From Nitrospirota bacterium (GTDB lineage: Bacteria > Nitrospirota > UBA9217): a DNA stretch of 64,000 bases. The translations under genes were made by a program, and so were the position numbers. Under the pieces are notes generated by a model. It ran no database searches. It worked only from the letters and a program-made list of their open reading frames with translations, and was not told where the DNA came from. This document shows positions 1-64,000 of this stretch, one piece after another; the first letter of the stretch is position 1; every line of letters begins with the position of its first letter. The stretch is from assembly GCA_963741205.1 (NCBI GenBank), contig CAVUHW010000045.1, positions 1 to 64,000 of the forward strand, given 5' to 3'.

Positions 1-14
1 CAGGAGGGATCATC

Positions 15-400
15 ATGGAAAAGTTTGATTACACGGTCGAAACAAAAAAGAGCTTTGATGATGCGGTGACGGCCATCGAGGTGAAGAGAAAGAGAAGGGC
101 TTCGGCGTTCTCCATGTTCATGATGTGAAGGCTACGCTCGCCGGAAAAGGTTTTGACCGGGAGCCGCTCAAGATCATCGAGATTTGCAACGCCCGGTATG
201 CCAATGAAGTGCTGAAAAAAGACATAAAAATATCCCTCATGCTTCCCTGCCCAGTCAGTGTTTATGTTCAGGACGGCAAGACCTACATTAGTACCCTGCG
301 ACCGAGAGTAATCGGAGAATTCTATCCCCATGTAGAAATAAAAGCGTTGGCCGACGAGGTAGATAATATCGTGGTGAGTATTATCAACGAATCAAAGTGA
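15..400 (+). CDS. DUF302 domain protein (frameshifted near 5' end)
   Basis: RBS GGAGG then ATG at 15 (MEKFDYTVETKKSFDDAV...), continuing into ORF 125..400 with IIEICNARYA and LMLPCPVSVY motifs typical of DUF302. Confidence 0.8.
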
Positions 401-434
401 GGCATACGGCATGAACAAATGAAGGAGAAAAATT

Positions 435-990
435 ATGAAAAGAAAAATGAGTTTATTTGCAATAGTGGCCTTTGGTTTTCTTGCCTTGTTACTGCCCGGC
501 ACGCAAACAGCTGTTCGTGCGGAACCCCGCGAGGTGACTGCGGAAAACACCAAACCGGTGCTCGAGATTACCAATCAAACAGGAATTAAAGTGGTTGCTC
601 ACATCAATTATGCGGACACCATTCCGAACGGCATCAGCAAACAGGTCATGGCAGTCAAAAACCTCTACGACCAGTACACCGCCCTCGGCATGAAGCCCGG
701 CAAGGACTATGAGATTGTTATGGTCTTCAGGGCCGATGGGGCGCAATTTCTTTTGACCGATGAGGCGTATGACCTTAAAGTAAAGCAGCCGCATCCCAAA
801 GGCAATCCCAACAGGGCGATGATTGAGGCCTTGCACGCCGGGGGGAGTGAAGATGTACGAGTGCCAGGTGGCCATGACGTTGAAAGGTTACAAGCCGGAA
901 GATATCTTGCCCTTCAGCCGTGTCGTGGTGTCCGGTATAGGCGCTGTAATCGATTTCGAAAAATCGGGCTACCTGTCCATAACGCCGTGA
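435..990 (+). CDS. Secreted DsrE/DsrF-like family protein (frameshift near 845)
   Basis: Signal peptide; EIVMVFRADGAQFLL; shifted frame gives VKMYECQVAM...VVVSGIGAVIDFEKSGYLSITP* ending at 990. Confidence 0.65.
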
Positions 991-1074
991 TCGACGAGGC
1001 TTGAATGGTGATCTGAGCGGCCACGCATACTCCCGGCTCCTGTCTTGAGATGGTACGGCTGCCAAGGGCACGTA

Positions 1075-1110
1075 AAAGGGCCTTCTGACCTCGGGTTGGA
1101 GGGCCCTTTT
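1075..1110 (+). terminator. Intrinsic terminator hairpin, near-identical copy at 9647
   Basis: AAAAGGGCCTTC...GAGGGCCCTTTT inverted repeat after the DsrE-like gene. Confidence 0.75.
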
Positions 1111-1189
1111 CGGTTTGGAGAGAACCTTATTTGCAATCGTAACCTTCAGTGCGCCATCCATCCTCCTACACTTAGAAGTGGTATATAGA

Positions 1190-1345
1190 TAATAAAGAAA
1201 GGCAGGAGAACTTCTTGCATCCTGGGTCTTGGAACCCTTAGTACAGTCTGTTCCCTGCCTCCCTTAGCCATGATAGGTTGATTGGGCCAACGAGCCCTGG
1301 TAACGATGGAGGATTGGTCGGGAGGCAGTTCCTGCCTATCTAAAT
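1190..1345 (+). ncRNA. Candidate IS110 bridge RNA in the left non-coding end
   Basis: Stem AGGCAGG..GAAC/GTTC..CCTGCCT encloses a loop with AGTACAGTC (1240-1248), the reverse complement of the right-end GACTGTACT; boundaries approximate. Confidence 0.5.
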
Positions 1346-1367
1346 TTTAGCATGGGGAGGGGGATTT

Positions 1368-2558
1368 ATGGAAAACTTAATCGTTGGTGTCGATGTTTCC
1401 AAAGAGTCCTTTTCTGCAGCCGGCCTTGATGGCAAAGGGACGCGTTGTTTCTCTGAAGAATACACCATGGACAGTGATGGGTTTTCGAAGTTTCTGGCAA
1501 CGATCAAGGCACAACAGCCTGATGTCTCCCATGTCATTGTCGGCATGGAGTCTACTGGCATCTACCACCTCAATCTCTTTTCTTATCTCACAGCACAGGG
1601 CATCCATGCCGTGGTCATTAATCCGCTGTTGATCGCGAACTTTGCCAAACTGTCACTCCGGAAGACCAAGACCGACAAGAAAGATGCCATGACGATCGCC
1701 CAGTTCCTGCTGGCACACAGGGATAAGATCTCACAGATGTCCATTAGCCAGGACATGCAGGATATGCGCGACCTGGCCCGGGAGCGGGAGTCCATAAGTC
1801 ATTTGATTACCGCGATAAAGACAGAGATCAAGGGGGTCTTGCAAACGACCTTCCCTGAGCTTGAGCGCCTATGCAACGTCTTTACGGTCATCATGCTTGC
1901 TTTTTTGCAAGAGTTCCCCTCCGCTCGCTTGATCAATTTGGCTAAGCCGCGGGCGATAGCGAAAGCCATGGAACCACACGGTTCAGGGAGCAGGATATCC
2001 ACCTTTACGGCTGATGATGTAATCAAGCTGGCCAAGAACTCGGTTGGGACGGTCAGCCCGGCCAAAGAGGCCATCCTGCGGGGCAAGATATCGACGCTGT
2101 TGCATCTTGAAGGTCGCCTGGATGAGTTGATGGCGATGCTTACTGACTACTGCACCTCCCTGATGGTGGAAGACCTGGAAATCGTAACATCTGTCGAAGG
2201 CATCAGCAACGGGACCGGGACTACTTTTCTGTCTGAGATAGGGGGTATCAAGAACTATGAGACGCACAAAAAACTGATTGCATACGCAGGGGTTGATCCA
2301 ACGGTGTATCAATCAGGCAAGTACGAGGGGGCAAGCAAGATCTCGAAGAGAGGAAATAAGCATCTTCGACACGTGCTGTGGCTTATGACGTCTAGTGTGA
2401 TTATGCATAACAAAAATTACCAGGCGTATTATCAAAAGAAGATACGGGCTGGACTGCCCTATAAGAAGGCGGTCATGGCAACAATGCATAAGCTTATTCG
2501 GATGCTTTTTGCAATGCTGTCACATAGACAGTTTTACCTTGAATCGCGTGTGAGCTGA
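1368..2558 (+). CDS. IS110 family transposase (DEDD recombinase)
   Basis: GVDVSK, MESTG, KTDKKDA (DEDD) and C-terminal AGVDP..YQSG..ISKRGN motifs; intact 396 aa. Confidence 0.97.
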   Translation: MENLIVGVDVSKESFSAAGLDGKGTRCFSEEYTMDSDGFSKFLATIKAQQPDVSHVIVGMESTGIYHLNLFSYLTAQGIHAVVINPLLIANFAKLSLRKTKTDKKDAMTIAQFLLAHRDKISQMSISQDMQDMRDLARERESISHLITAIKTEIKGVLQTTFPELERLCNVFTVIMLAFLQEFPSARLINLAKPRAIAKAMEPHGSGSRISTFTADDVIKLAKNSVGTVSPAKEAILRGKISTLLHLEGRLDELMAMLTDYCTSLMVEDLEIVTSVEGISNGTGTTFLSEIGGIKNYETHKKLIAYAGVDPTVYQSGKYEGASKISKRGNKHLRHVLWLMTSSVIMHNKNYQAYYQKKIRAGLPYKKAVMATMHKLIRMLFAMLSHRQFYLESRVS

Positions 2559-2827
2559 ATATAGTTGACTGTACTTCACGCCAGTTGCCAATCACGGATC
2601 TGCGCACTTCATGCCGAATTTGTTAATCTCACAACGACAAATTACACGCCTCCCGGCATTGACGTTTGCTGAGGACCTGCATGTTGATATTACATATCTC
2701 TCTTAATTACCATCGAGGGGAAAGTGATACCCAATTTCCCCGGATTTTGGTATCATAAACTGGTGACGTGCACAGACCTGACCCTTAGGCATGTAGGCAG
2801 CCGGTCCGGGCCGGCAAGGAGGGATGT

Positions 2828-3617
2828 ATGACGAAGTTCAACTGCAGTCTCTGCGGTGCCGTATGGCAGCGGCAGGGGAAAACAAATTGCTGGAGCTCCG
2901 ACCCGGCGCAGGCGCCGGCCAAACCTGGCTACTGCCCGTCCAGGGAACATATGCCGCTCATTAACAAGGCTTTCGCACAGTATCGTGGCACGTCCGAGGA
3001 CGCGAAGATATCGCGGGTGGCGACGCAGGTTGAGGGCATGTGCTACCAGCGGACGCAGGGAAGCCAGACAATCAACGCGCGGTGGACGCGGGTGGAAGAC
3101 ACCATCGCCTTCGCAAAACTGATGAGGTACCAGAGGATCGGGCTTGCGACCTGTATCGGACTACTCGACGAAACAAACCGGCTTGCGACTGATCCTCCGT
3201 GCGCAGGGCTTCGAACCGCTTTCCGTTTGCTGCAAGGCGGGCAGCAAGGACAAGCTTGAACTGGGAATAGCGGAGGCGGACAAGGTAAGGCCGGGGACAT
3301 TCGAGCCGGCATGCAATCCCATCGCCCAGGCGCGGCTTCTGAACAAAGCGAAGACGGACATGAACATCATCATCGGGCTGTGCGTGGGGCACGACATGCT
3401 GTTCAGCAAGCATTCTGCGGCGCCGGTCACGACGCTCGTGGTCAAGGACCGGGTGACCGGCCACAACCCGGTCAGCGTTCTGTACGGGCAGAACTTCTAT
3501 TACAAACGGCTGCAGGGGGCAGCCCTGGAAGTGCCGTCCCCGGGGCCCGGGGACGCACTGGAGAAAGCGTCAAGGAAGCAGCCGATCAAAGCCCGCAGAC
3601 AACGAGGGCGCTCTTAG
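2828..3617 (+). CDS. DUF1847 domain-containing (putative metal-binding) protein, frameshifted
   Basis: TRVEDTIAFAK, GLATCIGL, SVCCKAGS, CNPIAQA, GLCVGHD, VKDRV motifs. Confidence 0.85.
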
Positions 3618-3789
3618 GGGCTTTACCGTTCAATCATTCCCGGGTCGGACCAGGCTGAGCCGCCGATGTTCAAAGGATATCGTTCCAACAATGGGCGTTT
3701 TTAAGCCGCTCTTTTTTAACGCATCGTAGTGCCCTGACAGGATGAGCTGAGACATTCGGCAGTGTACAGCGGCAGATGATCTACTACTG

Positions 3790-3880
3790 GTAGAAATGGT
3801 CAGTCTCAATGACATCCTGAAGGTGTGGAGTTTCCGCTCCTTGCAACAATCAATACTACATCCGAAATTTATTAACTGAT
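3790..3880 (+). repeat. Island intergenic repeat, degenerate copy
   Basis: CATCCTGAAGGTGTG at 3813, then TACTACATCCGAAATTTATTAACT about 35 nt later. Confidence 0.55.
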
Positions 3881-4081
3881 ACTCCGCAAATACCCCTCTC
3901 CGGTGATTGACAAGCATGTCGAGCAGGACTATAGTCTACTGAATCATTGAAACAAGCACAGCACAATCATTGCTAAACGAAATAACATCGGAAATCTGGT
4001 GTCATCTAGGGGGCTAGCCAATACCGGATTTCCGGAGATATCGAGGGGGCTAATCATCCCCTTGTTGTCCGAGGATATCAA

Positions 4082-4639
4082 ATGAACTATCTAAAAGAGA
4101 TCCAGTCAATAATTATGAAACAAGGATTCCTTGTCTTCGCCATACTTCTCAGCACTTGCGCCACGAACAGCCAACCGTCGCTCCTGGCGGTGGTCCCCCA
4201 GGTGGACCTGGGCCGCTACCTCGGCACCTGGTATGAGATCGCGAGTTTCCCCCAGCGGTTCCAGAAGGGCTGCACCGACTCGCGGGCTGAGTACCGCCTC
4301 CGCGACGACGGCGCCATCGACGTGCTGAACAGCTGCCTCCGGGACGGAAAGGTGGACACGGCGAAAGGCAAGGCCTGGGTCGTGGACCGGATCACGAATG
4401 CGAAGCTGAAGGTCTCGTTCTTCTGGCCTTTCCGTGGCGATTACTGGATCATCGACCTCGGCAAGGACTACGAGTTCGCCGTGGTCTCGGCGCCGTCCAT
4501 GAAGTACCTCTGGATACTTTCGCGGACGCCCAAGATGGAGGAACATCGGTACCAAGAGATCGTCGGCCGTCTGAAGGAACGCGGGTTCGACATGGTGAAC
4601 CTCAAACGCACGGATCAGGGGAACCGGACAGACCGGTGA
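4082..4639 (+). CDS. blc: Lipocalin family protein (Blc-like)
   Basis: VDLGRYLGTWYEIA, KLKVSFFWPFRGDYWII, YLWILSRTP motifs. Confidence 0.92.
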   Translation: MNYLKEIQSIIMKQGFLVFAILLSTCATNSQPSLLAVVPQVDLGRYLGTWYEIASFPQRFQKGCTDSRAEYRLRDDGAIDVLNSCLRDGKVDTAKGKAWVVDRITNAKLKVSFFWPFRGDYWIIDLGKDYEFAVVSAPSMKYLWILSRTPKMEEHRYQEIVGRLKERGFDMVNLKRTDQGNRTDR

Positions 4640-4802
4640 GAGAACATATCAGCCGGTAGCTTGAAATAGGCTGCAAACATAGAGACCTTTTATGTCTTTC
4701 CCACCATTCTTTGTACAGCCAGCAGCATTACCACTGCCGCAATAAGTAGAGAAAGCTCAAGCCGCATCGATCAATCGCGAGCACCGTGTCTGTTCCCCCT
4801 TA

Positions 4803-4970
4803 GTTGAGATCCTCATGTGGACTAAAAGAGGTGAGTTACCCAGTAGTAAAGGGAAAGGGGATTCTCTGTTGACTCTTTCCACTCGTAACGTTCAGCGCGA
4901 TTAGCATCCTGTAACATTGGAGTTTCCATTCCTAGAAACGATCAACAGTTCATCTCATATTTGACAGCAT
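4803..4970 (+). repeat. Direct repeat of 5225-5333, including an island repeat copy
   Basis: GAGATCCTCA...AAAAGAGGTGAGTTACC...GATTCTCTGTTGAC.CTTTCCACTCGTAAC..CATCCT occurs twice. Confidence 0.8.
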
Positions 4971-5059
4971 TAAACCACTATATAAGCCAATCGACAACCC
5001 TCACCGTAGTGATCACGCCACCGTCGTGATCATTGACATCACCGTAAATCAGGAATATA

Positions 5060-5311
5060 TTCGTTGTTAACGCCTTCACACGCTCCGATAGATGGATAGC
5101 GGATAAACCGGACAAAGACGTCGCAATACCAGACGATGTACGAGAATGTCTTTATGAACGGATGGTCTCGTTTCCTGATTTGACCCAGATGGAGAGCCCG
5201 GTTGACATGCAGCTTAAAGCGGCAGTCGAGATCCTCACGCAGATTAAAAGAGGTGAGTTACCGAGTAGTAAAGGAAAGGGGGGATTCTCTGTTGACACTT
5301 TCCACTCGTAA
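5060..5311 (+). pseudogene. Possible remnant of an S41 (CtpA-like) peptidase C-terminus
   Basis: Broken frames read LLTPSHAPIDG* then KPDKDV...DMQLKAAVEIL, resembling S41A C-terminal motifs. Confidence 0.35.
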
Positions 5312-5461
5312 CATTCGGCGCGGTTAGCATCCTGAAGGTGTGAAATTCCAAATCCTCTCAAAATGTGCACTTCATGTCGAACTTCTCATGATTGCGCGAC
5401 GATCAACCATAATCATAAACGAAAAGTGTCACTCATTTTAGCTCATTTTGGTATCATAAAC
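5308..5461 (+). repeat. Island intergenic repeat copy
   Basis: GTAAC 5308, CATCCT 5328, CACTTC 34 nt later, TTTTGGTATCATAAA at 5446. Confidence 0.75.
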
Positions 5462-5703
5462 TTCTATCGGTACCACTACCAGGATTACGAACACAACGGC
5501 CTTGTCAGGGACATGTCTGCGAGAGGCCTCTATCTCAGCGCAGGCTTCCAGTTCTGATACTGAGACCTCATGCTCAACGAGAAGGGTGAGCGGGCCGAGG
5601 CTATGCTATACTTGAGGCGGCATCCACAGTAGCAGAAGCCGAGGCGCTCCTATAAGGAAGTATTAGAGTAGGAAACAAGGTTTTATAAATAAGGAGAAAT
5701 GAT

Positions 5704-8152
5704 ATGAAGCAGATTTCGAAGATGGTCAGTATTCTGCTGCTGCAAGTAGCTATCCTTGCCATCGGAGCAGGCTCGTATGCTGCAGACTCGTCACCCGCAG
5801 CAACGCCGGACCGCACGGTGCTGCCGGTTCAGGAGCCGAAACCGCCGTTGTACAAGGAGCTGGATGCGCGGAACGCGAAAATGCCGCCAAACTTCGAGGT
5901 CAAGGCGCCTGCCGGAGCGCCGAACGTGGTCATCATCCTGATCGACGACCTGGGCTTCGGCGCACCGGCACCTTCGGCGGCCCGATCCCCACGCCGACGC
6001 TGGATCGTCTGGCGCAAGAAGGGACTGCGCTACAACAACTTCCATACCACGGCGCTGTGCTCGCCGACGCGGGCGGCGCTTAAGTCCGGCCGCAACCACC
6101 ACACGGTGAACATGGGCTTCATCACCGAGATGGCGACCGGTTTCCCGGCGCCACCGGCCAGATCCCCAACGCGACGGCTCCGGTGGCGGAAATGCTTCGC
6201 CTGAACGGCTACAGCACCGCGGCCTTCGGCAAGTGGCACGAGACCGCCGCCTGGGAGACCAGCGTGTCCGGGCCCTTCGACCGCTGGCCGACGCACCAGG
6301 GCTTTGACAAGTTCTACGGCTTCCTCGGCGGCGAGACCAATCAGTGGGCGCCGTACCTCTTCGACGGCGTCACGCAGGTCGAGCTGCCGAAGGACCCGAA
6401 CTACCACTTCATGACCGACATGACCGACAAGGCGGTGGCCTGGATCAAGTACCAGAAGGCCCTGACGCCCGACAAGCCGTTCTTCGTCTATTTTGCGCCG
6501 GGCGCCACGCACGCGCCGCACCACGTGCCGAAGGAGTGGATCGCCAAGTGGAAGGGCAAGTTCGACCAGGGCTGGGACAAGATGCGGGAGGAGACCTTTG
6601 CCCGGCAGATCAAGGTGGGCATCATCCCGCCGGGCACCAAGCTGGCGCCGAAACCGGCGGCGATCAAGGACTGGGACAAGCTCTCGGCCGACGAGAAGCG
6701 CCTGTTCGCCCACCAGGCCGAAGTGTTCGCCGCCTATCGCCGAGTACACCGACACGAGATCGGCCGGATGCTCAAGGCCGTCGAGGACGACCGGCGAGGC
6801 CGACAACACCCTTGTCTTCTACATCGCCGGCGACAACGGCACCAGCGCTGAAGGCGGCGAGAACGGCATGTTCAACGAGTACACCTACTTCAACGGCGTG
6901 CCGGAGAAGGTCGCGGACATGCTGAAGGTGCATGGACAAGTGGGGCGGCCCCGAGACCTACCCGCACATGGCCGCGGGCTGGGCGGTGGCCTTGGACTCG
7001 CCGTTCACCTGGACCAAGCAGGTCGCCTCGGACTTCGGCGGCACCCGCAACGGCATGGTGGTCCACTGGCCCAAGGGGATCAAGGCGAAGAACGAGATGC
7101 GCAGCCAGTTCAGCCACGTGATCGACGTGGCGCCGACCATCCTGGAGGCGGCCGGGCTGCCGGAGCCCAAGGTGGTCGACGGCACGCCGCAGATCCCGAT
7201 GGAGGGCGTGAGCATGGCCTACACCTTCGACGACGCCAAGGCGAAGGAGCGCCACACCACGCAGTACTTCGAGATCGCCGGCAACCGCGCCATCTACCAC
7301 GACGGCTGGTTTGCGCGCACGATCCACCGGGCGCCGTGGGAGACGAAGCCGCGCACGACCGCTGGACAAGGATGTCTGGGAGCTGTACGACGTGCGCGAC
7401 GACTTCAGCCTGCGCGACGACCTCGCCGCGAAAAACCCGAAGAAGCTCGCGGAGATGCAGGCACTCTTCATGAAAGAGGCCGAGGAAGTACCACGTGCTG
7501 CCGATCGACGACCGCGTCTTCGAGCGCATCGATCGCCGCGCTGGTCGGGCGTCCCGACCTGATGGCCGGCCGCACCTCGCTGACGCTCGCCGAGGGCATG
7601 ACCGGCATGATGGAGAACGTCTTCATCAACGTGAAGAACAAGTCCAAGACCATCACTGCGGAGATCGAGGTGCCGGCGGGCGGCGCGAACGGCACGATCA
7701 TCGCGCAGGGCGGCCGCTTCGGCGGCTGGTCGCTCTACGTGAAGGACGGCGTTCCGGCGTACGACTACAACTTCCTCGGCCTGCAGCGCTATCGGTCGCC
7801 TCGACCAAGAAGCTTGCCCCGGGCAAGGACGACGGTCAAGTTCGACTTCGCCTATGACGGCGGCGGGCCCGGCAAGGGCGGCAATGGCACGCTGTTCGTC
7901 AACAACGAGAAGGTCGCCGAAGGCAGGATCGAGCGCACGCAGGCCGGGATGTTCTCGGCCGACGAGACGGCCGATGTGGGCATCGATCTCGGCACGCCGG
8001 TGGTCGAGGCCATCGGTTCGGAGGCGAAGTCGAAGTTCACCGGCCACATCCCGAAGGTGACGGTCGAGGTCAAACCGATGAAGGCGACCGACAAGGCTGA
8101 GGCTGAGAAGGTACAGAAGGAAGCGGCCACGAAGAAGGCGATGTCGGATTGA
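5704..8152 (+). CDS. Secreted arylsulfatase (Cys-type FGly sulfatase), multiple frameshifts
   Basis: Signal peptide; PNVVIILIDDLG, CSPTRAAL signature, GKWH, ATHAPH, GDNG, ELYD; C-terminal QGGRFGGWSLY domain. Confidence 0.9.
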
Positions 8153-8298
8153 TTTTAACACCGGAAAGGCAAGGGTGACATGCTCTTTCCTTTCCGGTGA
8201 AGTTCTTCAATTCAACGCCTGAGAGGACCTCGCGCTCCGGCACCCACTCTGGGGGAGCGTCAGTGAAATGAACCTGCGGAACTACCAAAATTAATAAA

Positions 8299-8769
8299 GT
8301 GGAAATGTCCTATATCGTTGATTTTAAAAATGTGTCTACGGTTGGTTTAGAGTCTTCGCCTGTAAAAGAAGCGCTTGCTGGTTTACGTGCTAATGAAGCC
8401 CGTTACTTTATGAACAAATACAAGCATGAATTTACGGTTGTACCAGCTAGCGAAAGCCAGGAGACCCTTGATTATGTGAACCGAATTTTGAAAGAAGAAC
8501 GTGATATTGAGTTTGCGGCCAAACCTTTAGAAACGTCGCGTTTTCAAGTGGAAAATATCAAATTTGCCTATGTCTTTTATGAGGATGGTCTTGCGGTCAA
8601 CGTCATGTATACGGTTGATGACCCTAAGAAGCGGGCCGTTGGTTTTAAGCTTTCTGAGGGGATGGAGGTACCAAAGGAGTTAGAAGGGAAGTTTAAGTTT
8701 GCCAGGCAGAAGTCTAAACTAGCTGGAACAATTCGGGGTTCGTTTTTTGTAATTAAAGGAGAATATTAA
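8299..8769 (+). CDS. Conserved hypothetical protein, AT-rich
   Basis: Intact 156-aa ORF (SYIVDF..VGLESSPV.EALAGLRANEARYF); composition differs from neighbours; function not assignable. Confidence 0.7.
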   Translation: MEMSYIVDFKNVSTVGLESSPVKEALAGLRANEARYFMNKYKHEFTVVPASESQETLDYVNRILKEERDIEFAAKPLETSRFQVENIKFAYVFYEDGLAVNVMYTVDDPKKRAVGFKLSEGMEVPKELEGKFKFARQKSKLAGTIRGSFFVIKGEY

Positions 8770-8964
8770 AGTAAGCAAAAGCGCAAGGGGTAAAGATAAA
8801 GGGACGTTGGTTTCTCATGTTGACTATCTCAACGTATAATGATCTGCCCTAACTAGCCATCCTTGGAACGGCCGACCGATCAATTCATTGTTATAGCGAT
8901 ATATGTTCCTCCCCATTATAGATTTTCTTTAGCAGCCATGCCGGACTAGAACGTTAATTTCCGA

Positions 8965-9035
8965 CTAAAACATTCGGCGTGACGAGCATCCTGAATGTGT
9001 GAAATTCCGAATCCTCTCACAATCAACACTTCATT
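8965..9035 (+). repeat. Island intergenic repeat copy
   Basis: AAAACATTCGGCGTG..CATCCTGAATGTGTGAAATTCC..CACTTCAT, closely similar to 5308-5375. Confidence 0.75.
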
Positions 9036-9329
9036 TTGTATATGTCAACAGCGACTGAGTATCTCGTCGCAACTACGCCCACCTCCAATTGATAAGAGCG
9101 TAAGTCTATCTGCACACTACACAATTAATATTGGTCAAGGGCTACGATAATTAGTGATTATTCCCTTGACCAAAGAAATCAATTCTGCAATAATCTGAGC
9201 GCATCTTGCTGACCTACCACACCAACGAAATATCACAGGATCTGCTCGGACGAAAATGAAAACTTAGTTGTTAGTGCTATTGTTATTCATAAGAGTAAAG
9301 CACATTCGACAAATCCAAAGGAGGATAAA

Positions 9330-9618
9330 ATGGCAAAAGCAATGACCAAGGCTCAATTAGTAACGCGTGTTTCTGAGAAAGCCGGGATCACCAAGAAGGC
9401 AGCGATGGACATACTTATTCAAATTGCCGAAATAGCCTACAAGGAAGCAAAGAACTCATTTACACTTCCTGGCATAGGGAAACTCGTACTTGTTCAGCGC
9501 AAGGCCCGCATGGGCAGGAACCCCCAGACCGGCGAGGCCATCAAAATTCCCGCAAAGAAGGTTGTCAAATTTAGGATTGCTCAAAGCCGCAAAGGATGCG
9601 ATCCTGGGGAAGAAATAA
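9330..9618 (+). CDS. hup: HU family DNA-binding protein (frameshift near C-terminus)
   Basis: MTKAQLV..LPGIGKL..RKARMGRNPQTGEAIKIPAKKVVKFR; shifted frame ends KAAKDAILGKK* at 9618. Confidence 0.92.
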
Positions 9619-9646
9619 CAGATATCACCTGTGAGCAATCATCGGC

Positions 9647-9800
9647 AAAAGGGCCTTCTGACCTCGGGTTGGAAGGCCCTTTTCGGTTTGAGAGAACCAT
9701 ATTTGCGATAGTAACATTCAGCGTGTTTAACTTCCTATATCTCACGAGGTTATTATTCTTAGCAACTCGTCAATTTCGAACCCGAGTATGACAGCTACAC
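9647..9800 (+). repeat. Terminator plus island repeat copy, homologous to 1075-1173
   Basis: AAAAGGGCCTTCTGACCTCGGGTTGGA.GGCCCTTTTCGGTTTG..GTAACATTCAGCGTG shared with 1075. Confidence 0.85.
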
Positions 9801-10050
9801 CATAAAAACATTTCATCCACTTATTTGACCAGTCTTGATATTTTTGCTTATAAAGATGTCGCGTGAAGAGTGGTCCAGGGCTTTGCCCGAATGAGGGGTC
9901 ATCGTCGGCATCGCCCGGAGTTCAGGGAAAGTAGGTCCGGTGATCCGGCTACGGCGCGGGCAGGCAAAGAAACATGACGCACAGGGTGCTTAGCACGATT
10001 CAAGATCTTGAGAAGGTCAGGTACCATAAAAGGCGAACAGGAGGAGCAAT

Positions 10051-11578
10051 ATGATGAGAAGAGCATGGATGGAGAAAACGGTTCTTGCGGCTGTGATGAT
10101 CGTCAGCATGGCGCTGCCGGGTTGGGCGGAATCGCCCAAGATGAAGATGAGCACGACATCCCGCCGGGCATCGGCTCGCCGGACAAGGTGGAGACCCGCC
10201 TGGGTACGCTCAAGTTCTTTGACGGCTTTCCGGACAAGGCTACCGTCGAGAAGCTCTACGACAACCTCGACTTCCAGCGCGCCGTGCAGGCCTATCTTCT
10301 GGCGCTGCCGCCGGTGAGCCAGGTGGCCAATCGCAAGGCGATCCTCGAGGCTGGGGCCGGCCAACACGACCGTGCCGATCTTCGAGACAACTGATGGACT
10401 CGCGGTCGATTTTCCTGACCGCGAACAACAACACCGCGTACAGCTGGATGTGGCTCGATCTGCGCAACGGTCCGCTGGTCGTCGAGGTTCCGCCGAAGGT
10501 CCTCGGGGTGATCGACGACATGTGGTATCACTGGGTCGCCGATATCGGCATCACGGGGCCGGACAAGGGCCAGGGCGGCAAGTACCTGCTGCTGCCGCCC
10601 GGTTACAAGGGCGAGGTCCGGATGGCTACTTCATCGTGCGGTCGCCGACGTTCAGCATCTGGATCCCCTGGCGCAGTTTCCTGGTCGAACGGCGACCCGA
10701 AGCCGGGCGTGGACCTCGTCAAGAAGTCCACGAAGATCTATCCGCTGTCCAGGCGGCCAATCCGCCGAAGCATGAAATTCGTCGACGTTTCCGGGCAAGG
10801 CAGTTCAACACGGTCGCCCCGGCGGATTACTCGTTCTGGGAGTATCTCAACCAGGTCGTACAGGAGGAGCCGACCGAGTCGCTAGACCCGGTCACGCTGG
10901 GCTTCTATGCGTCGATCGGCATTCAGAAGGGCAAGCCATTCGCTCCCGATGCGCGGATGAAGAAGATCCTGACCGAGGCGGCAGCGGTGGGCGACGCGAC
11001 GGCCCGCGCCATCGCGTACCGCATTCGCGGAGCAAGGAAGATTACTACTACCGCACGAACAGCGCTTGGCGCCTGCCGTTCGTTGGCGGCTACAAGTTCG
11101 AGGATCAGCCGGTGCGCGTCATTCTGGACGGTTACTCATGTTCTACTTCTACGCCACCGGCGTAACGCCGGCGATGGAAGCGAAGATGGTCGGGCGAGGG
11201 TCGCAATATGCCTGGCGGCTTCGTCGACTGCCAAAGGCAATCCGCTGGACGGCGGCAAGAACTACAGGCTGCACCTGCCGCCCAATGTCCCGGTGCAAGG
11301 ACTTCTGGTCGGTCATCCTCTACAACAACCAGACCCGCTCGATGCTCCAGACCGACCAGCAGTGCCCGAGCGTGAGCAGCCAGACCAAGGGACTCCTGGT
11401 CAATGCGGACGGTTCGGTCGACGTCTAGTTCGGCCCGAAGGCGCCGCCCGGCAAGGAGAAGAACTGGGTGCAGACCGTCCCCGGCAAGGGCTGGAACACG
11501 ATTCTGCGCCTCTATGGCCCGCTGCAGCCATGGTTCGACAAGACCTGGCGGCCGGGCGAGATCGAGTTGGTTAAATAG
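10051..11578 (+). CDS. Secreted DUF1254/DUF1214 protein (frameshifts; in-frame TAG at 11426)
   Basis: ETRLGTLKFFDGFP, TANNNTAY, GPDKGQGGKYLLLPPGY, FWSVILY, NADGSVDV.FGP, LRLYGP. Confidence 0.85.
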
Positions 11579-11723
11579 GAGAACAAACAGCTAAAAAACA
11601 TCCGGTTTTAGCAGCCGATCCTCATGTTCGACTGCTGAACCGGATATAAACTTCAACTTGAAATTGATAATGGATCAAGTGCCTATCGAGTGGGTAAAAA
11701 TGAGGGTAATAACTCATAGAACC

Positions 11724-12118
11724 CGCTCTACATCAGTGTTTTTTGCTTGTAAAGGATGAGAAAAATGTGATATGAATCGGGCATGCAGAAAAACAGACGG
11801 CTCACCGATGCATATCACTTTCCTCAATTCAAACCCCATCAGTCGCTGTCCGGAATCTTTGGTGATCCCAAAGCCCGGGTGATCAAGTTTACTCGACGGG
11901 GGAAAAAACTATATGCGGTGCCTGCGGTAAATCGCATCGATCGATTTATGACCGCAAGGTCAGGTTGGTTCGTAACCTGTCCAGCGGAGACAACCGCATT
12001 TATCTGGAACTGGAAATCCGGCGTCTTCTTCTGCCGGAGGTGCGGCAAGGTGAAACAGGAGAAGCTTATCATTCCTTGCTGACAACCCATTTTATAGTAA
12101 GCGCTTTGCCTTCTTACG
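11724..12118 (+). mobile_element. Truncated ISL3-family element (5' part only)
   Basis: Short ORF (GIFGDPKARVI..RRGKK) then, in another frame, CGACG..YDRKVRLVRNL..IYLELEIRR..CRRCGKVKQEKL zinc finger typical of ISL3 transposases; catalytic part absent. Confidence 0.75.
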
Positions 12119-12267
12119 GTAATTCAGCGTCGAGCCTATGGTTTACGAGATTAAGAATATCTTCGTCTCAAGGTCTTGACCTGCATGCTTCCTGAACTCT
12201 GACGTAAAACAACTAAAAAGGACCCACTCAGAAAGCACTTGACCCTTAATAATAATTGCTATCCTCC

Positions 12268-12416
12268 AAACTCACACCTTGTAGGTGACGCTGATAAATA
12301 TTAGGATGCCGAAGATTAATAAATTCCAGTCGAAACTTTCATCGCGCCCTCCATCCTGAAGTTCTCGCCCGCCGATATCGTTCGAACTCTCAACTTCATC
12401 TCGAATTTGTTAAACT
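12268..12416 (+). repeat. Island intergenic repeat copy with CACCT-N3-AGGTG palindrome
   Basis: Closely similar to 17374-17520. Confidence 0.85.
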
Positions 12417-12513
12417 AAAAACGTGAGGTTCACGGTTGCCCCCCCGGCGTGTCGGAAGATCAGAAAGGGGGGCGTCGCAGCCCTTATCATTCGTGGAGTA
12501 ACGCTTCTGTTTC

Positions 12514-13835
12514 TTACTTCCCCTTCGCGTCTGTCGCAGGATAGTATGTTACATGCGGATTATCTCCGCTCTGCTTACTCGTATGACAGACGCTGCAATT
12601 TCCGATTGAAGCGGGGGCATGCTGCAGATTCGAAGGCTGCAGGTTGTCGACCCAAAGCTTCGAGGGCCACCAGGCATGAGGACTGTTATGGCAGGCCGCG
12701 CAGTAGATGCCACCGTGACCCTTTGCATGACGGTAGAGATCCCCGCCGGTCGAGTAATTGTTTCCGTGACACTGCTCGCAATTCGGTTCCGTGATCCATG
12801 GATTCCTGTCGGGATTTCCCATTGCTGTGATGCCGCCATGGCACAATCCGGTCTGGCAGGAAGGAATATACCCCAGGTACCCCATCCCCCCAATGCCGGT
12901 CCTCAGGCATTGGGTTCCCTCCTGGATGGCAGGAATAACACGTGGCATCCGGAGCGCGATCAACCCCATTATGCCAGCCGTGCATCGCCAGGGAGACGGA
13001 CTTGACACCGGGCAGACCTGGAGCGCCCAAGGCATTGCTGGAGTGACACTTTGCGCATAAAACAGGCTGCTTGCCAACCAGGTTCGGACCGGTCGATGTC
13101 ACGCCGTTCTCTCCATTGTAGTAGTCATGGACCATCAGGATGTTCAGGTCCGTGTCCATGGTCCCGTTCATTCCTGTCGACGGATCAGTCGGAAGGTTGA
13201 CTGTGCCGTCCATGCCTTGCATGTGACATAGGGCGCAGTTGATCTCGTCGGAGACAGGAAGGACGACTGTCGTTTTTCTCGGATTCCCCCCGGCGTCCGT
13301 CCTCAGTTTAACGACCGCGGTCTGAAAGGGGTTCCAATTCATGCTGTCGTCATAGGGCAGCACTGGGATCCCCGTTGCTTCGAAGTGGTCGTTGACGAGC
13401 TTCATTTTTCCTGATAGACCGTTACCCGTCAGCCCGATCCCTTCCGGAAGATTGACGCCGAAGAGCTGCTGCACGTACAGCCAGAAATCCGTTTTCCCGT
13501 TTACCTTTGAGTTGTTGACGATTGAATATTCCAGCGTGATTCCCGACGTAACGACCATGGGCGGGTCGCCCCCTCTTGATGACCTGAACCCACAGGTTAT
13601 TGTACGGGGGAAGAAGCGCCAGCGTCTTGTAGCTCGGGTTGATGCAGTGCATCCCGAGGTCGTTCCAGCCGATCACGACGTAGTCGTCGCCCTTAAGCTG
13701 CGGCGCTGCGAGGAGGTCGCTCGCTGTCGGGAAAAGACCTGATCCGATGATGAGCAGCATCAGCAATCCCCGCTTCGCGAGAGACCCGGCAGAAGGCCTC
13801 AGTCGTGTCCAAACATTCCTCGTGATTTTTTTCAT
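12514..13835 (-). CDS. Secreted multiheme cytochrome c (about 7 hemes), frameshifted
   Basis: Signal peptide; VIGWNDLGMHC; CALCH, CAKCH, CYSCH, CQTGLCH, CEQCH, CAACH, CSVCH. Confidence 0.85.
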
Positions 13836-13894
13836 GATGTTTTCTCCGTGAGGCTGAATTGTTTCCCCCGGACAGCAGAAGGAAGCACTTGCAA

Positions 13895-13926
13895 AAGGAA
13901 AGGGGGGGCCTTGCGGCCCCCCCTCC
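13895..13926 (-). terminator. Hairpin between the oxidase and cytochrome genes
   Basis: GGGGGGGCC-TTGC-GGCCCCCCC followed by a T-rich tail on the minus strand. Confidence 0.55.
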
Positions 13927-13956
13927 GTGGAACTGCGTATCTGTAATACGGAGCGG

Positions 13957-16111
13957 CTACGGCTGGACCGCATAGGGCCGCATCATCTCGTTGTCCTCAT
14001 GGTCCAGGATGTGGCAGTGCCAAACGTAGCCCGGGGCCAGACGTAGGATCGAACGTGTACAGGTTATCTCCGGCGGCAACGCCTCCGACGGGGGTGTCAA
14101 TCGGGGCCCAGCGCACAATGATCCTGGTCACCTCGCCGGGGAGCATGACAAACGTGTCCTTCCACCCCGCTCTATTGGGCTCCGGGGGTACGGGTTTACC
14201 CTTCAGGTACGGGTCCACCCAAATGTTTCCACCCACAATGTTGCTGCCGGTCGGGATGGTAGGATTGCTGCTGTTGGAGTAATTGAATGGCGTAGCCGTC
14301 TCCCGGATTGAAGCCGCCCTGGAAGGCCGCTTCCCAGTCCTTGCTGTAGGCGCCGGCCTGATAGGGCTGGGTGTTTATGGCCTGGAACTGGATCAGATGG
14401 ATGTGGATCGGATGGGCGTCGGCCGTGGTGTTGATGATCTCCCACTCCTCGGTCGAGCCTTGACGCGGGAAGCTCCGTGACATACGTATCGCTCACGAGC
14501 GTGCTGTCCGCGAGGGGCGTGGGGCTCGCCGCTCGTGAGGTGCTCTCCTTGAGGCCGGTCCACCGGCTGTTATTCAGCAGCACCTCGATCGGCCCACCGG
14601 GGCCCTCGATCTCCTTCAGCACGAGCTGCCTTTTCTTGTCCACGAAGACTCCCGGGGCGATATCGCCGTTTTGGGCCAGCCGGACGATGGGATTCGTGCC
14701 GCGGAGGTTGCAGCTATTGATCGCTGCGGGTTGCAGGTCGAATCCGTCACCGCAGCCGAACTCACGCGGAACTGCATGATCTGCCCGACAGTCTGCGGAT
14801 CAGCCGGGGCGCCCGAGGGGAACGGGGCCTTGGCATCGTTGTCCAGGATGAGCGTCTTGTCCCGCAAAGCCGGAGAAATCCACGATGACATCGGCCCGCT
14901 CGGCCGGCGCCAAAAAGAGCCGGTTCGGCAGGGCGATCGCTACGGGCGCGTCGAGGAAGCCCCCGTCGGTACCGATCTGCCAGATCGTAGGGCCAGCCTT
15001 CGGTGTTTTCGAGGTGTCGCGGATCGCGAGGTCGATCATCCTGGCATTGGAGGCGTTCAGGATCCGGAAACGATACCGGCGCGGCTCGACGTTGCAGGAA
15101 CGGCCAGCTCTTGCCGTTCACGACTATCACGTCGCCGAAGAACTCGGGGCTCCAGAAGGGATGGATGTCGGGGTTCGTCGGTGGCCCGTTGAACCCTGAG
15201 GGGGCGCCGTCCGGGAAGAGCAGTTGCCCGTTAGTATCGAACTGGCGGTCCTGGATAAGGAACTCAATCTCGTTCGCTCCGCCAGGAAGACCGATGTCGT
15301 TTGCCGGGAGGCCCGTGTCTCTACTGTCACGGAGAAGATAAAACCCCGCAAGCCCGCTGTATACATTGAGGCGGGTAGAGCCAAGGGCGTGGTCATGGAA
15401 CCAGAGCGTCGTGGCATCCTGGGTGTTCGGATACTGGTACACTGCCTCATTTAGGGGAACCGGGAAAAGCGAAGCATACGCAAAGCCGTGGAGACCGTTG
15501 GGCGTGAACCACTGCTCGGGGACGCCGTCAAAGAACGAGGGCACCTCCGCGCCGTGCAGGTGCACGACCGCGGGCACCGGCCCTGTGAAGGGCTGGAAGC
15601 AGCCGGCTGCAATCTGATCGGCGGTTGTCATGAACATGCACATGAGGTTAAGCGGATCAGCCCAGTGAATGGTCTGGTCCACCGTAAGATACTTCTGGAG
15701 CACGGGTGGGCTTCCACCCGGCCCCACAAGGTTGTTGATATAGGTTACCGTAGTCGGACTTCCTCTCTGCGCCTCGACGGTGCGGGCGGGATAGGAAGGG
15801 CCGGCGCTGTTCACATTGTAGCCCCATACGTAGGTGCCCGCGTTGAACGGAGCAGACAGAGTGGCGTAAAAACTCGCAGGAAGAACTTGCTGCTGGAACT
15901 CTTCCATTGACACGGTTAGGCTTGCACCCGAGGCCCTGATTCCCGCAAATGTGGGAAGGGGCTCAACGTATTTCGGGATATTCTTTCCCGGAAGCGCTGT
16001 CTGGGCTGTCTGCACGCTCGCAATCGCAAGATTGAGACTGAAACCGAGCAAGATGACAATCCCGCCCATCATGACTACTAGACCTGTTTTTTTCATTTCT
16101 TCCTCCGTCAT
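13957..16111 (-). CDS. Secreted multicopper oxidase (CotA/bilirubin oxidase-like), frameshifted
   Basis: Cu ligands [33 protein letters not shown]; signal peptide. Confidence 0.9.
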
Positions 16112-16576
16112 AAAAAATTACATTATACATCGTCTAAAAACTCGGCTCTCCTTCCGGCTGCAATGAGCGTTCCCGCTCAACCGCAATCTCTCATCCTGAA
16201 TTCTCTGGTTCACCTCCTTAGCTGTCGATGACATAGATACGGACCGGAAGATAGGTGATCCGGTTCACAGAGTAACGATTTCGTGCAGATTTTACGCTTC
16301 GCACCTTGCAGGATCACACGTGATTAGCTTCATTAAATATAAAGCTAACGCGGCAGCATCAGATTTCAATGAGTAAAAATACCCATTTATAAAAAAAGAG
16401 TGAAAAGAAATTTAATTTGTTTTTCCCCATTGTAAGAACCTAGCAATTTGATAGCCAATCATTAATGAGGGATTTGTCGTGATTCCATGTATTGATAGCC
16501 CGGAAGGCCTCGTCCGATATGGATCGGATGGGCATCTGCGATGATTTGCGTTTAACTTCAGAAAAAGCGAAATTAT

Positions 16577-17206
16577 ATGGTCACCCTTTTGTCGTGTTTC
16601 ATTCATTTCCACATAGAATTTGAGTCTAACGCGCTTATATTGATAGCCAATACTCTTGTTGCATGCGGCGCCACAGCCAAAGGAATAACGAGGATGAGCC
16701 GAAGCGAGAGAACCGATGTGTTCACGGAAGTGTCGGGAGAAGGGCCACTACCAGAGGGGTATGCTGATATCGTCATCAGAGCGTCTCTCAAGACGCAGCT
16801 AGAGGGGTATTACCCTATTGAAGCGAAAAGGTCCTCAAGCGGCAAGCCCGAATACCCTTTCCTGTTAAACATAGACGGGCAGGCGGCTCTATGGAAAGTG
16901 AAAGGACTGATACATCAACTCCCAGAGAATGTTAACGGTAAAACAAACCCCGATCCTGAGGCAGGCGAAGGAATGAGATACATGCTTGAAAAGAAAGTCC
17001 GCGTTGCCGCAGGTGCTCACAAGGTGTTTTTCGGGCTGCCTGGAGAACCGTATCATGCAACAACGGAGCTTCGTACGGAGAGCGGAGAATCATATATACT
17101 AGAGTTCAAACCACAATACCGGCATAAAACAATACCAACACGAATTCCCACATCTTTACGGGGTATTGATAACTATGAGGTTATGTTTACAATTCAAAAA
17201 CGCTGA
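16577..17206 (+). CDS. Hypothetical protein, possibly a lipoprotein
   Basis: 209-aa ORF with LVAC lipobox-like motif; start uncertain. Confidence 0.55.
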   Translation: MVTLLSCFIHFHIEFESNALILIANTLVACGATAKGITRMSRSERTDVFTEVSGEGPLPEGYADIVIRASLKTQLEGYYPIEAKRSSSGKPEYPFLLNIDGQAALWKVKGLIHQLPENVNGKTNPDPEAGEGMRYMLEKKVRVAAGAHKVFFGLPGEPYHATTELRTESGESYILEFKPQYRHKTIPTRIPTSLRGIDNYEVMFTIQKR

Positions 17207-17373
17207 CAGCTAATTGACAGTTAAGTCAGTCCCGTACATGGGTGATAAATAAATTGCAGACTTTAGCGATATGGATTATTTCCATTGCCTAGTTCTACTA
17301 TCTCGGAGGTGCCATGCCGGATTCCATCATGTTAAGTATTACAACTGGAAATTGATAGTATTTGTTGCCAACC

Positions 17374-17660
17374 AAATTCACACCTTGTAGGTGACGCTGA
17401 TAAATCTAAGGATGCTGAATATTAATAAATTCCAGTCGAAACTATCATCGCGCCCTCCATCCTGAAAGTCGCAACCATATCGTTTATCAATATTGCACAC
17501 TTCCCACCGAAATTGTTAATCCCACTACGATAAATCTCACGCTTCCTGGCATCGATGCTTGCTGCGGACCTCAATGCTGATGGTTATTCTTGCAAGTCTT
17601 TCTCAATTACCCTCAAGGGGAAAGTTTACCCAATTTCACTAGATTTTGGTATTATAAATT
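17374..17660 (+). repeat. Island intergenic repeat, longest copy
   Basis: Palindrome 17381-17393, GAAAC 17438, CATCCT 17458, CACTTC 34 nt later, TTTTGGTATTATAAA 17644; left half matches the 12.3 kb copy, right half the 2.6-2.76 kb copy. Confidence 0.85.
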
Positions 17661-17931
17661 GATTTCGTGGACAAGCTGAAAAATTGAATTTTCCCCATGA
17701 TTCTGGTCTGAGGAATATAGTCTTACCGCTGATGGGGAACATCTCTCCCGGGGGCGGATCTTTGAACTTTGAAATTTCACGGGATGAGCGCAGCCTTGAT
17801 AACGTCCGCTCTAATCAGTGATGCGGAGCAAACTAGTAACAAACAGGAAGAACGGTTCAGGGCTGGGCTATCATTAGGACAAAGCGCAGGCGTTTCGCTG
17901 AATTCTTCAAGGGATAAGGGAGTATCCGTTT

Positions 17932-19869
17932 ATGAAAAAAAGCCTCAAGAGTAAACTGATAGCCAGCTTCGGTTTTTGTATAGTCCTGATCGCAATGATC
18001 GTTGGACTTAACTATTCATCCTTGCAGAAACTTCAAAAACTCTATAACAAGGCGGTGCAAAGCACCGTGAACATGGAAGTGGCTACTGATGCCCAGCACA
18101 TCGGCGAAGACTTATACATGCTCATTGCCAATGCTGTTATCAACCGCGATTTGGCTAAAATGGAGAAGGATTGGGCCTCAGGAAAGAAAGAAGGTTTGGC
18201 GAAGCTCACGAAAGTAGCTGATGCAGCCGATACTCCGGTAGAGCTCGAAAATGTTAGAAAGGCACAGGAAGCAGTCGATGACATAATACTCATCTTCGAA
18301 CAAAAAATGGTCCCGCTTATGAAGAAGGAACCGGGAGTATCCAGGGCGTTAATCGACCTGGATGCCCGAATCGACAATAAGATAACAACCATCAACGTTG
18401 CCATGCAGAAGGTAGCGCAGTCCATGTCTGATGAAAATCAGAAAGCGGCCAAAGAATTTCATGAAGTCCTTACAAATGCTACTGAATCCACACTTGTCCT
18501 TTTACTGATCGGGATACTGTCCGTAATCGTTATATCCACATTGATAACCCGATGGATCGTCCATCCCCTTGCGGAAGTTACCCGGGCTGCGACGGAGATG
18601 GAAAAAGGAAACTACCTCGTTGAGGTGAAGCACCAATCGATGGATGAAACCGGAATACTTGCCAGCGCCTTCAGAAGTATGTCGGAACAAGTGAAAAAAC
18701 GGACAGTCGAACTGGAGAATGCGAACGAACGCCTCCTGGTTGAGATCAGCGAGCGCAAGCTGGCTGAGGAGAAACTGCGTGAAAGCGAGTTGCGGTACCG
18801 CAGTCTCGTGGAGGATTCTCCCGATGCCATCGTCATCCACGATGGTTGGAAATATTTATTTGCCAACAGAGCCGCTGCGTCCATGCTGGGCGCGAGGAAC
18901 GCTAAAGATATTGTGGGTCGCGATGTTTATTCCACCATTCACCCCGACTATCAAAATATCGTCAGGGAACGAATCGATATGATCAGCAGCCAGGGGGTTA
19001 CATCTCCCCTGCGTGAGATCAAGATGTTGCGCCTTGACGGTCCGGCGTTCGATGCCGAGACCACAGGGGCCTCTGTTATCCTGGAGGGTATGCGGGTGTT
19101 CCAAATAATCATCCACGATATTTCGGCACGCAAAAAGGCGGACGTGGAAATCTTGGAACTCGGCAGGGAACTGGAAGTCTATGCAGCGCAGCTAGAAGAT
19201 ACCAACAAGGAGCTGGAGGCCTTTGTCTACTCCGTTTCTCACGATCTGCGGGCGCCTCTTCGGACCATATCGGGTTTCGCCAAAATACTAAAAGAGGATT
19301 ACGCGGAAAAGATTGACACCCAGGGAAAGGATTATGTTGAACGCGTCTGGAACGGATCCGAACGCATGATCCGGCTTATCGAAGATCTTCTGCGGCTTTC
19401 GAAGATTACGCGGCAGGAAATCGACCGTATGGATTTCGATCTCGGCAAGTTGGCCGAAAGCGTTGTCGATAACATACGTCGGACTTCGCCGGGACAGAGT
19501 GTTGAGGTTGTGTTACCCCGTGGTCTGCGGGCATTCGTAGACCCAAATTTGATAAGAATCGCTTTTGAGAACCTGTTCGAGAACGCCTGGAAATTTTCAT
19601 CAAAAAAGGAAAACGCCAGGATCGAGTTCGGGACTCTGGAGCAAGATGGAAAGACGGTATTCTTCATCAGAGACAACGGCACAGGATTTGACAAGACGTA
19701 TGCAAATAAATTGTTTAAGCCTTTCCATCGGCTGCATAAGGACACGGAATTTCCGGGTACCGGCATCGGCCTCTCGATCGTCCAGCGGATCATTCACCGT
19801 CATGGCGGAACGATTTGGGCAGAAGGAGAAGTGGGTGAGGGCGCGATATTTTATTTTACTCTGGGATAA
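17932..19869 (+). CDS. Membrane sensor histidine kinase (HAMP-PAS-HisKA-HATPase)
   Basis: Two TM segments, HAMP, PAS, SVSHDLRAPL H-box, NLFENAWKF, DNGTGF, GTGIGL. Confidence 0.95.
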   Translation: MKKSLKSKLIASFGFCIVLIAMIVGLNYSSLQKLQKLYNKAVQSTVNMEVATDAQHIGEDLYMLIANAVINRDLAKMEKDWASGKKEGLAKLTKVADAADTPVELENVRKAQEAVDDIILIFEQKMVPLMKKEPGVSRALIDLDARIDNKITTINVAMQKVAQSMSDENQKAAKEFHEVLTNATESTLVLLLIGILSVIVISTLITRWIVHPLAEVTRAATEMEKGNYLVEVKHQSMDETGILASAFRSMSEQVKKRTVELENANERLLVEISERKLAEEKLRESELRYRSLVEDSPDAIVIHDGWKYLFANRAAASMLGARNAKDIVGRDVYSTIHPDYQNIVRERIDMISSQGVTSPLREIKMLRLDGPAFDAETTGASVILEGMRVFQIIIHDISARKKADVEILELGRELEVYAAQLEDTNKELEAFVYSVSHDLRAPLRTISGFAKILKEDYAEKIDTQGKDYVERVWNGSERMIRLIEDLLRLSKITRQEIDRMDFDLGKLAESVVDNIRRTSPGQSVEVVLPRGLRAFVDPNLIRIAFENLFENAWKFSSKKENARIEFGTLEQDGKTVFFIRDNGTGFDKTYANKLFKPFHRLHKDTEFPGTGIGLSIVQRIIHRHGGTIWAEGEVGEGAIFYFTLG

Positions 19870-19973
19870 CATTGGGGGACCCAGATGAACGCCCTGACAC
19901 CTGACAGATAGTCGATGAGACAGAAGACAATCGGCCGGTATTTTCTCCTCACAATGCTTTTTCCCAGTGGAAT

Positions 19974-20066
19974 ATGAAGCAATCTACCATACTCATTCTC
20001 GACGACAATGAAGACGTTGTCGTACTGACGAAAGCGATCATTTATAAAATCCGATATGTCGTTTAA
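19974..20066 (+). pseudogene. Truncated response-regulator receiver remnant
   Basis: MKQSTILILDDNEDVVVLTKAII then stop after 30 codons. Confidence 0.5.
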
Positions 20067-20092
20067 ACAATCGACTTCATGTAGAATTGGCA

Positions 20093-20126
20093 CAAAAAAA
20101 AGGGGATGGCTTTTCCAAGCCATCCC
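20093..20126 (-). terminator. Intrinsic terminator of small secreted protein 1
   Basis: GGGGATGGC/GCCATCCCC hairpin with poly-T on the minus strand. Confidence 0.8.
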
Positions 20127-20153
20127 CATATTTACCTTTCCTTCTCCATCCTC

Positions 20154-20516
20154 TCAGTCTACGGCAAATCCCGCTTCCTCATCGAAGAAGAAGAAGTCAC
20201 TTCGAGGGATAAGCGGATTAATCACCGGTTTCACAGGCGGCTTTGGCGCAGTTTTGGGTGCAAAATTAAAACCATTCACGACCCCTGGCCGACCGATACC
20301 AGCAATACCTGCAAACCCCGGCTGACCGATACCACCGACACCCGCGCCTGCAAAGTCTGGCCGACCGATACCCGGATTACCAATGCCTACGCTCGGTGTT
20401 GCATTCGCCGCGAAAGCACTGCTGCTCATAACGAGAGTTACTCCGACAAACAACGCTGCGATGATAAACCCGAACATCATTATGTTTTTCATCGTTTTGG
20501 TTGTCATAACATTCAC
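20154..20516 (-). CDS. Small secreted Gly/Pro-rich protein 1
   Basis: RBS GGAGG, signal peptide ending SSSAFA, GIGxPG repeats; promoter TTGACA-17-TATTCT at 20617-20589. Confidence 0.75.
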   Translation of the reverse strand: MNVMTTKTMKNIMMFGFIIAALFVGVTLVMSSSAFAANATPSVGIGNPGIGRPDFAGAGVGGIGQPGFAGIAGIGRPGVVNGFNFAPKTAPKPPVKPVINPLIPRSDFFFFDEEAGFAVD

Positions 20517-21232
20517 CTCCTTGCAGAACTCAAGGAAGATTTTCGCGAGTAATCAAATAAATTAATCGCTCGGGACCTTCTTAATTCAAGAATACTTCTA
20601 ATCTGTAGTAGTGTCAACGAGTCTATAAACAACGAAACTAATGATACTAAAGTCGGGATCCGATTCGATTATGCGAAGTGATTGAACTGCTTAGAACCTA
20701 TATCAAAATCGATCTTTTCTCGTGATTCGATGAACGTGATGGGTGGTTGGACCGAAACGAGGGGTTGGATCCCGCCGGAATGGTGGCTCGGATTGGGCTG
20801 GAATACACATCATAGGTGCTATCGTTTTCGGAATCTTTATTTTTTTACTAAAGAAGTTTAAACAATAGACCCGCTGTAGACTGCACTTGGAGGTCATCTT
20901 CTGATTTTATCGTCGGCATGTTTCAACCTGGAATTCGTCACTTTTCAAACGAGCGCAGAAACGAAGTAGTATGCGGAGCCGATGCCGGCCGGAAAGCAGA
21001 AGGCTGTTTTATCCTCGTTGAAGTTTGCGGTGAGGACATCATCTTGAAGTTCAGACCAACTTCAAGCTCGCAGTCTGCGTACTTCATGTCGAAAGTAAAA
21101 GAGAGTTTCCGAACCTGGGCTTGGAAATCACAAACACTGGGAAGCAGTTCCTTAACCCTTACTCAAAGCCGAAAAACAATGCTTCGTCGGCATCGATGAC
21201 GACCGGATGGATGAACGGCCCGACGCCTGGTT

Positions 21233-21262
21233 AAAAAAAAAGGCCGCACACTTTGCGGCCTT
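21233..21262 (-). terminator. Intrinsic terminator of small secreted protein 2
   Basis: AAGGCCGCA/TGCGGCCTT hairpin with poly-T on the minus strand. Confidence 0.8.
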
Positions 21263-21321
21263 CCTGCGATTCATGCGAAACCATGCCTGCCTGACACTGG
21301 GGCGCGAGAACTGTCCGAAAA

Positions 21322-21675
21322 CTATCGGACAGGCGGGCCCGCAGGCGGCACTGGGGCTGGCCTTACTGGTACGTTGACGACACCAGGCCTTCCCGGGATG
21401 CTGATGATACCAGGACGGGGAATTGCAACAACACCATTTAAACCAGGTCCGCCTACGCCCTGAACACCATTTAAACCAGGCCTGGCTACAATCGTCCGCT
21501 GTGCAGCGACACCAGCCCCCTGATTCACGACCGCCGTCCGCTGTGCAGCGACACCAGCCCCCTGATTCACGACCGCTGCATTCGCTGGCCTGCTCATCAT
21601 AAACATCTCACCGACCGTTAGAAAAGCCAACAGGACGGCAAGTATAACCTTATTTGTTCCTGAATTCATCAACAT
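21322..21675 (-). CDS. Small secreted Gly/Pro-rich protein 2
   Basis: Signal peptide ending SRPANA; exact 42-bp tandem duplication 21493-21576 (AVVNQGAGVAAQRT x2); promoter TTGACA-18-TATACT. Confidence 0.75.
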   Translation of the reverse strand: MLMNSGTNKVILAVLLAFLTVGEMFMMSRPANAAVVNQGAGVAAQRTAVVNQGAGVAAQRTIVARPGLNGVQGVGGPGLNGVVAIPRPGIISIPGRPGVVNVPVRPAPVPPAGPPVR

Positions 21676-21878
21676 AGTAAATCACTTCCTCTCGTCGGGT
21701 TGCCATGTTGACTATTCTAACTTCGGCCTTACCCGAAAGTTTTCATTTTGTTACTTAATTAAAGTATATGTCTGCCCTATCAGGTGTGTCAAGGGACGGA
21801 AAAGGTATAGAAAATGCAAATCAGTCAAACTCTAGAGACGTCTTCTTTCAGCTCTTGGCCGCGATCAGGTACGTCCTC

Positions 21879-22220
21879 CTAATCGACCAAGCCTGGATTC
21901 ACGCCCAGCCCCAGCCCGATGCCCAGCCCATCGGCATCGATGAAAGGATTGAAGAATGGGTTAAAAGCCGGCCGAATCAGGAACGGATTAAAAATAGGCG
22001 GTCTCACCAAGCCCAACCCCGGAGTAAATCCAAGAGGCGGTCTCGGAGCCAGCCCCAGCGGTGCAACTCCACTCGGAAGCGCGGGACCAATGAATGTGGT
22101 GCCGACTGTCGCTGCGGGCGGTTCTCCAACGATAATCGCACTCGCCTCACTGCTCATAACAAAAGCTGCGCCAATCAGCACCATGGTCCAGATCATGAGA
22201 AGCTTCATATATTTTTTCAT
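21879..22220 (-). CDS. Small secreted Gly/Pro-rich protein 3
   Basis: MKKYMK..signal peptide ending SSEASA; FNPF repeats; promoter TTGACA-17-TATCCT at 22318-22290. Confidence 0.75.
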   Translation of the reverse strand: MKKYMKLLMIWTMVLIGAAFVMSSEASAIIVGEPPAATVGTTFIGPALPSGVAPLGLAPRPPLGFTPGLGLVRPPIFNPFLIRPAFNPFFNPFIDADGLGIGLGLGVNPGLVD

Positions 22221-22835
22221 TGTCGTAATTTCCTTTCTGGGGGCCCATCTACTTGCATAGTTTACAAACATCTTAACTCCCCTGTAAAGAGGATATAATG
22301 AATCCTGTATCTTGTCAAGGGGGGGCATTGAATGTTGCAGTAATAATCATTTACTGAATGGTTGGGCAGCAGGGGCGTCAGCAAATTTACAGGGGAAGTT
22401 GAGCTACAAAGGGTAATATAATGAAATATCGTCTTTTTCGCTTTGCGACGGCAAAGAAAGCCTTCACATTGGATTTATCGTTCTGTCCGTTTCTTAAAAA
22501 GCCTATTAATATCCATCGGTAACAGGCCCTTTTCATAAAGACGATGCGACTGGTCTTTCGGGTGGCGGACCAGGCCCGTTCCCCGGGGAAAACCTGTTGG
22601 GTCACCAATTTGCCTGTACTCGGAAATAGACAGGCAGATGTCCCCGGTGTTGTGTCGTCCGGGAAGTTTGCAGATTTCTAGCCGATCGCATGCGCAGTTG
22701 TAGGCTGTCGCCGCTAAATACGATCATGAAAAAAAATAAATTCTGGTAGTCTTTGCTTTTGTCACTATATTGGCACTACAGACTAAATGGATTTCTCGCG
22801 AATTCCAAAACGCGAAACTCCTGTGAAGTACACAT

Positions 22836-22905
22836 AGAAATTGATAATATTTTTAATGCTCTGAAATCACACCTTGTAGGTGAAGGTCAGAATGGCGCTG
22901 ATAAT
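22836..22905 (+). repeat. Partial island repeat copy nearest tRNA-Sec
   Basis: GAAATTGATA...CACACCTTGTAGGTGA shared with 17348-17395. Confidence 0.65.
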
Positions 22906-23386
22906 AAATGGCGATTACGGATCGAAATGTGTGTATTTTTTCTGGTTGAGCACACCAGGAGTTTACAATATCAATAGTAGAAAAATGGGTAACACTTTCA
23001 ACAGGAAGTTCGCAGTTTTACCAACCGGGCTTAAGCCGCGAACCTGTAAATATATCTCATAATTTTAAAAGAGTGAAACTCCACTGAAGTACAGAAGGAG
23101 TCATTGAGTTTTCATTCCGCGGAGACACGTTTGCTCGTAGAATAATAATTTGGATAGCTTATTATCAGAATAGATCTTAGTTGCGGAAATTATATGCCGG
23201 AACCATGGTTCTATCGCCAGCGTGATCGTCACTCAAAGGGCATCAGAGGCTAGGGCAGCTTGATTGGATATTGTACGTCAGGTTAGATGTAATTTATAGA
23301 CCAGACGGGAGCTCTCATTTGCAGTTGATGGGGCGATTTCAAACCAATAAAAAGGACTATAATATTTAATAAAATAAAATACTTGA

Positions 23387-23485
23387 TGGCGGGAGAGCAT
23401 GAGAATCGAACTCACCTTTCCTGACCAAAGCCAGGAAACAGCGGATTTGAAGTCCGGGACGGGCACCAGCTCCGTAACCTCTCCC
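23387..23485 (-). tRNA. selC: tRNA-Sec (anticodon UCA)
   Basis: GGGAGAGG..GGACTTCAAATCC anticodon arm, long variable arm, GTTCGATT, CCA end; 99 nt. Confidence 0.95.
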
Positions 23486-23711
23486 ATTTGAAAAGCTCAT
23501 TGAAAACTAAGATTGGAAATTTGAAGTTGAATTACCACGTGATTATACTTGAGACGATGCTGGAGCGCAACTTTTTTTCTTACCAGGAACAGAAAAGGTC
23601 GCATGAAAAAGATTGAAGTTTTTTTAATTATGACCCTCTTCGACATTGATCTGCGTTTCTCTGCATAAATCCGCGTCCGAAAATGTCCTTGTATCCCTGC
23701 GCGAAAAACTT

Positions 23712-25698
23712 TTACGCATTCTTTCGCGTCAATAAATTCACCGCCTTGTCCAGATTGGCATGAGCGCCGAGCAGAACCACAAAATCGTCCGGCATGCAGC
23801 GTGAAGTCCGGGCCGGGGTTCGTCACCGCCTCTTCGCTCCGTGCAATGGCAATGACCGTGGCGCCTGTGTTTTTCCGGATGTCGAGGTCCCGGAGTGTCC
23901 TGCCCGCGGCGGGTGAGCCCGGCTCGATCTGGATCGTGTCCACCGTGGCTCCGGCAAAGAGCGCCGCCACGCGGCCCAGGTTTTCCTGGTCCAGGGATAT
24001 GCCGCGGAGCATCTTGTAGCCCCCGAACCGCACGAACTGGATCTGGTTTGCGATGACGTTGCTCGGGACGTGGTATTCGTGAAGCACCCGCGAGAAGATC
24101 TCGATGGAGGTCTCGAACTCCTCGGGGATCACCTGGTCCGCGCCGAGCTTGGTGAGCTCGTCCACGCCCGCGGCATAGCGGGTCCTGATCAGGATGTAGA
24201 TCGACGGATTGAGCTGGCGCGCGAGGCGGACCGCTATGCGCGTGGCTGCAAAGTCCGAAATGGCGAAGACGATGATCTTGGCGCAGTCGATTCCCGCGCG
24301 TTTCAGAACGTCCTGCCTCGTGATGTCGCCGTAGATGATCGGCTCTCCTTCCTCCCGGGCCCTCCGGATCGTGTCGACGTTCACTTCGAGCACTACATAG
24401 GGGATGCCCGTGGCCTTGAGCGTTTTTGCCAGATTCCGGCCGTTCAGTCCATATCCCGAGATGATGGTGTGGCCGGCGAGCGCGCAGTAATCCTTCTTCT
24501 CTTCTTTCGCCGGGACCGCTCGGGCGAGCCTTCCGGTTATCCACGGCCCGGCCTGGATCAGGAACGGCGTTGCAAGCATGGTCAGGATCGAAGTGTTGAT
24601 GAACATCTGAAACACGTCTCCGTTCATCAGGCGTTGTGCGCCGCCCTGCTGCGCCAGAAGAAAGGAAAACTCCCCGACCTGCGCAAGGCCGAACCCCGCC
24701 AAAAGAGAGCTCCTGATGGGGTAGCGGAGCGCCGAGGCGGTCAGTACGACGAGCCCCGTCTTTGAGCGCGATCAGGAGGACCGCCAGCAGGATGAGGAAG
24801 GGCCAGTGCGCGCGGAAGTAGGCGGTATGAAGCAGCATGCCGATGGAGATGAAGAAGATGCTCGCGAAGTAATCCCGGAAAGGCGTGATCTCGGCGACGA
24901 TGTGGTGGCTGTATTCCGATTCGGAGATGATGATCCCGGCGAGAAAGGCGCCCAGCGCCAGCGAGAGGCCGAGGCTGTAGGTCATCCACGCAGTGCCGAG
25001 GCAGAGCAGCACCACGAGGAGAAAAAACATTTCGCGGTTCCTGAGGCGGATGACCTGGTGGAGGAGGAACGGCACGACCTGGCGCGCCGCGAGATAGACG
25101 CCGAGGAGCCCCAGCACCGCCTTGCCCAGGGAGACGAGCACCGAGACCGGCGTGACGACGCCCGCGGCGCGCGCTTCTCCCAGGACCGGGAGCATGAGCA
25201 TCATGGGTACGACTGCGATGTCCTGAAACAGAAGGATGCCGGTGTCGAGCCTTCCATGCGCCGTGTCGAGCTCGGTGCGGTCGGAGTACATCTTGAGCAC
25301 GATGGCCGTGCTGGAGAGGGACGCAAGGAAGCCGAAGAACACTGCCTGGGGCAGGGGGTAATGGAAGAAGGACGGCGATCCCGGCAACGGCGCCGATCGT
25401 GAGCAGCACCTGCGTTGCGCCGCCGATAAAGAACTGGCGGCTCGATTTCAGGATGTCCTCGATGGAGAACTCGAGCCCCACGGCAAAGAGGAGCAGCACC
25501 ACGCCGATCGTCCGCAAGCCGCTCGACGACGCTGGTCTCGGTGATCAAAGCGGCGCCGTAGGGGCCGATGAGGACGCCGGTGATCAGGAACCCCACGAGC
25601 GCCGGGAGCTTGACCCGGTGAAAGAGATACGTGATCGGGAGCGAGACGGCGAGCAGGATAATAAGCTCCCGGAGAATAGTGATTCCCTGGTCGTGCAT
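23712..25698 (-). CDS. CPA2 cation:proton antiporter (Kef-like) with TrkA-N and TrkA-C domains, frameshifted
   Basis: GVVLLLFAVGLEFS, SLSSTAIV, LFQDI, ALGAFLAG, LAQVGEFSF, GYGLNG, YGDIT. Confidence 0.9.
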
Positions 25699-25793
25699 GG
25701 CCCTATGATAACATAATCCGAAGAAGGATAACAGTGATGAGGGGTGACGTCATTATTCCGAGAGAGCCGCTCTGCGGGATTGACAAGCCCGGT

Positions 25794-27027
25794 CTATCCT
25801 CCCCACCCCGCGATCTTCCGGCGCTTCAAAATCACGACGAGAAATACGGCGCCGCAGATCAGCCCGCCCAGGGCGAAGGTAAGGGGGGACTTGAGCTGAT
25901 GGGACACGCTCCCGGCGAACAGGCTCCCGAAGGGGGTAAGACCGCCGAAGGTGAAGGTATAAACGCTCATCACCCTGCCGCGCAGCCGGTCCTCGGTATT
26001 GAGCTGTACCGTCGTATTGGCCATGCCGAAGAAGGTGACCATGAACCAGCCGGATAGCGCTAGAAGGAGCGCCGAGAGGCCGAAGGATTTCTGGAAACCG
26101 ATGAGGACCAGCGCGAGCGACAGGCCCGCGCCCCCGCCCAGGAGCAGCGCGGGATTCGGCCCTGACCTGCTCAAAATCGCAAGCGAGACCGCGCCGAGCA
26201 GGGCGCCTATGCCGAAGGAGGACATGAGAAATCCGAATCCCGCCGCCTCACGGTGAAGTTCCTGCCTGGCAAAGACGGGGACCAGGACGTTGAAGTTCGT
26301 CGCGAAGACGCTCACGACCGCCACAAGGAGCATGGTGACGAGAACGACGGGCGTGTTCCTGATGTAGCGCAGGGATTCCCCGATGTCTTCGAGCATCCGG
26401 TACGGGCGCCGCTTGCCGGCCGGGGACGCTTTCGAAGGTCATGAGAAGAAGACTCCACAGCACGGCCAGATAGCTCACGCCGTTCATGAAGAAGCAGGCC
26501 GCGGTGCCTGCCGCGCCGATAAGCAGTCCCGCAATCGCGGGACCCACTGCCCGGGCCGCGTTGAAGATGGACGAGTTGAGGGCGATGGCGTTCATGAGAT
26601 CGTCCTTCCCGACCATTTCGATGAGGAATGCCTGGCGCGCGGGCATGTCGATGGTGTTCACGCAGCCGAGGAGCGTGGCAAGAACCACGACGTGCCAGTA
26701 TCGGACGGCCCCGGTCCAGTCGAGCAGCGCGAGGGTGAATGCAAGGACGAGGTACGCAGCCTGGGTCCCGATGATGATCTTCCGCTTATTGAAGTAATCG
26801 ATGTAGACCCCGGCAGGGAGGGAGAGAAACAGCATCGGCGCGAACTGGAGCGCCGAGACGACGCCCAGCTTGAAGGACGAATGCGTCAGTTCCAGTACGA
26901 GCCATGCCTGGCCCATGTTCTGCATCCAGGTGCCGATGAGGGACACGAGTTGGCCAGTAAAGAAGAGCCGGAAGTTCCGGTGGCGCAGGGAACGGAAGAG
27001 GGTTTTGATCATCGCGGTGTCTTGCAT
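25794..27027 (-). CDS. MFS transporter, frameshifted
   Basis: LRHRNFRLFFTGQLVSLIGTWMQ, DMPARQAF, NAIALNS..ARAVGPA, LRGRVMSVY. Confidence 0.9.
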
Positions 27028-27160
27028 AAAGGCGTTCCATCGTTCTTATTTCCGGTATAGCACGATATGGCACGAGGACCAGGAGGGAAATAAGAATGGA
27101 ATGCGGATGATATTGTTTCATCGGGGCTGCGCTGTGAATAATTGCTCAGGTGCTGCTCAT

Positions 27161-27496
27161 TTACTTGCCATCTGCGCAAAAAAACGACTCTGTCTTCGGT
27201 GAAAACCATGCTACAGAGGCCTGAAAAATGCAGCCGGCTCTTGCTTCAGGCATCCACGTAGCATAGATCATTATCGCCGAACCCGCAGTCATCGGGCCTA
27301 CCGTCTGCTCTCCACGACCCTTGATGGCGCTCTTGATCGCCTGAAACGCACCGGGTTCCGTATGGGGAACTGTCATCCCCGACTCCAGCGAAAAGAAGTA
27401 CTCCTCCGTTTCCTCAGAAGGGATATCGATGCCGATGTACTCTGCTTCCCCCGCGCTTGCCAGAAGATCATCAAGTTTCTGAAAGAATGTTTTCAT
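27161..27496 (-). CDS. Hypothetical protein
   Basis: 111-aa ORF with upstream GGTGGTG; true 3' end uncertain. Confidence 0.45.
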   Translation of the reverse strand: MKTFFQKLDDLLASAGEAEYIGIDIPSEETEEYFFSLESGMTVPHTEPGAFQAIKSAIKGRGEQTVGPMTAGSAIMIYATWMPEARAGCIFQASVAWFSPKTESFFCADGK

Positions 27497-27850
27497 GGTT
27501 CACACCACCCTGTCTTAGTCTCTATTATAATTATAACACCCGATCACCCAGGCAGCGGTCTTCACGAATCGCTCGCCGCTGCCGCATTTTCACCATGAAA
27601 TCAAAGAGAAGACATCCTGTTTGTGTGCGTCCCCGGCTGAATATCTTAAAGCTTCGATCTCTGTATTGACATCCCGTTCGCATTATCAAGATGCGCCGTA
27701 AAACCTCGTCCTTCAGGGCGGGGATATAAGGCGCTGGTTGCTTCGCAACCAGAGAATCATGCCCTCAAATAAGCAGTGGATAAATGTTCACCTGCTTGAT
27801 ATATTAATTAATATGGATGTATCCAGCAACAGAACCTGAATTCGCAAACG

Positions 27851-29067
27851 ATGACTGCCGTCGGAAAAGTATCAGTGACCGACGATAGCACCGCTCTTGT
27901 GCTTGGGCTGCTAGGCTTTTCCGCGACAAAACTTTGGAACACCGCCGTGTGGTATACCAAGGAAGTCTGGAAAACCACCGGCAAAATACCCTCCTATTCG
28001 AATCTTGACGTCGCTATTAAGCAGGAACACCCTCGCTGGTACCGCCGTCTGCACTCACAAAGCGCCCAGGCTGTATTGGAAGAGCTTTGGCAGTCATACA
28101 AATCATGGTTCGCTCTCCGTAAGAAAGGCGACATGAAAGCCAAACCGCCGGGATTCAGACGGAAAACCGAGCTATCGACAGTAACCTTCAAGCAAAACGC
28201 CGTAAAATGGAACCCGCGGACTAAAACAGCTGCGGTTCAGCATCCCGAAAGACATCTACGGCAAGCAGTTCCTGTATCTCAAAATCCGGCTGCCTGAAGG
28301 CATCCGGCTCACCGAAGACAACATCCAGATTGCCCGGCTGATCCATCATAACGGCAGTTGGTATGTCCACTTCGTATACAATATCATGCTCCCCGAACTG
28401 AAAGGAGCCGGGGAAACCATGGCCATTGACCTTGGAATGAAGCATCTTGCAGCCACGGCCTGCACAGACAAGACCACGGCGCTTTGGTCAGGCGGCGAAA
28501 TGGCGTCTCTTGAGACGGCATTTTGACAAGCAAAAGTCAAAGACCGCCAGTAGTAGGTCCAGAAAAACGTGTGCTCTTAACCAGAAGCGCTCCCGTCAGC
28601 GCACCCACCTGCTCCACAGTTTTACCAAATCTCTTGTCCGCGATGCAGACGCTCGCGGCGTCTCCACGATCATCGTGGGGGACCTTAAGGACATCAGAGA
28701 CGGCAAAGACTGGGGAGACAGCGGGAACCAGAAATTGCACAAATGGCCGTTCGATAAAATCATCAAGATGCTCACGTATAAGGCTAGACTCGAAGGCATC
28801 CGCGTTGTGAAGATAGAGGAAGGCTACACGAGCCAGACATGCTGCATGTGCGGCACAATTTGTAAATCCAATCGTGTCCATCGAGGCCTCTATGTTTGCA
28901 ACCAGTGCGGTTCCGTAATCAACGCCGATGTGAACGGCGCAATCAACATTCTTAAAAGGTATCTCCCGGAGCAAATAAGTGACTCCTGGAGTAGTGGCTG
29001 CTTGGCACAGCCTGCGGTCAACCGGTTTGCCTGGAGAAAAACCAGGCCAGTAGTCATCAGCCCATAA
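27851..29067 (+). CDS. tnpB: RNA-guided endonuclease TnpB, frameshifted
   Basis: KLWN, SQSAQ, PPGFR, AIDLGM (RuvC-I), IVGDL, EEGYTSQTCCMCG and CNQCG zinc finger, NADVNGAINI (RuvC-III). Confidence 0.9.
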
Positions 29068-29179
29068 ACCGGGGACGTGGCATACATCCCTGCCGCATCC
29101 GCGAACAGAATCAGCAGTGGCTCTTAGCGAAGTAAGGGCCTGATTCGGGAATCCTCGGCCTTCAGGCCGGGGAGGATGT
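29000..29179 (+). ncRNA. Predicted TnpB omega-RNA scaffold, interrupted at its 3' end by the intron
   Basis: Position from the tnpB 3' end to the right-end hairpin; hairpin GAATCAG..CTGATTC; 5' boundary is a guess. Confidence 0.5.
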
Positions 29180-30811
29180 GTGCGCCTAGCATGGGCGCGA
29201 TCTTAGAGGTGGAAGTCCTCTAGCGAGTTGACCACAACGAGCTAAGCGAAGCGCAACTGCGTGAGGGTGACCAAACGTGGGGAGGAAGCGTGGAGCGAAA
29301 CCGTGAGCCAATGAAGAAAAATCAGATATGAGGCGCTGGCCTTTTAGGGCAAACAGGCACATCACTGCAAAGCTCTTGTGGTCAATGAAAAAGCTGCGTA
29401 GATCTGGTGGTTGTACGGTGAAGGATCGCGTTCTTACCTGGGGAGATCTCGCCTTATGCCTGAAGGGGCAACGACCTCAAGTCCGGAGCGAGAAGTCAGC
29501 AGCGGCCGTAATAACTGGGCAACCGAGCGAAGGGCCAAACGAGAAGGAGAGTCCGAAATTATGACGACTTGGACGCGCATCGCATCAGAAGCCCGGAAAA
29601 TCGGGGCGAGTCGGAGTTAGCGCAGGTGAAGCCGGCGCTGATGCGACTGCGTGATGAAGCTCGCCCGGCGTGTCAAGCAACAAAAGGACTCAGGGCGAGA
29701 TAATCTGGTACAGCAGGTTCTCTCGCGCGAGAACATGTTGGCGGCGTGGAAACGCGTCAAAGCCAACAAGGGAAGTGCGGGCGTTGATGGGCTCTCAATC
29801 GAGCAAACCGAAGAATATCTCAAGGAACACTGGCCGCGAAATTCGAGTGGAACTTCTTAGCGGAGTTTATTGGCCTCAAGCCGGTGCGCCGCGTGGAAAT
29901 TCCAAAACCGACAGGCGGTAAGCGGGAATTGGGGATACCGACGGTCGTTGATCGGGTGATACAGCAGGCCTTGCTACAAATCCTGCAACCCATGATTGAC
30001 CCAACCTTTTCCGAATTCAGCTACGGCTTCAGACCGGGGCGAAGTGCACATGACGCAGTGCGACAAGCACAGCGATATGTGGCGGAAGGCTATCGATTTG
30101 TTGTCGATGTTGATTTGGAAAAATTCTTTGATAGGGTCAACCACGACATTCTCATGGACCGGCTCGCAAAAACGTATTGCTGATAAAACCGTACTGCGGT
30201 TAATTAGGCGCTACTTGCAAGCTGGAATCATGGCAAATGGGGTGGTGCTAGATCGTTCGGAGGGCACCCCTCAGGGTGGTCCGCTGTCGCCGCTCGTAGC
30301 GAATGTGTTGCTCGACGAAGTAGACGAAGACCTGCAGCAACGGGGTCATCGTTTCGCTCGATATGCTGATGATTGCAACGTGTATGTGCGCAGTCAGAAA
30401 GCTGGCGAGCGCGTACTTGACTCCTTGAAGAACCTATATGCAAATCTGCACCTTCGGGTAAACGAGAAGAAAACTGAGGTGGGACCGGTCTTTGGCCGTA
30501 AGTTCCTTGGCTATTGCCTACGGCGATGGTCAAAGGGAACGGTGAAAATCGCCGTTGCCCCCAAGGCAATCGACACGTTCAAGCAGCGCATACGGTTCAT
30601 CACACGCCGTGTCGGTGGGTGCAGCATGATTCAAGTCGCCGAGCAGATGCGGGCATATCTGCCGGGGTGGAAAGCCTACTTCCGCCTCGCGCAAACGCCC
30701 GAGAAATTCAAAGACTTGGATTCATGGATGCGACACAGACTTAGAGCGATACAGCTTAAGCACTGGAGGCGGGGACCCACGATCTATCGGGGACTACGTC
30801 GTCTTGGGGCA
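29180..30811 (+). mobile_element. Group II intron, class C-like, 3' end missing
   Basis: Starts GTGCGCCTAGCATGGGCGC just after a stem-loop; compact ~450 nt RNA part before the RT ORF; no domain V/VI seen downstream. Confidence 0.85.
29651..30811 (+). CDS. ltrA: Group II intron reverse transcriptase/maturase, frameshifted and truncated
   Basis: AWKRVKANKGSAGVDG, RRVEIPK, LGIPTVVDRVIQQA, SYGFRPGRS, DLEKFFD, GTPQGGPLSP, RYADD, GWKAYF thumb region. Confidence 0.93.
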
Positions 30812-31390
30812 GTCCCGTGGTTTTTGCCTCGGGCCTCAGAAACGCGGTGTTCATGACCATTCACCCGAGGACGAAGCGGGTTTGGGTCACTGAGATGGGC
30901 CGCGATCTGCTGGGCGACGACTTGCCGCCCGATGAAATCAATATCATCGATGAAGGCGGGAATTATGGCTGGCCGTTCTGCTATGGAAAGAACGTTCATG
31001 ACGGGGATTTCGACCCGAAAGTGACGCATTTCTGCCGTGAGCCGGCAACGGTCCCTTCCTCCATCGACATCCCGGCACACTCGGCGCCACTGGGTCTGGC
31101 GTTCTTTCCCGATGAGGGCTGGCCGAAGGAGTTTCGCAATGATCTCCTGGTCGCATATCATGGCTCATGGAACAGGAGCGTCCCCACCGGATACAAGATC
31201 GTACGATACCGGCTGGACAGCGAAGGCCGCTTTCAAGGGGTCGATGATTTCATAAGCGGCTGGCTTGCCTCTGACGGGCGTTCGCTCGGCAGGCCCGTTG
31301 ACATCATGATCCGGCCGGAAGGGACGATCTTCGTTTCCGACGACAAGGCGCGGCGTACTTTATCTACGGGATCACAGAAACAGGAAGAAC
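30812..31390 (+). pseudogene. C-terminal part of a PQQ-dependent sugar (glucose/sorbosone) dehydrogenase
   Basis: FASGLRNA, EMGRD..PPDEIN, GGNYGWPFC, AHSAPLGL, HGSWNRS, GRPVD, VSDD; N-terminal half absent. Confidence 0.8.
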
Positions 31391-31401
31391 AGGGAGGGCC
31401 T

Positions 31402-32574
31402 ATCAAGACTGAAAAGAACGTCATCATCATCGGCGCCGGCGCCTCAGGCCTCCTGTGCGCCGTGGAATGCGGCAAGCGCGGCCGCTCGGTGCTCGTCATA
31501 GACCACCGCGACCAGAGCGGATCCAAGATACGCATCTCCGGCGGAGGCAGAAGCAATTTCACGAACCTGAACGCGTCCGCCGACCACTACCTTTCGCAAA
31601 ATCCTCATTTCTGCAAGTCAGCCCTGGCCCGCTTCACGCCGCGGGACATCCTTGCCCTCGTTGAGAAACATCATATCGCCTGGTACGAAAAAGAGGCCGG
31701 TCAAATATTCTGCGTCAAGAGTTCCCGGGATATCATCTCGATGCTCGAGAAGGAGTGCGAAAAGGCATCGGTGGAGACGCGGCTTAACTGCCGCATAACG
31801 GACATCGGGAAGGACAAGACCTTTACGGTCCACACGAGTGAAGGCATCTTCACATCTGAATCGCTGGTCATCGCCACGGGAGGGCTCTCGTATCCCAAGA
31901 TCGGGGCGAGCGGTTTCGGCCACGAGGTGGCCCGCCAGTTCGGGCTCAGGACGACGCAGGTACGGCCGGCCCTGGTTCCCTTCGTGTTTTCCGGCCGAGA
32001 CCAGCAGGTCTTTCAAGGGCTGGCGGGCGTTTCCCTTGACGCGGCCCTGTCCTGCGGGGCGAAGAAATTCCGCGGCAGCGTCCTGTTCACTCACCGGGGC
32101 CTTTCGGGGCCCGCGGCGCTGCAGGCGTCGTTGTACTGGATTTCGGGAGCGCCGCTCATAATCGACCTCCTTCCGGCCACGGACATCCTCGAGGTGTTTA
32201 CCGCGAGACGTCGGAGCAAAATGGAGATGCGTAACCTTCTCGCTGAATTCCTGCCGAAGCGTTTTGCACAGACCTGGTGCGACTTCATGCTGGTCTCAAA
32301 GCCGGTCAACGAGACTTCGGACAAAGAGTTGAAGGCGATCGCAGACGGGCTTCACCGATGGGAGGTATTTCCCAAGGGGACGGAAGGGTACAATACCGCG
32401 GAGGTGACGGCAGGCGGCGTTGATACCGACGAACTTTCGTCTAAGACCATGGAGGCGAAAAAGGCGCCCGGGCTTTACTTCATCGGCGAGGTCGTGGATG
32501 TGACGGGAGAGCTCGGAGGCTATAACCTCCATTGGGCCTGGGCTTCGGGATTCGCGGCAGGACAATATGCGTAG
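31402..32574 (+). CDS. NAD(P)/FAD-dependent oxidoreductase, HI0933/YhiN family
   Basis: IIGAGASG, KIRISGGGRSNFTN, ATGGLSYP, LFTHRGLSGPA, VTAGGV, GGYNLHWA; RBS GGAGG precedes ATC at 31402 (start codon probably miscalled). Confidence 0.9.
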   Translation: MKTEKNVIIIGAGASGLLCAVECGKRGRSVLVIDHRDQSGSKIRISGGGRSNFTNLNASADHYLSQNPHFCKSALARFTPRDILALVEKHHIAWYEKEAGQIFCVKSSRDIISMLEKECEKASVETRLNCRITDIGKDKTFTVHTSEGIFTSESLVIATGGLSYPKIGASGFGHEVARQFGLRTTQVRPALVPFVFSGRDQQVFQGLAGVSLDAALSCGAKKFRGSVLFTHRGLSGPAALQASLYWISGAPLIIDLLPATDILEVFTARRRSKMEMRNLLAEFLPKRFAQTWCDFMLVSKPVNETSDKELKAIADGLHRWEVFPKGTEGYNTAEVTAGGVDTDELSSKTMEAKKAPGLYFIGEVVDVTGELGGYNLHWAWASGFAAGQYA

Positions 32575-32676
32575 ACAGGGCGTTTCGCGATATTTCCACT
32601 CGTTCTTTGTTCCATCCCTTTTTTGACAGCGATGATTTTTTACCGTATAATGAATCACGATCTCGTAACCAGACGA

Positions 32677-32769
32677 TGTCATTCCCGAAGGTTTTATCGG
32701 GAATCTGGTTTTCGAAGCGAAGCAGGGAGAACAACACTATATCCCCGATACGCGCACCCGGGGATGACA
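32677..32769. repeat. Palindromic miniature element, TGTCATTCC...GGATGACA family
   Basis: Terminal inverted repeats and internal hairpins; related copies at 41570, 56730 (partial) and 59108. Confidence 0.65.
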
Positions 32770-32787
32770 GAAAAGAGGAGGAATACG

Positions 32788-33342
32788 ATGAAAGTGCAAC
32801 CGCTCCATGACTGGGCCGTAATTCATCCGTCGGAAGCGGCGGAAAAGACCGCCGGCGGGCTCTATATTCCCGATACGGCCAAAGACAAGCCGCAGGAGGG
32901 CATTGTCGAGGCGATCGGTCCCGGCGCCTTTGAAGAAGAGAAACGGCGGAAGAAAAAAGGTGAAAAGGAAAAGGAAAAGAAGGAACGCCGTTTTGTCCCG
33001 ACGGTCGTGAAACCGGGCGACCACGTGGTTTACGGCCGGTACGCGGGCCAGACGTATAACATTGACGGCGAGGAACGGGTCCTTGTTCGCGAGCGCGACA
33101 TCCTCGGCATCTTCCCGGTGCCCCGTCAGCTGGCGGCTACGACCGCCTCCGCCGGAGGGACGGCGCTCATAAAATCCGCGGCGGATGCCCCGGCTGCGGC
33201 GAAAAAGCCGGCCGTAAAGACGAAGAAGGCGGAGCCAAAAGCCGTGAAGAAGCAAGGCCTCGAGAAGAAATCCGCCGCTGCGACATCAACAGCCAAAACG
33301 GCTCGAAAGGTCAAGGCAAAGAAGGCGGGAAAGAAAAAGTAA
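32788..33342 (+). CDS. groES: GroES-like co-chaperonin with charged insertion and Lys/Ala-rich C-terminal tail
   Basis: MKVQPLHD..EKTAGGLYIPDTAKDKPQEG..VKPGD..YAG..RERDILG; RBS GAGGAGG. Confidence 0.85.
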   Translation: MKVQPLHDWAVIHPSEAAEKTAGGLYIPDTAKDKPQEGIVEAIGPGAFEEEKRRKKKGEKEKEKKERRFVPTVVKPGDHVVYGRYAGQTYNIDGEERVLVRERDILGIFPVPRQLAATTASAGGTALIKSAADAPAAAKKPAVKTKKAEPKAVKKQGLEKKSAAATSTAKTARKVKAKKAGKKK

Positions 33343-33390
33343 TTCCCCCCCGATCCGGCTTGCGGGAGAGATGATCAGGAAAGGCGCTTT

Positions 33391-33955
33391 ATGGAAGACC
33401 AGTATATAACGCGGGGGAAAAAGATCCTGTCCATTCTCGAGCAGGAGATCGAAGACGGCGAAGAGATGGCCGGCGCGGTCAGGCATATCGCGGAACGTCT
33501 GCTTCTGGGTGAGAAGGGATATTCGACCGACGACATCCGGAAGAACGTCTCCTTCGAGGTGACACTCGAAGGCAGAGACCGTCAAGTCCTCAGTGGATTT
33601 CGTCATATCTCTGGAAAACAGGAACGCCATGGTGATAAAGTGCGCTGCGGGCTCTCTTAATTCGCGGGAGCGTCATGTTATTGCGGCTGCGCGTGTGTTC
33701 GACGTTCTGCCGGTTCCCGTAGCCGTTGTCATGGACCCCATCAGCGCGGTGGTGCTCAACGCGGTTTCCGGCAAGGTCATCGGAGAAGGGTTCGACGCTA
33801 TCCCGACGAGGCAGCAATTAGGCGTCATGATCTCGGGTGGAGAACTCCGGCCTCTTGCTCCGGAGAAACTGGAACGCGAGAAACGGGTGCTCCTGGCCTT
33901 CGATGCGATCCGTTGCTGCATCCCGCAGGGAGGGGAAGGCGGCGTGGAGATCTGA
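33391..33955 (+). CDS. Stand-alone type I restriction enzyme HsdR N-terminal-like protein, frameshifted
   Basis: VRHIAERLLLGEKGYS, VDFVI, MVIKCAAGSLNSRER..AAAR. Confidence 0.6.
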
Positions 33956-33982
33956 GGGTCAGGTGGGGGGTACCCGAGACGA

Positions 33983-34450
33983 ATGAACAAAGTATCGAGA
34001 GCAGTGGTTCTTTTTATTGCACAGGGCGCCTATTCCGGCAAATCCCCGATCGTTCCCGGTACCGCAGGTACGATTGTCGGCGTCCTTCTTTATCTTGGAG
34101 CGAGAAGCCTCTCTTTTATCCCTTACGGAATCCTGTGTATTCTCCTATGCGGCATCGGCACGTGGGCCGCGGGTGAGGCGGAGTCGATACTTGGACAGAA
34201 AGACAGCCCTTCCATCGTAATCGACGAAATCGCCGGATACCTCATCGCAATGTTCATGGTTCCCGCTGGCTGGGGTTTTATAGCCGCGGGATTTTTTCTT
34301 TTCAGAATTTTTGACATACTGAAACCCTGGCCGCTGTTTCAGCTGCAAGATATCCACGGCGGCCTCGGCGTGATGCTCGACGACATCGGAGCGGGGATCT
34401 ACACGAATATCGTGCTGCAGGTTGGAGCGCACTTCATAAAACCTTCATAA
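33983..34450 (+). CDS. pgpA: Phosphatidylglycerophosphatase A
   Basis: PGTAGT, DSPSIVIDEIAG, FRIFDILKPWP, GGLGVMLDD. Confidence 0.95.
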   Translation: MNKVSRAVVLFIAQGAYSGKSPIVPGTAGTIVGVLLYLGARSLSFIPYGILCILLCGIGTWAAGEAESILGQKDSPSIVIDEIAGYLIAMFMVPAGWGFIAAGFFLFRIFDILKPWPLFQLQDIHGGLGVMLDDIGAGIYTNIVLQVGAHFIKPS

Positions 34451-34468
34451 CCGGAGGCACGCTGGTGA

Positions 34469-35314
34469 ATGACCCATTTAACCGAAGAAACCTTTGAACA
34501 GACCCTCCGGTCCTTCATCCAGGTCGGAACAGATCGATCTCCGCGGCGTTTCGTTCATCGACCCCTACGGCATGCTGGGGCTCCTCGAGATCGGCGAACT
34601 CTGCATGCTCGAAGACGTTCGCAAGTCCGTCATCCTTCCGCAGGAGGGAGAGGTGTGCGCGTACCTCGACCGGATGGACTTCTTCACCTTTGCGAAGCGG
34701 TATTTTTCACTTGAGCCCTCCTCTCCGGATGCATCCGGGAAATATCCACGAAACGCGGATTCCGACGTGCTCCTGGAAATCACGCCGATCCAGAAATCCG
34801 ACGACATCCACTTCATCGTGGGGAGGGTCCGGGACCGAGCCCAGGCCATCCTCGACGACCCACCTGCACTACGATGACCGGGCGATCAATGGTTTCATCG
34901 TGGCCCTCTCCGAGGTCTGCCAGAACATCATCGAGCACAGCGAGAACAAGGGGTTTGTCGGCATCCAGAAATACCGCTTCCAGAACCTGAATAAAAACGT
35001 CGTCAAGATCGCGGTCATGGACGTGGGCATCGGGTTCCGGAAGTCCCTCTCCAGCAGGTTCAAACTGCGAGAGCGACCTCGACGCCATTGACAAGGCGCT
35101 CCTGCACGGCGCATCCCGCTACGAGGACGAAGGCCGCGGACACGGTCTTGCCGCGGTCCGCCGGTTCGTCAATCAATGGAACGGCAAGCTCTCCATCCGC
35201 TCCGGCACCGCCCGCCTTTCCATCATTCCCCCGTGGGCCAGGGGAAGGGAACAGGAGCGGGACCTCATCTTTTTCCCCGGTAGCCAGATCAACATCATGC
35301 TGCCGGAAGTGTAA
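34469..35314 (+). CDS. STAS-like plus HATPase (anti-sigma-type kinase-like) protein, frameshifted
   Basis: IDLRGVSFIDPYG; LSEVCQNIIEHS, VMDVGIG, GRGHGL ATP-binding boxes; no HisKA domain. Confidence 0.75.
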
Positions 35315-35485
35315 GCTTTCCGTAGCCCATTCCTTGATCTCGTCAGCCTCGTCATTCCCGAACGGTTTTCTTGGAATCCAGCGCCTTATCCTTCACTAAA
35401 ATTCCCCTTGACAAATCCCGTAGAAATATGGTTCAACTTGAAGCTCAATTGAACCAGCGCAGGTAATCACGAAGGAGGGAATATC

Positions 35486-35668
35486 ATGGCAGTCACCGCG
35501 AAAATCGAAGGGAACAAGCTCATCATTATCGCTGATCTGGAAACGCCTACCCCGAGCGCGTCGGGGAAAACCCTGGTGGTAGCCAGCACCAGAGGGAACA
35601 AAGCGACCGATGTCATGATCGACGGAAAGCCGGTGATAATCGGTCTCAATGCTTATATCAAAAAGTAG
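35486..35668 (+). CDS. Small hypothetical protein (60 aa)
   Basis: Strong RBS AAGGAGG; PSASGKTLVVASTRGN..IGLNAY. Confidence 0.8.
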   Translation: MAVTAKIEGNKLIIIADLETPTPSASGKTLVVASTRGNKATDVMIDGKPVIIGLNAYIKK

Positions 35669-35737
35669 GTAGTACAAAGATATTAAATAAATGGACATGG
35701 TACGGCCTCCTGTCGCAACAAAGACAGGTAAACCCAT

Positions 35738-35812
35738 CCCCACCTAACCTCCCCTTGAAGGGGAGGGAAATTAATTTTCTCCCCCTTAAAGGGGGAGATT
35801 GAGTGGGGGATG
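35738..35812. repeat. REP-like palindrome
   Basis: CCCCACC..CCTCCCCTTGAAGGGGAGGG; related copy at 53378-53430. Confidence 0.6.
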
Positions 35813-35826
35813 GGTCATATGAATCT

Positions 35827-36388
35827 ATGACGAAATACGACCTCTATAAACTTCTAAAAGAAGAGCTCGGCAACGGCTCGAAGGACCTCGTGACACGGCC
35901 GTCGGGAGAGAAGATCCGGCGCGCGGATCGAGCGGGACATCGAGAAAGAGCCCGACGGCTCCGTGATCGCCCTCGATTTCTCGAAGATCGGGGTGATCGA
36001 CTATTCCTGCGCGGACGAGATCATTGCCAAGCTCGTCTCGCGGCTCCTCTCCGGAGAATACGGGGACAAGTACCTTCTCCTCGCGGGCTTGAACGAAAAC
36101 CAGAAGGAGAACATCGAGGTCGCCGTCGAGCGGAAGGACCTTGCGGTCATGGCGGAGATGAGGGACGGAGGCAGGGCGGTCTTGGGAAATCTCAACAGCT
36201 ACCTCAAAGACACCCTCGATTTCATCGTCAAAAAGAAGAAGGCCACGTCCAAGGACCTCTCGGATGCCAGGAAAATCGAGGCGAACACGAGCGGAACCCG
36301 TCTTTTGAACCTTTACAAGAAGCGGCTCGTGCGGCGCGTGGAAGACATCCGCAGCGACGGGAAGGTATGGGCGTATGAACTATTGTGA
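35827..36388 (+). CDS. STAS-like domain plus C-terminal winged helix-turn-helix protein, frameshifted
   Basis: DLVTRPSG, IALDFSKIGVIDYSCADE; C-terminal TSKDLSD..NTSGTRLLNLYKKRLVRR. Confidence 0.7.
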
Positions 36389-36623
36389 AGGCCAATTTTC
36401 ATTGACTGCCGGAGCGCTGCGATGATACAATGTGACGCTTTTAAATTGCGGATTGCGGAATAGCCGGAATGGCAAGTCGGGTACTACTGCAAGTCGCAAC
36501 GTTCGCATGGAAAGCTTACTTCGGACTCCAGCGTTTTTCAAGCCTCGGATTCCTGATCGCAGCATTCGGGAATGACGGAAGTGTGGCGTTGTTTATCGTA
36601 GTTACATTCAGGGGTTATGAACC

Positions 36624-37861
36624 ATGCGCGCTGAAATAATCACAACCGGCACCGAGCTCCTGACCGGCGGCATACTCGACACCAATTCCCTCTTCCTTTC
36701 CGAAGAGCTCATGCTGATCGGCCTTGAAACCGCCTTCAAGACCGCGGTGGGGGACGATGAAAAGAACATGGAGGAGGCGTTCAGGAGGGCCTTGGAGCGG
36801 GTCGATGCGGTGATCATAACCGGCGGGATCGGCCCGACCGAAGACGACATCACCCGCAAGGTGGTCGCAAAGGTCATGAAAAAGCGTCTCGTCCTGAACG
36901 AGGACGCGCACGCGGCCATCCACGCGCGGCTTGCGGGCAGGGGAAAAGAGTTCGCTGTCGCCAATGACCGGCAGGCCCTGATGCCGGCGGGCGCACGGCT
37001 GCTCAAAAATCCCGCGGGGGTCGCGCCGGGTTTCTATATTGACGAAGAGGGGCCGTTTCTCGCCGTCCTTCCCGGCGTTCCGCTTGAGATGCGGGCCATG
37101 TTCAACGAAGGGCTCCGGCCCGCGCTTGAAGAGCGCTTCGGCGGGAAGCTCTTCATCAGGCGCAGGGTGCTCCGCACCTGCGGCATATCCGAGTCCGCGG
37201 TGAACCAGGCCATCCAGGAAATCATGAGGCGCGGCGTTCCCGCCGTCGGCCTGACGGTCAAGGAGACGGGCGTGGACATCCGCATCATCGCCCGGGCGGC
37301 GAGCGCCGAGCAGTCTCAGGGGCTCGTCGACCGGACCGAGGCCGCCATCCGGGAAACGCTCGGCGACGCGGTTTACGGCGAAGACGGCGTCGAACTGGAA
37401 GAAGTGGTCGGCGCGCTCCTCAAGCAGCGCAGGCTTACCCTCGCCGTCGCCGAGTCGTGCACCGGCGGGCTGGTCGGGGCGCGTATCACGAACATCGCCG
37501 GGAGCTCCGAATATTTCGAGCGCGGCGCGGTCGTGTACAGCAATCTTGCCAAGACCGAGATGCTCGGCGTGCCTGCCGACCTGATCGAACGCCACGGCGC
37601 CGTAAGCAGCGAGGTCGCGGCTCGGCCATGGCCAGGGGCATCCGGCAGGCGGCGCACACCGCCTGGGGCTCGCCGTCAACCGGCATCGCGGGACCCGGCG
37701 GAGGAACGGAAAAGAAGCCCGTGGGACTCGTGTACCTCGCGCTCGCTTCCCAACAGGGCGTCAAGACATCGGAACACCGGTTCCTCGGCAGCCGGGAACA
37801 GGTGCGTTTCAGGGCCTCGCAGATGGCGCTGGATATGGTGAGAAAGTATTTGATTGGTTAG
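36624..37861 (+). CDS. cinA: Competence/damage-inducible protein CinA (with PncC domain), frameshifted
   Basis: AEIITTGTELL, GGIGPTEDDIT, LPGVP, AVAESCTGG, TGIAGPGG. Confidence 0.95.
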
Positions 37862-37956
37862 GAGACGGAGCGAGACGATGCAGGGACGGAGTAAGACCAG
37901 TGCGTCTATCGTCCTAGTTGAACGCAGCGACGGTCGTCCATCGTCCATCGAATTAT

Positions 37957-38517
37957 ATGCGTCTCTTTATCGCCATAGAAATTCCCGACGAGATCAAAAA
38001 AGCGCTTACGCGAAGTGCAGCAGCGGCTCAAGGGCTCGGGTGTCGAGGCAAGCTGGCCGCAGGCCCGAGGGCATTCACCTGACGCTTAAATTTCTGGGAG
38101 AGGCGCCGGAGTCGCGCATTCCGGAGATCATGAACGGGATCACGGGCGGCTGCAAAGGGAACGGGGCCGTTCCGGCTCGAGGTACGGGGCGTTGGGACCT
38201 TTCCGAGCCCGAAGAACGCGCGGGTGGTATGGGTCGGGGTTTCCGGGGATGTCGAGAAGCTTTCACGGCTCCAGGCCTCCGTCGAAGAGGCGATAACCGG
38301 CATCGGGTTCGAGCGTGATGAGCGGGCATTCACGCCGCACCTTACGGCCGGCAGGGTCAAGTACATCCGGTCCCGGGACCAATGGCTCAAGGCGCTGGAG
38401 GAGATCAAGGACGTGGGCCTGCCGGGGTTCGAGGTGACCGCGGTCAGCCTGATGAAGAGCGAGCTCAAACCCTCCGGCGCGGTGTATACGGAGATGGGAA
38501 GGGTGGAGCTAACGTGA
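37957..38517 (+). CDS. thpR: RNA 2',3'-cyclic phosphodiesterase, frameshifted
   Basis: MRLFIAI, HLTLKFLG, FTPHLT, SELKPSGAVY. Confidence 0.9.
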
Positions 38518-38692
38518 AGTAGCCAGGAGTCGGCGCAAAGCGCATAGAGCATAGGCAGAGCGGAAATCGCATAGAGCAAAGGGCATAACGCGGAGCTTAA
38601 AAGATTTAAACGCCATGCCCTATGCGCCATGCGCTATGCGAAACAAAACCTCAACATATTGGACAGCCGCGCAGCGGCGAAAGGAGATTATC

Positions 38693-39796
38693 ATGGCGGA
38701 CAAGGACAAGTTAAAGGCGTTGGAACTGGCGGTGGGCCAGATCGAAAAGCAGTTCGGCAAGGGCTCCATCATGCGGCTGGGGAGGGAAGAGGTCCCCGCG
38801 GGAATACCGGCGATCTCCACCGGCTCACTGGGACTGGACATCGCCCTGGGCGTGGGCGGCGTTCCGCGCGGGAGGATCATCGAGATCTACGGCCCCGAGT
38901 CGTCGGGCAAGACGACCCTGGCGCTCCATGTCATTGCCGAGGCCCAGAAGGCCGGCGGTCAGGCCGCCTTCATCGACGCCGAGCACGCCCTCGACATCAC
39001 CTACGCCCGCAAGCTCGGCGTACGGACCGACGACCTTCTCATCTCCCAGCCCGACACGGGAGAACAGGCGCTCGAGATCACCGAAACTCTCGTCCGGAGC
39101 GGGGCCATCGACGTGATCATCGTGGACTCCGTCGCGGCGCTCACGCCGCGGGCAGAGATCGAAGGGGAGATGGGCGACGCGCACATGGGTCTCCAGGCGA
39201 GGCTCATGAGCCAGGCGCTCCGGAAGCTCACCGGCGCCATCAGCAAGTCCAGCACGACGCTCGTCTTCATCAACCAGATCCGCATGAAGATCGGGGTGAT
39301 GTTCGGGAACCCCGAGACGACCACGGGCGGCAACGCGCTCAAGTTCTACGCATCGGTCCGCCTCGACATCCGCAAGGTCTCGGCAATCAAGGAAGGCGAA
39401 GACGTGACCGGCGGCCGGGTAAAGGTCAAGGTGGTGAAGAACAAGATCGCGCCCCCGTTCCGCGCCGCGGAATTCGACATCATGTTCAACGAAGGGATCT
39501 CCAAGCTCGGCGAGATCATCGATATCGGCGCGGAGAAGAATATCATTGAAAAGAGCGGCGCCTGGTTCTCCTATTCGGGGACGAGGATCGGGCAGGGGCG
39601 GGAGAACGTGAAACAGTTCCTCCGCGACCACCCGGACATGGCCTCCGAGATCGAACAGAAGGTAAGGCAGGCGAACGGGCTTCCCGGCGCGTCCGCCGTG
39701 CCCGCCGCCGCTTCGGCAAAGGAAAAGGAAACCGTCGTCGAGCGGGGAGCGAAGACCCCGAAGGGACAGAAGTCCGATAAGCTCGTGGAGGCATAA
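38693..39796 (+). CDS. recA: Recombinase RecA
   Basis: [39 protein letters not shown]. Confidence 0.99.
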
Positions 39797-41020
39797 ATGA
39801 ATCTCAACGAACTGCTCAAGACAACCGCGGAAAAAAAGGCTTCGGACCTGCACCTGAAAGTGGGAGTCCCTCCCATTCTGCGGATCCACGGCAGGCTTGT
39901 TTCTCTCGAGGCCGAAAAGCGCACGACACAGGAGGAAACCCTCACGATCGCGCTCGGTATCATGAACAACTGCGCAGAAGGCGCGGTTCAAGGAGAAAAA
40001 CGAGCTCGATATGGCCTACGCCGTGCCGGGGCTCGGCCGCTTCCGGGTGAACGTGTTCCAGCAGCGCGGCAGCGTGGGCATGGTCTTCCGTATGGTTCCG
40101 TCCAAAATCCTGAACTTCGAGGACCTATTGATGCCGGCCGTTCTCCAGAAAGTGGCGAGTGAGCAGCGCGGCCTCATTCTGGTGACGGGGACTACCGGGA
40201 GCGGCAAGTCCACGACCCTTGCGGCAATGATCGATTACATCAACACGACCCGCACGGCCAACATCATCACGATCGAGGACCCCATCGAATTTCTGCACCG
40301 GGACAAGAAAAGCATCGTGAACCAGCGCGAGATCGGCTCCGATACCTTCAGTTTCAGCGAAGCCCTCCGGAGCGCCCTCCGGCAGGATCCGGACGTGATT
40401 CTGGTGGGAGAAATGCGCGACTTCGAGACCATCTCCACGGCACTGACCGCGGCGGAGACCGGCCACCTCGTCCTGTCCACCCTCCATACGCTGGACGCGG
40501 CGGAGACGGTCAACCGCATCATCACGGTGTTTCCGCCCTACCAGCAAAAGCAGGTCCGCATGCAGCTGGCCTCCGTCATCAAGGGGATCGTCTCTCAGCG
40601 GCTCGTCCCCCGGGCGGACGGCAACGGCCGCGTGCCTGCCGTGGAAGTGATGCTCGGCACCCTGTCCGTGCGCGAGGCCATCATCGACGACGCCAAGACT
40701 CGCCAGATCCCGACGATCATCGCATCCGGCATGACCCATTACGGCATGCAGACCTTCGACCAGTCTCTCCTCATGCTCTACAAGAATGGTTTACATAACC
40801 TACGACGAAGCGCTCTTGACGGCGAGCAACGCCGACGATTTCGCCCTCAAGGTCAAGGGCATCCAGTCCACCAGCGACCTTACGTGGGAAGCCGAGGAAA
40901 AGAGCAAATCAACCGCCCAAGCCCGAGGCCGGTTCGCCCCAGAAACAGGGCGAGGCCCGCGAGTACAAGGGTAAGTCGACAGACAGCGACTTTAAGATAG
41001 ACCGGTTCGGGGACAAGTAA
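39797..41020 (+). CDS. pilT: Type IV pilus retraction ATPase (PilT/PilU family), frameshifted
   Basis: ASDLHL, GTTGSGKSTT, TIEDPIE, LRQDPDVILVGEMRD, GHLVLSTLHT, GMQTFDQ. Confidence 0.92.
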
Positions 41021-41055
41021 ATGCAATTGCGGATTTCGGAATGCGGAATGCGGAA

Positions 41056-41523
41056 TTGGAAGAAAAAGTAGCTGACGCGGGCCAGAAATGCCGCCTACCG
41101 CCTTCTCACGTACCGGCCGCGAAGCCGGGCGGAATTGATGCAGAAGCTTCAGGACAAGGAATTCGATCAGGCCGTGATCGAGGCGGTCGTTGTCTATCTG
41201 GAGCGGCTGGGGTATATCAACGACCGGCAATTTGCGGAGCAATGGGCCGCCGGGCGGGTAAGGCTCCGGGGGTTCGGCAGGCGCCGGATAGAACAGGAAC
41301 TCCGGAACAAGGGAATCGGCCGTGACATAATAGCCGAGTGCGCTTGCCAGTGTTTTCGGCGCTGAAACGGAACTCGAAACAGCGAGGGGTGCGGCGGAGA
41401 AAAAAATCAATTCCATGAAATCCGTTGATCGGCGAAACCCGCAGAAGACGCCTGGCCGGATTTCTGGAGAGAAAAGGTTTTTCGTTCGAGATTATTCGAA
41501 GGGTTGTTAAAGAAACGGAGTAG
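41056..41523 (+). CDS. recX: Regulatory protein RecX, frameshifted
   Basis: AYRLLTYRPRS, GYINDRQFA, RIEQELRNKGI, FLERKGFS; downstream of recA; start approximate. Confidence 0.85.
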
Positions 41524-41569
41524 AACGGTTTCAAAATAGTATTTACAAATTCAGAGACGCCACATAGCT

Positions 41570-41658
41570 TGTCATCCCCGAATGCCTCTATCGGGTTGAT
41601 CCAGTGATGACGCTGATTCAAAATGCGATTCCCTTTCAGACCATTGCGGTGAATGACA
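41570..41658. repeat. Palindromic miniature element copy
   Basis: TGTCATCCCCGAA...GAATGACA. Confidence 0.6.
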
Positions 41659-41712
41659 TTGATCAATGTTGATTCATGATTCTGAGTAATTTTATATCAC
41701 AAGGAGTAAGAC

Positions 41713-44350
41713 TTGAAAGCAAACGAACTACGAAAGCTGTTTCTCGACTATTTCGCCGCGCGGGGCCACAAGGTGGTGCCGAGCTCGTCGCTTGTGCCCA
41801 AGAACGATCCCACGCTCCTGTTCACGAACGCCGGCATGGTGCAGTTCAAGGGCGTGTTCCTGGGCGAGGACGTGCGGGACTACAAGCGGGCCGTGACCTC
41901 CCAGAAGTGCGTGCGCGCCGGAGGAAAGCACAACGACCTCGAGAACGTGGGCCATACCGCTCGGCACCATACGTTCTTCGAGATGCTGGGCAACTTTTCC
42001 TTCGGCGACTACTTCAAAAAGGACGCGATTGCCTTTGCCTGGGAATTTCTGACCACGGTCGTGAAGCTCCCGAAAGAAAAGCTCTGGGTGACGGTCTATA
42101 AGGACGACGACGAGGCCTTCGAGCTGTGGCAGCAGGTCGCCGGCGTGAGACCCGACCGCATCGTTCGCCTCGGCGAGAAGGACAACTTCTGGGCCATGGG
42201 CGATACGGGGCCGTGCGGTCCCTGTTCCGAGATCATCATCGACCAGGGGCCGGAGATGTCCTGCGGCAAGTCAACCTGCGCGGTGGGGTGCGACTGCGAC
42301 CGCTACCTCGAGATATGGAACCTCGTGTTCATGCAGTACAACCGCGACGAGACGGGCAAGCTCACGCCGCTCCCGAAGCCCTCCATCGATACCGGCATGG
42401 GACTTGAGCGGCTTTCCTCGGTGGTGCAGAAAGTAAAAACAAACTTCGAGACCGACCTTTTCCAGTCCATCATCAGGGAGATCGCCGCAATGGCCGGCGT
42501 GCCCTACCACAAGGACGAGCAGACCGACATCTCCTACCAGGTCTGCGCCGACCATCTCCGCGCCATGACGTTCCTTATTTCCGACGGCGTGCTTCCCTCG
42601 AACGAGGGCCGGGGATACGTGCTCCGGCGCATCATCCGGCGGGCGAGCCGCTACGGCAGGCTGATCGGGATCAACAAACCCTTCCTCTATAAACTCACGG
42701 GCTCGGTTGTGGACGCGATGCGCGAGGCCTATCCCGAGCTTGTGGACGGACGCGAGCACGTGGCCAAGGTGGTGCTCACCGAGGAGGAGCGGTTCGGCCA
42801 GACTCTCGACTCCGGGCTGGCGCTGCTCAATGAAGCAGTTACAAAGCTCAAGGCAGAGAAGCAGGCAATCATCCCGGGCGATGTGCTGTTCAAGCTGTAC
42901 GATACCTTCGGATTTCCGCTCGACCTCGTGGCCGACATGGCGAGGGACATGCACCTTGAGATCGATGAGGCAGGCTATCGCCGCGCCATGCAGGAGCAGC
43001 GCGACAAGGCGCGGGCCTCCTGGTCGGGATCGGGCGAGGAAAAGGTCAAGCCGGTCTACAGGGAAGCGGCCGCAGGCGTCAGGAAGACGGTCTTTACGGG
43101 ATACGAGACACTCGAAGGGACCGGAGAGGTGCTTGCAATCATCCGGGGGGACAAGCGGGTAAGCGAGGTGCACGAGGGCGACGAGGCGGAGATCATCCTC
43201 GATCAGACGGCCTTCTATGCGGAGTCGGGCGGACAGGTGGGCGACAAGGGTGAACTCCTGGGCGAGGCTGCCAAGTTCGCCGTGACCGACACGGTCAGTG
43301 CCCGTCGAGGGCATTTTCGTTCACAAGGGCAAAGTAAGAAAAGGCAGCTTCAAGACGGGCGACGCGGTGCTGGGCAAAGTCGAGGTCGACGAGCGCCTCG
43401 ATACGATGCGGCATCATACGGCTACGCACATCCTCCACGCCACGCTCCGGTCGGTGCTGGGCGAGCACGTCAAGCAGGCGGGTTCGCTCGTGGCGCCGGA
43501 CCGGTGCCGGTTCGACTTCACGCACTACACGGCGCTGACGGAGCGCGAGAAGGAACGCATCGAGGAACTGGTAAACGAGCGGATCATCGAGAACCATCCC
43601 GTCGAGACCACGGTCATGGACATCGACCAGGCCGTGGCCTCCGGCGCCATGGCCTTGTTCGATGAAAAATACGGAGACAAGGTCCGGGTCGTGACGGTCA
43701 AGGATGTGAGCAAGGAGCTCTGCGGCGGCACCCACACGAAGGCCTCGGGTGACATCGGCCTGTTCAAGATCGTTTCCGAGTCCGGCATCGCGGCGGGGGT
43801 GCGGCGGCTCGAAATCCTGGCCGGACGGCGCGCCTATCAGGCTGTGAAGAAAGAAGAGCAGAGCCTCCAGGAGATAAGCCGGATGCTGAAGGCGTCGGAC
43901 CCGGATGTCGTGGGCCGCGTGGAGCGCCTGATGAACCAGCTGCGGGACACGGAGAAAGAGCTCGAGCGGGTGAAGCACAAGATGCAGACGTCCCAGGCAG
44001 GAGACATCATCAGCGAGGCAAAGGACATGGACGGCGTCAAGGTGCTTGCCAAACGCGCCGACGGCATGGACCCGAAGGAACTTCGCGATTTCGGCGATAA
44101 GCTCCGGGACAAACTCGGCTCCGGCATCCTCGCCCTCGGTTCCGCGAAGGACGACAAAGTGAGCCTCATCGTCATGGTCACGAAGGACCTGATCCCGCGT
44201 TTCCATGCCGGCAACATCATCAAGCAGATGGCCCCCATCCTCGGCGGCACCGGCGGAGGCAAGCCCGACCTGGCCCAGTCCGGAGGAAAAGACCCGGGGA
44301 AACTGGACGCGGCGCTCGAGGCGTTGTATGAGATCGTCAAGAAAAAATAA
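41713..44350 (+). CDS. alaS: Alanine--tRNA ligase (single frameshift near 43297)
   Basis: LLFTNAGMVQFK, RHHTFFEMLGNFS, IDTGMGLER, HTATH, ELCGGTH, GGGKPDLAQ. Confidence 0.98.
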
Positions 44351-44623
44351 AGTCAGCTTGACGTGCTGTGAGTTTATTTAGCGCCGAACGAAGCCGGTTG
44401 GAAGTGAAGAAATTCATCTTTGACCGGCTTTTTTTTCGCGCCAACGGATTTTCAGATCTGTCTTAACGAGACACAGACAGTAGTTGCGAATGATCCATGA
44501 ATCAAATAATATCGCTGTGAAACTGAAATCGGGACAAAAGGACTACGGCGATGAAGCTAAAAGGGGATGTGGTGATTAAGTACAGGTAGAGGTTAGGTGA
44601 TCAGCTCTTGTGGTGTCGGAAAT

Positions 44624-45043
44624 ATGAATGATGAACAGGTTCAGGTCGAGATTCAGGCAGCAATAAACGAGTTGGTTGCTTCCGGCGCGGAGGATCGGAC
44701 TGCAGGTCGCAGTGATCAAGAACGGTCGCGTGGTTGTCGACGCCGTGGGCGGCGTCGCTGATCCTCGAACCGGAATTGCGGTCAACGGGGACACGTTGTT
44801 TTTCGCAGCGTCCACAGCGAAAGGTGTTGCAACTTCAGTGGCGCACGTCCTGGTGGAGCAGGGCAAGCTTAACTACGGTCGCGCCTCGGCTCGACGTTCG
44901 GCATGGTGGGGATGAACGGCTCAGCAGCCTTCGCAGACATAGATTCCGGCGTTGCGGTGGCCGTGATGCGCAATCGCTTCGCAGCCGACGGTTTTAAGAC
45001 GGTGGCACGGATTGACCGAATCGTTGCCGAGAGGCTTTCGTGA
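44624..45043 (+). pseudogene. Serine hydrolase (beta-lactamase family) with large internal deletion
   Basis: GLQVAV..DTLF..STAK (SxxK) joined directly to C-terminal FGMVGMNGSAAFAD..VAVMRN. Confidence 0.7.
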
Positions 45044-45245
45044 TCACGGTTTCGTTGATCGGGAAGAGTGCGGTGAAACTCGACACAATGATCCCAACCA
45101 CGAGAGAGGGTCGCTGAGAAACTCGTCATGACCGGGACGGCGTAGAGATTTACAGCGGTAGTTCTTTAATATGATATAATAAAAACAGGCTTTTACTCTC
45201 AGGTTCGTTGATTTTCATGTGAATCATTTACCCAAGGAGGCTACC

Positions 45246-45566
45246 ATGATGGTAACAGAGCTCATCAAGAAGGCAATGCTTGCAGGGCTGGGCGCTCAGG
45301 AAAAGGCCAAGGAGTTCGTCGATGAACTAGTAAAGGCGGGGGAGCTTTCCAAGGGCGAAGGGGCGAACCTCGTCAAGGAGTGGGTCTCCAAGGCCGAGGA
45401 AAGCCGCAAGGACATGGACCAAAAGATAAAAGACGCGATGGCCGCCGCATTTGAAAAGATAAACATCCCGAGTCGCGACGACCTCGCGAACCTGGAGAAG
45501 AAGATCCAGGGCATCTCCGCACGGCTCTCGAAACTCGAAGGAGGCGAAGGGAAGGGCGGGGATTAG
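45246..45566 (+). CDS. Phasin-like (PhaF/PhaI family) protein
   Basis: IKKAMLAGLG..VDELVKAGEL..NIPSRDDL; adjacent to a UbiB kinase. Confidence 0.75.
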   Translation: MMVTELIKKAMLAGLGAQEKAKEFVDELVKAGELSKGEGANLVKEWVSKAEESRKDMDQKIKDAMAAAFEKINIPSRDDLANLEKKIQGISARLSKLEGGEGKGGD

Positions 45567-45587
45567 GCCAGCGCCCGCGCGACGCCG

Positions 45588-47294
45588 ATGCCTCTTTTGG
45601 GTTTCAGGAGAAGACACTTTCGGGACATTCCGCGGATCGGACGGATCATCGCGGTGGCGTCCCGCCACGGGTTCGGCTACCTCGTGGAACAGCTTGGCCT
45701 TGAGCGTTTCTTTTCGCTCGGCAGGCGCATCGTCTCGTTCAAAAAGCCCCTCTCCGCTGTTCATCGGATCAGCACGCCGGAGCGTCTCCGGCTGATGTTC
45801 GAGGAGTTGGGGCCCACGTTTATCAAGTTCGGCCAGGTCCTGGCATGCAGGCCGGACATGCTGCCCCTTGGAATACTCCCGTGAATTTCTCAAACTTACC
45901 GACTCCGTAGCGCCCTTTCCCGCCGCAGAAGCGAGAAACATCATCGAAGAGGACCTCAAGGCGCCGATCGGGATCTCTTTGCGTCCTTCGAGGATCACCC
46001 GGTGGCCGCAGCGTCCATAGCCCAGGTCCACCGGGCGGTGCTTCCCGACGGACGCGACGTGATGGTAAAGGTCCAGCGGCCTCATATCGTCCGCATGATC
46101 GACCGGGACATCAGCATCATGCGGTGGCTGGCCGAGCTGATCGCCGCGCGGGTGCCGGAAATGGCGCCCTATGACATCCCGGGGATCGTCGAGGAGTTTG
46201 CCCGCACCATTAAACGGGAACTCGATTTTTTCATCGAAGCCTCGAACGCCATCCAACTGCGAAAAAATTTCGAGGACAGCGCCGTCCTGTATGTCCCGCA
46301 GGTTTTTCCCGACATTTCAAGCAAGCGGGTCCTGGTCCTGGAAAGGGTCGAGGGGATCAGGATCGACGAATACGAGCGGCTGGACCGGGAGGGGTATGAC
46401 CGCAAGGACCTCGCCCGTAAAGGGGGCGCGGCTTTCTTCAAGATGGTCCTGCGAGACGGCTTGTTCCACGCCGATCCGCATCCGGGCAATATTTTCGTGC
46501 TGTCTGACGGAAGGCTCGGCCTCGTCGACTTCGGCATCATGGGCCGCGTTACCGACGAGAACATGGAGTACTTTGCGTCCGTTTTTCTCGCCCTGGCGAA
46601 CCATGATTATGACGGTATGGTCCGCCTGTACGTGGACATGGGGTTCCTCTCCGAGGAAACCGTCGACCTCGAGAAGTTCCAGCGGGAGATGAAAGACGAC
46701 CTTATGGAGTTCCTCGAGCCCTACTACGTCATGCAGGTGAAGCAGATCGACTTCGGCGCTTATGTCGACCGCATGACCCAGATCCTCATCCGGCACCGCC
46801 TGAAGCTTCCGTCGAACTTCTATCTCATGGACAAGGCGCTCATCACCCTGGAGGGAATTCTGAAGCAGCTCGACCCGGAGTTCAATTACGTCGAGGCGGC
46901 GAAGCCCTATGTGACGGAGCTGGTGCGCCGCAGGCGAAACCCGCTCAGGGCCGCGCAAAACATGCAAAAAAACATGGCGGAATTCGCCGATGCCTTCACG
47001 CTTTTGCCGAAACAGGTCAAAACGATGTTCAGGAAATTCATGCACGGCGATTTCCGGATGAGCCTTCACCACGAGGAGCTGAATCACCTGATCAGGGACA
47101 TCGACAAATCGAGCAACCGCCTCGCTTTCAGCGTTATCACCGCGGCTATCATCGTGGCGTCTTCCATCATCATCCACGCCGCGAAGGGCCCCATGCTTTT
47201 TGGCTTGCCTGTGTTCGGCCTTATAGGGTATGTTATAGCAGCCTTGTTGGGACTGTGGCTCCTGATCGGTATCCTGAGATCGGGACACCTATGA
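45588..47294 (+). CDS. AarF/ABC1/UbiB kinase family protein, frameshifted
   Basis: ELGPTFIKFGQ, AAASIAQVHRA, VKVQRP, ELDF, FHADPHPGN, VDFG. Confidence 0.92.
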
Positions 47295-47391
47295 TGGCGG
47301 ACGGGGCATCGCAAAAAGTTTCGAGTTTCGGGCCTGTTGTTGATAGCCGACGACGAGCCATAAACCACAAACTCGAAACCGGGAAGTTCGG

Positions 47392-48476
47392 GTGAATGAA
47401 ATGCAAAATGACAGAAAATGGATGAAGGGGCATCCGTGGAAATCGTTTCTCATTGCCACTGCATTGCTTACCGTCATCGTCCATTTTTACATTGCGCTGT
47501 TCGTGCCGCCGTCAAAAGAGAAGGTCTGGAAGGAAATCGAGGTTACGGACGGCATGTCCTTCAAGGCCATCACGGCACGCTCCATAATGAAGGCATCATC
47601 CGATACCGGGGATACTTCGATATCATCGGCAGGCTCCAGGGCATCAGCCGCAAGGTGCGCTCGGGGTATTACGGACTGAGCACGAACATGACGTTGTGGG
47701 ATGTGCTCGATGCCTTGCGCAAGGGCAAGATCATCGAATACGAAGTCCTGATCCCCGAAGGGTACAATCTGTATCAGATCGGCTGGACGCTCTCGGGCAC
47801 GCCTCTCGTGTCCGACCCGGATCAGTTCATCAAACTTGTGAAGAATAAAAAGTACGTTCACTCTCTCGGGGTCGAGGCCGATTCGCTCGAAGGGTATTTG
47901 TTTCCGGACACCTACTATCTGCCCAAGGGCATCAAACTCGAAGAAATCCCGAAAAAGATGGTCCAGCGTTACAAGGCGGTGTTTGCTGACGGCTACAAGA
48001 AGCGGGCCAAGGATCTGGGCTTTACCGAACACCAGATCATCACCCTGGCGTCGATCGTGGAAAAGGAAGCCAGGGTGCCTTCGGAGCGCAAACTCATCGC
48101 GGCGGTCTATTTTAACCGTCTCAAGAGGGGCATGAAACTCCAGGCCGACCCGACCGCGGTCTATGGCAAGAAGGCATGGATCACCAACGTTACCATGTCG
48201 GACCTGAGGAGGCCGTCGCCGTACAACACCTATCTTCACAAGGGTCTGCCGCCGGGACCGATCGCGAACCCCGGCGAAGGCGCTATATTGGCGGCGCTCT
48301 ATCCCGATAATGTTGATTATCTCTTTTTCGTCGCCCAGGGCGACGGGAGTCATCATTATTTCTCGAAGGATTACGGCACGCACTCGAAGGCGGTGAATCG
48401 ATACCACGCGAAGAAGAAAGCGAAAAGGGAGCAGAGAGAGAAACAAGCAGAGAAGGAGAATCAAGAGGAACAGTAA
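47392..48476 (+). CDS. mltG: Endolytic transglycosylase MltG, frameshifted
   Basis: IPEG, LEGYLFPDTY, LASIVEKE, LQADPT, SPYNTY, GLPPGPI. Confidence 0.93.
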
Positions 48477-48590
48477 TTCAATTGATCAGCACCGTAAAGC
48501 CCGCGAATTCAGGGAGGGAGAGGCACTTCTCCGATAATCCCTCCCGGTCGAATTTTCCGTATGCCATCGAATCATCGAAAAGCCTGATCG

Positions 48591-48881
48591 TCATCCTGCC
48601 TCTGTCGATCTGGAATTTCCCTCCGCCGACGACAATCCACGCTTTGTCATAAACCTCGTATCGCTTCCTCTCGGAAGCATAGCCCCCTCAATCCCCTTAT
48701 CGAGACAAAACCGCTCTACGATGCCCGCATGGTATTTGGTAAATTCCTGGGGGGAAAAGACGAGGTATTCGGTTTCATCGTTCCGTATTTGGACGAATTT
48801 GCCTCCCATAACCGGCGGGACCGGGGTCCGCGCAATAGCCGTGAAGTACAGGGGCGTGTAGTCGATGAATACGAGGGTCAT
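48591..48881 (-). CDS. Hypothetical protein (probably frameshifted)
   Basis: GGKFVQI..YLVFSP..YHAGIVERFC; 3' end uncertain. Confidence 0.55.
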   Translation of the reverse strand: MTLVFIDYTPLYFTAIARTPVPPVMGGKFVQIRNDETEYLVFSPQEFTKYHAGIVERFCLDKGIEGAMLPRGSDTRFMTKRGLSSAEGNSRSTEAG

Positions 48882-49103
48882 GAATTAACCTACAAAAGCA
48901 TTTGGCCGCAGATAAAATCGGATAAACGCGGATTTAAAACGTGGCTCATAATTGTTGAAAAATTAAAAAAAGAATTGCCTCTGATGGCAGGCGGACATAC
49001 AGTCTATTGTCTGGTTTATCTGTGTAATCTGCGTCGTTTAGAAGCGCCTACTTTTGGTCATCAGCGTCCACTCGCGGTTTTCAGGCTCAAGTATTGCGTC
49101 GGT

Positions 49104-49969
49104 TTACTCCCTCTGCCTCGGGTCGAGGGCGTCGCGGATGCCTTCGCCGAGGAGATTATAGCCCAGGACGGTAATGAGGATGGCGAGGCCGGGGAAGGCC
49201 GACAGCCACCAGGCGATCTCGATGTTGTCCTTGCCCGAGGAGAGCAGACTGCCCCAGGAGGGCGTCGGGGGCTGGACGCCGAGACCGAGGAAGCTCAGGG
49301 CCGACTCGATGAGAATGGCGCCGCCGATGCCCATGGTTGCCGAGACGAGGATGGGGGAGAGGCCGTTCGGCAGGACGTGCTTCATGATGATGCGTTTGTC
49401 GGTTGCGCCGATGGCGCGGGCTGCTATCACGAATTCCCGTTCTTTGAGCGAGATGAACTCGGCGCGGATGAGCCGTGCCGGCTCCATCCAGCTGGTGAGG
49501 CCGATGACGACCATGATATTGATGATGCTCGGCTCGAGGATGGCGATTACGGCGAGAACCAGAAATATCGTCGGGATGCTCAGCATGATGTCCACCGCCC
49601 GCATGATGATGCTGTCGATCCAGCCGCCGTAGTAAGCCCGCGATCGGCGCCGAGGATGATGCCGATGATCGTCGCGATGCCGACGGCCACGAAACCGACC
49701 TCTAAGGAGATTCTCCCGCCCCAGAGCATGCGTGAGAGCACGTCCCTGCCGAGGTCGTCCGTTCCCAGGAGATGGGCGCAGCTCGGACCGACGAGAATGT
49801 TCTTGATGTCAATTTGAGAGGGGTCATAGCGCGCGATCCGGGGCGCAAAGATGGATAAAACGAAGACGAGCAGCACCAGGATCCCGCCGATGACCGCGAG
49901 CTTGTTCTTCATGAGATAGTGAAGGGTCCGTGCCGCGAAGGATTCGGGTTTGTTCATATCTATCTTCAT
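49104..49969 (-). CDS. Peptide/nickel ABC transporter permease (OppC/DppC-like), frameshifted
   Basis: HLLGTDDLGRD, REFVIAARAIGA, LSFLGLGV..SWG, LGEGIRDALDP. Confidence 0.92.
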
Positions 49970-49974
49970 GCCTT

Positions 49975-50958
49975 TTAGATCGATTTCAGTCTCACCCGCG
50001 GGTCCGTGAACGCATAGGCGATATCGGCAAGGAAGTTGCCGAGCATCGTGAGAAATGCAGCCGGGACGAGGACACCCATCGCTACATTGTAGTCTCTCGA
50101 CAGCACGGCCTGAAACATGAGCAGACCCATGCCGGGGATGCTGAAGACGGTCTCCATGATTGCGCTGCCTCCGATAATTCCGGGCAGGGAGAGTCCGAGG
50201 ATGGTGATGATGGGCATGAGCGCGTTGCGGAGCGCATGCTTAAAAATCACCGTTTTTTCGGGGAGGCCTTTCGCCCGGGCAGTGCGGATATAATCCTGGC
50301 GCATGACTTCAAGCATGCTGTTTCGCATAAAGCGGGAGTAGAAGGCCAGTCCTCCGAAGGCGGAGATGGAGACGGGCAGGATAAGGTGCCGGGCCCGGTC
50401 CGTGATCCAGCCCCAGCTCCACGCGGTGAGACCGCCGATATCCAGACTCTGGATGCCCGATATCGGCAGTATTCCCCATTGAACGCCGAAAAGATAGATG
50501 AGCAGCAGCGCGAGCCAGAACGACGGCGTGGAATAGCCGATGAAGACGAAGATCGTCGTGAAGCGGTCGAGCAGCGAGTATTGCCGCGTCGCCGACATGA
50601 TGCCGATGGGTATGGCAATCAGCAGAACCAGCCCCAGCGAGAGGAGGTTAATGGTCAGCGTGATCGGGAGGCGTTCGAGGATCTTGTCCTTGACCTTGCG
50701 GCCGTCGGCGAAGGCTTCGCCGAAATCGAGGGTCATGAACTTCTTGAGCCACGTGGCGTACTGTTTGTAAAACGGCTGATCTGCGCCGTAAAGCTTTCGG
50801 AGCCGCTCCCGCGCCTCGGCGGACGCCTTTGCGGAGAATTCCATCTGCGCTTCCGCCGGCCCGCCCGGAGCAAGACGCATCACGCCGAAGCTCAGCACGG
50901 TGATGCCGAGAAGGATGGGGACCATCAGGAGCATTCGTTTTATGATATAGACCAGCAT
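49975..50958 (-). CDS. Peptide/nickel ABC transporter permease (OppB/DppB-like)
   Basis: YIIKR, ERLPIT, DYIRTARAKGL, HALRNAL, DIAYAFTDPRVR. Confidence 0.93.
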   Translation of the reverse strand: MLVYIIKRMLLMVPILLGITVLSFGVMRLAPGGPAEAQMEFSAKASAEARERLRKLYGADQPFYKQYATWLKKFMTLDFGEAFADGRKVKDKILERLPITLTINLLSLGLVLLIAIPIGIMSATRQYSLLDRFTTIFVFIGYSTPSFWLALLLIYLFGVQWGILPISGIQSLDIGGLTAWSWGWITDRARHLILPVSISAFGGLAFYSRFMRNSMLEVMRQDYIRTARAKGLPEKTVIFKHALRNALMPIITILGLSLPGIIGGSAIMETVFSIPGMGLLMFQAVLSRDYNVAMGVLVPAAFLTMLGNFLADIAYAFTDPRVRLKSI

Positions 50959-50969
50959 TGGCTGATGAT

Positions 50970-51225
50970 TTATCCGGTGACCTTGTACACGAGGTCGAAG
51001 GGCTTTGCGCGGCTGGGAGAGTTTGATGCCGGTGAACTGACCGCGGGCGGCTTTCTGGACCGGCTTGTGGTCGAACTCCAGGTCTTCGATCTTCTGGGTG
51101 AAGTCCGTCGCGGCCCCCTTGATGCGAACGATGTCTCCGACCGCGAGGTCGCCGAAATCAAGCTTGACCGCGGCGACGGAGGTTTTGTCGAAAAACTTGA
51201 TTACTGAGCCGATCCGTTCTTCCAT
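50970..51225 (-). CDS. Small EF-Tu domain II-like / U32 peptidase C-terminal-like beta-barrel protein
   Basis: IGSVIKFFDKTSVAAV..LAVGD.VRIKG..DFTQ..GQFTGIK; shifted frame ends DLVYKVTG*. Confidence 0.7.
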
Positions 51226-51329
51226 GGCAGTAATGATAGTCTAAAATGTCCGCTAATTCAAGGGAAAAGCTGACGCTGATTTTAACGGAGAAAAACGATA
51301 AAATCGCTTATGGCACGGCTACATAGCGC

Positions 51330-51358
51330 TTGACATCGAGAAGGAGTGTGAGTATTAT
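51330..51358 (+). promoter_or_regulatory. Sigma70 promoter of the tRNA cluster
   Basis: TTGACA-17-TATTAT. Confidence 0.75.
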
Positions 51359-51396
51359 ATGGCCTACGAGTCAGGGGTAATATGAGCGGCATACCT

Positions 51397-51473
<77 letters not shown>

Positions 51474-51568
51474 GTTTAATCACATTGCGGAATGCGGATT
51501 GCGGAATGCTGATTGAAAAAACATGAGCCTTTAATCCGAAATCGGCAATCCGAAATCCGAAATAGAAT

Positions 51569-51645
51569 GCGCCTGTAGCTCAGTTGGATAGAGCAACAGC
51601 CTTCTAAGCTGTGGGCCATGGGTTCGAATCCCGTCAGGCGCACCA
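51569..51645 (+). tRNA. tRNA-Arg (UCU)
   Basis: ACAGC-CTTCTAA-GCTGT, GTTCGAATC, CCA end. Confidence 0.95.
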
Positions 51646-51683
51646 TTCATTAAGATTGTAGACTGCGGATTGCGGATTGCTGG

Positions 51684-51712
51684 TTGACAAATTGTCGTAG
51701 ACGCTATAGAAT
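51684..51712 (+). promoter_or_regulatory. Sigma70 promoter upstream of tRNA-His
   Basis: TTGACA-17-TAGAAT. Confidence 0.7.
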
Positions 51713-51745
51713 AATCTTCGTTTTTGAAATCCGGCATAATATCAC

Positions 51746-51822
51746 GGTGGGCGTAGCTCAGTTGGTAGAGCTCCAGGTTGTGGCCCTGGTGGCCGCGGGT
51801 TCAAGCCCCGTCGCTCACCCCA
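51746..51822 (+). tRNA. tRNA-His (GUG)
   Basis: G-1, CCAGG-TTGTGGC-CCTGG, CCA end. Confidence 0.95.
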
Positions 51823-51877
51823 ATTTCCTTTAGAGACGGCCGATCTGGCCGTCTCAGTTTTTCTAGAGACAGTTACT

Positions 51878-51954
<77 letters not shown>

Positions 51955-52052
51955 TGATCCGCAGTGCGAAATGCGGAAGGCGGAGTGACGCAACTCGTCA
52001 ATCGTGAGAAGAGTGAATCGGCAATCGTCCATCATCCATCGAAGTCGAGAAT

Positions 52053-52129
52053 GCGCCCGTAGCTCAGCTGGATAGAGCGTTGGCCTCCGAAGCCAAAGGT
52101 CGTGGGTCCGAATCCCGCCGGGCGCACCA
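52053..52129 (+). tRNA. tRNA-Arg (CCG)
   Basis: TTGGC-CTCCGAA-GCCAA, CCA end; T-loop reads GTCCGAAT instead of GTTCGAAT. Confidence 0.9.
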
Positions 52130-52187
52130 ATTATTAGCACTATATCAAGAACAGGGCAAACCAGTTTTTTAGTTCTCACATGATTGT

Positions 52188-52670
52188 CTATTCAACGCGG
52201 AACTTCACGGATGCGAGTGAGCAGGCGCTCGATTCGTAGGTCTGCCCGCCGCTTTCCCCGCAGGCATGGACGTAGGTTACCCTGATCCTGTCGGCCAGGG
52301 CCGCATCCCCAAAAACTTTGATCTTGAACATTTCGGGGCCGCCTTTAAAACCTCCGGGAGAAAGAGAGACGAGACACAACTCCTGACCGTGCAGCGATCC
52401 GGCAATAAGCGTTCCCTCACCGCTGAGCTTTACTTCCCCGTCACTCGAAGTCTCCGTAGTCATGCCGTCTGGTAGTTGAAGGATTATCTTTATCGCTTCA
52501 ACAAGGGGTCCTTCATTCAGCCCCATGACAGAAACAGTCATGACGTGAGATTCCGTCGATTTCATGACCTGTCCTGGCGTAGCAGATGATGCAGTGCTAT
52601 GGTCCCGCAATCCTCCGCACCCCGCCAAAATCACCGCAACCGATGCCAAAAGAACGACCTTCCGTTTCAT
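52188..52670 (-). CDS. Hypothetical lipoprotein
   Basis: MKRK..ILAGC lipobox; RBS GGAGG. Confidence 0.7.
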   Translation of the reverse strand: MKRKVVLLASVAVILAGCGGLRDHSTASSATPGQVMKSTESHVMTVSVMGLNEGPLVEAIKIILQLPDGMTTETSSDGEVKLSGEGTLIAGSLHGQELCLVSLSPGGFKGGPEMFKIKVFGDAALADRIRVTYVHACGESGGQTYESSACSLASVKFRVE

Positions 52671-53029
52671 ATCCCAACCCTCCTGGATTAGTATAATAGA
52701 TTTTCCCGAATTTCGCTATACCGCAATCGGGTATTTCTAGTGGTATATTGGCGATCAGAAATATCCTTGACCTCTGATCACGGTTTGTGCTACTATCCCG
52801 CCTGGTTTTGACATAATTCGACCGAATTCAATAATGGCCGGCTAAAAAAAACAATTAGTTATCGACGGGAGCCGCAACTGAAGACAAAGGTCGCGTCCGA
52901 ATCCCGCTGGGATCCGCAGAGGGAGAGAACCGAGGGACGACGGACTAGCGCTGTAGTTGAATCCTTTCTCGTTCCGTGAGCGATGTGGACGGTCATCCTG
53001 CATTCGTCATGGTTTTATTCAGATTTATG

Positions 53030-53058
53030 TTGCATACCTCCTCAGAGATAAGTATAAT
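53030..53058 (+). promoter_or_regulatory. Sigma70 promoter upstream of tRNA-Lys
   Basis: TTGCAT-17-TATAAT. Confidence 0.7.
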
Positions 53059-53099
53059 GTAGCCGTTTTGCATCTGGTACTCTCACAATTAATTACGAT

Positions 53100-53175
<76 letters not shown>

Positions 53176-53270
53176 GAACAACAACAGGGGAGCAGTGGGT
53201 TATGGGCAGGAATCCATGAGAGTGGGTGCTGCACAAGGCTCACTGCTTTCTTATTATCTAATGGCGTGAA

Positions 53271-53353
53271 GCGAGAGTGGCGGAACTGGCAGACGCGCCA
53301 GACTTAGGATCTGGTGGGTGACCGTGGGGGTTCAAGTCCCCCCTCTCGCACCA
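53271..53353 (+). tRNA. tRNA-Leu (UAG)
   Basis: CCAGA-CTTAGGA-TCTGG, variable arm, CCA end. Confidence 0.95.
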
Positions 53354-53377
53354 TTTACACGCGCAAATTCAAACGCA

Positions 53378-53430
53378 TCCCCACCCCTGCCCCTCCCCTT
53401 CAAGGGGAGGGGAAAAGGGAGGGGATGGGT
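53378..53430. repeat. REP-like palindrome
   Basis: CCCCACCCC..CCTCCCCTTCAAGGGGAGGG, related to 35738. Confidence 0.6.
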
Positions 53431-53495
53431 TTTGGCGGAATTGAACCTCACGTACTTATTCACTCACTTTAAATCCTCTTTAAAGGTGGTATGAA

Positions 53496-54776
53496 ATGAA
53501 AGCGGTTGTTGAAGACATCAGTACGGTTAAGAAGAAACTCAATATCGAGGTTGCGCCCGATGCCGTGACCAGGGAGATGGAAAAGGCCATTGCCGATACG
53601 GCAAAAAAGGCCAAGATTCCGGGGTTCCGTCCGGGCAAGGCCCCGAAAGCCATCGTCGAAAGACATTACGGCGACGAAGTCCGGAATGAAGTTTTGCACC
53701 GGCTGCTGACCGATTCCTATCTTCAGGCGCTGCAGGAAAACAACCTCAATCCCGTCGACGTGCCCCAGATCGACAACGTCTCGCCGCTGGCGAAGGGGTC
53801 GCCGCTGACTTTTACGGCGACCGTGGAAGTGCGGCCGAACATCGAGCTGGGGACCTACGACGGCATCGAAGTGAAGGAAGAAAGCCTGTCGGTCAGCGAC
53901 GAAGAGGTGAACCAGACAATCGACCGGCTGCGGGACATGTACGCGCAGCTCGAGGTGGTCGAGGGCCGGCCGCTCGAGAAAAACGACACCGCAATCATCG
54001 ACTTCGAGGGATTCCGGGAAGGGAAACCCATTGAAGGCGCCAAGTCGGCCGATTACGTGCTTTCACTCGGTTCGGGCAGCCTGATCCCCGGCTTCGAAGA
54101 GCAACTCGTGGGAATGAACCGCGGCGAGAACCGAAAGATCAAGGTCACGTTCCCGTCGGACTACAACAACAAGGAGCTTGCCGGCAAGGAAGCCGCGTTC
54201 ACCGTCACGTTGAAAGAGATCAAGAAAAAGGTGCTCCCCGAGATGAACGACGAGTTCGCCAAGGACATCGGCAACAATGCGACCGTCGCGGAATTGCAGG
54301 AAGGGATCAAAAAGGACATCGAGGCGCGAAAACGCGACGAGCTGGCGTCGGCCCAGCGCGAGGCGGTCCTGGCGAAGCTGGTTGACGCCCATGTCTTCGA
54401 CGTCCCGCCGGGCATGGTGGAGCGCGAACTTCAGTCCATGGCCAAGTCGCAGGCCACCCGCATGGCGCGCCGCGGGCAGGATGTGAACTCCTTCGATTAC
54501 TCCAAATTCCGGGATGAGAACAGGGCGCTGGCGGAAAAACGCGTCAAGGGCATCCTGCTGCTGGATGAGATCGCCGAAAAAGAGAAGATCGAGGTGACCG
54601 ACCAGGAGGTCAATTCCGCGGTTGCGGCCATGGCGCGGAGCGCCGGCCAGACCGTGGAGTCGGTCAAAAAATATTACGAATCGACAGAAGGCGGCCTCGA
54701 CAATCTACGCTCGTCCCTGATGCGGGAAAAGACCCTCAGTCTCTTGCTTTCCCGGGCAAAGAAGAGCTATAATTGA
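53496..54776 (+). CDS. tig: Trigger factor
   Basis: [10 protein letters not shown] signature, FKBP domain LIPGFEEQL; upstream of clpP. Confidence 0.97.
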
Positions 54777-54795
54777 ATCAAAGAAAGGACAGAAA

Positions 54796-55410
54796 ATGTC
54801 GCTTATCCCCATCGTTGTTGAACAGACGAGCCGCGGAGAACGTGCATACGATATTTATTCCCGGCTCCTGAAGGACAGGATCATATTTCTCGGCACGGCG
54901 ATCGATGATAACGTGGCGAATACGGTGATCGCGCAGCTCCTCTTTCTTGAAGCCGATGACCCGGACAAGGACATCTACATCTATATCAACTCGCCGGGCG
55001 GCGTCGTGACCTCGGGGCTTGCGATTTACGACACCATGAATTACATCAAATCGCCGGTATCGACGATCTGCATCGGTCAGGCCGCGAGCATGGGCGCGCT
55101 GCTTCTGGCATCGGGCACCAAGGGCAAGCGGTTCTCCCTGCCGCACGCCCGCATCATGATCCACCAGCCCATGGGCGGTTTCCAGGGACAGGCCACGGAC
55201 ATCGAGATCCATGCCAAGGAAATGCTGAAAATGAAGGATACCCTGAACAAGATCCTGTCGAACCACACAGGCCAGCCGATCGAGAAGATCCAGACCGACA
55301 CGGACCGCGACTTTTTCATGTCCGGCGAGGACGCGAAGGCATATGGGCTCGTCGACGAGGTCATCGCGAAGAAAGCAGCTGCGCGTAATGAAGGAGAAGT
55401 AAGAGCATGA
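54796..55410 (+). CDS. clpP: ATP-dependent Clp protease proteolytic subunit
   Basis: [31 protein letters not shown]. Confidence 0.98.
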
Positions 55411-56649
55411 CGGAAAAGAAAGAACATACGACGCCCCTTAAATGCTCGTTTTGCGGCAAAGGGCAGGATGAAGTCAAGAAACTGATTGCGGGACCATCTG
55501 TTTTCATCTGTAACGAGTGCGTCGACCTTTGCAACGAAATCATCGCCGAGGAATGGGAAGAGGCCAAGGAGGCCAAGATCCCGCGCCTGCCGAAGCCCGC
55601 GGAGATCAAGCGAACGCTCGATGAATACGTGATCGGCCAGGAACGGGCCAAGAAGATCCTGTCCGTGGCCGTCCACAATCACTACAAGCGCATCGGGATC
55701 CAGCAGGAGATCGGCGACGAGGTGGAGCTTCAGAAGAGCAACATCCTCCTGATCGGACCGACGGGCGTGGGAAAGACGCTTCTTGCGCAGACGCTCGCCC
55801 GGATCCTCGATGTACCGTTCACCATCGCGGACGCCACGACGCTCACGGAGGCGGGCTACGTCGGCGAGGACGTGGAGAACATCATCCTGAAGCTTCTCCA
55901 GAACGCCAATTACGACGTGGAACGCGCCCAGCGCGGAATCGTGTACATCGACGAGATCGACAAGATCAGCCGCAAATCCGAGAGCCCCTCGATCACCCGC
56001 GACGTCTCGGGCGAGGGAGTGCAGCAGGCGCTCCTGAAGCTCATCGAGGGGACCGTCGCGAGCGTACCCCCGCAAGGAGGCCGCAAGCATCCCCACCAGG
56101 AATTCATCCAGGTGGACACGAAGAACATCCTGTTCGTCTGCGGCGGCGCCTTCGTGGGCATCGATGCCATCATCGAGCAGCGCGTGGGCAAGAAAACCAT
56201 GGGGTTCGGCGCCGACATCCAGAGCAAGCACGAGCGGAAGCTCAGCGAGATCCTTGCCAACCTTCAGCCGGGCGACCTGCTCAAGTACGGGCTCATTCCC
56301 GAATTCATCGGCCGCATGCCGGTAGTGGCGACGCTGGAAGAGCTCGATGAAAGCGCGCTCATCGATATCCTGACGAGGCCGAAGAACGCCCTCATCAAGC
56401 AGTACCAGAAACTCCTGGCGCTCGAAGGATGCAAGCTGCGCTTTACCGATGATGCGCTCACGGCGGTTTCCAAGAAAGGCGATCGGCCGGAAGACCGGCG
56501 CGCGCGGACTCCGCGCCATCCTGGAAGACGTGATGTTGAACGTGATGTACGACGTCCCGTCGCAGCCCGGCATCAGGGAGTGCGTCATAAACGAGGAGGT
56601 CATCAGCGAGGGCGCGGAACCGCTGCTCATCTACGAAAAGATCGCGTAA
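55407..56649 (+). CDS. clpX: ATP-dependent Clp protease ATP-binding subunit (frameshift near 3' end)
   Basis: CSFCGK..CNEC zinc finger, [32 protein letters not shown]. Confidence 0.97.
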
Positions 56650-56838
56650 CGGTCTAGTCGACAATTCGAGACGAGAGATTAAGGAAGAGAAATCGGCTAG
56701 TCTCTTTTTTTACCGATGATTTCCATAACTGTCATTGCCGAATGCCTTGTTGGAACAGTGTTTCATGGAAAGAAGAGAACCCGATCTCCGGAGAATCAAC
56801 CGGATGGACTCTTCAATCCGCACAGAGCATCCGAGAAC

Positions 56839-57421
56839 ATGAAAATACTTTCAGCCGAATATGTCATAAGCGCGCCGGGGCCGGAGCAGTTTCCCGTCGG
56901 ACAACAGGCCGCAGATCGCCTTTGCGGGCCGTTCGAATGTGGGTAAATCGTCGATCATCAATGCGCTCCTTCACCGGAAGAGCCTGGTGAAGACGAGCCA
57001 GACTCCCGGCAAGACACAGCTCATCAATTTTTTCATCATTAACGAGTGCCTTTTATTTCGTCGACTTGCCCGGATATGGTTATGCCCGGGCGCCGCACGC
57101 CGTGACCGACGCCTGGGCGCCGATGATCGAGGGATACCTGAAGGACTCCCCGTCTCTGTCCGCCGTGGTCGTGCTCCTGGACATCAGACGAACACCGGAT
57201 GAGCGGGATATCCGGTTGCTGGAATGGCTACGTCAGTTGATATCCCGTCGATCTACGCGCTAACCAAGGCGGACAAGCTGAACCGGCAGGAGACCGAGAA
57301 CGCAAAACGCACAATTCATGCCGGACTGAACATCTCCGGGCCGTTGCTGCTCACTTCCGCAAAGAGCGGGCTGGGGATGAAGGAGCTTTGGGCAGAGATC
57401 GACAAGAGGCTGAGGATGTGA
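56839..57421 (+). CDS. engB: Ribosome biogenesis GTPase YihA/YsxC, frameshifted
   Basis: [39 protein letters not shown]. Confidence 0.92.
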
Positions 57422-57547
57422 GAGGCGGAGAAACGGGGCGTCGGGAAATGGGGAAGGGATCGCGGCAAATGTCTCCGGACAGTCCTCGCCGATTCCACGA
57501 TTCTCCGTCTCTGTTCAACTTCTGCGGTTTAGAAAAGGGGGGATGCC

Positions 57548-59078
57548 ATGGAATTGCTGAAAGACCTCACCGGTTCTTTGCTCTGGGCAACGCTGCTCAG
57601 CATCATCCTCTATGCGGCAAGCAGTATCGCCATCGGTTTTCTTGCCAGAAAATCCATCCTTCTGAAACCGGTCGGTTCCGGGCTGAAACTCATCGCGCTC
57701 TTTGCCGCAGTACAGGTTTTCCTTCGCCTCGGGGCCGCCGAATATCACCCGGTGATTTCGAGGCAGCTCGACTTTTTCTCCTGGCTCGTGTTTACGTTCG
57801 CGGCACTCAAGCTGGGCCTCTACCTGTACGGCGATCTTTTCGTTGTCCGCTGGAAGAGCGGCAGTTTCCCCGCCGCTTTCAAGAACATCATCACGGCCTT
57901 TATCCTCGTCGTGGTCGCCCTCGATTCTGCTGAAGGAAATCCTCGATATCAACGTCACATCGCTCATCGCCACCACGACCGTCCTCACCGCGACGATCGG
58001 CCTGGCGTTTCAGAGCACGCTGGCCAACATGCTGGCAGGACTGACGATCCATCTTGAAAAACCGCTCAAGCAGGGCGACTGGATATCGGTCGCCGGTCAT
58101 GAAGGCCTCGTCATGGACATCACGCTCCGCTCGACGCGGATCATGACCATCGATCACAACGAGGTGTTCATCCCGAACAGCAAGGTCCTCTCCGAGGCCG
58201 TCGTCAATTACAGCCTCCCGGACACGCTCCAGACGAGGACGTTGTCGGTGGGGGTGAATTACAACGTTCCCCCAAACAAGGTCAAGAGGCGTCATCCTTG
58301 ACGTCCTCGCGTCGGTATCGGGAGTAAGCAAGCAACCCGCGCCTGTCGTTCAGGTGGCGAACTACGGCGATTTTTCCATCCAGTATAAGATGCGGTTTAC
58401 GATAAGCGATTTTTCCCGGCATGGCGATATCGACGCCGAGATCATGAATCTCCTGTGGTATCGTCTCAAACGCAGCGGTATAGACATCCCCATGCCGGTA
58501 AGGGACGTCTACCTCCGGCAGATCACGGCGGAGAGCCTTCGGTCCGAGCGGGAACAGCGCACGGACGAAATACTGCTGCTCATGGAAAAAGTCGAAATCC
58601 TCGTCCCCCTGTCCCGAGGAGGAACTCCGCAAACTGGTCCAACAGGTTCGGGCCGAGACCTATTGCCGCACAGGAAATTCCCATAAAACAGGGGGACCCG
58701 GGAGACTCATTCTACATCATCAAGAGCGGCAGAGTGGACGTTGTTGTGGAAAAAACAACGGGAGAGACCGCAGTCGTCGCCACCCTGGGTCCCGGGAATT
58801 TTTTCGGTGAAATGAGCCTGCTTACCGGCGCGGTGCGCACTGCGAGCATCTCGGTAAAAGAGGACGCTGAGTTTATCGTCATCGACAAGGAAAGCTTCGC
58901 TGGGACGCTTGTCAACAACCCTTCCATCGCCGAGTCACTGAGCAACATCCTCGCGGAGCGTCAGGCCGGCCTTGAGGCAGGACGCGAGCGTCTCGATGCG
59001 GCGGCCATCGAGCACCGCAAGAAGGACGCGTCAGGCCACATGCTTTCAAAGATCAGGGACTTTTTCGGGTTGAGTTAG
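57548..59078 (+). CDS. MscS mechanosensitive channel with C-terminal cNMP-binding domain, frameshifted
   Basis: IGLAFQSTLAN..GDWI..IPNS; QGDPGDSFYII..FFGEMSLLTG..RTA. Confidence 0.9.
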
Positions 59079-59107
59079 AAGGGATTCAGTAAGAAAGACT
59101 CTCAATT

Positions 59108-59195
59108 TGTCATTCCTGCGAAAGCAGGAATCCATTTTAATATCTAAAAGCCAATGGATTCCCCGGCAAGTCCGGGGTGCAAGCCCGGAATGACA
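59108..59195. repeat. Palindromic miniature element copy
   Basis: TGTCATTCCTGCGAAAGCAGGAATCCA..TGGATTCCC..CCGGAATGACA. Confidence 0.7.
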
Positions 59196-59635
59196 GAGTA
59201 TGCGTATGAGGTTTTACTAATGATGGTCTTAGTAAAAGGGCGTCAGCGCACCATCCTCATTGGTTCATTTTTTATGCCGAGGGACGGCGGCATTTTCTCT
59301 GGCGGAAATTGAGAAAATCACAACGTCGCGTCTTGACAGCAAGGGCAATCGTTGATAGAATCTTTCATGTTGTTTTTCAGGAGTTTTGCCACGTGAATAT
59401 CTACCCAGAGAAGTTGCTTGATGCTTCGATGATGGTCTCTTCACGATAGGATGCAGCCTGACGCCGAACTGCCGTATCCGGTGAAGCAATGCGTTTCCGT
59501 AAATCATTACTCATAATCCCATGTACCGTTAGCCCGCCGGTGCGCAGGCTGCCGCAAACACCGCAAAGGGCGAATGATTTGCTTGCGAACGTTACCCTTA
59601 ATGAATGGATCACAACGTAGAAAGGAGGGCAATAT

Positions 59636-60951
59636 TTTGAAGAAAATGAACTTGCTTCTTCAAGAACCGGGCGGTATTCTGGTGAAGCGGATTGTGACGG
59701 CTGCGCTGTCGTTTTTTATCTGCTGCACCCTGTTTCCCGCCGTTTCCGGCGCAGTCGACGTGACGGGGTCATCGAACACCTACCTGCAATCCAGGGAGAC
59801 CGCCGATAAGAGCAATTTGCTGCCCCTGTACGAGTACCTCGATTTCTCGGTGCAAAATACCCCCGATGGCGCATTCTCGGCGCATTTCGGAGGGTGGGGC
59901 AGGTACGACCTTCAGGAGGAGTCGTTCGGCAAGAGATCCAACTCCGACCTGCAATACGGTTATCTGAGCTATAAAAGAGCAACCGGCAATTCGGTCGTTA
60001 ACCTCGGCAGGACCATGGTCTTCGAGGGCGTTGCCGCGGAGAGGGTAGACGGCATCTATGCGCGGACCGACCTTCTGGCCAACTTCGGCGTGTCGGCCTT
60101 CGGCGGGGTCCCCGTGGAGACGGAGACGGATCTGCCCGGCAACAACGTCATATACGGCGCGCGATTATCCCACCAAATTCCCGGACTGTACCGGATCGGC
60201 GTCTCCGCTTTGAAAGAGGAGAAAAACAGCGAAGACTTCCGTAAGGAACAGGGAATAGACCTCTGGCTCAGACCCGTGAACAAGGTAGAACTCCTGGGGA
60301 AATCGAACTATAATGCCATTACGAAGGAATGGATGGAACATACCTACGTCCTCGTACTCGGACCGTTTGCGAATGTGAGGCTCAATACGACGGCGTCCAT
60401 GATCGATTATAAGTCCTTTTTCACGGGGGCGACATCAGCGGCGTTCTTTTTCGATCCGGTAGCCATAGACCCCAATGAAAAGGTCACGATCCTGGGGGAA
60501 GAGGTTGCTTACGCAGTGAACGATAAACTGAACGTCTCCGTGGATTATAAGCAATTCGATTATAAGATCGCCGGTAATGCAAAATACTTCGGCGGGAACA
60601 TCCGGTACAGCGTCATGAAGTCCGGAGGCGCGGGGCTTTCTGTCCACGCAGATGGACGGCGATACGGACCGTCTCAAGTATACGGAGTATCGCGTTTACG
60701 GGTTTAAGAAGATCGGCAAGGCCGACATCACTCTTGACGCTCTCGATGTGGCGTACAAGGAGGCCATAAACAGCGTGAAGGACGCCTATTCGGTGACCCT
60801 GGCCGCCATGTATGAGGTGAGGGAGCGGTTGAATGTGGGCGCGGACGTCGAGTACGCGAAGAACCCCGATTTCGACAAGGAAGTCCGTGGCTTCTTTAAA
60901 CTGAACTACCGGTTCGATCTCGGCTACGGTAAGCAGAAGAAGGGGGTGTAG
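59636..60951 (+). CDS. Predicted outer-membrane beta-barrel protein, frameshifted
   Basis: Signal peptide (..VSGA), alternating aromatic beta-strand pattern, C-terminal KLNYRF; directly upstream of cytochromes; start uncertain. Confidence 0.7.
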
Positions 60952-60952
60952 C

Positions 60953-61399
60953 ATGAACAATAAAACAGGAAAAGCGATATTTCTGCTGCTTCTGCCGGTG
61001 CTGGCCGCGGCCCTCTTCGCCTGTGCAAAGACGGCGAGTATGGCGGCTTGGCATCCGGTGGAGGTGACGGCGCCTCCTCAGTGCAGCGACTGCCATAACG
61101 ACGACCGGGCCGCGATGAACCATACGCCTGATTACAGCACCCGTCACAAGTTCTACGCGGCTCAGAACAGCCAAGCCTGCGGCGTCTGCCACAAGGAATC
61201 CTTCTGTTCCGACTGCCACGCCCACAAGGAAGAGTTGAAGCCGAGCGACAAGTACAAAGATTCACCGGAACGGTCGCTGCCACACCGGGGAGACTATCTG
61301 AACCAGCATCAGATCGACGGCAGGATAAACCCGGCTTCGTGCTTTCCCTGTCACGGTCGTCAGAATAATGAGAGGTGCAGAGTATGTCATATAAAATAA
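60953..61399 (+). CDS. Pentaheme cytochrome c lipoprotein
   Basis: LFAC lipobox; CSDCH, CGVCH, CSDCH, CFPCH, CRVCH. Confidence 0.9.
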   Translation: MNNKTGKAIFLLLLPVLAAALFACAKTASMAAWHPVEVTAPPQCSDCHNDDRAAMNHTPDYSTRHKFYAAQNSQACGVCHKESFCSDCHAHKEELKPSDKYKDSPERSLPHRGDYLNQHQIDGRINPASCFPCHGRQNNERCRVCHIK

Positions 61400-62038
61400 A
61401 ATTGACGGTGGTCGCCGCGCTGCTTCTCGCCGGGGCCGCTTTGCTCTGGGCTTGCGGCACCCCGAATTCCCAGGCCCCCTTTGATGCCGATGCGCAAAAA
61501 CATGCGGCAGGATGGGTGCCGCAGGGTCATCGCACCGCAGTGGAAAATAACGGCGCCCATCTCCTGCAAAGAATGCCACGGCGAGGACCTGAGCGGCGGG
61601 ATCGTTAAGGTGTCCTGCACGACCTGTCATCTGGGCGGTCCCTTGTCGATCCATCCCGCAGCGTGGGAGGATGACGCCGATCTCAATCACCGGGATTATG
61701 TATTGAACGGCCCCACGATTCTCACGGCCTGCTCCAACGCGGCGTGCCACGGGGCGGACTTCAAGGGCGTCCCGGGAAGCGGACCTTCCTGCACGAGCTG
61801 CCATGCGGAGACATTCTATGATTGCTCCTCATGTCATGCCTTTCCGCCGAATACCGGAAAACACGTGTTCCACATGCAACAGACCAACTTTGTCTGTACG
61901 AATTGTCACGCGCTGGCATGGCAAACACACGACAACGGGACGGTGAATATCGCCAGCAGCATCACGTACAGCTTCACGGCCAGGTCATGTACTCCGTCTA
62001 ATACTTCTTCTTGTCACGAGACGCGTTTTTGGCCGTAG
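61375..62038 (+). CDS. CxxCH/CxxxxCH multiheme cytochrome c lipoprotein, frameshifted
   Basis: LWAC lipobox; CKECH, CTTCH, CSNAACH, CTSCH, CSSCH, CTNCH, CTPSNTSSCH. Confidence 0.85.
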
Positions 62039-62066
62039 TAAGTTTCATCCGAATATCAACATCAAC

Positions 62067-62103
62067 AAAAGAGCCGTTTCCTTTTTTTGGAAACGGCTCT
62101 TTT
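62067..62103. terminator. Bidirectional intrinsic terminator
   Basis: AAAAGAGCCGTTTCC..GGAAACGGCTCTTTT between convergent genes. Confidence 0.85.
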
Positions 62104-62152
62104 GCATTATCATCGATTGTACCGGACCGGCAGCGGCGCCTCGCATAATTCA

Positions 62153-63057
<905 letters not shown>

Positions 63058-63157
63058 TCAGCCACGATTTCACCGAATCAATGCGAGTTACTGAAAAAGG
63101 ACCCGATAGACTTCGGCTGTCAATCGTGACAATCGTGCAATTCGTTGCAATTACAAG

Positions 63158-64000
63158 TTACAAGATATACCTGCTCAGGTCCTCGCTCTTCAGGACATCG
63201 GCCAGGCGCTCGCGCACGTAAGCAGCGTTGATGTCGATCTTTGCGCCTTTTCTCTCGGGTGCGTCGAAGGATATCTCGTCGAGAAGCCGCTCCAGGATCG
63301 TGTGCAGTCTGCGCGCGCCGATGTTTTCCGTCCGTTCATTCACCTGCGCCGCGATGCCGGCGATTTCCTCGATCGAGTCGGAAGAAAAACTCAGTTCGAT
63401 CTCTTCCGTGGCCAGGAGCGCCACCTGCTGTTTGATGAGCGCGTTCTGCGGCTCGGTCAAGATACGGATGAACTCCCCCTTGCCCAGGGAATCGAGTTCG
63501 ACCCGGATCGGGAAGCGGCCCTGCAGCTCCGGGATCAGGTCCGACGGCTTGGAGACATGAAACGCGCCGGCAGCGATGAACAGGATATGGTCGGTTTTCA
63601 CCGGCCCGTACTTGGTCGTGACCGTCGAGCCTTCGACGATGGGGAGGAGGTCCCGCTGCACGCCCTCGCGCGACACGTCCGGGCCGTGCGTTTCGCGGCC
63701 GGCGATCTTGTCGATCTCGTCGAGGAACACGATGCCCGACTGCTCGACGCGCTTCAAGGCCTCGCGCGTCACCTTGTCCATGTCGATGAGCTTCGAGGCC
63801 TCTTCCTGCGACCAGCAGCCGCAGCGCGTCGGGCACTTTCATCTTGCGCCGCTTTGTTTTTTCCGGAAGCAGTCCTCCGAGCATCTCCTTGAGGTTCATT
63901 TCGATCTCTTCCATGCCGACGTTCGAGACGATGCCGAAGGGCATGACCTTTTCCCTCGTCTCGAGATCAACGGTCCGGTTGTCGAGCTTTCCTTCCCGCA
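63158..64000 (-). CDS. hslU: ATP-dependent protease ATPase subunit HslU (partial, runs off the window)
   Basis: [48 protein letters not shown]. Confidence 0.97.

Follow-up and report, generated by a model that had tools for sequence, protein, structure and literature searches.

We identified, in a window of 64,000 nucleotides of DNA from a Nitrospirota bacterium, a family of short intergenic elements that appears to be a lineage-specific mosaic repeat, may act as a recombination hot spot for accessory gene modules, and is perhaps serviced by IS110-type recombinases. Judged from sequence, this explanation is our preferred one, although we are evenly divided on it as a whole. The parts of the unit have been re-assorted among copies with breakpoints in a short core and at a box to its right, paralogous gene blocks end on the core, and several lineages of IS110/IS1111 insertion sequences (IS) have the central CT of the core as their insertion point, with fixed orientation, both in this genome and in other species. 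A first-pass annotation of the window had interpreted the elements as recombination sites of a gene-capture array, and our analysis partly supports this interpretation.

Each repeat unit spans approximately 130 nucleotides. From left to right, its parts are the left arm, the 10-bp core (C(A/T)TCCTGAAG), a middle segment (about 35 nucleotides) belonging to one of a set of discrete types, and the right box. The core is nearly palindromic around a central CT dinucleotide, and the right box, which begins ACTTCATgtCGAA, repeats the core region in inverted and shortened form. A palindromic box precedes the unit in some copies, and about 9 of 87 are followed by a 150-nucleotide extension containing an extended -10-like promoter motif. 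The features of the window are listed below.

1074–1110, + strand: terminator-like hairpin that travels with one left-arm type (also at 9647–9683 and on four other contigs)
1127–1164, + strand: copy 1, left arm and core to CATCCT, interrupted by an insertion sequence
1165–2568, + strand: IS110-family insertion sequence, type 1, with CT at both junctions
1368–2558: DEDD transposase gene of the type-1 IS, preceded by a 203-nucleotide non-coding region
2569–2774, + strand: copy 1, right half, comprising middle segment, right box and the 150-nucleotide extension, which terminates in a -10-like motif (TGGTATCAT) 54 nucleotides upstream of a DUF1847 gene
3766–3912, + strand: copy 2, core at 3813, upstream of a lipocalin gene
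4857–4978, + strand: copy 3, core at 4905
5280–5475, + strand: copy 4, upstream of sulfatase ORFs, core at 5328, extension weak and partial
8932–9052, + strand: copy 5, core at 8987, upstream of an HU-family gene
9699–9740, + strand: copy 6, consisting only of left arm and core (CTTCCT), located after the HU gene and terminator, with unique sequence beyond the core
11647–11672, + strand: lone right-box-like piece, weak (E = 0.98)
12246–12440, + strand: copy 7, core at 12352, preceded by a palindromic box (CACCTTGTAGGTG)
17337–17673, + strand: copy 8, the fullest unit, core at 17458, in the order right-box-like piece, palindromic box, left arm, core, middle segment, right box, 150-nucleotide extension
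20967–21094, + strand: copy 9, core variant CATCTTGAAG
22826–22950, + strand: degenerate last copy about 440 nucleotides from the tRNA, palindromic box kept, core decayed in our reading
23387–23485, - strand: tRNA-Sec

The pattern GWAAC-N15-CWTCCT occurs at 1139, 4885, 5308, 9711, 12332 and 17438, all on the + strand and exactly where the first-pass annotation had placed it; 100 shuffles of the window gave a mean of 0.12 occurrences, and none reached six. Similarly, CATCCTGWA is found nine times compared with 0.81 expected, seven of these being on the + strand between 3.8 and 17.5 kb. A repeat search recovered the AAAAC variant at 8969, the 34-nucleotide gap to CACTTC, and the three copies that end in TTTTGGTAT(C/T)ATAAA (2728–2774, 5429–5475 and 17627–17673). 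The gap in the IS-split copy had been given as 37 nucleotides, but by our reading it is 34 when the CT of the junction is counted once. The weak copy at 3813 is a genuine member (nhmmer E = 1.3e-13), and the copy at 17.4 kb does resemble the 12.3-kb copy leftward and the 2.6–2.78-kb copy rightward. To the right of tRNA-Sec, where no copies had been noticed, there are no profile matches between 23.5 and 91.6 kb of the contig. We added three copies to those already listed: a good one at 20967–21094, the right-box-like piece at 11647–11672, and the degenerate one at approximately 22826–22950. The description as a non-coding, co-oriented mosaic repeat with about one copy per gene module stands.

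An iterated profile applied to the whole genome (4.27 Mb in 50 contigs) gave 87 matches on 21 of the 50 contigs. Their median spacing is 1.8 kb, compared with 49 kb under a uniform spread, and 63 of 66 neighbouring copies share the same orientation. These arrays stand between unrelated accessory gene modules in low-GC islands, and the array of the window fills the tRNA-Sec island. The cargo is unrelated from module to module, small, often without a Pfam family, and varies in per-kb GC from 0.43 to 0.66. A crude ORF caller placed only 53 of 85 downstream ORFs, and 61 of 84 upstream ones, in the same direction as the repeat. The repeat is present in every genome of the genus (14 of 14) and, among the family's other genera, in 5 of 10, with co-oriented clusters likewise present in relatives G001, G002 and G016 (57, 24 and 39 copies, respectively). 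Near-complete relatives also contain scattered copies, and many copies there are tens of kilobases apart; the tRNA-Sec island, to which the repeat had been linked, is only one of its locations. In these same relatives, copy orientation looks tied to chromosome half.

Left arms, middle segments and the parts downstream of them have been combined in many ways. Of the left-arm clusters among the 76 copies that have a core, one of 11 copies and one of 8 are each paired with at least five different middle types. Where left arms are alike and middles unlike (24 pairs), likeness stops at positions +5 to +12 of the core in 20; where middles are alike and left arms unlike (35 pairs), it starts at -2 to +2 in 24. 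Of the 48 pairs whose middles are alike, 35 cease to resemble each other at +40 to +64, which corresponds to the right box, and further limits of likeness are the palindromic box and the end of the extension. Because breakpoints occur at several boxes, a single crossover site is insufficient and general mosaicism fits the data. The earlier proposal of recombination sites holds in that the boxes are breakpoints, but not in the sense of one crossover site. Middle segments are inverted in none of 2850 pairs, compared with 81 in which they match in the forward sense.

Gene blocks share these boundaries in part. An HU gene with its terminator and left arm occurs in six contexts that diverge directly after C(A/T)TCCT, and the 5' limits of the HU paralogues coincide with no box. 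Blocks of paralogous sequence other than IS end within -2 to +9 of the core in 7 of 36 cases, where about 0.14 would be expected. Conserved short boxes that bound re-assorted variable families define an intergenic mosaic repeat of the NIME/BIME kind, and the family described here has this organization. However, it does not consist of back-to-back non-coding units, since the median spacing given above leaves room for ORFs between units.

At least three IS110/IS1111-family lineages are located at the central CT of the core in this genome and three other species. Type-1 IS lie behind (C/T)TCCT on contigs C45 and C10, with a remnant on C5; type-2 IS have identical junctions on C5, C41 and C9 (CATCCT-IS-CTGAAGT); and a third type lies behind CATCCTG on C14. 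The IS-split copy of the window is one of these core insertions. Its DEDD recombinase gene, exactly within the core, had been overlooked when the first-pass annotation stated that no recombinase was visible. At four loci in four other species the right flank always begins CTG(A/T)AG, and a middle segment and right box are recognisable at three. Type-2 IS lie in recognisable units at all three loci of this genome and at three of the four loci in other species, always as TCCT-IS-CTG(A/T)AG. The repeat is a target of IS110/IS1111 elements, which have inserted independently into different copies, using the same nucleotide position and a single orientation.

IS110/IS1111 elements are guided by a seekRNA or bridge RNA. 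A long non-coding region lies ahead of the transposase gene in type 1 and behind it in type 2, and in both types this region has raw 6–8-nucleotide matches to both target flanks, 22–36 nucleotides apart and in opposite senses. These matches are candidate guides, as in the seekRNA model outlined in PMC11187229.

Given that blocks are swapped at the repeat and that RNA-guided IS land there, the system has the appearance of a gene-shuffling array distinct from integrons. We infer that the core may be a site at which double-stranded DNA is broken and rejoined, allowing arrays to exchange gene modules. The DEDD recombinases of the resident IS110/IS1111 elements would be the most economical agents. 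IS copies residing in different cores could recombine homologously and then be excised precisely, or an IS could be excised and re-inserted together with neighbouring modules. Such IS-driven exchange would combine components of known biology. A dedicated recombinase not yet seen is a possible alternative agent; no recombinase gene consistently adjoins the arrays. Neither an excision event nor a circular form nor an empty site was observed, the only public sequencing runs located containing short stretches of other organisms. The repeat may in addition provide or abut promoters.

A possible, though on balance doubtful, alternative is an ordinary intergenic mosaic repeat of the BIME/NIME kind with a regulatory or structural role, its boxes serving as promoters, leaders or protein-binding sites. 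Spread and re-assortment would then be due to homologous recombination and gene conversion between copies, and to IS the sequence, being common and conserved, would simply offer a place to insert safely. Breakpoints at several conserved boxes rather than one are consistent with this explanation, as is a repeat that is genus-wide and partly dispersed in complete relatives. IS1111/IS110 members are described as targeting other repeats, namely REP (ISPa11) and attC (ISKpn4 and ISPst6), in PMC11187229. Moreover, the earlier suggestion that copies supply promoters gains support from some of them, which bear a promoter-like extension ending directly before the next gene, with the extended -10-like motif 50–260 nucleotides ahead of the next ORF, and strong sigma-70-like sites directly follow three copies (3907–3935, 5033–5061 and 9166–9194). 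However, promoter-like sites overall are not enriched (18 compared with 15.4 in shuffles), and the uniform orientation of the repeat spans blocks with genes on the opposite strand, such as that at 12.5–16.1 kb of the window. A 10-bp core is also short for RecA-dependent exchange, yet breakpoints concentrate there, and genes of very different GC have the same boundaries, so some joining mechanism is needed. Even as a regulatory mosaic, the repeat would clearly add a new family to the targets of IS110/IS1111 elements, and would parallel the neisserial mosaic arrays, previously thought to be genus-specific.

We consider it improbable, but of wider consequence, that the arrays represent a second kind of gene cassette, in which the double-stranded 10-bp core is read by IS110/IS1111 guide RNAs and DEDD recombinases shuffle the modules. 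Modules would then be excised, inserted and shuffled together with or between resident IS copies, and the arrays would amount to an RNA-guided equivalent of the integron, shared across a bacterial family. More generally, if modules do move via the core, gene capture in this lineage would dispense with both attC folding and an integron integrase, and RNA-guided recombinases may drive it. Such movement would bear on how accessory genomes are assembled beyond the well-studied Proteobacteria, and bridge-RNA/seekRNA elements would gain a natural function besides selfish insertion.

It is unlikely that the arrays arose by tandem accretion of small integrative modules that lack an integrase, the unit being a hybrid attachment site on which a tyrosine integrase acts in trans. 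Here the core would be accompanied by arm-type sites, the direct repeats TTCnnGTCGAA of left arm and right box, and by our reading this motif does flank the core on both sides. The array also lies within an island bounded by a direct repeat, in that the 3' terminal 24 nucleotides of tRNA-Sec recur perfectly at 11293–11316 of contig C26, probably the other end of the island. However, neither island end has an integrase (the assembly is broken between them), and arrays are present at many loci other than tRNA. A gene for a 279-amino-acid tyrosine recombinase does lie beside a truncated copy of the repeat on C10, but none of the four multi-copy recombinase loci fetched from G001 includes a relative of it. 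In addition, the symmetric part of the core surrounds a 2-bp centre, whereas tyrosine recombinases have an overlap of 6–8 bp.

Very unlikely, in our judgement, is a true integron cassette array lacking its integrase (CALIN), with atypical attC sites served by an IntI encoded on contig C18. That protein scores 378 bits against TIGR02249 (curated cut-off 265) and adjoins a short cassette array, and the small, unrelated cargo, frequently without a Pfam family, resembles that of chromosomal integrons. However, C18 has no copies of the repeat in the profile search, and none of the three array-bearing relatives G001, G002 and G016 has an IntI above the cut-off. An attC site is an imperfect palindrome whose end motifs, R'' (...AAC) and R' (GTT...), pair and are its most conserved parts. 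The unit consensus has dyad symmetry, with 69.9% of cells pairing compared with 33–41% when partners are slid, but covariation is absent: shuffles gave 70.4%, 382 of 500 were at least as high, and pairs changed on both sides number 3 compared with 4.7 expected. The would-be R' GTT is among the least conserved positions (information of 1–3 on a 0–9 scale there and at the last two letters of AAC), and in our reading the outer letters of the unit are unpaired. Top-strand folding of 84–99 nucleotides is weak (-2.8 to -16.5 kcal/mol). Mean fold z values for 40 copies are -0.5 and -0.6 on the two strands, in a test that is itself weak because the intended positive control, the inter-cassette stretches of C18, did not stand out (-0.1 to -2.2). 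The unit is not attC-like, having neither the paired, most conserved ends nor the compensatory fold of attC, in agreement with the first-pass annotation.

Scarcely credible is a decayed gene family or short peptide gene on the minus strand. Many copies are open for 30–45 codons from the ATG complementary to the core CAT and would encode similar peptides (e.g. MxxxLN(V/I)ST...). However, differences between related copies number 118, 160 and 136 at codon positions 1, 2 and 3, with no third-position excess, the information content of the profile lacks a period of three, and about one-third of copies have a stop within 13 codons; one whole subfamily has a stop at codon 13, beyond which its DNA conservation continues. 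A MITE or other non-autonomous transposon was also rejected, as unit ends are ragged, neighbours are co-oriented as described, and the repeat search of the window revealed no terminal inverted repeats around copies.

Several known systems share features with the arrays. The BIMEs and REP sequences of enterobacteria are palindromic units that lie behind genes in alternating orientation. The present repeat is likewise an intergenic mosaic of short motifs targeted by IS elements, but it is co-oriented and is not a stable hairpin. NIMEs, in which 20-bp dRS3 inverted repeats flank RS families, are similar as portrayed in PMC1797815 in that short conserved boxes surround variable segments falling into families, occur in arrays near variable genes, are proposed recombination substrates, and serve as integration sites for an element-encoded transposase or recombinase. 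They differ in sequence and phylum, and in lying back to back, whereas the units described here are strictly co-oriented and separated by gene modules of 1–3 kb; PMC1797815 states that NIME arrays had not been observed outside Neisseria. The nearly identical 150-nucleotide promoter-like stretch before non-homologous genes recalls the reused or 'mobile' promoters of PMC3575422, but the small fraction of copies that have it leaves the rest unexplained by promoter reuse of that kind. The fixed position and orientation of IS within the repeat, and the long non-coding regions with their short matches to both target flanks, parallel the repeat-targeting IS1111/IS110 elements presented in PMC11187229, although the target repeat here is new. 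Unlike integrons, the arrays have a repeat without attC fold, covariation or conserved AAC...GTT pair, modules that often have their own promoters, and an IntI that is unlinked in this genome and, at the curated cut-off, absent from three array-bearing relatives. On our best reading, the array nevertheless resembles an integron array in outcome: as in integron arrays and CALINs, there is about one co-oriented site per small, unrelated and often unknown module, each site is a mosaic of both neighbouring modules, and IS1111-family elements target the sites.

The window covers contig C45 from its start to 64 kb, in an assembly of 4.27 Mb and 50 contigs that is 84% complete. Left of tRNA-Sec, GC content per kb varies from 0.43 to 0.66, and the open reading frames (ORFs), called with crude scripts and compared with Pfam, are mutually unrelated. 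They encode an IS110-family transposase, DUF1847, a lipocalin, an HU-family protein, a PAS/HAMP histidine kinase and, from the minus strand, multihaem cytochromes and a multicopper oxidase; several have no Pfam family. Features of the region are as follows.

1165-2568, type 1 insertion sequence (IS), with a non-coding region before its gene
2828-3658, two ORFs (2828-3259 and 3311-3658), only the first covered by the DUF1847 match; the gene may be split, because the DNA match to relatives spans both (2825-3536)
5704-8152, sulfatase across three overlapping or adjacent ORFs (5704-6204, 6183-6851 and 6932-8152), within a block of 65-66% GC; the division may reflect a frameshift or an assembly problem
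21322-21675, minus strand, ORF containing a perfect 42-nt tandem duplication (21493-21576)
23387-23485, minus strand, tRNA-Sec
29261-29433, plus strand, match to a group II intron domain (RF02001, 105 bits), to the right of the tRNA-Sec island
65374-66154, just beyond the window on C45, two adjoining frames (145 and 243 aa) that match tyrosine recombinases and look frameshifted

An intergenic repeat of about 130 nt recurs in this island. The pair of short boxes at fixed spacing by which the first-pass annotation had recognized it is found six times, exactly where it had been placed, against 0.12 expected, and the core nonamer nine times in the window, against 0.81 expected. A repeat finder recovered the same repeat families, including the three promoter-like ends, as well as the left/right mosaic composition of the copy at 17.4 kb. 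An nhmmer profile seeded with this copy and iterated to convergence (E up to 1e-3) gave 87 matches on 21 contigs of the whole genome. Eight of these lie in the island and none in the remaining 68 kb of the contig right of tRNA-Sec, in agreement with the first-pass annotation. The even genome-wide spread that would have spoken against its proposed gene-capture array was not found, the median spacing being 1.8 kb versus 49 kb if copies were uniform. Gaps between neighbouring copies are 3 kb or less in 48 of 66 cases, and neighbours share the same orientation in 63 of 66.

The co-oriented architecture of these arrays is established. The largest clusters are those of C5 (15 copies, each in plus orientation), C41 (11, likewise plus), C9 (8, all minus), C10, C14 and C40, and they lie mostly on small contigs of lower GC that begin or break off within an array. 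Cargo in these arrays is as varied as in the window and includes CAP, MscL, OmpA, response regulator, GGDEF, PKD/Lcl, methyltransferase, non-specific endonuclease, cytochrome P460, beta-barrel OMP, DUF6064 and radical SAM proteins, together with many ORFs without a family.

The alignment of copies and the information content of the profile divide the repeat into the following parts.

optional palindromic box, CACCTTGTAGGTG
left arm, conserved at T, TTC and G-A positions
core, C(A/T)TCCTGAAG, the CTTCC form of which is a palindrome centred on CT
middle segment, about 35 nt, of roughly eight discrete types
right box, around TTC-N5-GAA
150-nt extension, behind nine copies, with a sharp end after the -10-like motif TGGTATCAT and about 15 further conserved nucleotides; its tip lies 50-260 nt upstream of the next ORF

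Lone pieces at 9701 and 11647 prompted the idea of a payload between core and right box, which we dropped. With a short profile for each part, left-core matches were paired in 34 cases and 'solo' in 37; the right-box profile lacks the sensitivity to settle the matter, since a right box is visible in the alignment for most of the solo copies. A reading of GAAAC-N16-CCTGA as an ECF-type promoter was set aside because its AAC letters are poorly conserved. An inversion switch was rejected, as middle segments never occur in inverted form.

With a sequence-only covariance model built from 27 copies, the unit was detected in all 14 members of the genus and, outside it, in 5 of 10 genomes from other genera in the family; the model found none in 16 genomes of other families in the phylum. 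Co-oriented clusters are also present in the relatives G001 (e.g. 11 copies, all minus, within 40 kb of its contig C8) and G016, a different genus. In the near-complete genomes of G001 and G002, many copies are far apart, and by eye the two halves of the chromosome seem to differ in the orientation of their copies. The arrays are not confined to tRNA-Sec. In the relative G007, an array starts beside the gene that in the genome under study precedes a YchF-like gene (as read from the N-terminal sequence), and in G002, where a whole tRNA-Sec and a second copy of its 5' half stand 105 kb apart, no unit was found between the two. The 5'-half copy is 50 nt long and lies near the gene that flanks tRNA-Sec in our genome. 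The same flanking gene is 25, 105 and 84 kb from tRNA-Sec in G001, G002 and G011, respectively, which makes tRNA-Sec a recurrent site of islands in the genus. In our genome, the terminal 24 nt of tRNA-Sec recur at C26:11293-11316, so the island probably runs from contig C26 through unassembled array contigs to the window, with C26:1-11316 as its probable far end. No integrase was found at either end of the island (C26:1-11316 and the tRNA-Sec side). The C26 segment carries, before the 24-nt repeat, a NACHT/AAA-like protein, a TPR/BTAD protein, two subtilase pieces and a 1008-aa CARDB-repeat protein.

Three tyrosine recombinase genes lie in a row at 537-540 kb of contig C8 of G001. The same genome contains, in at least 11 places (e.g. 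its C1:668555-670500), a near-identical element of about 2 kb or more with a 295-aa tyrosine recombinase, several copies of which are near arrays. We set this element aside: it is not in the core, and its enzyme is unrelated to the tyrosine recombinase on C10.

Beyond these genomes, 24 public runs, none of them RNA, each contained only 6-9% of the sampled words. Contigs from four of them (about 100-375 nt, 90-95% likeness) cover mainly the high-GC sulfatase and neighbouring genes, and none bridges the repeat; the metagenome contigs piling up on the sulfatase are of wetland and sediment origin. A pattern scan of genome contigs returned at least 118 stretches from many phyla, which we regard as chance matches because 5 of 12 re-scored loci matched the model, over the pattern itself only. 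Plasmid searches gave no match for the fullest unit and one irrelevant match for the IS. A weak literature search found no description of the repeat; multicopy-sequence lists of possibly related genomes (e.g. the supplements of PMC3543383) may bear on its novelty.

Re-assortment of the repeat, with breakpoints on its short conserved boxes, is established. In the 76 copies whose core is intact, almost any left-arm type may be joined to any middle type. Of 24 pairs with a left arm in common, 20 cease to be alike between +5 and +12 of the core; of 35 pairs with a middle in common, 24 begin to be alike at -2 to +2. An HU gene with its terminator and left arm is found at six locations, with divergence directly after the core. 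We compared about 241 kb of arrays all against all for paralogous blocks, leaving out six matches related to ISs and four tandem ones within genes. Of the 36 block ends that remained, seven fall within -2 to +9 of a core, against about 0.14 expected; three of the seven are HU-related and so not independent. Starting at the core, some blocks reach upstream (C9 and C49, 1.56 kb) and others downstream (C5 and C24, 0.76 kb, with a response-regulator gene). In the cross-species comparison, only coding parts of the cargo are alike and flanks differ; boundary tests on relatives are uninformative because these are different species.

The core is also the programmed target of IS110/IS1111 elements. The IS110-family transposase has 13 matches in the genome, seven of them within arrays. 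A second lineage (type 2, 1614 bp, with a long non-coding region 3' of its gene) has identical junctions in three units, on C5, C41 and C9: the left flank ends in CATCCT and the right starts with CTGAAGT, and CT therefore stands on both sides of the IS. Among its relatives in G011, G001, G010 and G014, the right flank begins with CTG(A/T)AG at all four loci, followed by middle segment and right box at three, and the left flank ends in (C/T)TCCT at both cleanly readable loci. Type 1 stands behind (C/T)TCCT on C45 and C10, with a remnant on C5, and a third type on C14 stands behind CATCCTG. The copy described at first pass as split by an IS110 element is real and belongs to this repeated insertion; it is no accident, because IS junctions recur at the core across units and species. 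A multi-copy element at C32:194-2190, with like pieces on C8, C2 and C15, encodes a 194-aa serine recombinase and a 538-aa ORF and is presumably IS607-like. It adjoins a further IS110-family element, whose end falls right at a repeat unit's palindromic box.

From these patterns we infer that gene modules move through the core. A joining mechanism is called for because precise breakpoints flank the core and genes of disparate GC share the same boundaries. Ten conserved base pairs are few for homologous exchange, and the recombinases that demonstrably act at the central dinucleotide of the core are the resident DEDD enzymes. Junctions of exactly this kind would result if IS copies lodged in different cores recombined and were then precisely excised, or if an IS were excised together with adjoining modules. 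We put the family of explanations in which modules are exchanged through the core at even chances, about one third of which falls to the IS-driven route.

A single crossover site does not account for all breakpoints. In 35 of 48 pairs with a shared middle, the copies are alike only as far as the right box, further ends of likeness lie at the extension tip and the palindromic box, and the 5' limits of the HU paralogues are not at any box. So many breakpoints outside the core favour the main rival, a regulatory or structural mosaic repeat of the neisserial (NIME) or enterobacterial (BIME) kind, which gene conversion would re-assort and in which the ISs would be opportunists. We consider this reading less likely than exchange of modules through the core.

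In line with the first-pass annotation, the repeat does not resemble attC, the integron recombination site. Single-stranded units of 84-99 nt fold weakly (-2.8 to -16.5 kcal/mol for the top strand; mean z about -0.5 for both strands). The folding control, on inter-cassette stretches of C18, separated poorly, and the point is therefore carried by tests of covariation and conservation. Consensus folding of 21 aligned cores gave trivial helices only. The consensus has dyad symmetry between left arm plus core and right box; however, 69.9% of positions pair, no more than the 70.4% obtained after shuffling the 3' letters across sequences, and so no fold is being maintained. Conservation of the would-be GTT is low in the profile. 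The genome does encode an integron integrase on C18 (378 bits, cut-off 265), a contig on which the profile found no repeat copy, and no integrase above the cut-off was found in G001, G002 and G016, which have 57, 24 and 39 copies. The integrase ORF (C18:131982-133454, 490 aa) matches IntI over residues 178-489 and may have a mis-set start or an N-terminal extension; beside it, within the 3 kb above, are three or four small cassettes with palindromic inter-cassette stretches. Nor is the repeat a decayed gene, a possibility raised at first pass: minus-strand reading from an ATG within the core often stays open for 30-45 codons and gives similar peptides, but differences between related copies number 118, 160 and 136 at codon positions 1, 2 and 3, many have an early stop, and one entire subfamily ends at codon 13.

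The non-coding regions of type 1 and type 2 contain short matches to both target flanks in opposite senses, in keeping with the description of seekRNAs in PMC11187229. For NIMEs, the debate between homologous substrate and site for a specific recombinase is on record in PMC1797815, and the repeat identified here poses the same question.

Follow-up and report, generated by a model that had tools for sequence, protein, structure and literature searches.

The window, here the whole 64,000-nucleotide stretch of Nitrospirota DNA that was analysed, contains an insertion sequence (IS) with a tnpB gene and, directly downstream on the same strand, the 5′ part of a group II intron (Table 1). The left end of the element is conserved in three in-genome copies, and TTATCAA stands immediately 5′ of it in all three; the sequences farther upstream are dissimilar. 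The subterminal hairpin of this end, which is kept in the copy L002, folds as single-stranded DNA with -10.6 kcal/mol (z = -2.96). The encoded TnpB has an OrfB_IS605 and a zinc-ribbon (TNB) domain and is frameshifted, with shifts near 28224-28249, 28510-28550 and 29052-29054 located by tblastn with the L002 copy, which is intact at 425 amino acids. No tnpA was found between 27690 and 29179 in the list of open reading frames or by Pfam, and the window copy is therefore non-autonomous. The gene is present in two related elements that also carry the intron, L014 and L293, the latter in Escherichia coli.

Table 1. Coordinates of the features at the tnpB element and its intron
Feature	Position	Strand	Basis or remark
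Left flank TTATCAA	27683..27689	+	Shared by three in-genome copies
TCAA, presumed target site and putative TAM	27686-27689		First IS base is 27690
Left-end subterminal hairpin CCTCGTCC-TTCA-GGGCGGGG	27704..27723	+	Single-stranded DNA folding
tnpB	27851..29067	+	At least three reading frames in the assembly; Pfam OrfB_IS605, Cas12f1-like_TNB
Omega-RNA-like scaffold (putative), overlapping the tnpB 3′ end	28957..29173	+	Rfam RF02656 sot0042, sub-threshold
Right-end subterminal hairpin	29153..29172	+	GGAATC immediately before; folding, covariation
IBS1 GATGT	29175..29179	+	Complementary to the ACATC loop
Class C (IIC) group II intron	29180..30810	+	5′ 1631 nt of about 1832
Ribozyme domains I-IV core	29261..29433	+	RF02001, 105 bits against a 32-bit cut-off
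EBS1 loop ACATC	29359..29363	+	Alignment-column analysis
Intron-encoded RT/maturase	29651..30810	+	Split over three frames; ends at residue ~431, against 471 residues in the open frame of L014
Breakpoint, intron to 5′-truncated glucose/sorbosone dehydrogenase (GSDH)-like gene	30810..30811	.	GSDH match, contigs of other samples

The right-end hairpin is made up of CCTCGGCC (29153-29160), TTCA (29161-29164) and GGCCGGGG (29165-29172), and is followed by AGGATGT (29173-29179) and then by the intron start GTGCG (29180-29184). With a 9-bp stem of -8.5 kcal/mol (z = -2.25, single-stranded DNA fold), the hairpin is modest taken alone. Covariation nevertheless shows the stem to be maintained: in an alignment of 15 right ends, 14 of the rows being distinct, bases pair in 96% of the stem cells and six of nine pairs change on both sides, a covariation score reached by none of 500 shuffles. 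Intron-free copies of the element in the same genome finish in ...GGAGGATGT-CAA. L002 and L004 read ...GGCCGGGGAGGATGT-CAA, after which the two sequences part, and a solo right end, L005, reads GGAGGACGT-CAA; the terminal TCAA is thus present at all three intron-free right ends. The last T of IBS1 is the first base of this tetranucleotide. The spacing at the window right end, 6 nt followed by TCAA, is the same as that given in PMC3201880, in which mutation or deletion at the IS end abolishes the robust complex.

The hallmarks of the IS200/IS605 family are present: subterminal hairpins at both ends, no terminal inverted repeats, TCAA 5′ of the left end and a right end closing in TCAA. Across 41 family genomes the motif GGNGAGGATGTCAA was counted 91 times and its reversed control not once. 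From these features the window element is classified as a tnpB-only IS200/IS605-family (IS1341-like) copy, which starts at 27690 and whose virtual end lies 3 nt beyond 29179.

The complete RF02656 model (positions 1-174) matches the end of the element with an E-value of 2e-10 and 44.6 bits, below the 88-bit cut-off, and the match ends 6 nt ahead of the intron. According to PMC12558985, RF02656 is a haloarchaeal sotRNA family that is nowadays read as omega-RNA. This sub-threshold match places a putative omega-RNA-like scaffold just ahead of the intron. HgcC matches the right end with an E-value of 0.012, and at gathering thresholds Rfam finds no omega-RNA family there.

The intron and its truncated 3′ end

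In a blastn search with the first 470 nt, nearly all matches of relatives begin at query base 1, which marks 29180 as the 5′ end. The intron has the GTGCG start, a D1-D4 core and a reverse transcriptase with a maturase (X) domain and without an endonuclease domain; RVT_1 and GIIM are recognized by Pfam within 29884-30856. Its placement is also IIC-like, in that 6 nt separate the 9-bp stem from the splice site and a short IBS1 pairs with EBS1. Residues 48-455 of the 456-amino-acid protein of a relative, L014, whose full-length intron measures 1832 nt, align to residues 3-410 of the GsI-IIC RT (6ar1) with an E-value of 1e-132. The second-best solved relative is the protein of the 7uim IIC RNP (3e-88), and IIB and IIA proteins follow at 1e-39 or weaker. 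With the GsI-IIC RT as its best solved relative, the intron is assigned to class C by its protein.

An earlier, sequence-only reading of this locus had described the hairpin, AGGATGT and an intron from 29180 in the orientation of tnpB, had called the intron class C and had proposed that it splits the terminal TCAA. The description is confirmed in the sequence, the protein comparison bears out the class, and the intron-free copies finish 3 nt beyond 29179, as was predicted.

The same reading held that the 3′ end is missing as assembled, and here too it was right, its end coordinate of 30811 to within one base. The window intron has neither domains V and VI nor the last ~40 codons of its protein; homology to the full-length protein ends at 30814. 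Domains V and VI of this intron were found neither in the window by Rfam nor across the 50-contig genome by blastn, where the last 269 nt of L014 gave a best E-value of 0.25. Since both domains are missing as assembled, the window copy cannot splice. Matches to RF00029 on contigs C10, C14, C12 and C9, considered as the missing 3′ end, belong to other classes (RF02005). The conserved 3′ end shared by L014, L293 and L295 has a terminal hairpin, read by eye as domain VI, and is followed by the exon; RF00029 stays below its cut-off on full-length relatives L014 and L293.

Whether the truncation belongs to the genome or to its assembly bears on the state of this copy, which would be either a dead relic or the product of a mis-joined assembly. 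In the latter case, the noisy metagenome-assembled genome would contain a chimeric join or a collapsed repeat, and the real genome would have a full-length intron, perhaps active, with CAA and the flank of the IS after it; this is judged less likely than not. The window has single surplus bases relative to near-identical contigs of other samples at 29054, 29566, 29649, 29677, 29883 and 30168. Those at 29883 and 30168 fall exactly at frame breaks of the RT, and the contigs without them are otherwise identical to the window; neighboring genes are likewise split into overlapping frames. The frameshifts of the window copy have the look of assembly errors. Soil contigs nearly identical to the window, from runs X1 and X5, match it to 30810 and then part from it, and the X5 contig, as translated by eye, continues into the expected remainder of the intron protein. 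The gene past the break is itself 5′-truncated, its GSDH match beginning at position 175 of the 332-position Pfam profile. The sequencing runs that share words with the window were DNA runs of small share (0.05-0.12), with no RNA run among them. On the other hand, the runs compared are other samples (word shares 0.08-0.12) and say nothing direct on the source genome, the intron 3′ end was found on no other contig of this 84%-complete genome, and truncated and internally deleted relics of the same lineage are common elsewhere. Contigs bridging 30810/30811 are absent from all four other-sample runs and the bins just after it are uncovered, a result that is uninformative on the junction in the source genome.

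Recurrence at IS200/IS605 ends

The association is not confined to the window. A scan for the EBS1 stem-loop of the intron's clade yielded 79 loci, from which 20 intron 5′ junctions were recovered by blastn. Sixteen of these consist of a hairpin and (G)GAGGATGT immediately before the intron, three of them in the form GGAGGGTGT; the uniformity of the sample is partly built in, as the scan pattern held clade-specific stem bases. Two others follow a left-end hairpin with AAGGATAG or AAGGCTAG, and the remaining two come after another intron. When repeats are collapsed and the window, E. coli NZ_CP169399.1 and the congener G004 are added to the scan loci, there are 14 independent right-end insertions in several phyla, each directly after a hairpin and GGAGGATGT (in one case GGAGGGTGT). 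Hosts include Verrucomicrobia, Enterobacterales, Burkholderiales and Dissulfurispiraceae, and complete E. coli genomes are among them. Full-length members are found as chromosomal copies beside yedK in E. coli, and an apparently intact copy, L295, is found in the congener.

Independent support for the recurrence comes from the E. coli and congener copies and from a sample of 80 loci collected by RT similarity, with 63 unique 5′ junctions that have at least 40 nt upstream. Fifty-five of the 63 are terminator-like, two are IS ends, two come after another intron and four are of other kinds. Both IS-end cases are the two closest relatives of the window intron. A junction pattern, GGAGGANGTGTGCGCC, was also searched in genome contigs; none of the 80 stretches retrieved, out of 120, matches the intron by blastn, and these stretches are therefore chance occurrences in GC-rich genomes.

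EBS1 and IBS1 covary over the wider family. Across 78 introns their pairing has a mean of 4.36 of five positions, against 2.70 +/- 0.12 in 2000 shuffles (maximum 3.13). All 14 right-end insertions have an ACAUC loop, complementary to GAUGU. The 17 unique introns with an ACATC loop are all at such sites; IBS1 is GATGT in 14, GGTGT in one and GATAG in one, and one is a tandem insertion. The A-rich loops of relatives would form 2.26 of five pairs with GATGT, and ACAUC 1.67 of five with the exons of relatives. A tree built from the first 300 nt, with EBS1 masked and the root at the midpoint, unites the 18 IS-end introns in a single clade that contains nothing else (support 0.875). The window intron thus belongs to a separate clade within a family that otherwise homes to terminators, and this lineage appears to specialize in invading IS200/IS605 ends.

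The expectations of the sequence-only reading fared unequally at this point. It had asked for recurrence at the same position, and insertions do repeat at IS200/IS605 right ends and not behind any hairpin. It had also predicted a 3′ exon that starts with CAA; this is so in seven of the eight insertions with a known 3′ junction, all in full-length same-site relatives, and the eighth begins with CGA. The proposed target, the end of a TnpB element, stands as regards the IS end hairpin plus GAUGU and falls as regards TnpB itself. A TnpB lies upstream of six of the 14 sites (window, L244, L271, L227, the L290 group and E. coli), and its frame is full-length in two of the occupied elements, L271 (442 amino acids) and L227 (416). 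At the other sites the upstream context is tnpA only (one site), a miniature element with a left-end homologue 370-540 nt upstream (two), no transposase gene found (four) or not assessable (one). Because the occupied sites also include miniature elements, one element with tnpA alone and two left ends, the target is the IS end rather than TnpB, and the specificity is, on these counts, for the transposon end hairpin plus GAUGU.

Occupation of the site is infrequent. Across the 41 family genomes one site holds the intron and 91 are empty, and in the genome of the window itself L002 and L004 both offer a perfect IBS1 yet have no intron. These figures indicate that homing is rare or that the window copy is inactive.

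Interpretation of the association

It is very probable that a IIC intron of the IS-end clade invaded the right end of a tnpB-only element, in what amounts to parasitism of a structured end. In this clade the EBS1 loop has become ACAUC, which pairs with GAUGU, the stretch that separates the right-end hairpin from the tetranucleotide cleaved by TnpA. As with other IIC introns, a DNA stem-loop and the 5-nt IBS1 are most likely what the RNP recognizes on single-stranded DNA. Reverse splicing just past IBS1 would then place the intron between T and CAA of TCAA, in the orientation of tnpB. At the DNA level the hairpin would be parted from the cleavage site, so that TnpA should stop cutting the occupied end. 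At the RNA level, intron sequence would follow the omega-RNA scaffold and replace CAA and the flank-derived guide. Splicing of a full-length member would yield joined exons ...GGAGGAUGU-CAA..., and a correctly guided TnpB RNP would form only after splicing.

The position of the intron invites the thought that this coupling is its purpose, and that selection has kept the intron as a regulator of TnpB, or that it is a parasite dedicated to TnpB, in which splicing gates the guide-bearing omega-RNA and RNA-guided cleavage. Such a role would explain the site at the scaffold/guide boundary: at 14 independent sites the intron has the orientation of tnpB and leaves 3 nt of the IS beyond it, the omega-RNA-like match stops just short of it, and full-length TnpB frames persist in L271 and L227 despite occupation. 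Nevertheless, it is judged quite improbable. The same lineage is also found where tnpB is absent, in miniature elements and an element with tnpA alone, and at two left ends; relics that are truncated or have no ORF are common, and recognition of hairpin and IBS1 fully accounts for the position. The regulatory role that the earlier reading had entertained is also hard to reconcile with an occupancy of about 1/92 sites in the family sample, which argues against built-in regulation. The opposite extreme, a single landing of a terminator-homing IIC intron behind a terminator-like hairpin without any transposon-end specificity, would agree with the habit of the wider family, which does home behind terminators at most junctions of the RT-based sample, and with the mention of IIC introns after "other inverted repeats" in PMC1702495. 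It is scarcely credible here, as the 5′ exon has no T-run, EBS1 is ACAUC in place of the relatives' A-rich loops with poor cross-pairing, and the same junction recurs at 13 other independent loci with introns of one clade. Junction counts, EBS1-IBS1 pairing and the tree thus largely refute it. The association is read here as parasitism of a widespread, structured site that is exposed as a single strand, and not as regulation built into the transposon. A more far-reaching reading is considered unlikely: that the clade is specialized for the point where the TnpA cleavage site, the scaffold end and the guide start meet, such that an occupied element would be locked and its TnpB correctly guided only upon splicing.

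Relation to known elements and significance

Terminator-homing IIC introns include B.h.I1 and GsI-IIC. Introns of class C home behind intrinsic terminators (PMC1702495; PMC3522654). The window-type intron, of about 1.83 kb, resembles them in its small RT/maturase without an endonuclease domain, closest among solved proteins to the GsI-IIC RT, in an insertion site that follows a DNA stem-loop at a distance of a few bases and in a 5-nt EBS1-IBS1 pairing with no sign of IBS2. It differs in that the stem-loop is an IS200/IS605 subterminal hairpin, that IBS1 is GAUGU and not a U-run, and that insertion is within another mobile element, where it splits the cleavage tetranucleotide. In PMC7923331, IIC is the only group II class reported with integrons. 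The attC-associated introns are likewise a IIC lineage retargeted to a folded single-strand recombination site of another mobile system; here, however, the target is the end of a TnpA (HUH/Y1) transposase element and not an integrase attC, and it falls where a guide RNA would have its 3′ boundary.

IStrons are elements of the IS605/IS607 type with TnpB that are fused to a group I intron (PMC4227781; PMC10690162). They also combine a self-splicing intron with a TnpB omega-RNA at one transposon end, where splicing and guide-RNA formation can interfere. In IStrons, however, the group I ribozyme is integral and co-transposing, whereas the present intron, a group II retroelement, encodes an RT of its own and is a secondary invader that is rare among IS copies and should block transposition of its host element. 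The distinction from group I IStrons drawn in the sequence-only reading is therefore upheld, the ribozyme being group II and most IS copies having no intron. IS-homing group II introns such as RmInt1 are IIB-type and recognize sequence in or near IS ends by a longer EBS-IBS pairing; RmInt1 reportedly homes into ISRm2011-2. A multicopy IS serves as homing site in both cases, but here structure and 5 nt are most likely recognized, at a single-strand transposon end.

No description of an intron at this site was found in the openly accessible literature searched, which included PMC10690162, PMC13565253, PMC7923331 and PMC3522654, and a prior description may exist. Terminators and integron attC sites are the known targets of IIC introns, and a lineage of IS200/IS605 ends would add a third structured single-strand target. 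Such a lineage would, moreover, connect two kinds of element whose activity takes place on single-stranded DNA of the lagging strand. For annotation, the result accounts for recurrent fragments, beside tnpB and in phage-plasmids, in which GTGCG comes right after a hairpin. As the site is 3 nt from the TnpB guide start, full-length members permit a direct test of a splicing-gated RNA-guided nuclease; they also allow testing whether splitting the cleavage site immobilizes the transposon. If the specialized-clade reading is true, three parties, a retroelement, a DNA transposon and an RNA-guided nuclease, would be in conflict at such loci. This would parallel group I IStrons yet be independent of them, and could supply a natural splicing-gated guide RNA.

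Position of the intron in the host transposon

The host element is a tnpB-only member of the IS200/IS605 family and starts at 27690, directly 3′ of TTATCAA. Its right-end hairpin is formed by CCTCGGCC (29153-29160), TTCA and GGCCGGGG (29165-29172). AGGATGT follows at 29173-29179, and the group II intron then begins with GTGCG at 29180, in the orientation of tnpB (see table). The sequence of 27000-32000 agrees base for base with this arrangement as described in the sequence-only reading. Position 29180 is the 5′ end of the intron, as nearly all relatives give blastn matches to its first 470 nt that begin at query base 1.

Features annotated in the window
Feature	Coordinates	Strand	Basis
Left-end hairpin of the IS	27704-27723	+	Folding
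TnpB: OrfB_IS605 and TNB zinc-ribbon	Upstream of intron	Same strand as intron	Pfam
Group II D1-D4 core	29261-29433	+	Rfam RF02001, 105 bits
RVT_1 and group II maturase domains	29884-30856	+	Pfam
Selenocysteine tRNA	23391-23485	-	RF01852, 63.5 bits
Seven-tRNA gene cluster	51397-53350	+	

The genome that holds the window (50 contigs, 84% complete) carries further copies of the IS: one 91% identical, with an intact 425-aa TnpB containing both Pfam domains, one with an internal deletion and one solo right end. Intron-free right ends in this genome read ...GGCCGGGGAGGATGT-CAA, or GGAGGACGT-CAA in the solo end, and diverge from one another beyond, which shows TCAA to be the end of the IS. The intron splits this terminal TCAA between T and CAA, 3 nt short of the IS end. 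An end at or before 29179 had been set beforehand as a refutation; the intron-free copies run 3 nt further. Same-family genomes contain 91 occurrences of a 14-nt end motif, GGNGAGGATGTCAA, spread over 14 of the 41 genomes, versus 0 for its reversed control. The motif thus marks the terminus of a prolific family of ISs and miniature elements. Miniature derivatives of the window's IS, ∼430 nt long, which join the left end to the final ∼270 nt, right end included, and lack tnpB, are multicopy in a congener, G011 (C3, 1147-1579, and at least seven further places).

The window tnpB and reverse transcriptase (RT) are each spread over several frames, as are neighbouring genes. Soil metagenome contigs compared with 28900-31300 have one base fewer at 29883 and 30168, which coincide exactly with the RT frame breaks, and otherwise match perfectly; one base fewer is also found at 29054, 29566, 29649 and 29677. 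Because these contigs lack single bases at the frame breaks, the frameshifts probably stem from consensus errors in a noisy assembly and not from decay. At 23738-27027 and 30817-32574, the neighbouring genes either fall into overlapping frames or share a single fused frame; they encode a Kef-like and an MFS-like transporter, and a dehydrogenase fragment joined to an HI0933-like flavoprotein. Combined with the single surplus bases, this points to an indel-prone assembly, not to pseudogenes.

Homology to a full-length intron protein ends at 30814, and domains V and VI of the intron were not found anywhere in the assembled genome. The window copy thus lacks its 3′ end and is unable to splice as assembled, as had been proposed. 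Contigs from two metagenome runs other than the source sample, X5 and X1, match the window to 30810 and then continue unlike it; the loose end of the X5 contig, translated by eye, continues the intron protein as expected. On the 3′ side of the break lies a glucose/sorbosone dehydrogenase-like gene without its first half. The break may be a real deletion or a mis-join.

Other group II sequences are present in the same genome. Contig C10 (80217-84578) has four domain V/VI-like matches in 4.4 kb and two RF02005 D1-D4 matches, which make up a nest or tandem array of a different class of group II intron. On contig C9 (1907-2127, minus strand) an RF02005 core has a domain V ∼330 nt downstream and the 3′ flank CGTCAA; as only a few hundred bases separate core and domain V, this is probably an ORF-less intron.

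Intron class and recurrence of the insertion

Relatives were sampled as 80 loci from one-genome-per-species contigs, with the longest RT frame as query. Of the unique junctions, 63 have 40 nt or more upstream. Terminator-like sequences, defined by a stable hairpin plus at least four T in the last 9 nt, precede 55 of them; two lie behind the 3′ end of another intron, four are of other kinds and two are transposon ends. The 456-aa protein of one relative, L014 from a Methylacidiphilaceae MAG, finds the GsI-IIC RT as best match (E 1e-132) and the 7uim IIC RNP protein next, with IIB and IIA proteins far weaker. The window intron belongs to this class C (IIC) family with its known terminator habit. 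A multicopy terminator-type cousin, whose 5′ exon is a hairpin plus T-run, lies at eight contig ends in G020, a genome of another genus in the family, where it breaks the assembly at many contig ends.

The two transposon-end cases are the two closest relatives of the window intron. L014, with an RT 83% identical to that of the window, displays the order tnpA, tnpB, right-end hairpin, AGGATGT and a full 1832-nt intron ending ...CCGAT, then CAAGCA...; the 3′ exon thus starts with CAA, as predicted. L015 in Verrucomicrobia bacterium LP2A (82% identity) follows the left-end hairpin in a tnpB element, directly after ...GGGCGGGGAAGGCTAG. In the window's own genus, G004 carries a full-length intron with an open 409-aa RT/maturase frame, placed after ...GGCCGGGGAGGATGT and followed by CAACTC. 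Complete E. coli genomes contain some intron match in 256 of 5426 cases and a near-full-length copy in three; NZ_CP169399.1 has the gene order tnpA, InsQ/TnpB, ltrA (the intron gene), yedK, with the junctions ...GGCGTGGAGGATGT/GTGCG and ...CCGAT/CAATAA (slash, intron/exon boundary).

A clade scan by the EBS1 stem-loop pattern CAGGCNNATCACTGCNAAGCT returned 32 genome-contig and 47 metagenome-contig loci, mostly chance matches, and blastn on these yielded 20 intron 5′ junctions. Sixteen have hairpin+(G)GAGGATGT/, with GGAGGGTGT/ in three records of a single site. The remainder are two left ends and two records of one and the same tandem intron-after-intron junction. After repeats are collapsed, there are 14 independent right-end insertions, and the 3′ exon starts with CAA in seven of the eight whose 3′ junction is known (CGA in the other). 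The survey therefore bears out recurrence at the same position. When EBS1 is masked, a tree built on the first 300 nt groups the 18 transposon-end introns in a single clade of their own (support 0.875). Part of this sample was retrieved with a pattern that includes clade-specific bases, and its uniformity is to that extent built in; the independent evidence comes from the relatives sampled by RT, from E. coli and from the congener G004. The right-end stem covaries: across 15 right ends, 96% of cells are paired, six of nine pairs change on both sides and none of 500 shuffles reaches the score. As the intron ends in T in most full-length relatives, ...GAT/CAA recreates TCAA directly 3′ of the terminal (domain VI-like) hairpin; the G004 copy has ...GCT/CAA.

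Exon pairing and target choice

The EBS1 stem-loop, ∼175 nt into the intron, has the loop ACATC in the window and L014, CTATC in L015 and A-rich pentamers in terminator-homing relatives. The window loop ACAUC can form Watson-Crick pairs with all five bases of IBS1, GAUGU (29175-29179). Over 78 unique introns, the loop pairs with the last five exon bases at 4.36 of 5 positions, against a mean of 2.70 ± 0.12 (maximum 3.13) in 2000 shuffles of exons among introns.

Upstream of the 14 right-end sites lie TnpB in six, a Y1 transposase only in one, a left-end homologue 370-540 nt away (miniature elements) in two and a contig end in one; no transposase gene was found in four. The lineage also occupies left-end hairpins with GGATAG 3′ of the stem. 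One such copy retains the loop ACATC and forms three of five pairs with its exon; another, with CTATC, fits GATAG perfectly and its own exon GCTAG at four of five positions. The proposed tie to TnpB ends holds as recurrence at IS200/IS605 ends, but not for TnpB itself: as tnpB-less targets and left ends are also occupied, the specificity is for an IS200/IS605 end hairpin plus ∼5 nt. In LP2A, a head-to-tail intron pair (JAFS01000001.1, around 126508-132360) lies behind one right-end hairpin 3′ of an AcrB-family gene, which fits several rounds of homing into one 5′ exon, with nothing but that exon as guide. Derivatives of the intron that are ORF-less or internally deleted, at six loci including four on metagenome contigs, keep both ends at lengths of 477-483, 640 and 1135 nt; the 477-483-nt form lies behind a 12-bp hairpin with GGAGGATGT itself inside the stem.

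Possible consequences for the transposon

Recognition by IIC RNPs involves a folded DNA stem-loop together with a short IBS1 (PMC10190682, PMC1702495), and the intron may reverse-splice into the folded top strand of a transposon end. To locate TCAA, the right cleavage site 10 nt 3′ of the hairpin foot, the IS608 TnpA relies on base pairing between this site and a guide that lies 5′ of the foot; its robust complex is lost upon mutation or deletion of TCAA (PMC3201880). An occupied end has TGTG in place of TCAA and hence would be left uncut by TnpA. DNA immediately beyond the right end supplies the guide of TnpB (PMC10690162, PMC12558985). A candidate omega-RNA scaffold at 28957-29173 (sub-threshold RF02656 match, E 2e-10) would be followed by intron sequence where the guide belongs; only splicing would restore ...GGAGGAUGU-CAA-guide.

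The open-access articles searched yielded no account of a group II intron in this position; the IStron papers among them treat group I introns only. Such an insertion could represent regulation of the transposon or parasitism of a convenient site. Among the 41 family genomes, a draw outside which G004 fell, one motif is occupied (in the window) versus 91 empty sites, and this rarity, together with the use of tnpB-less targets, makes parasitism the better reading. In the window the intron is a truncated example; the interest lies in the general phenomenon.
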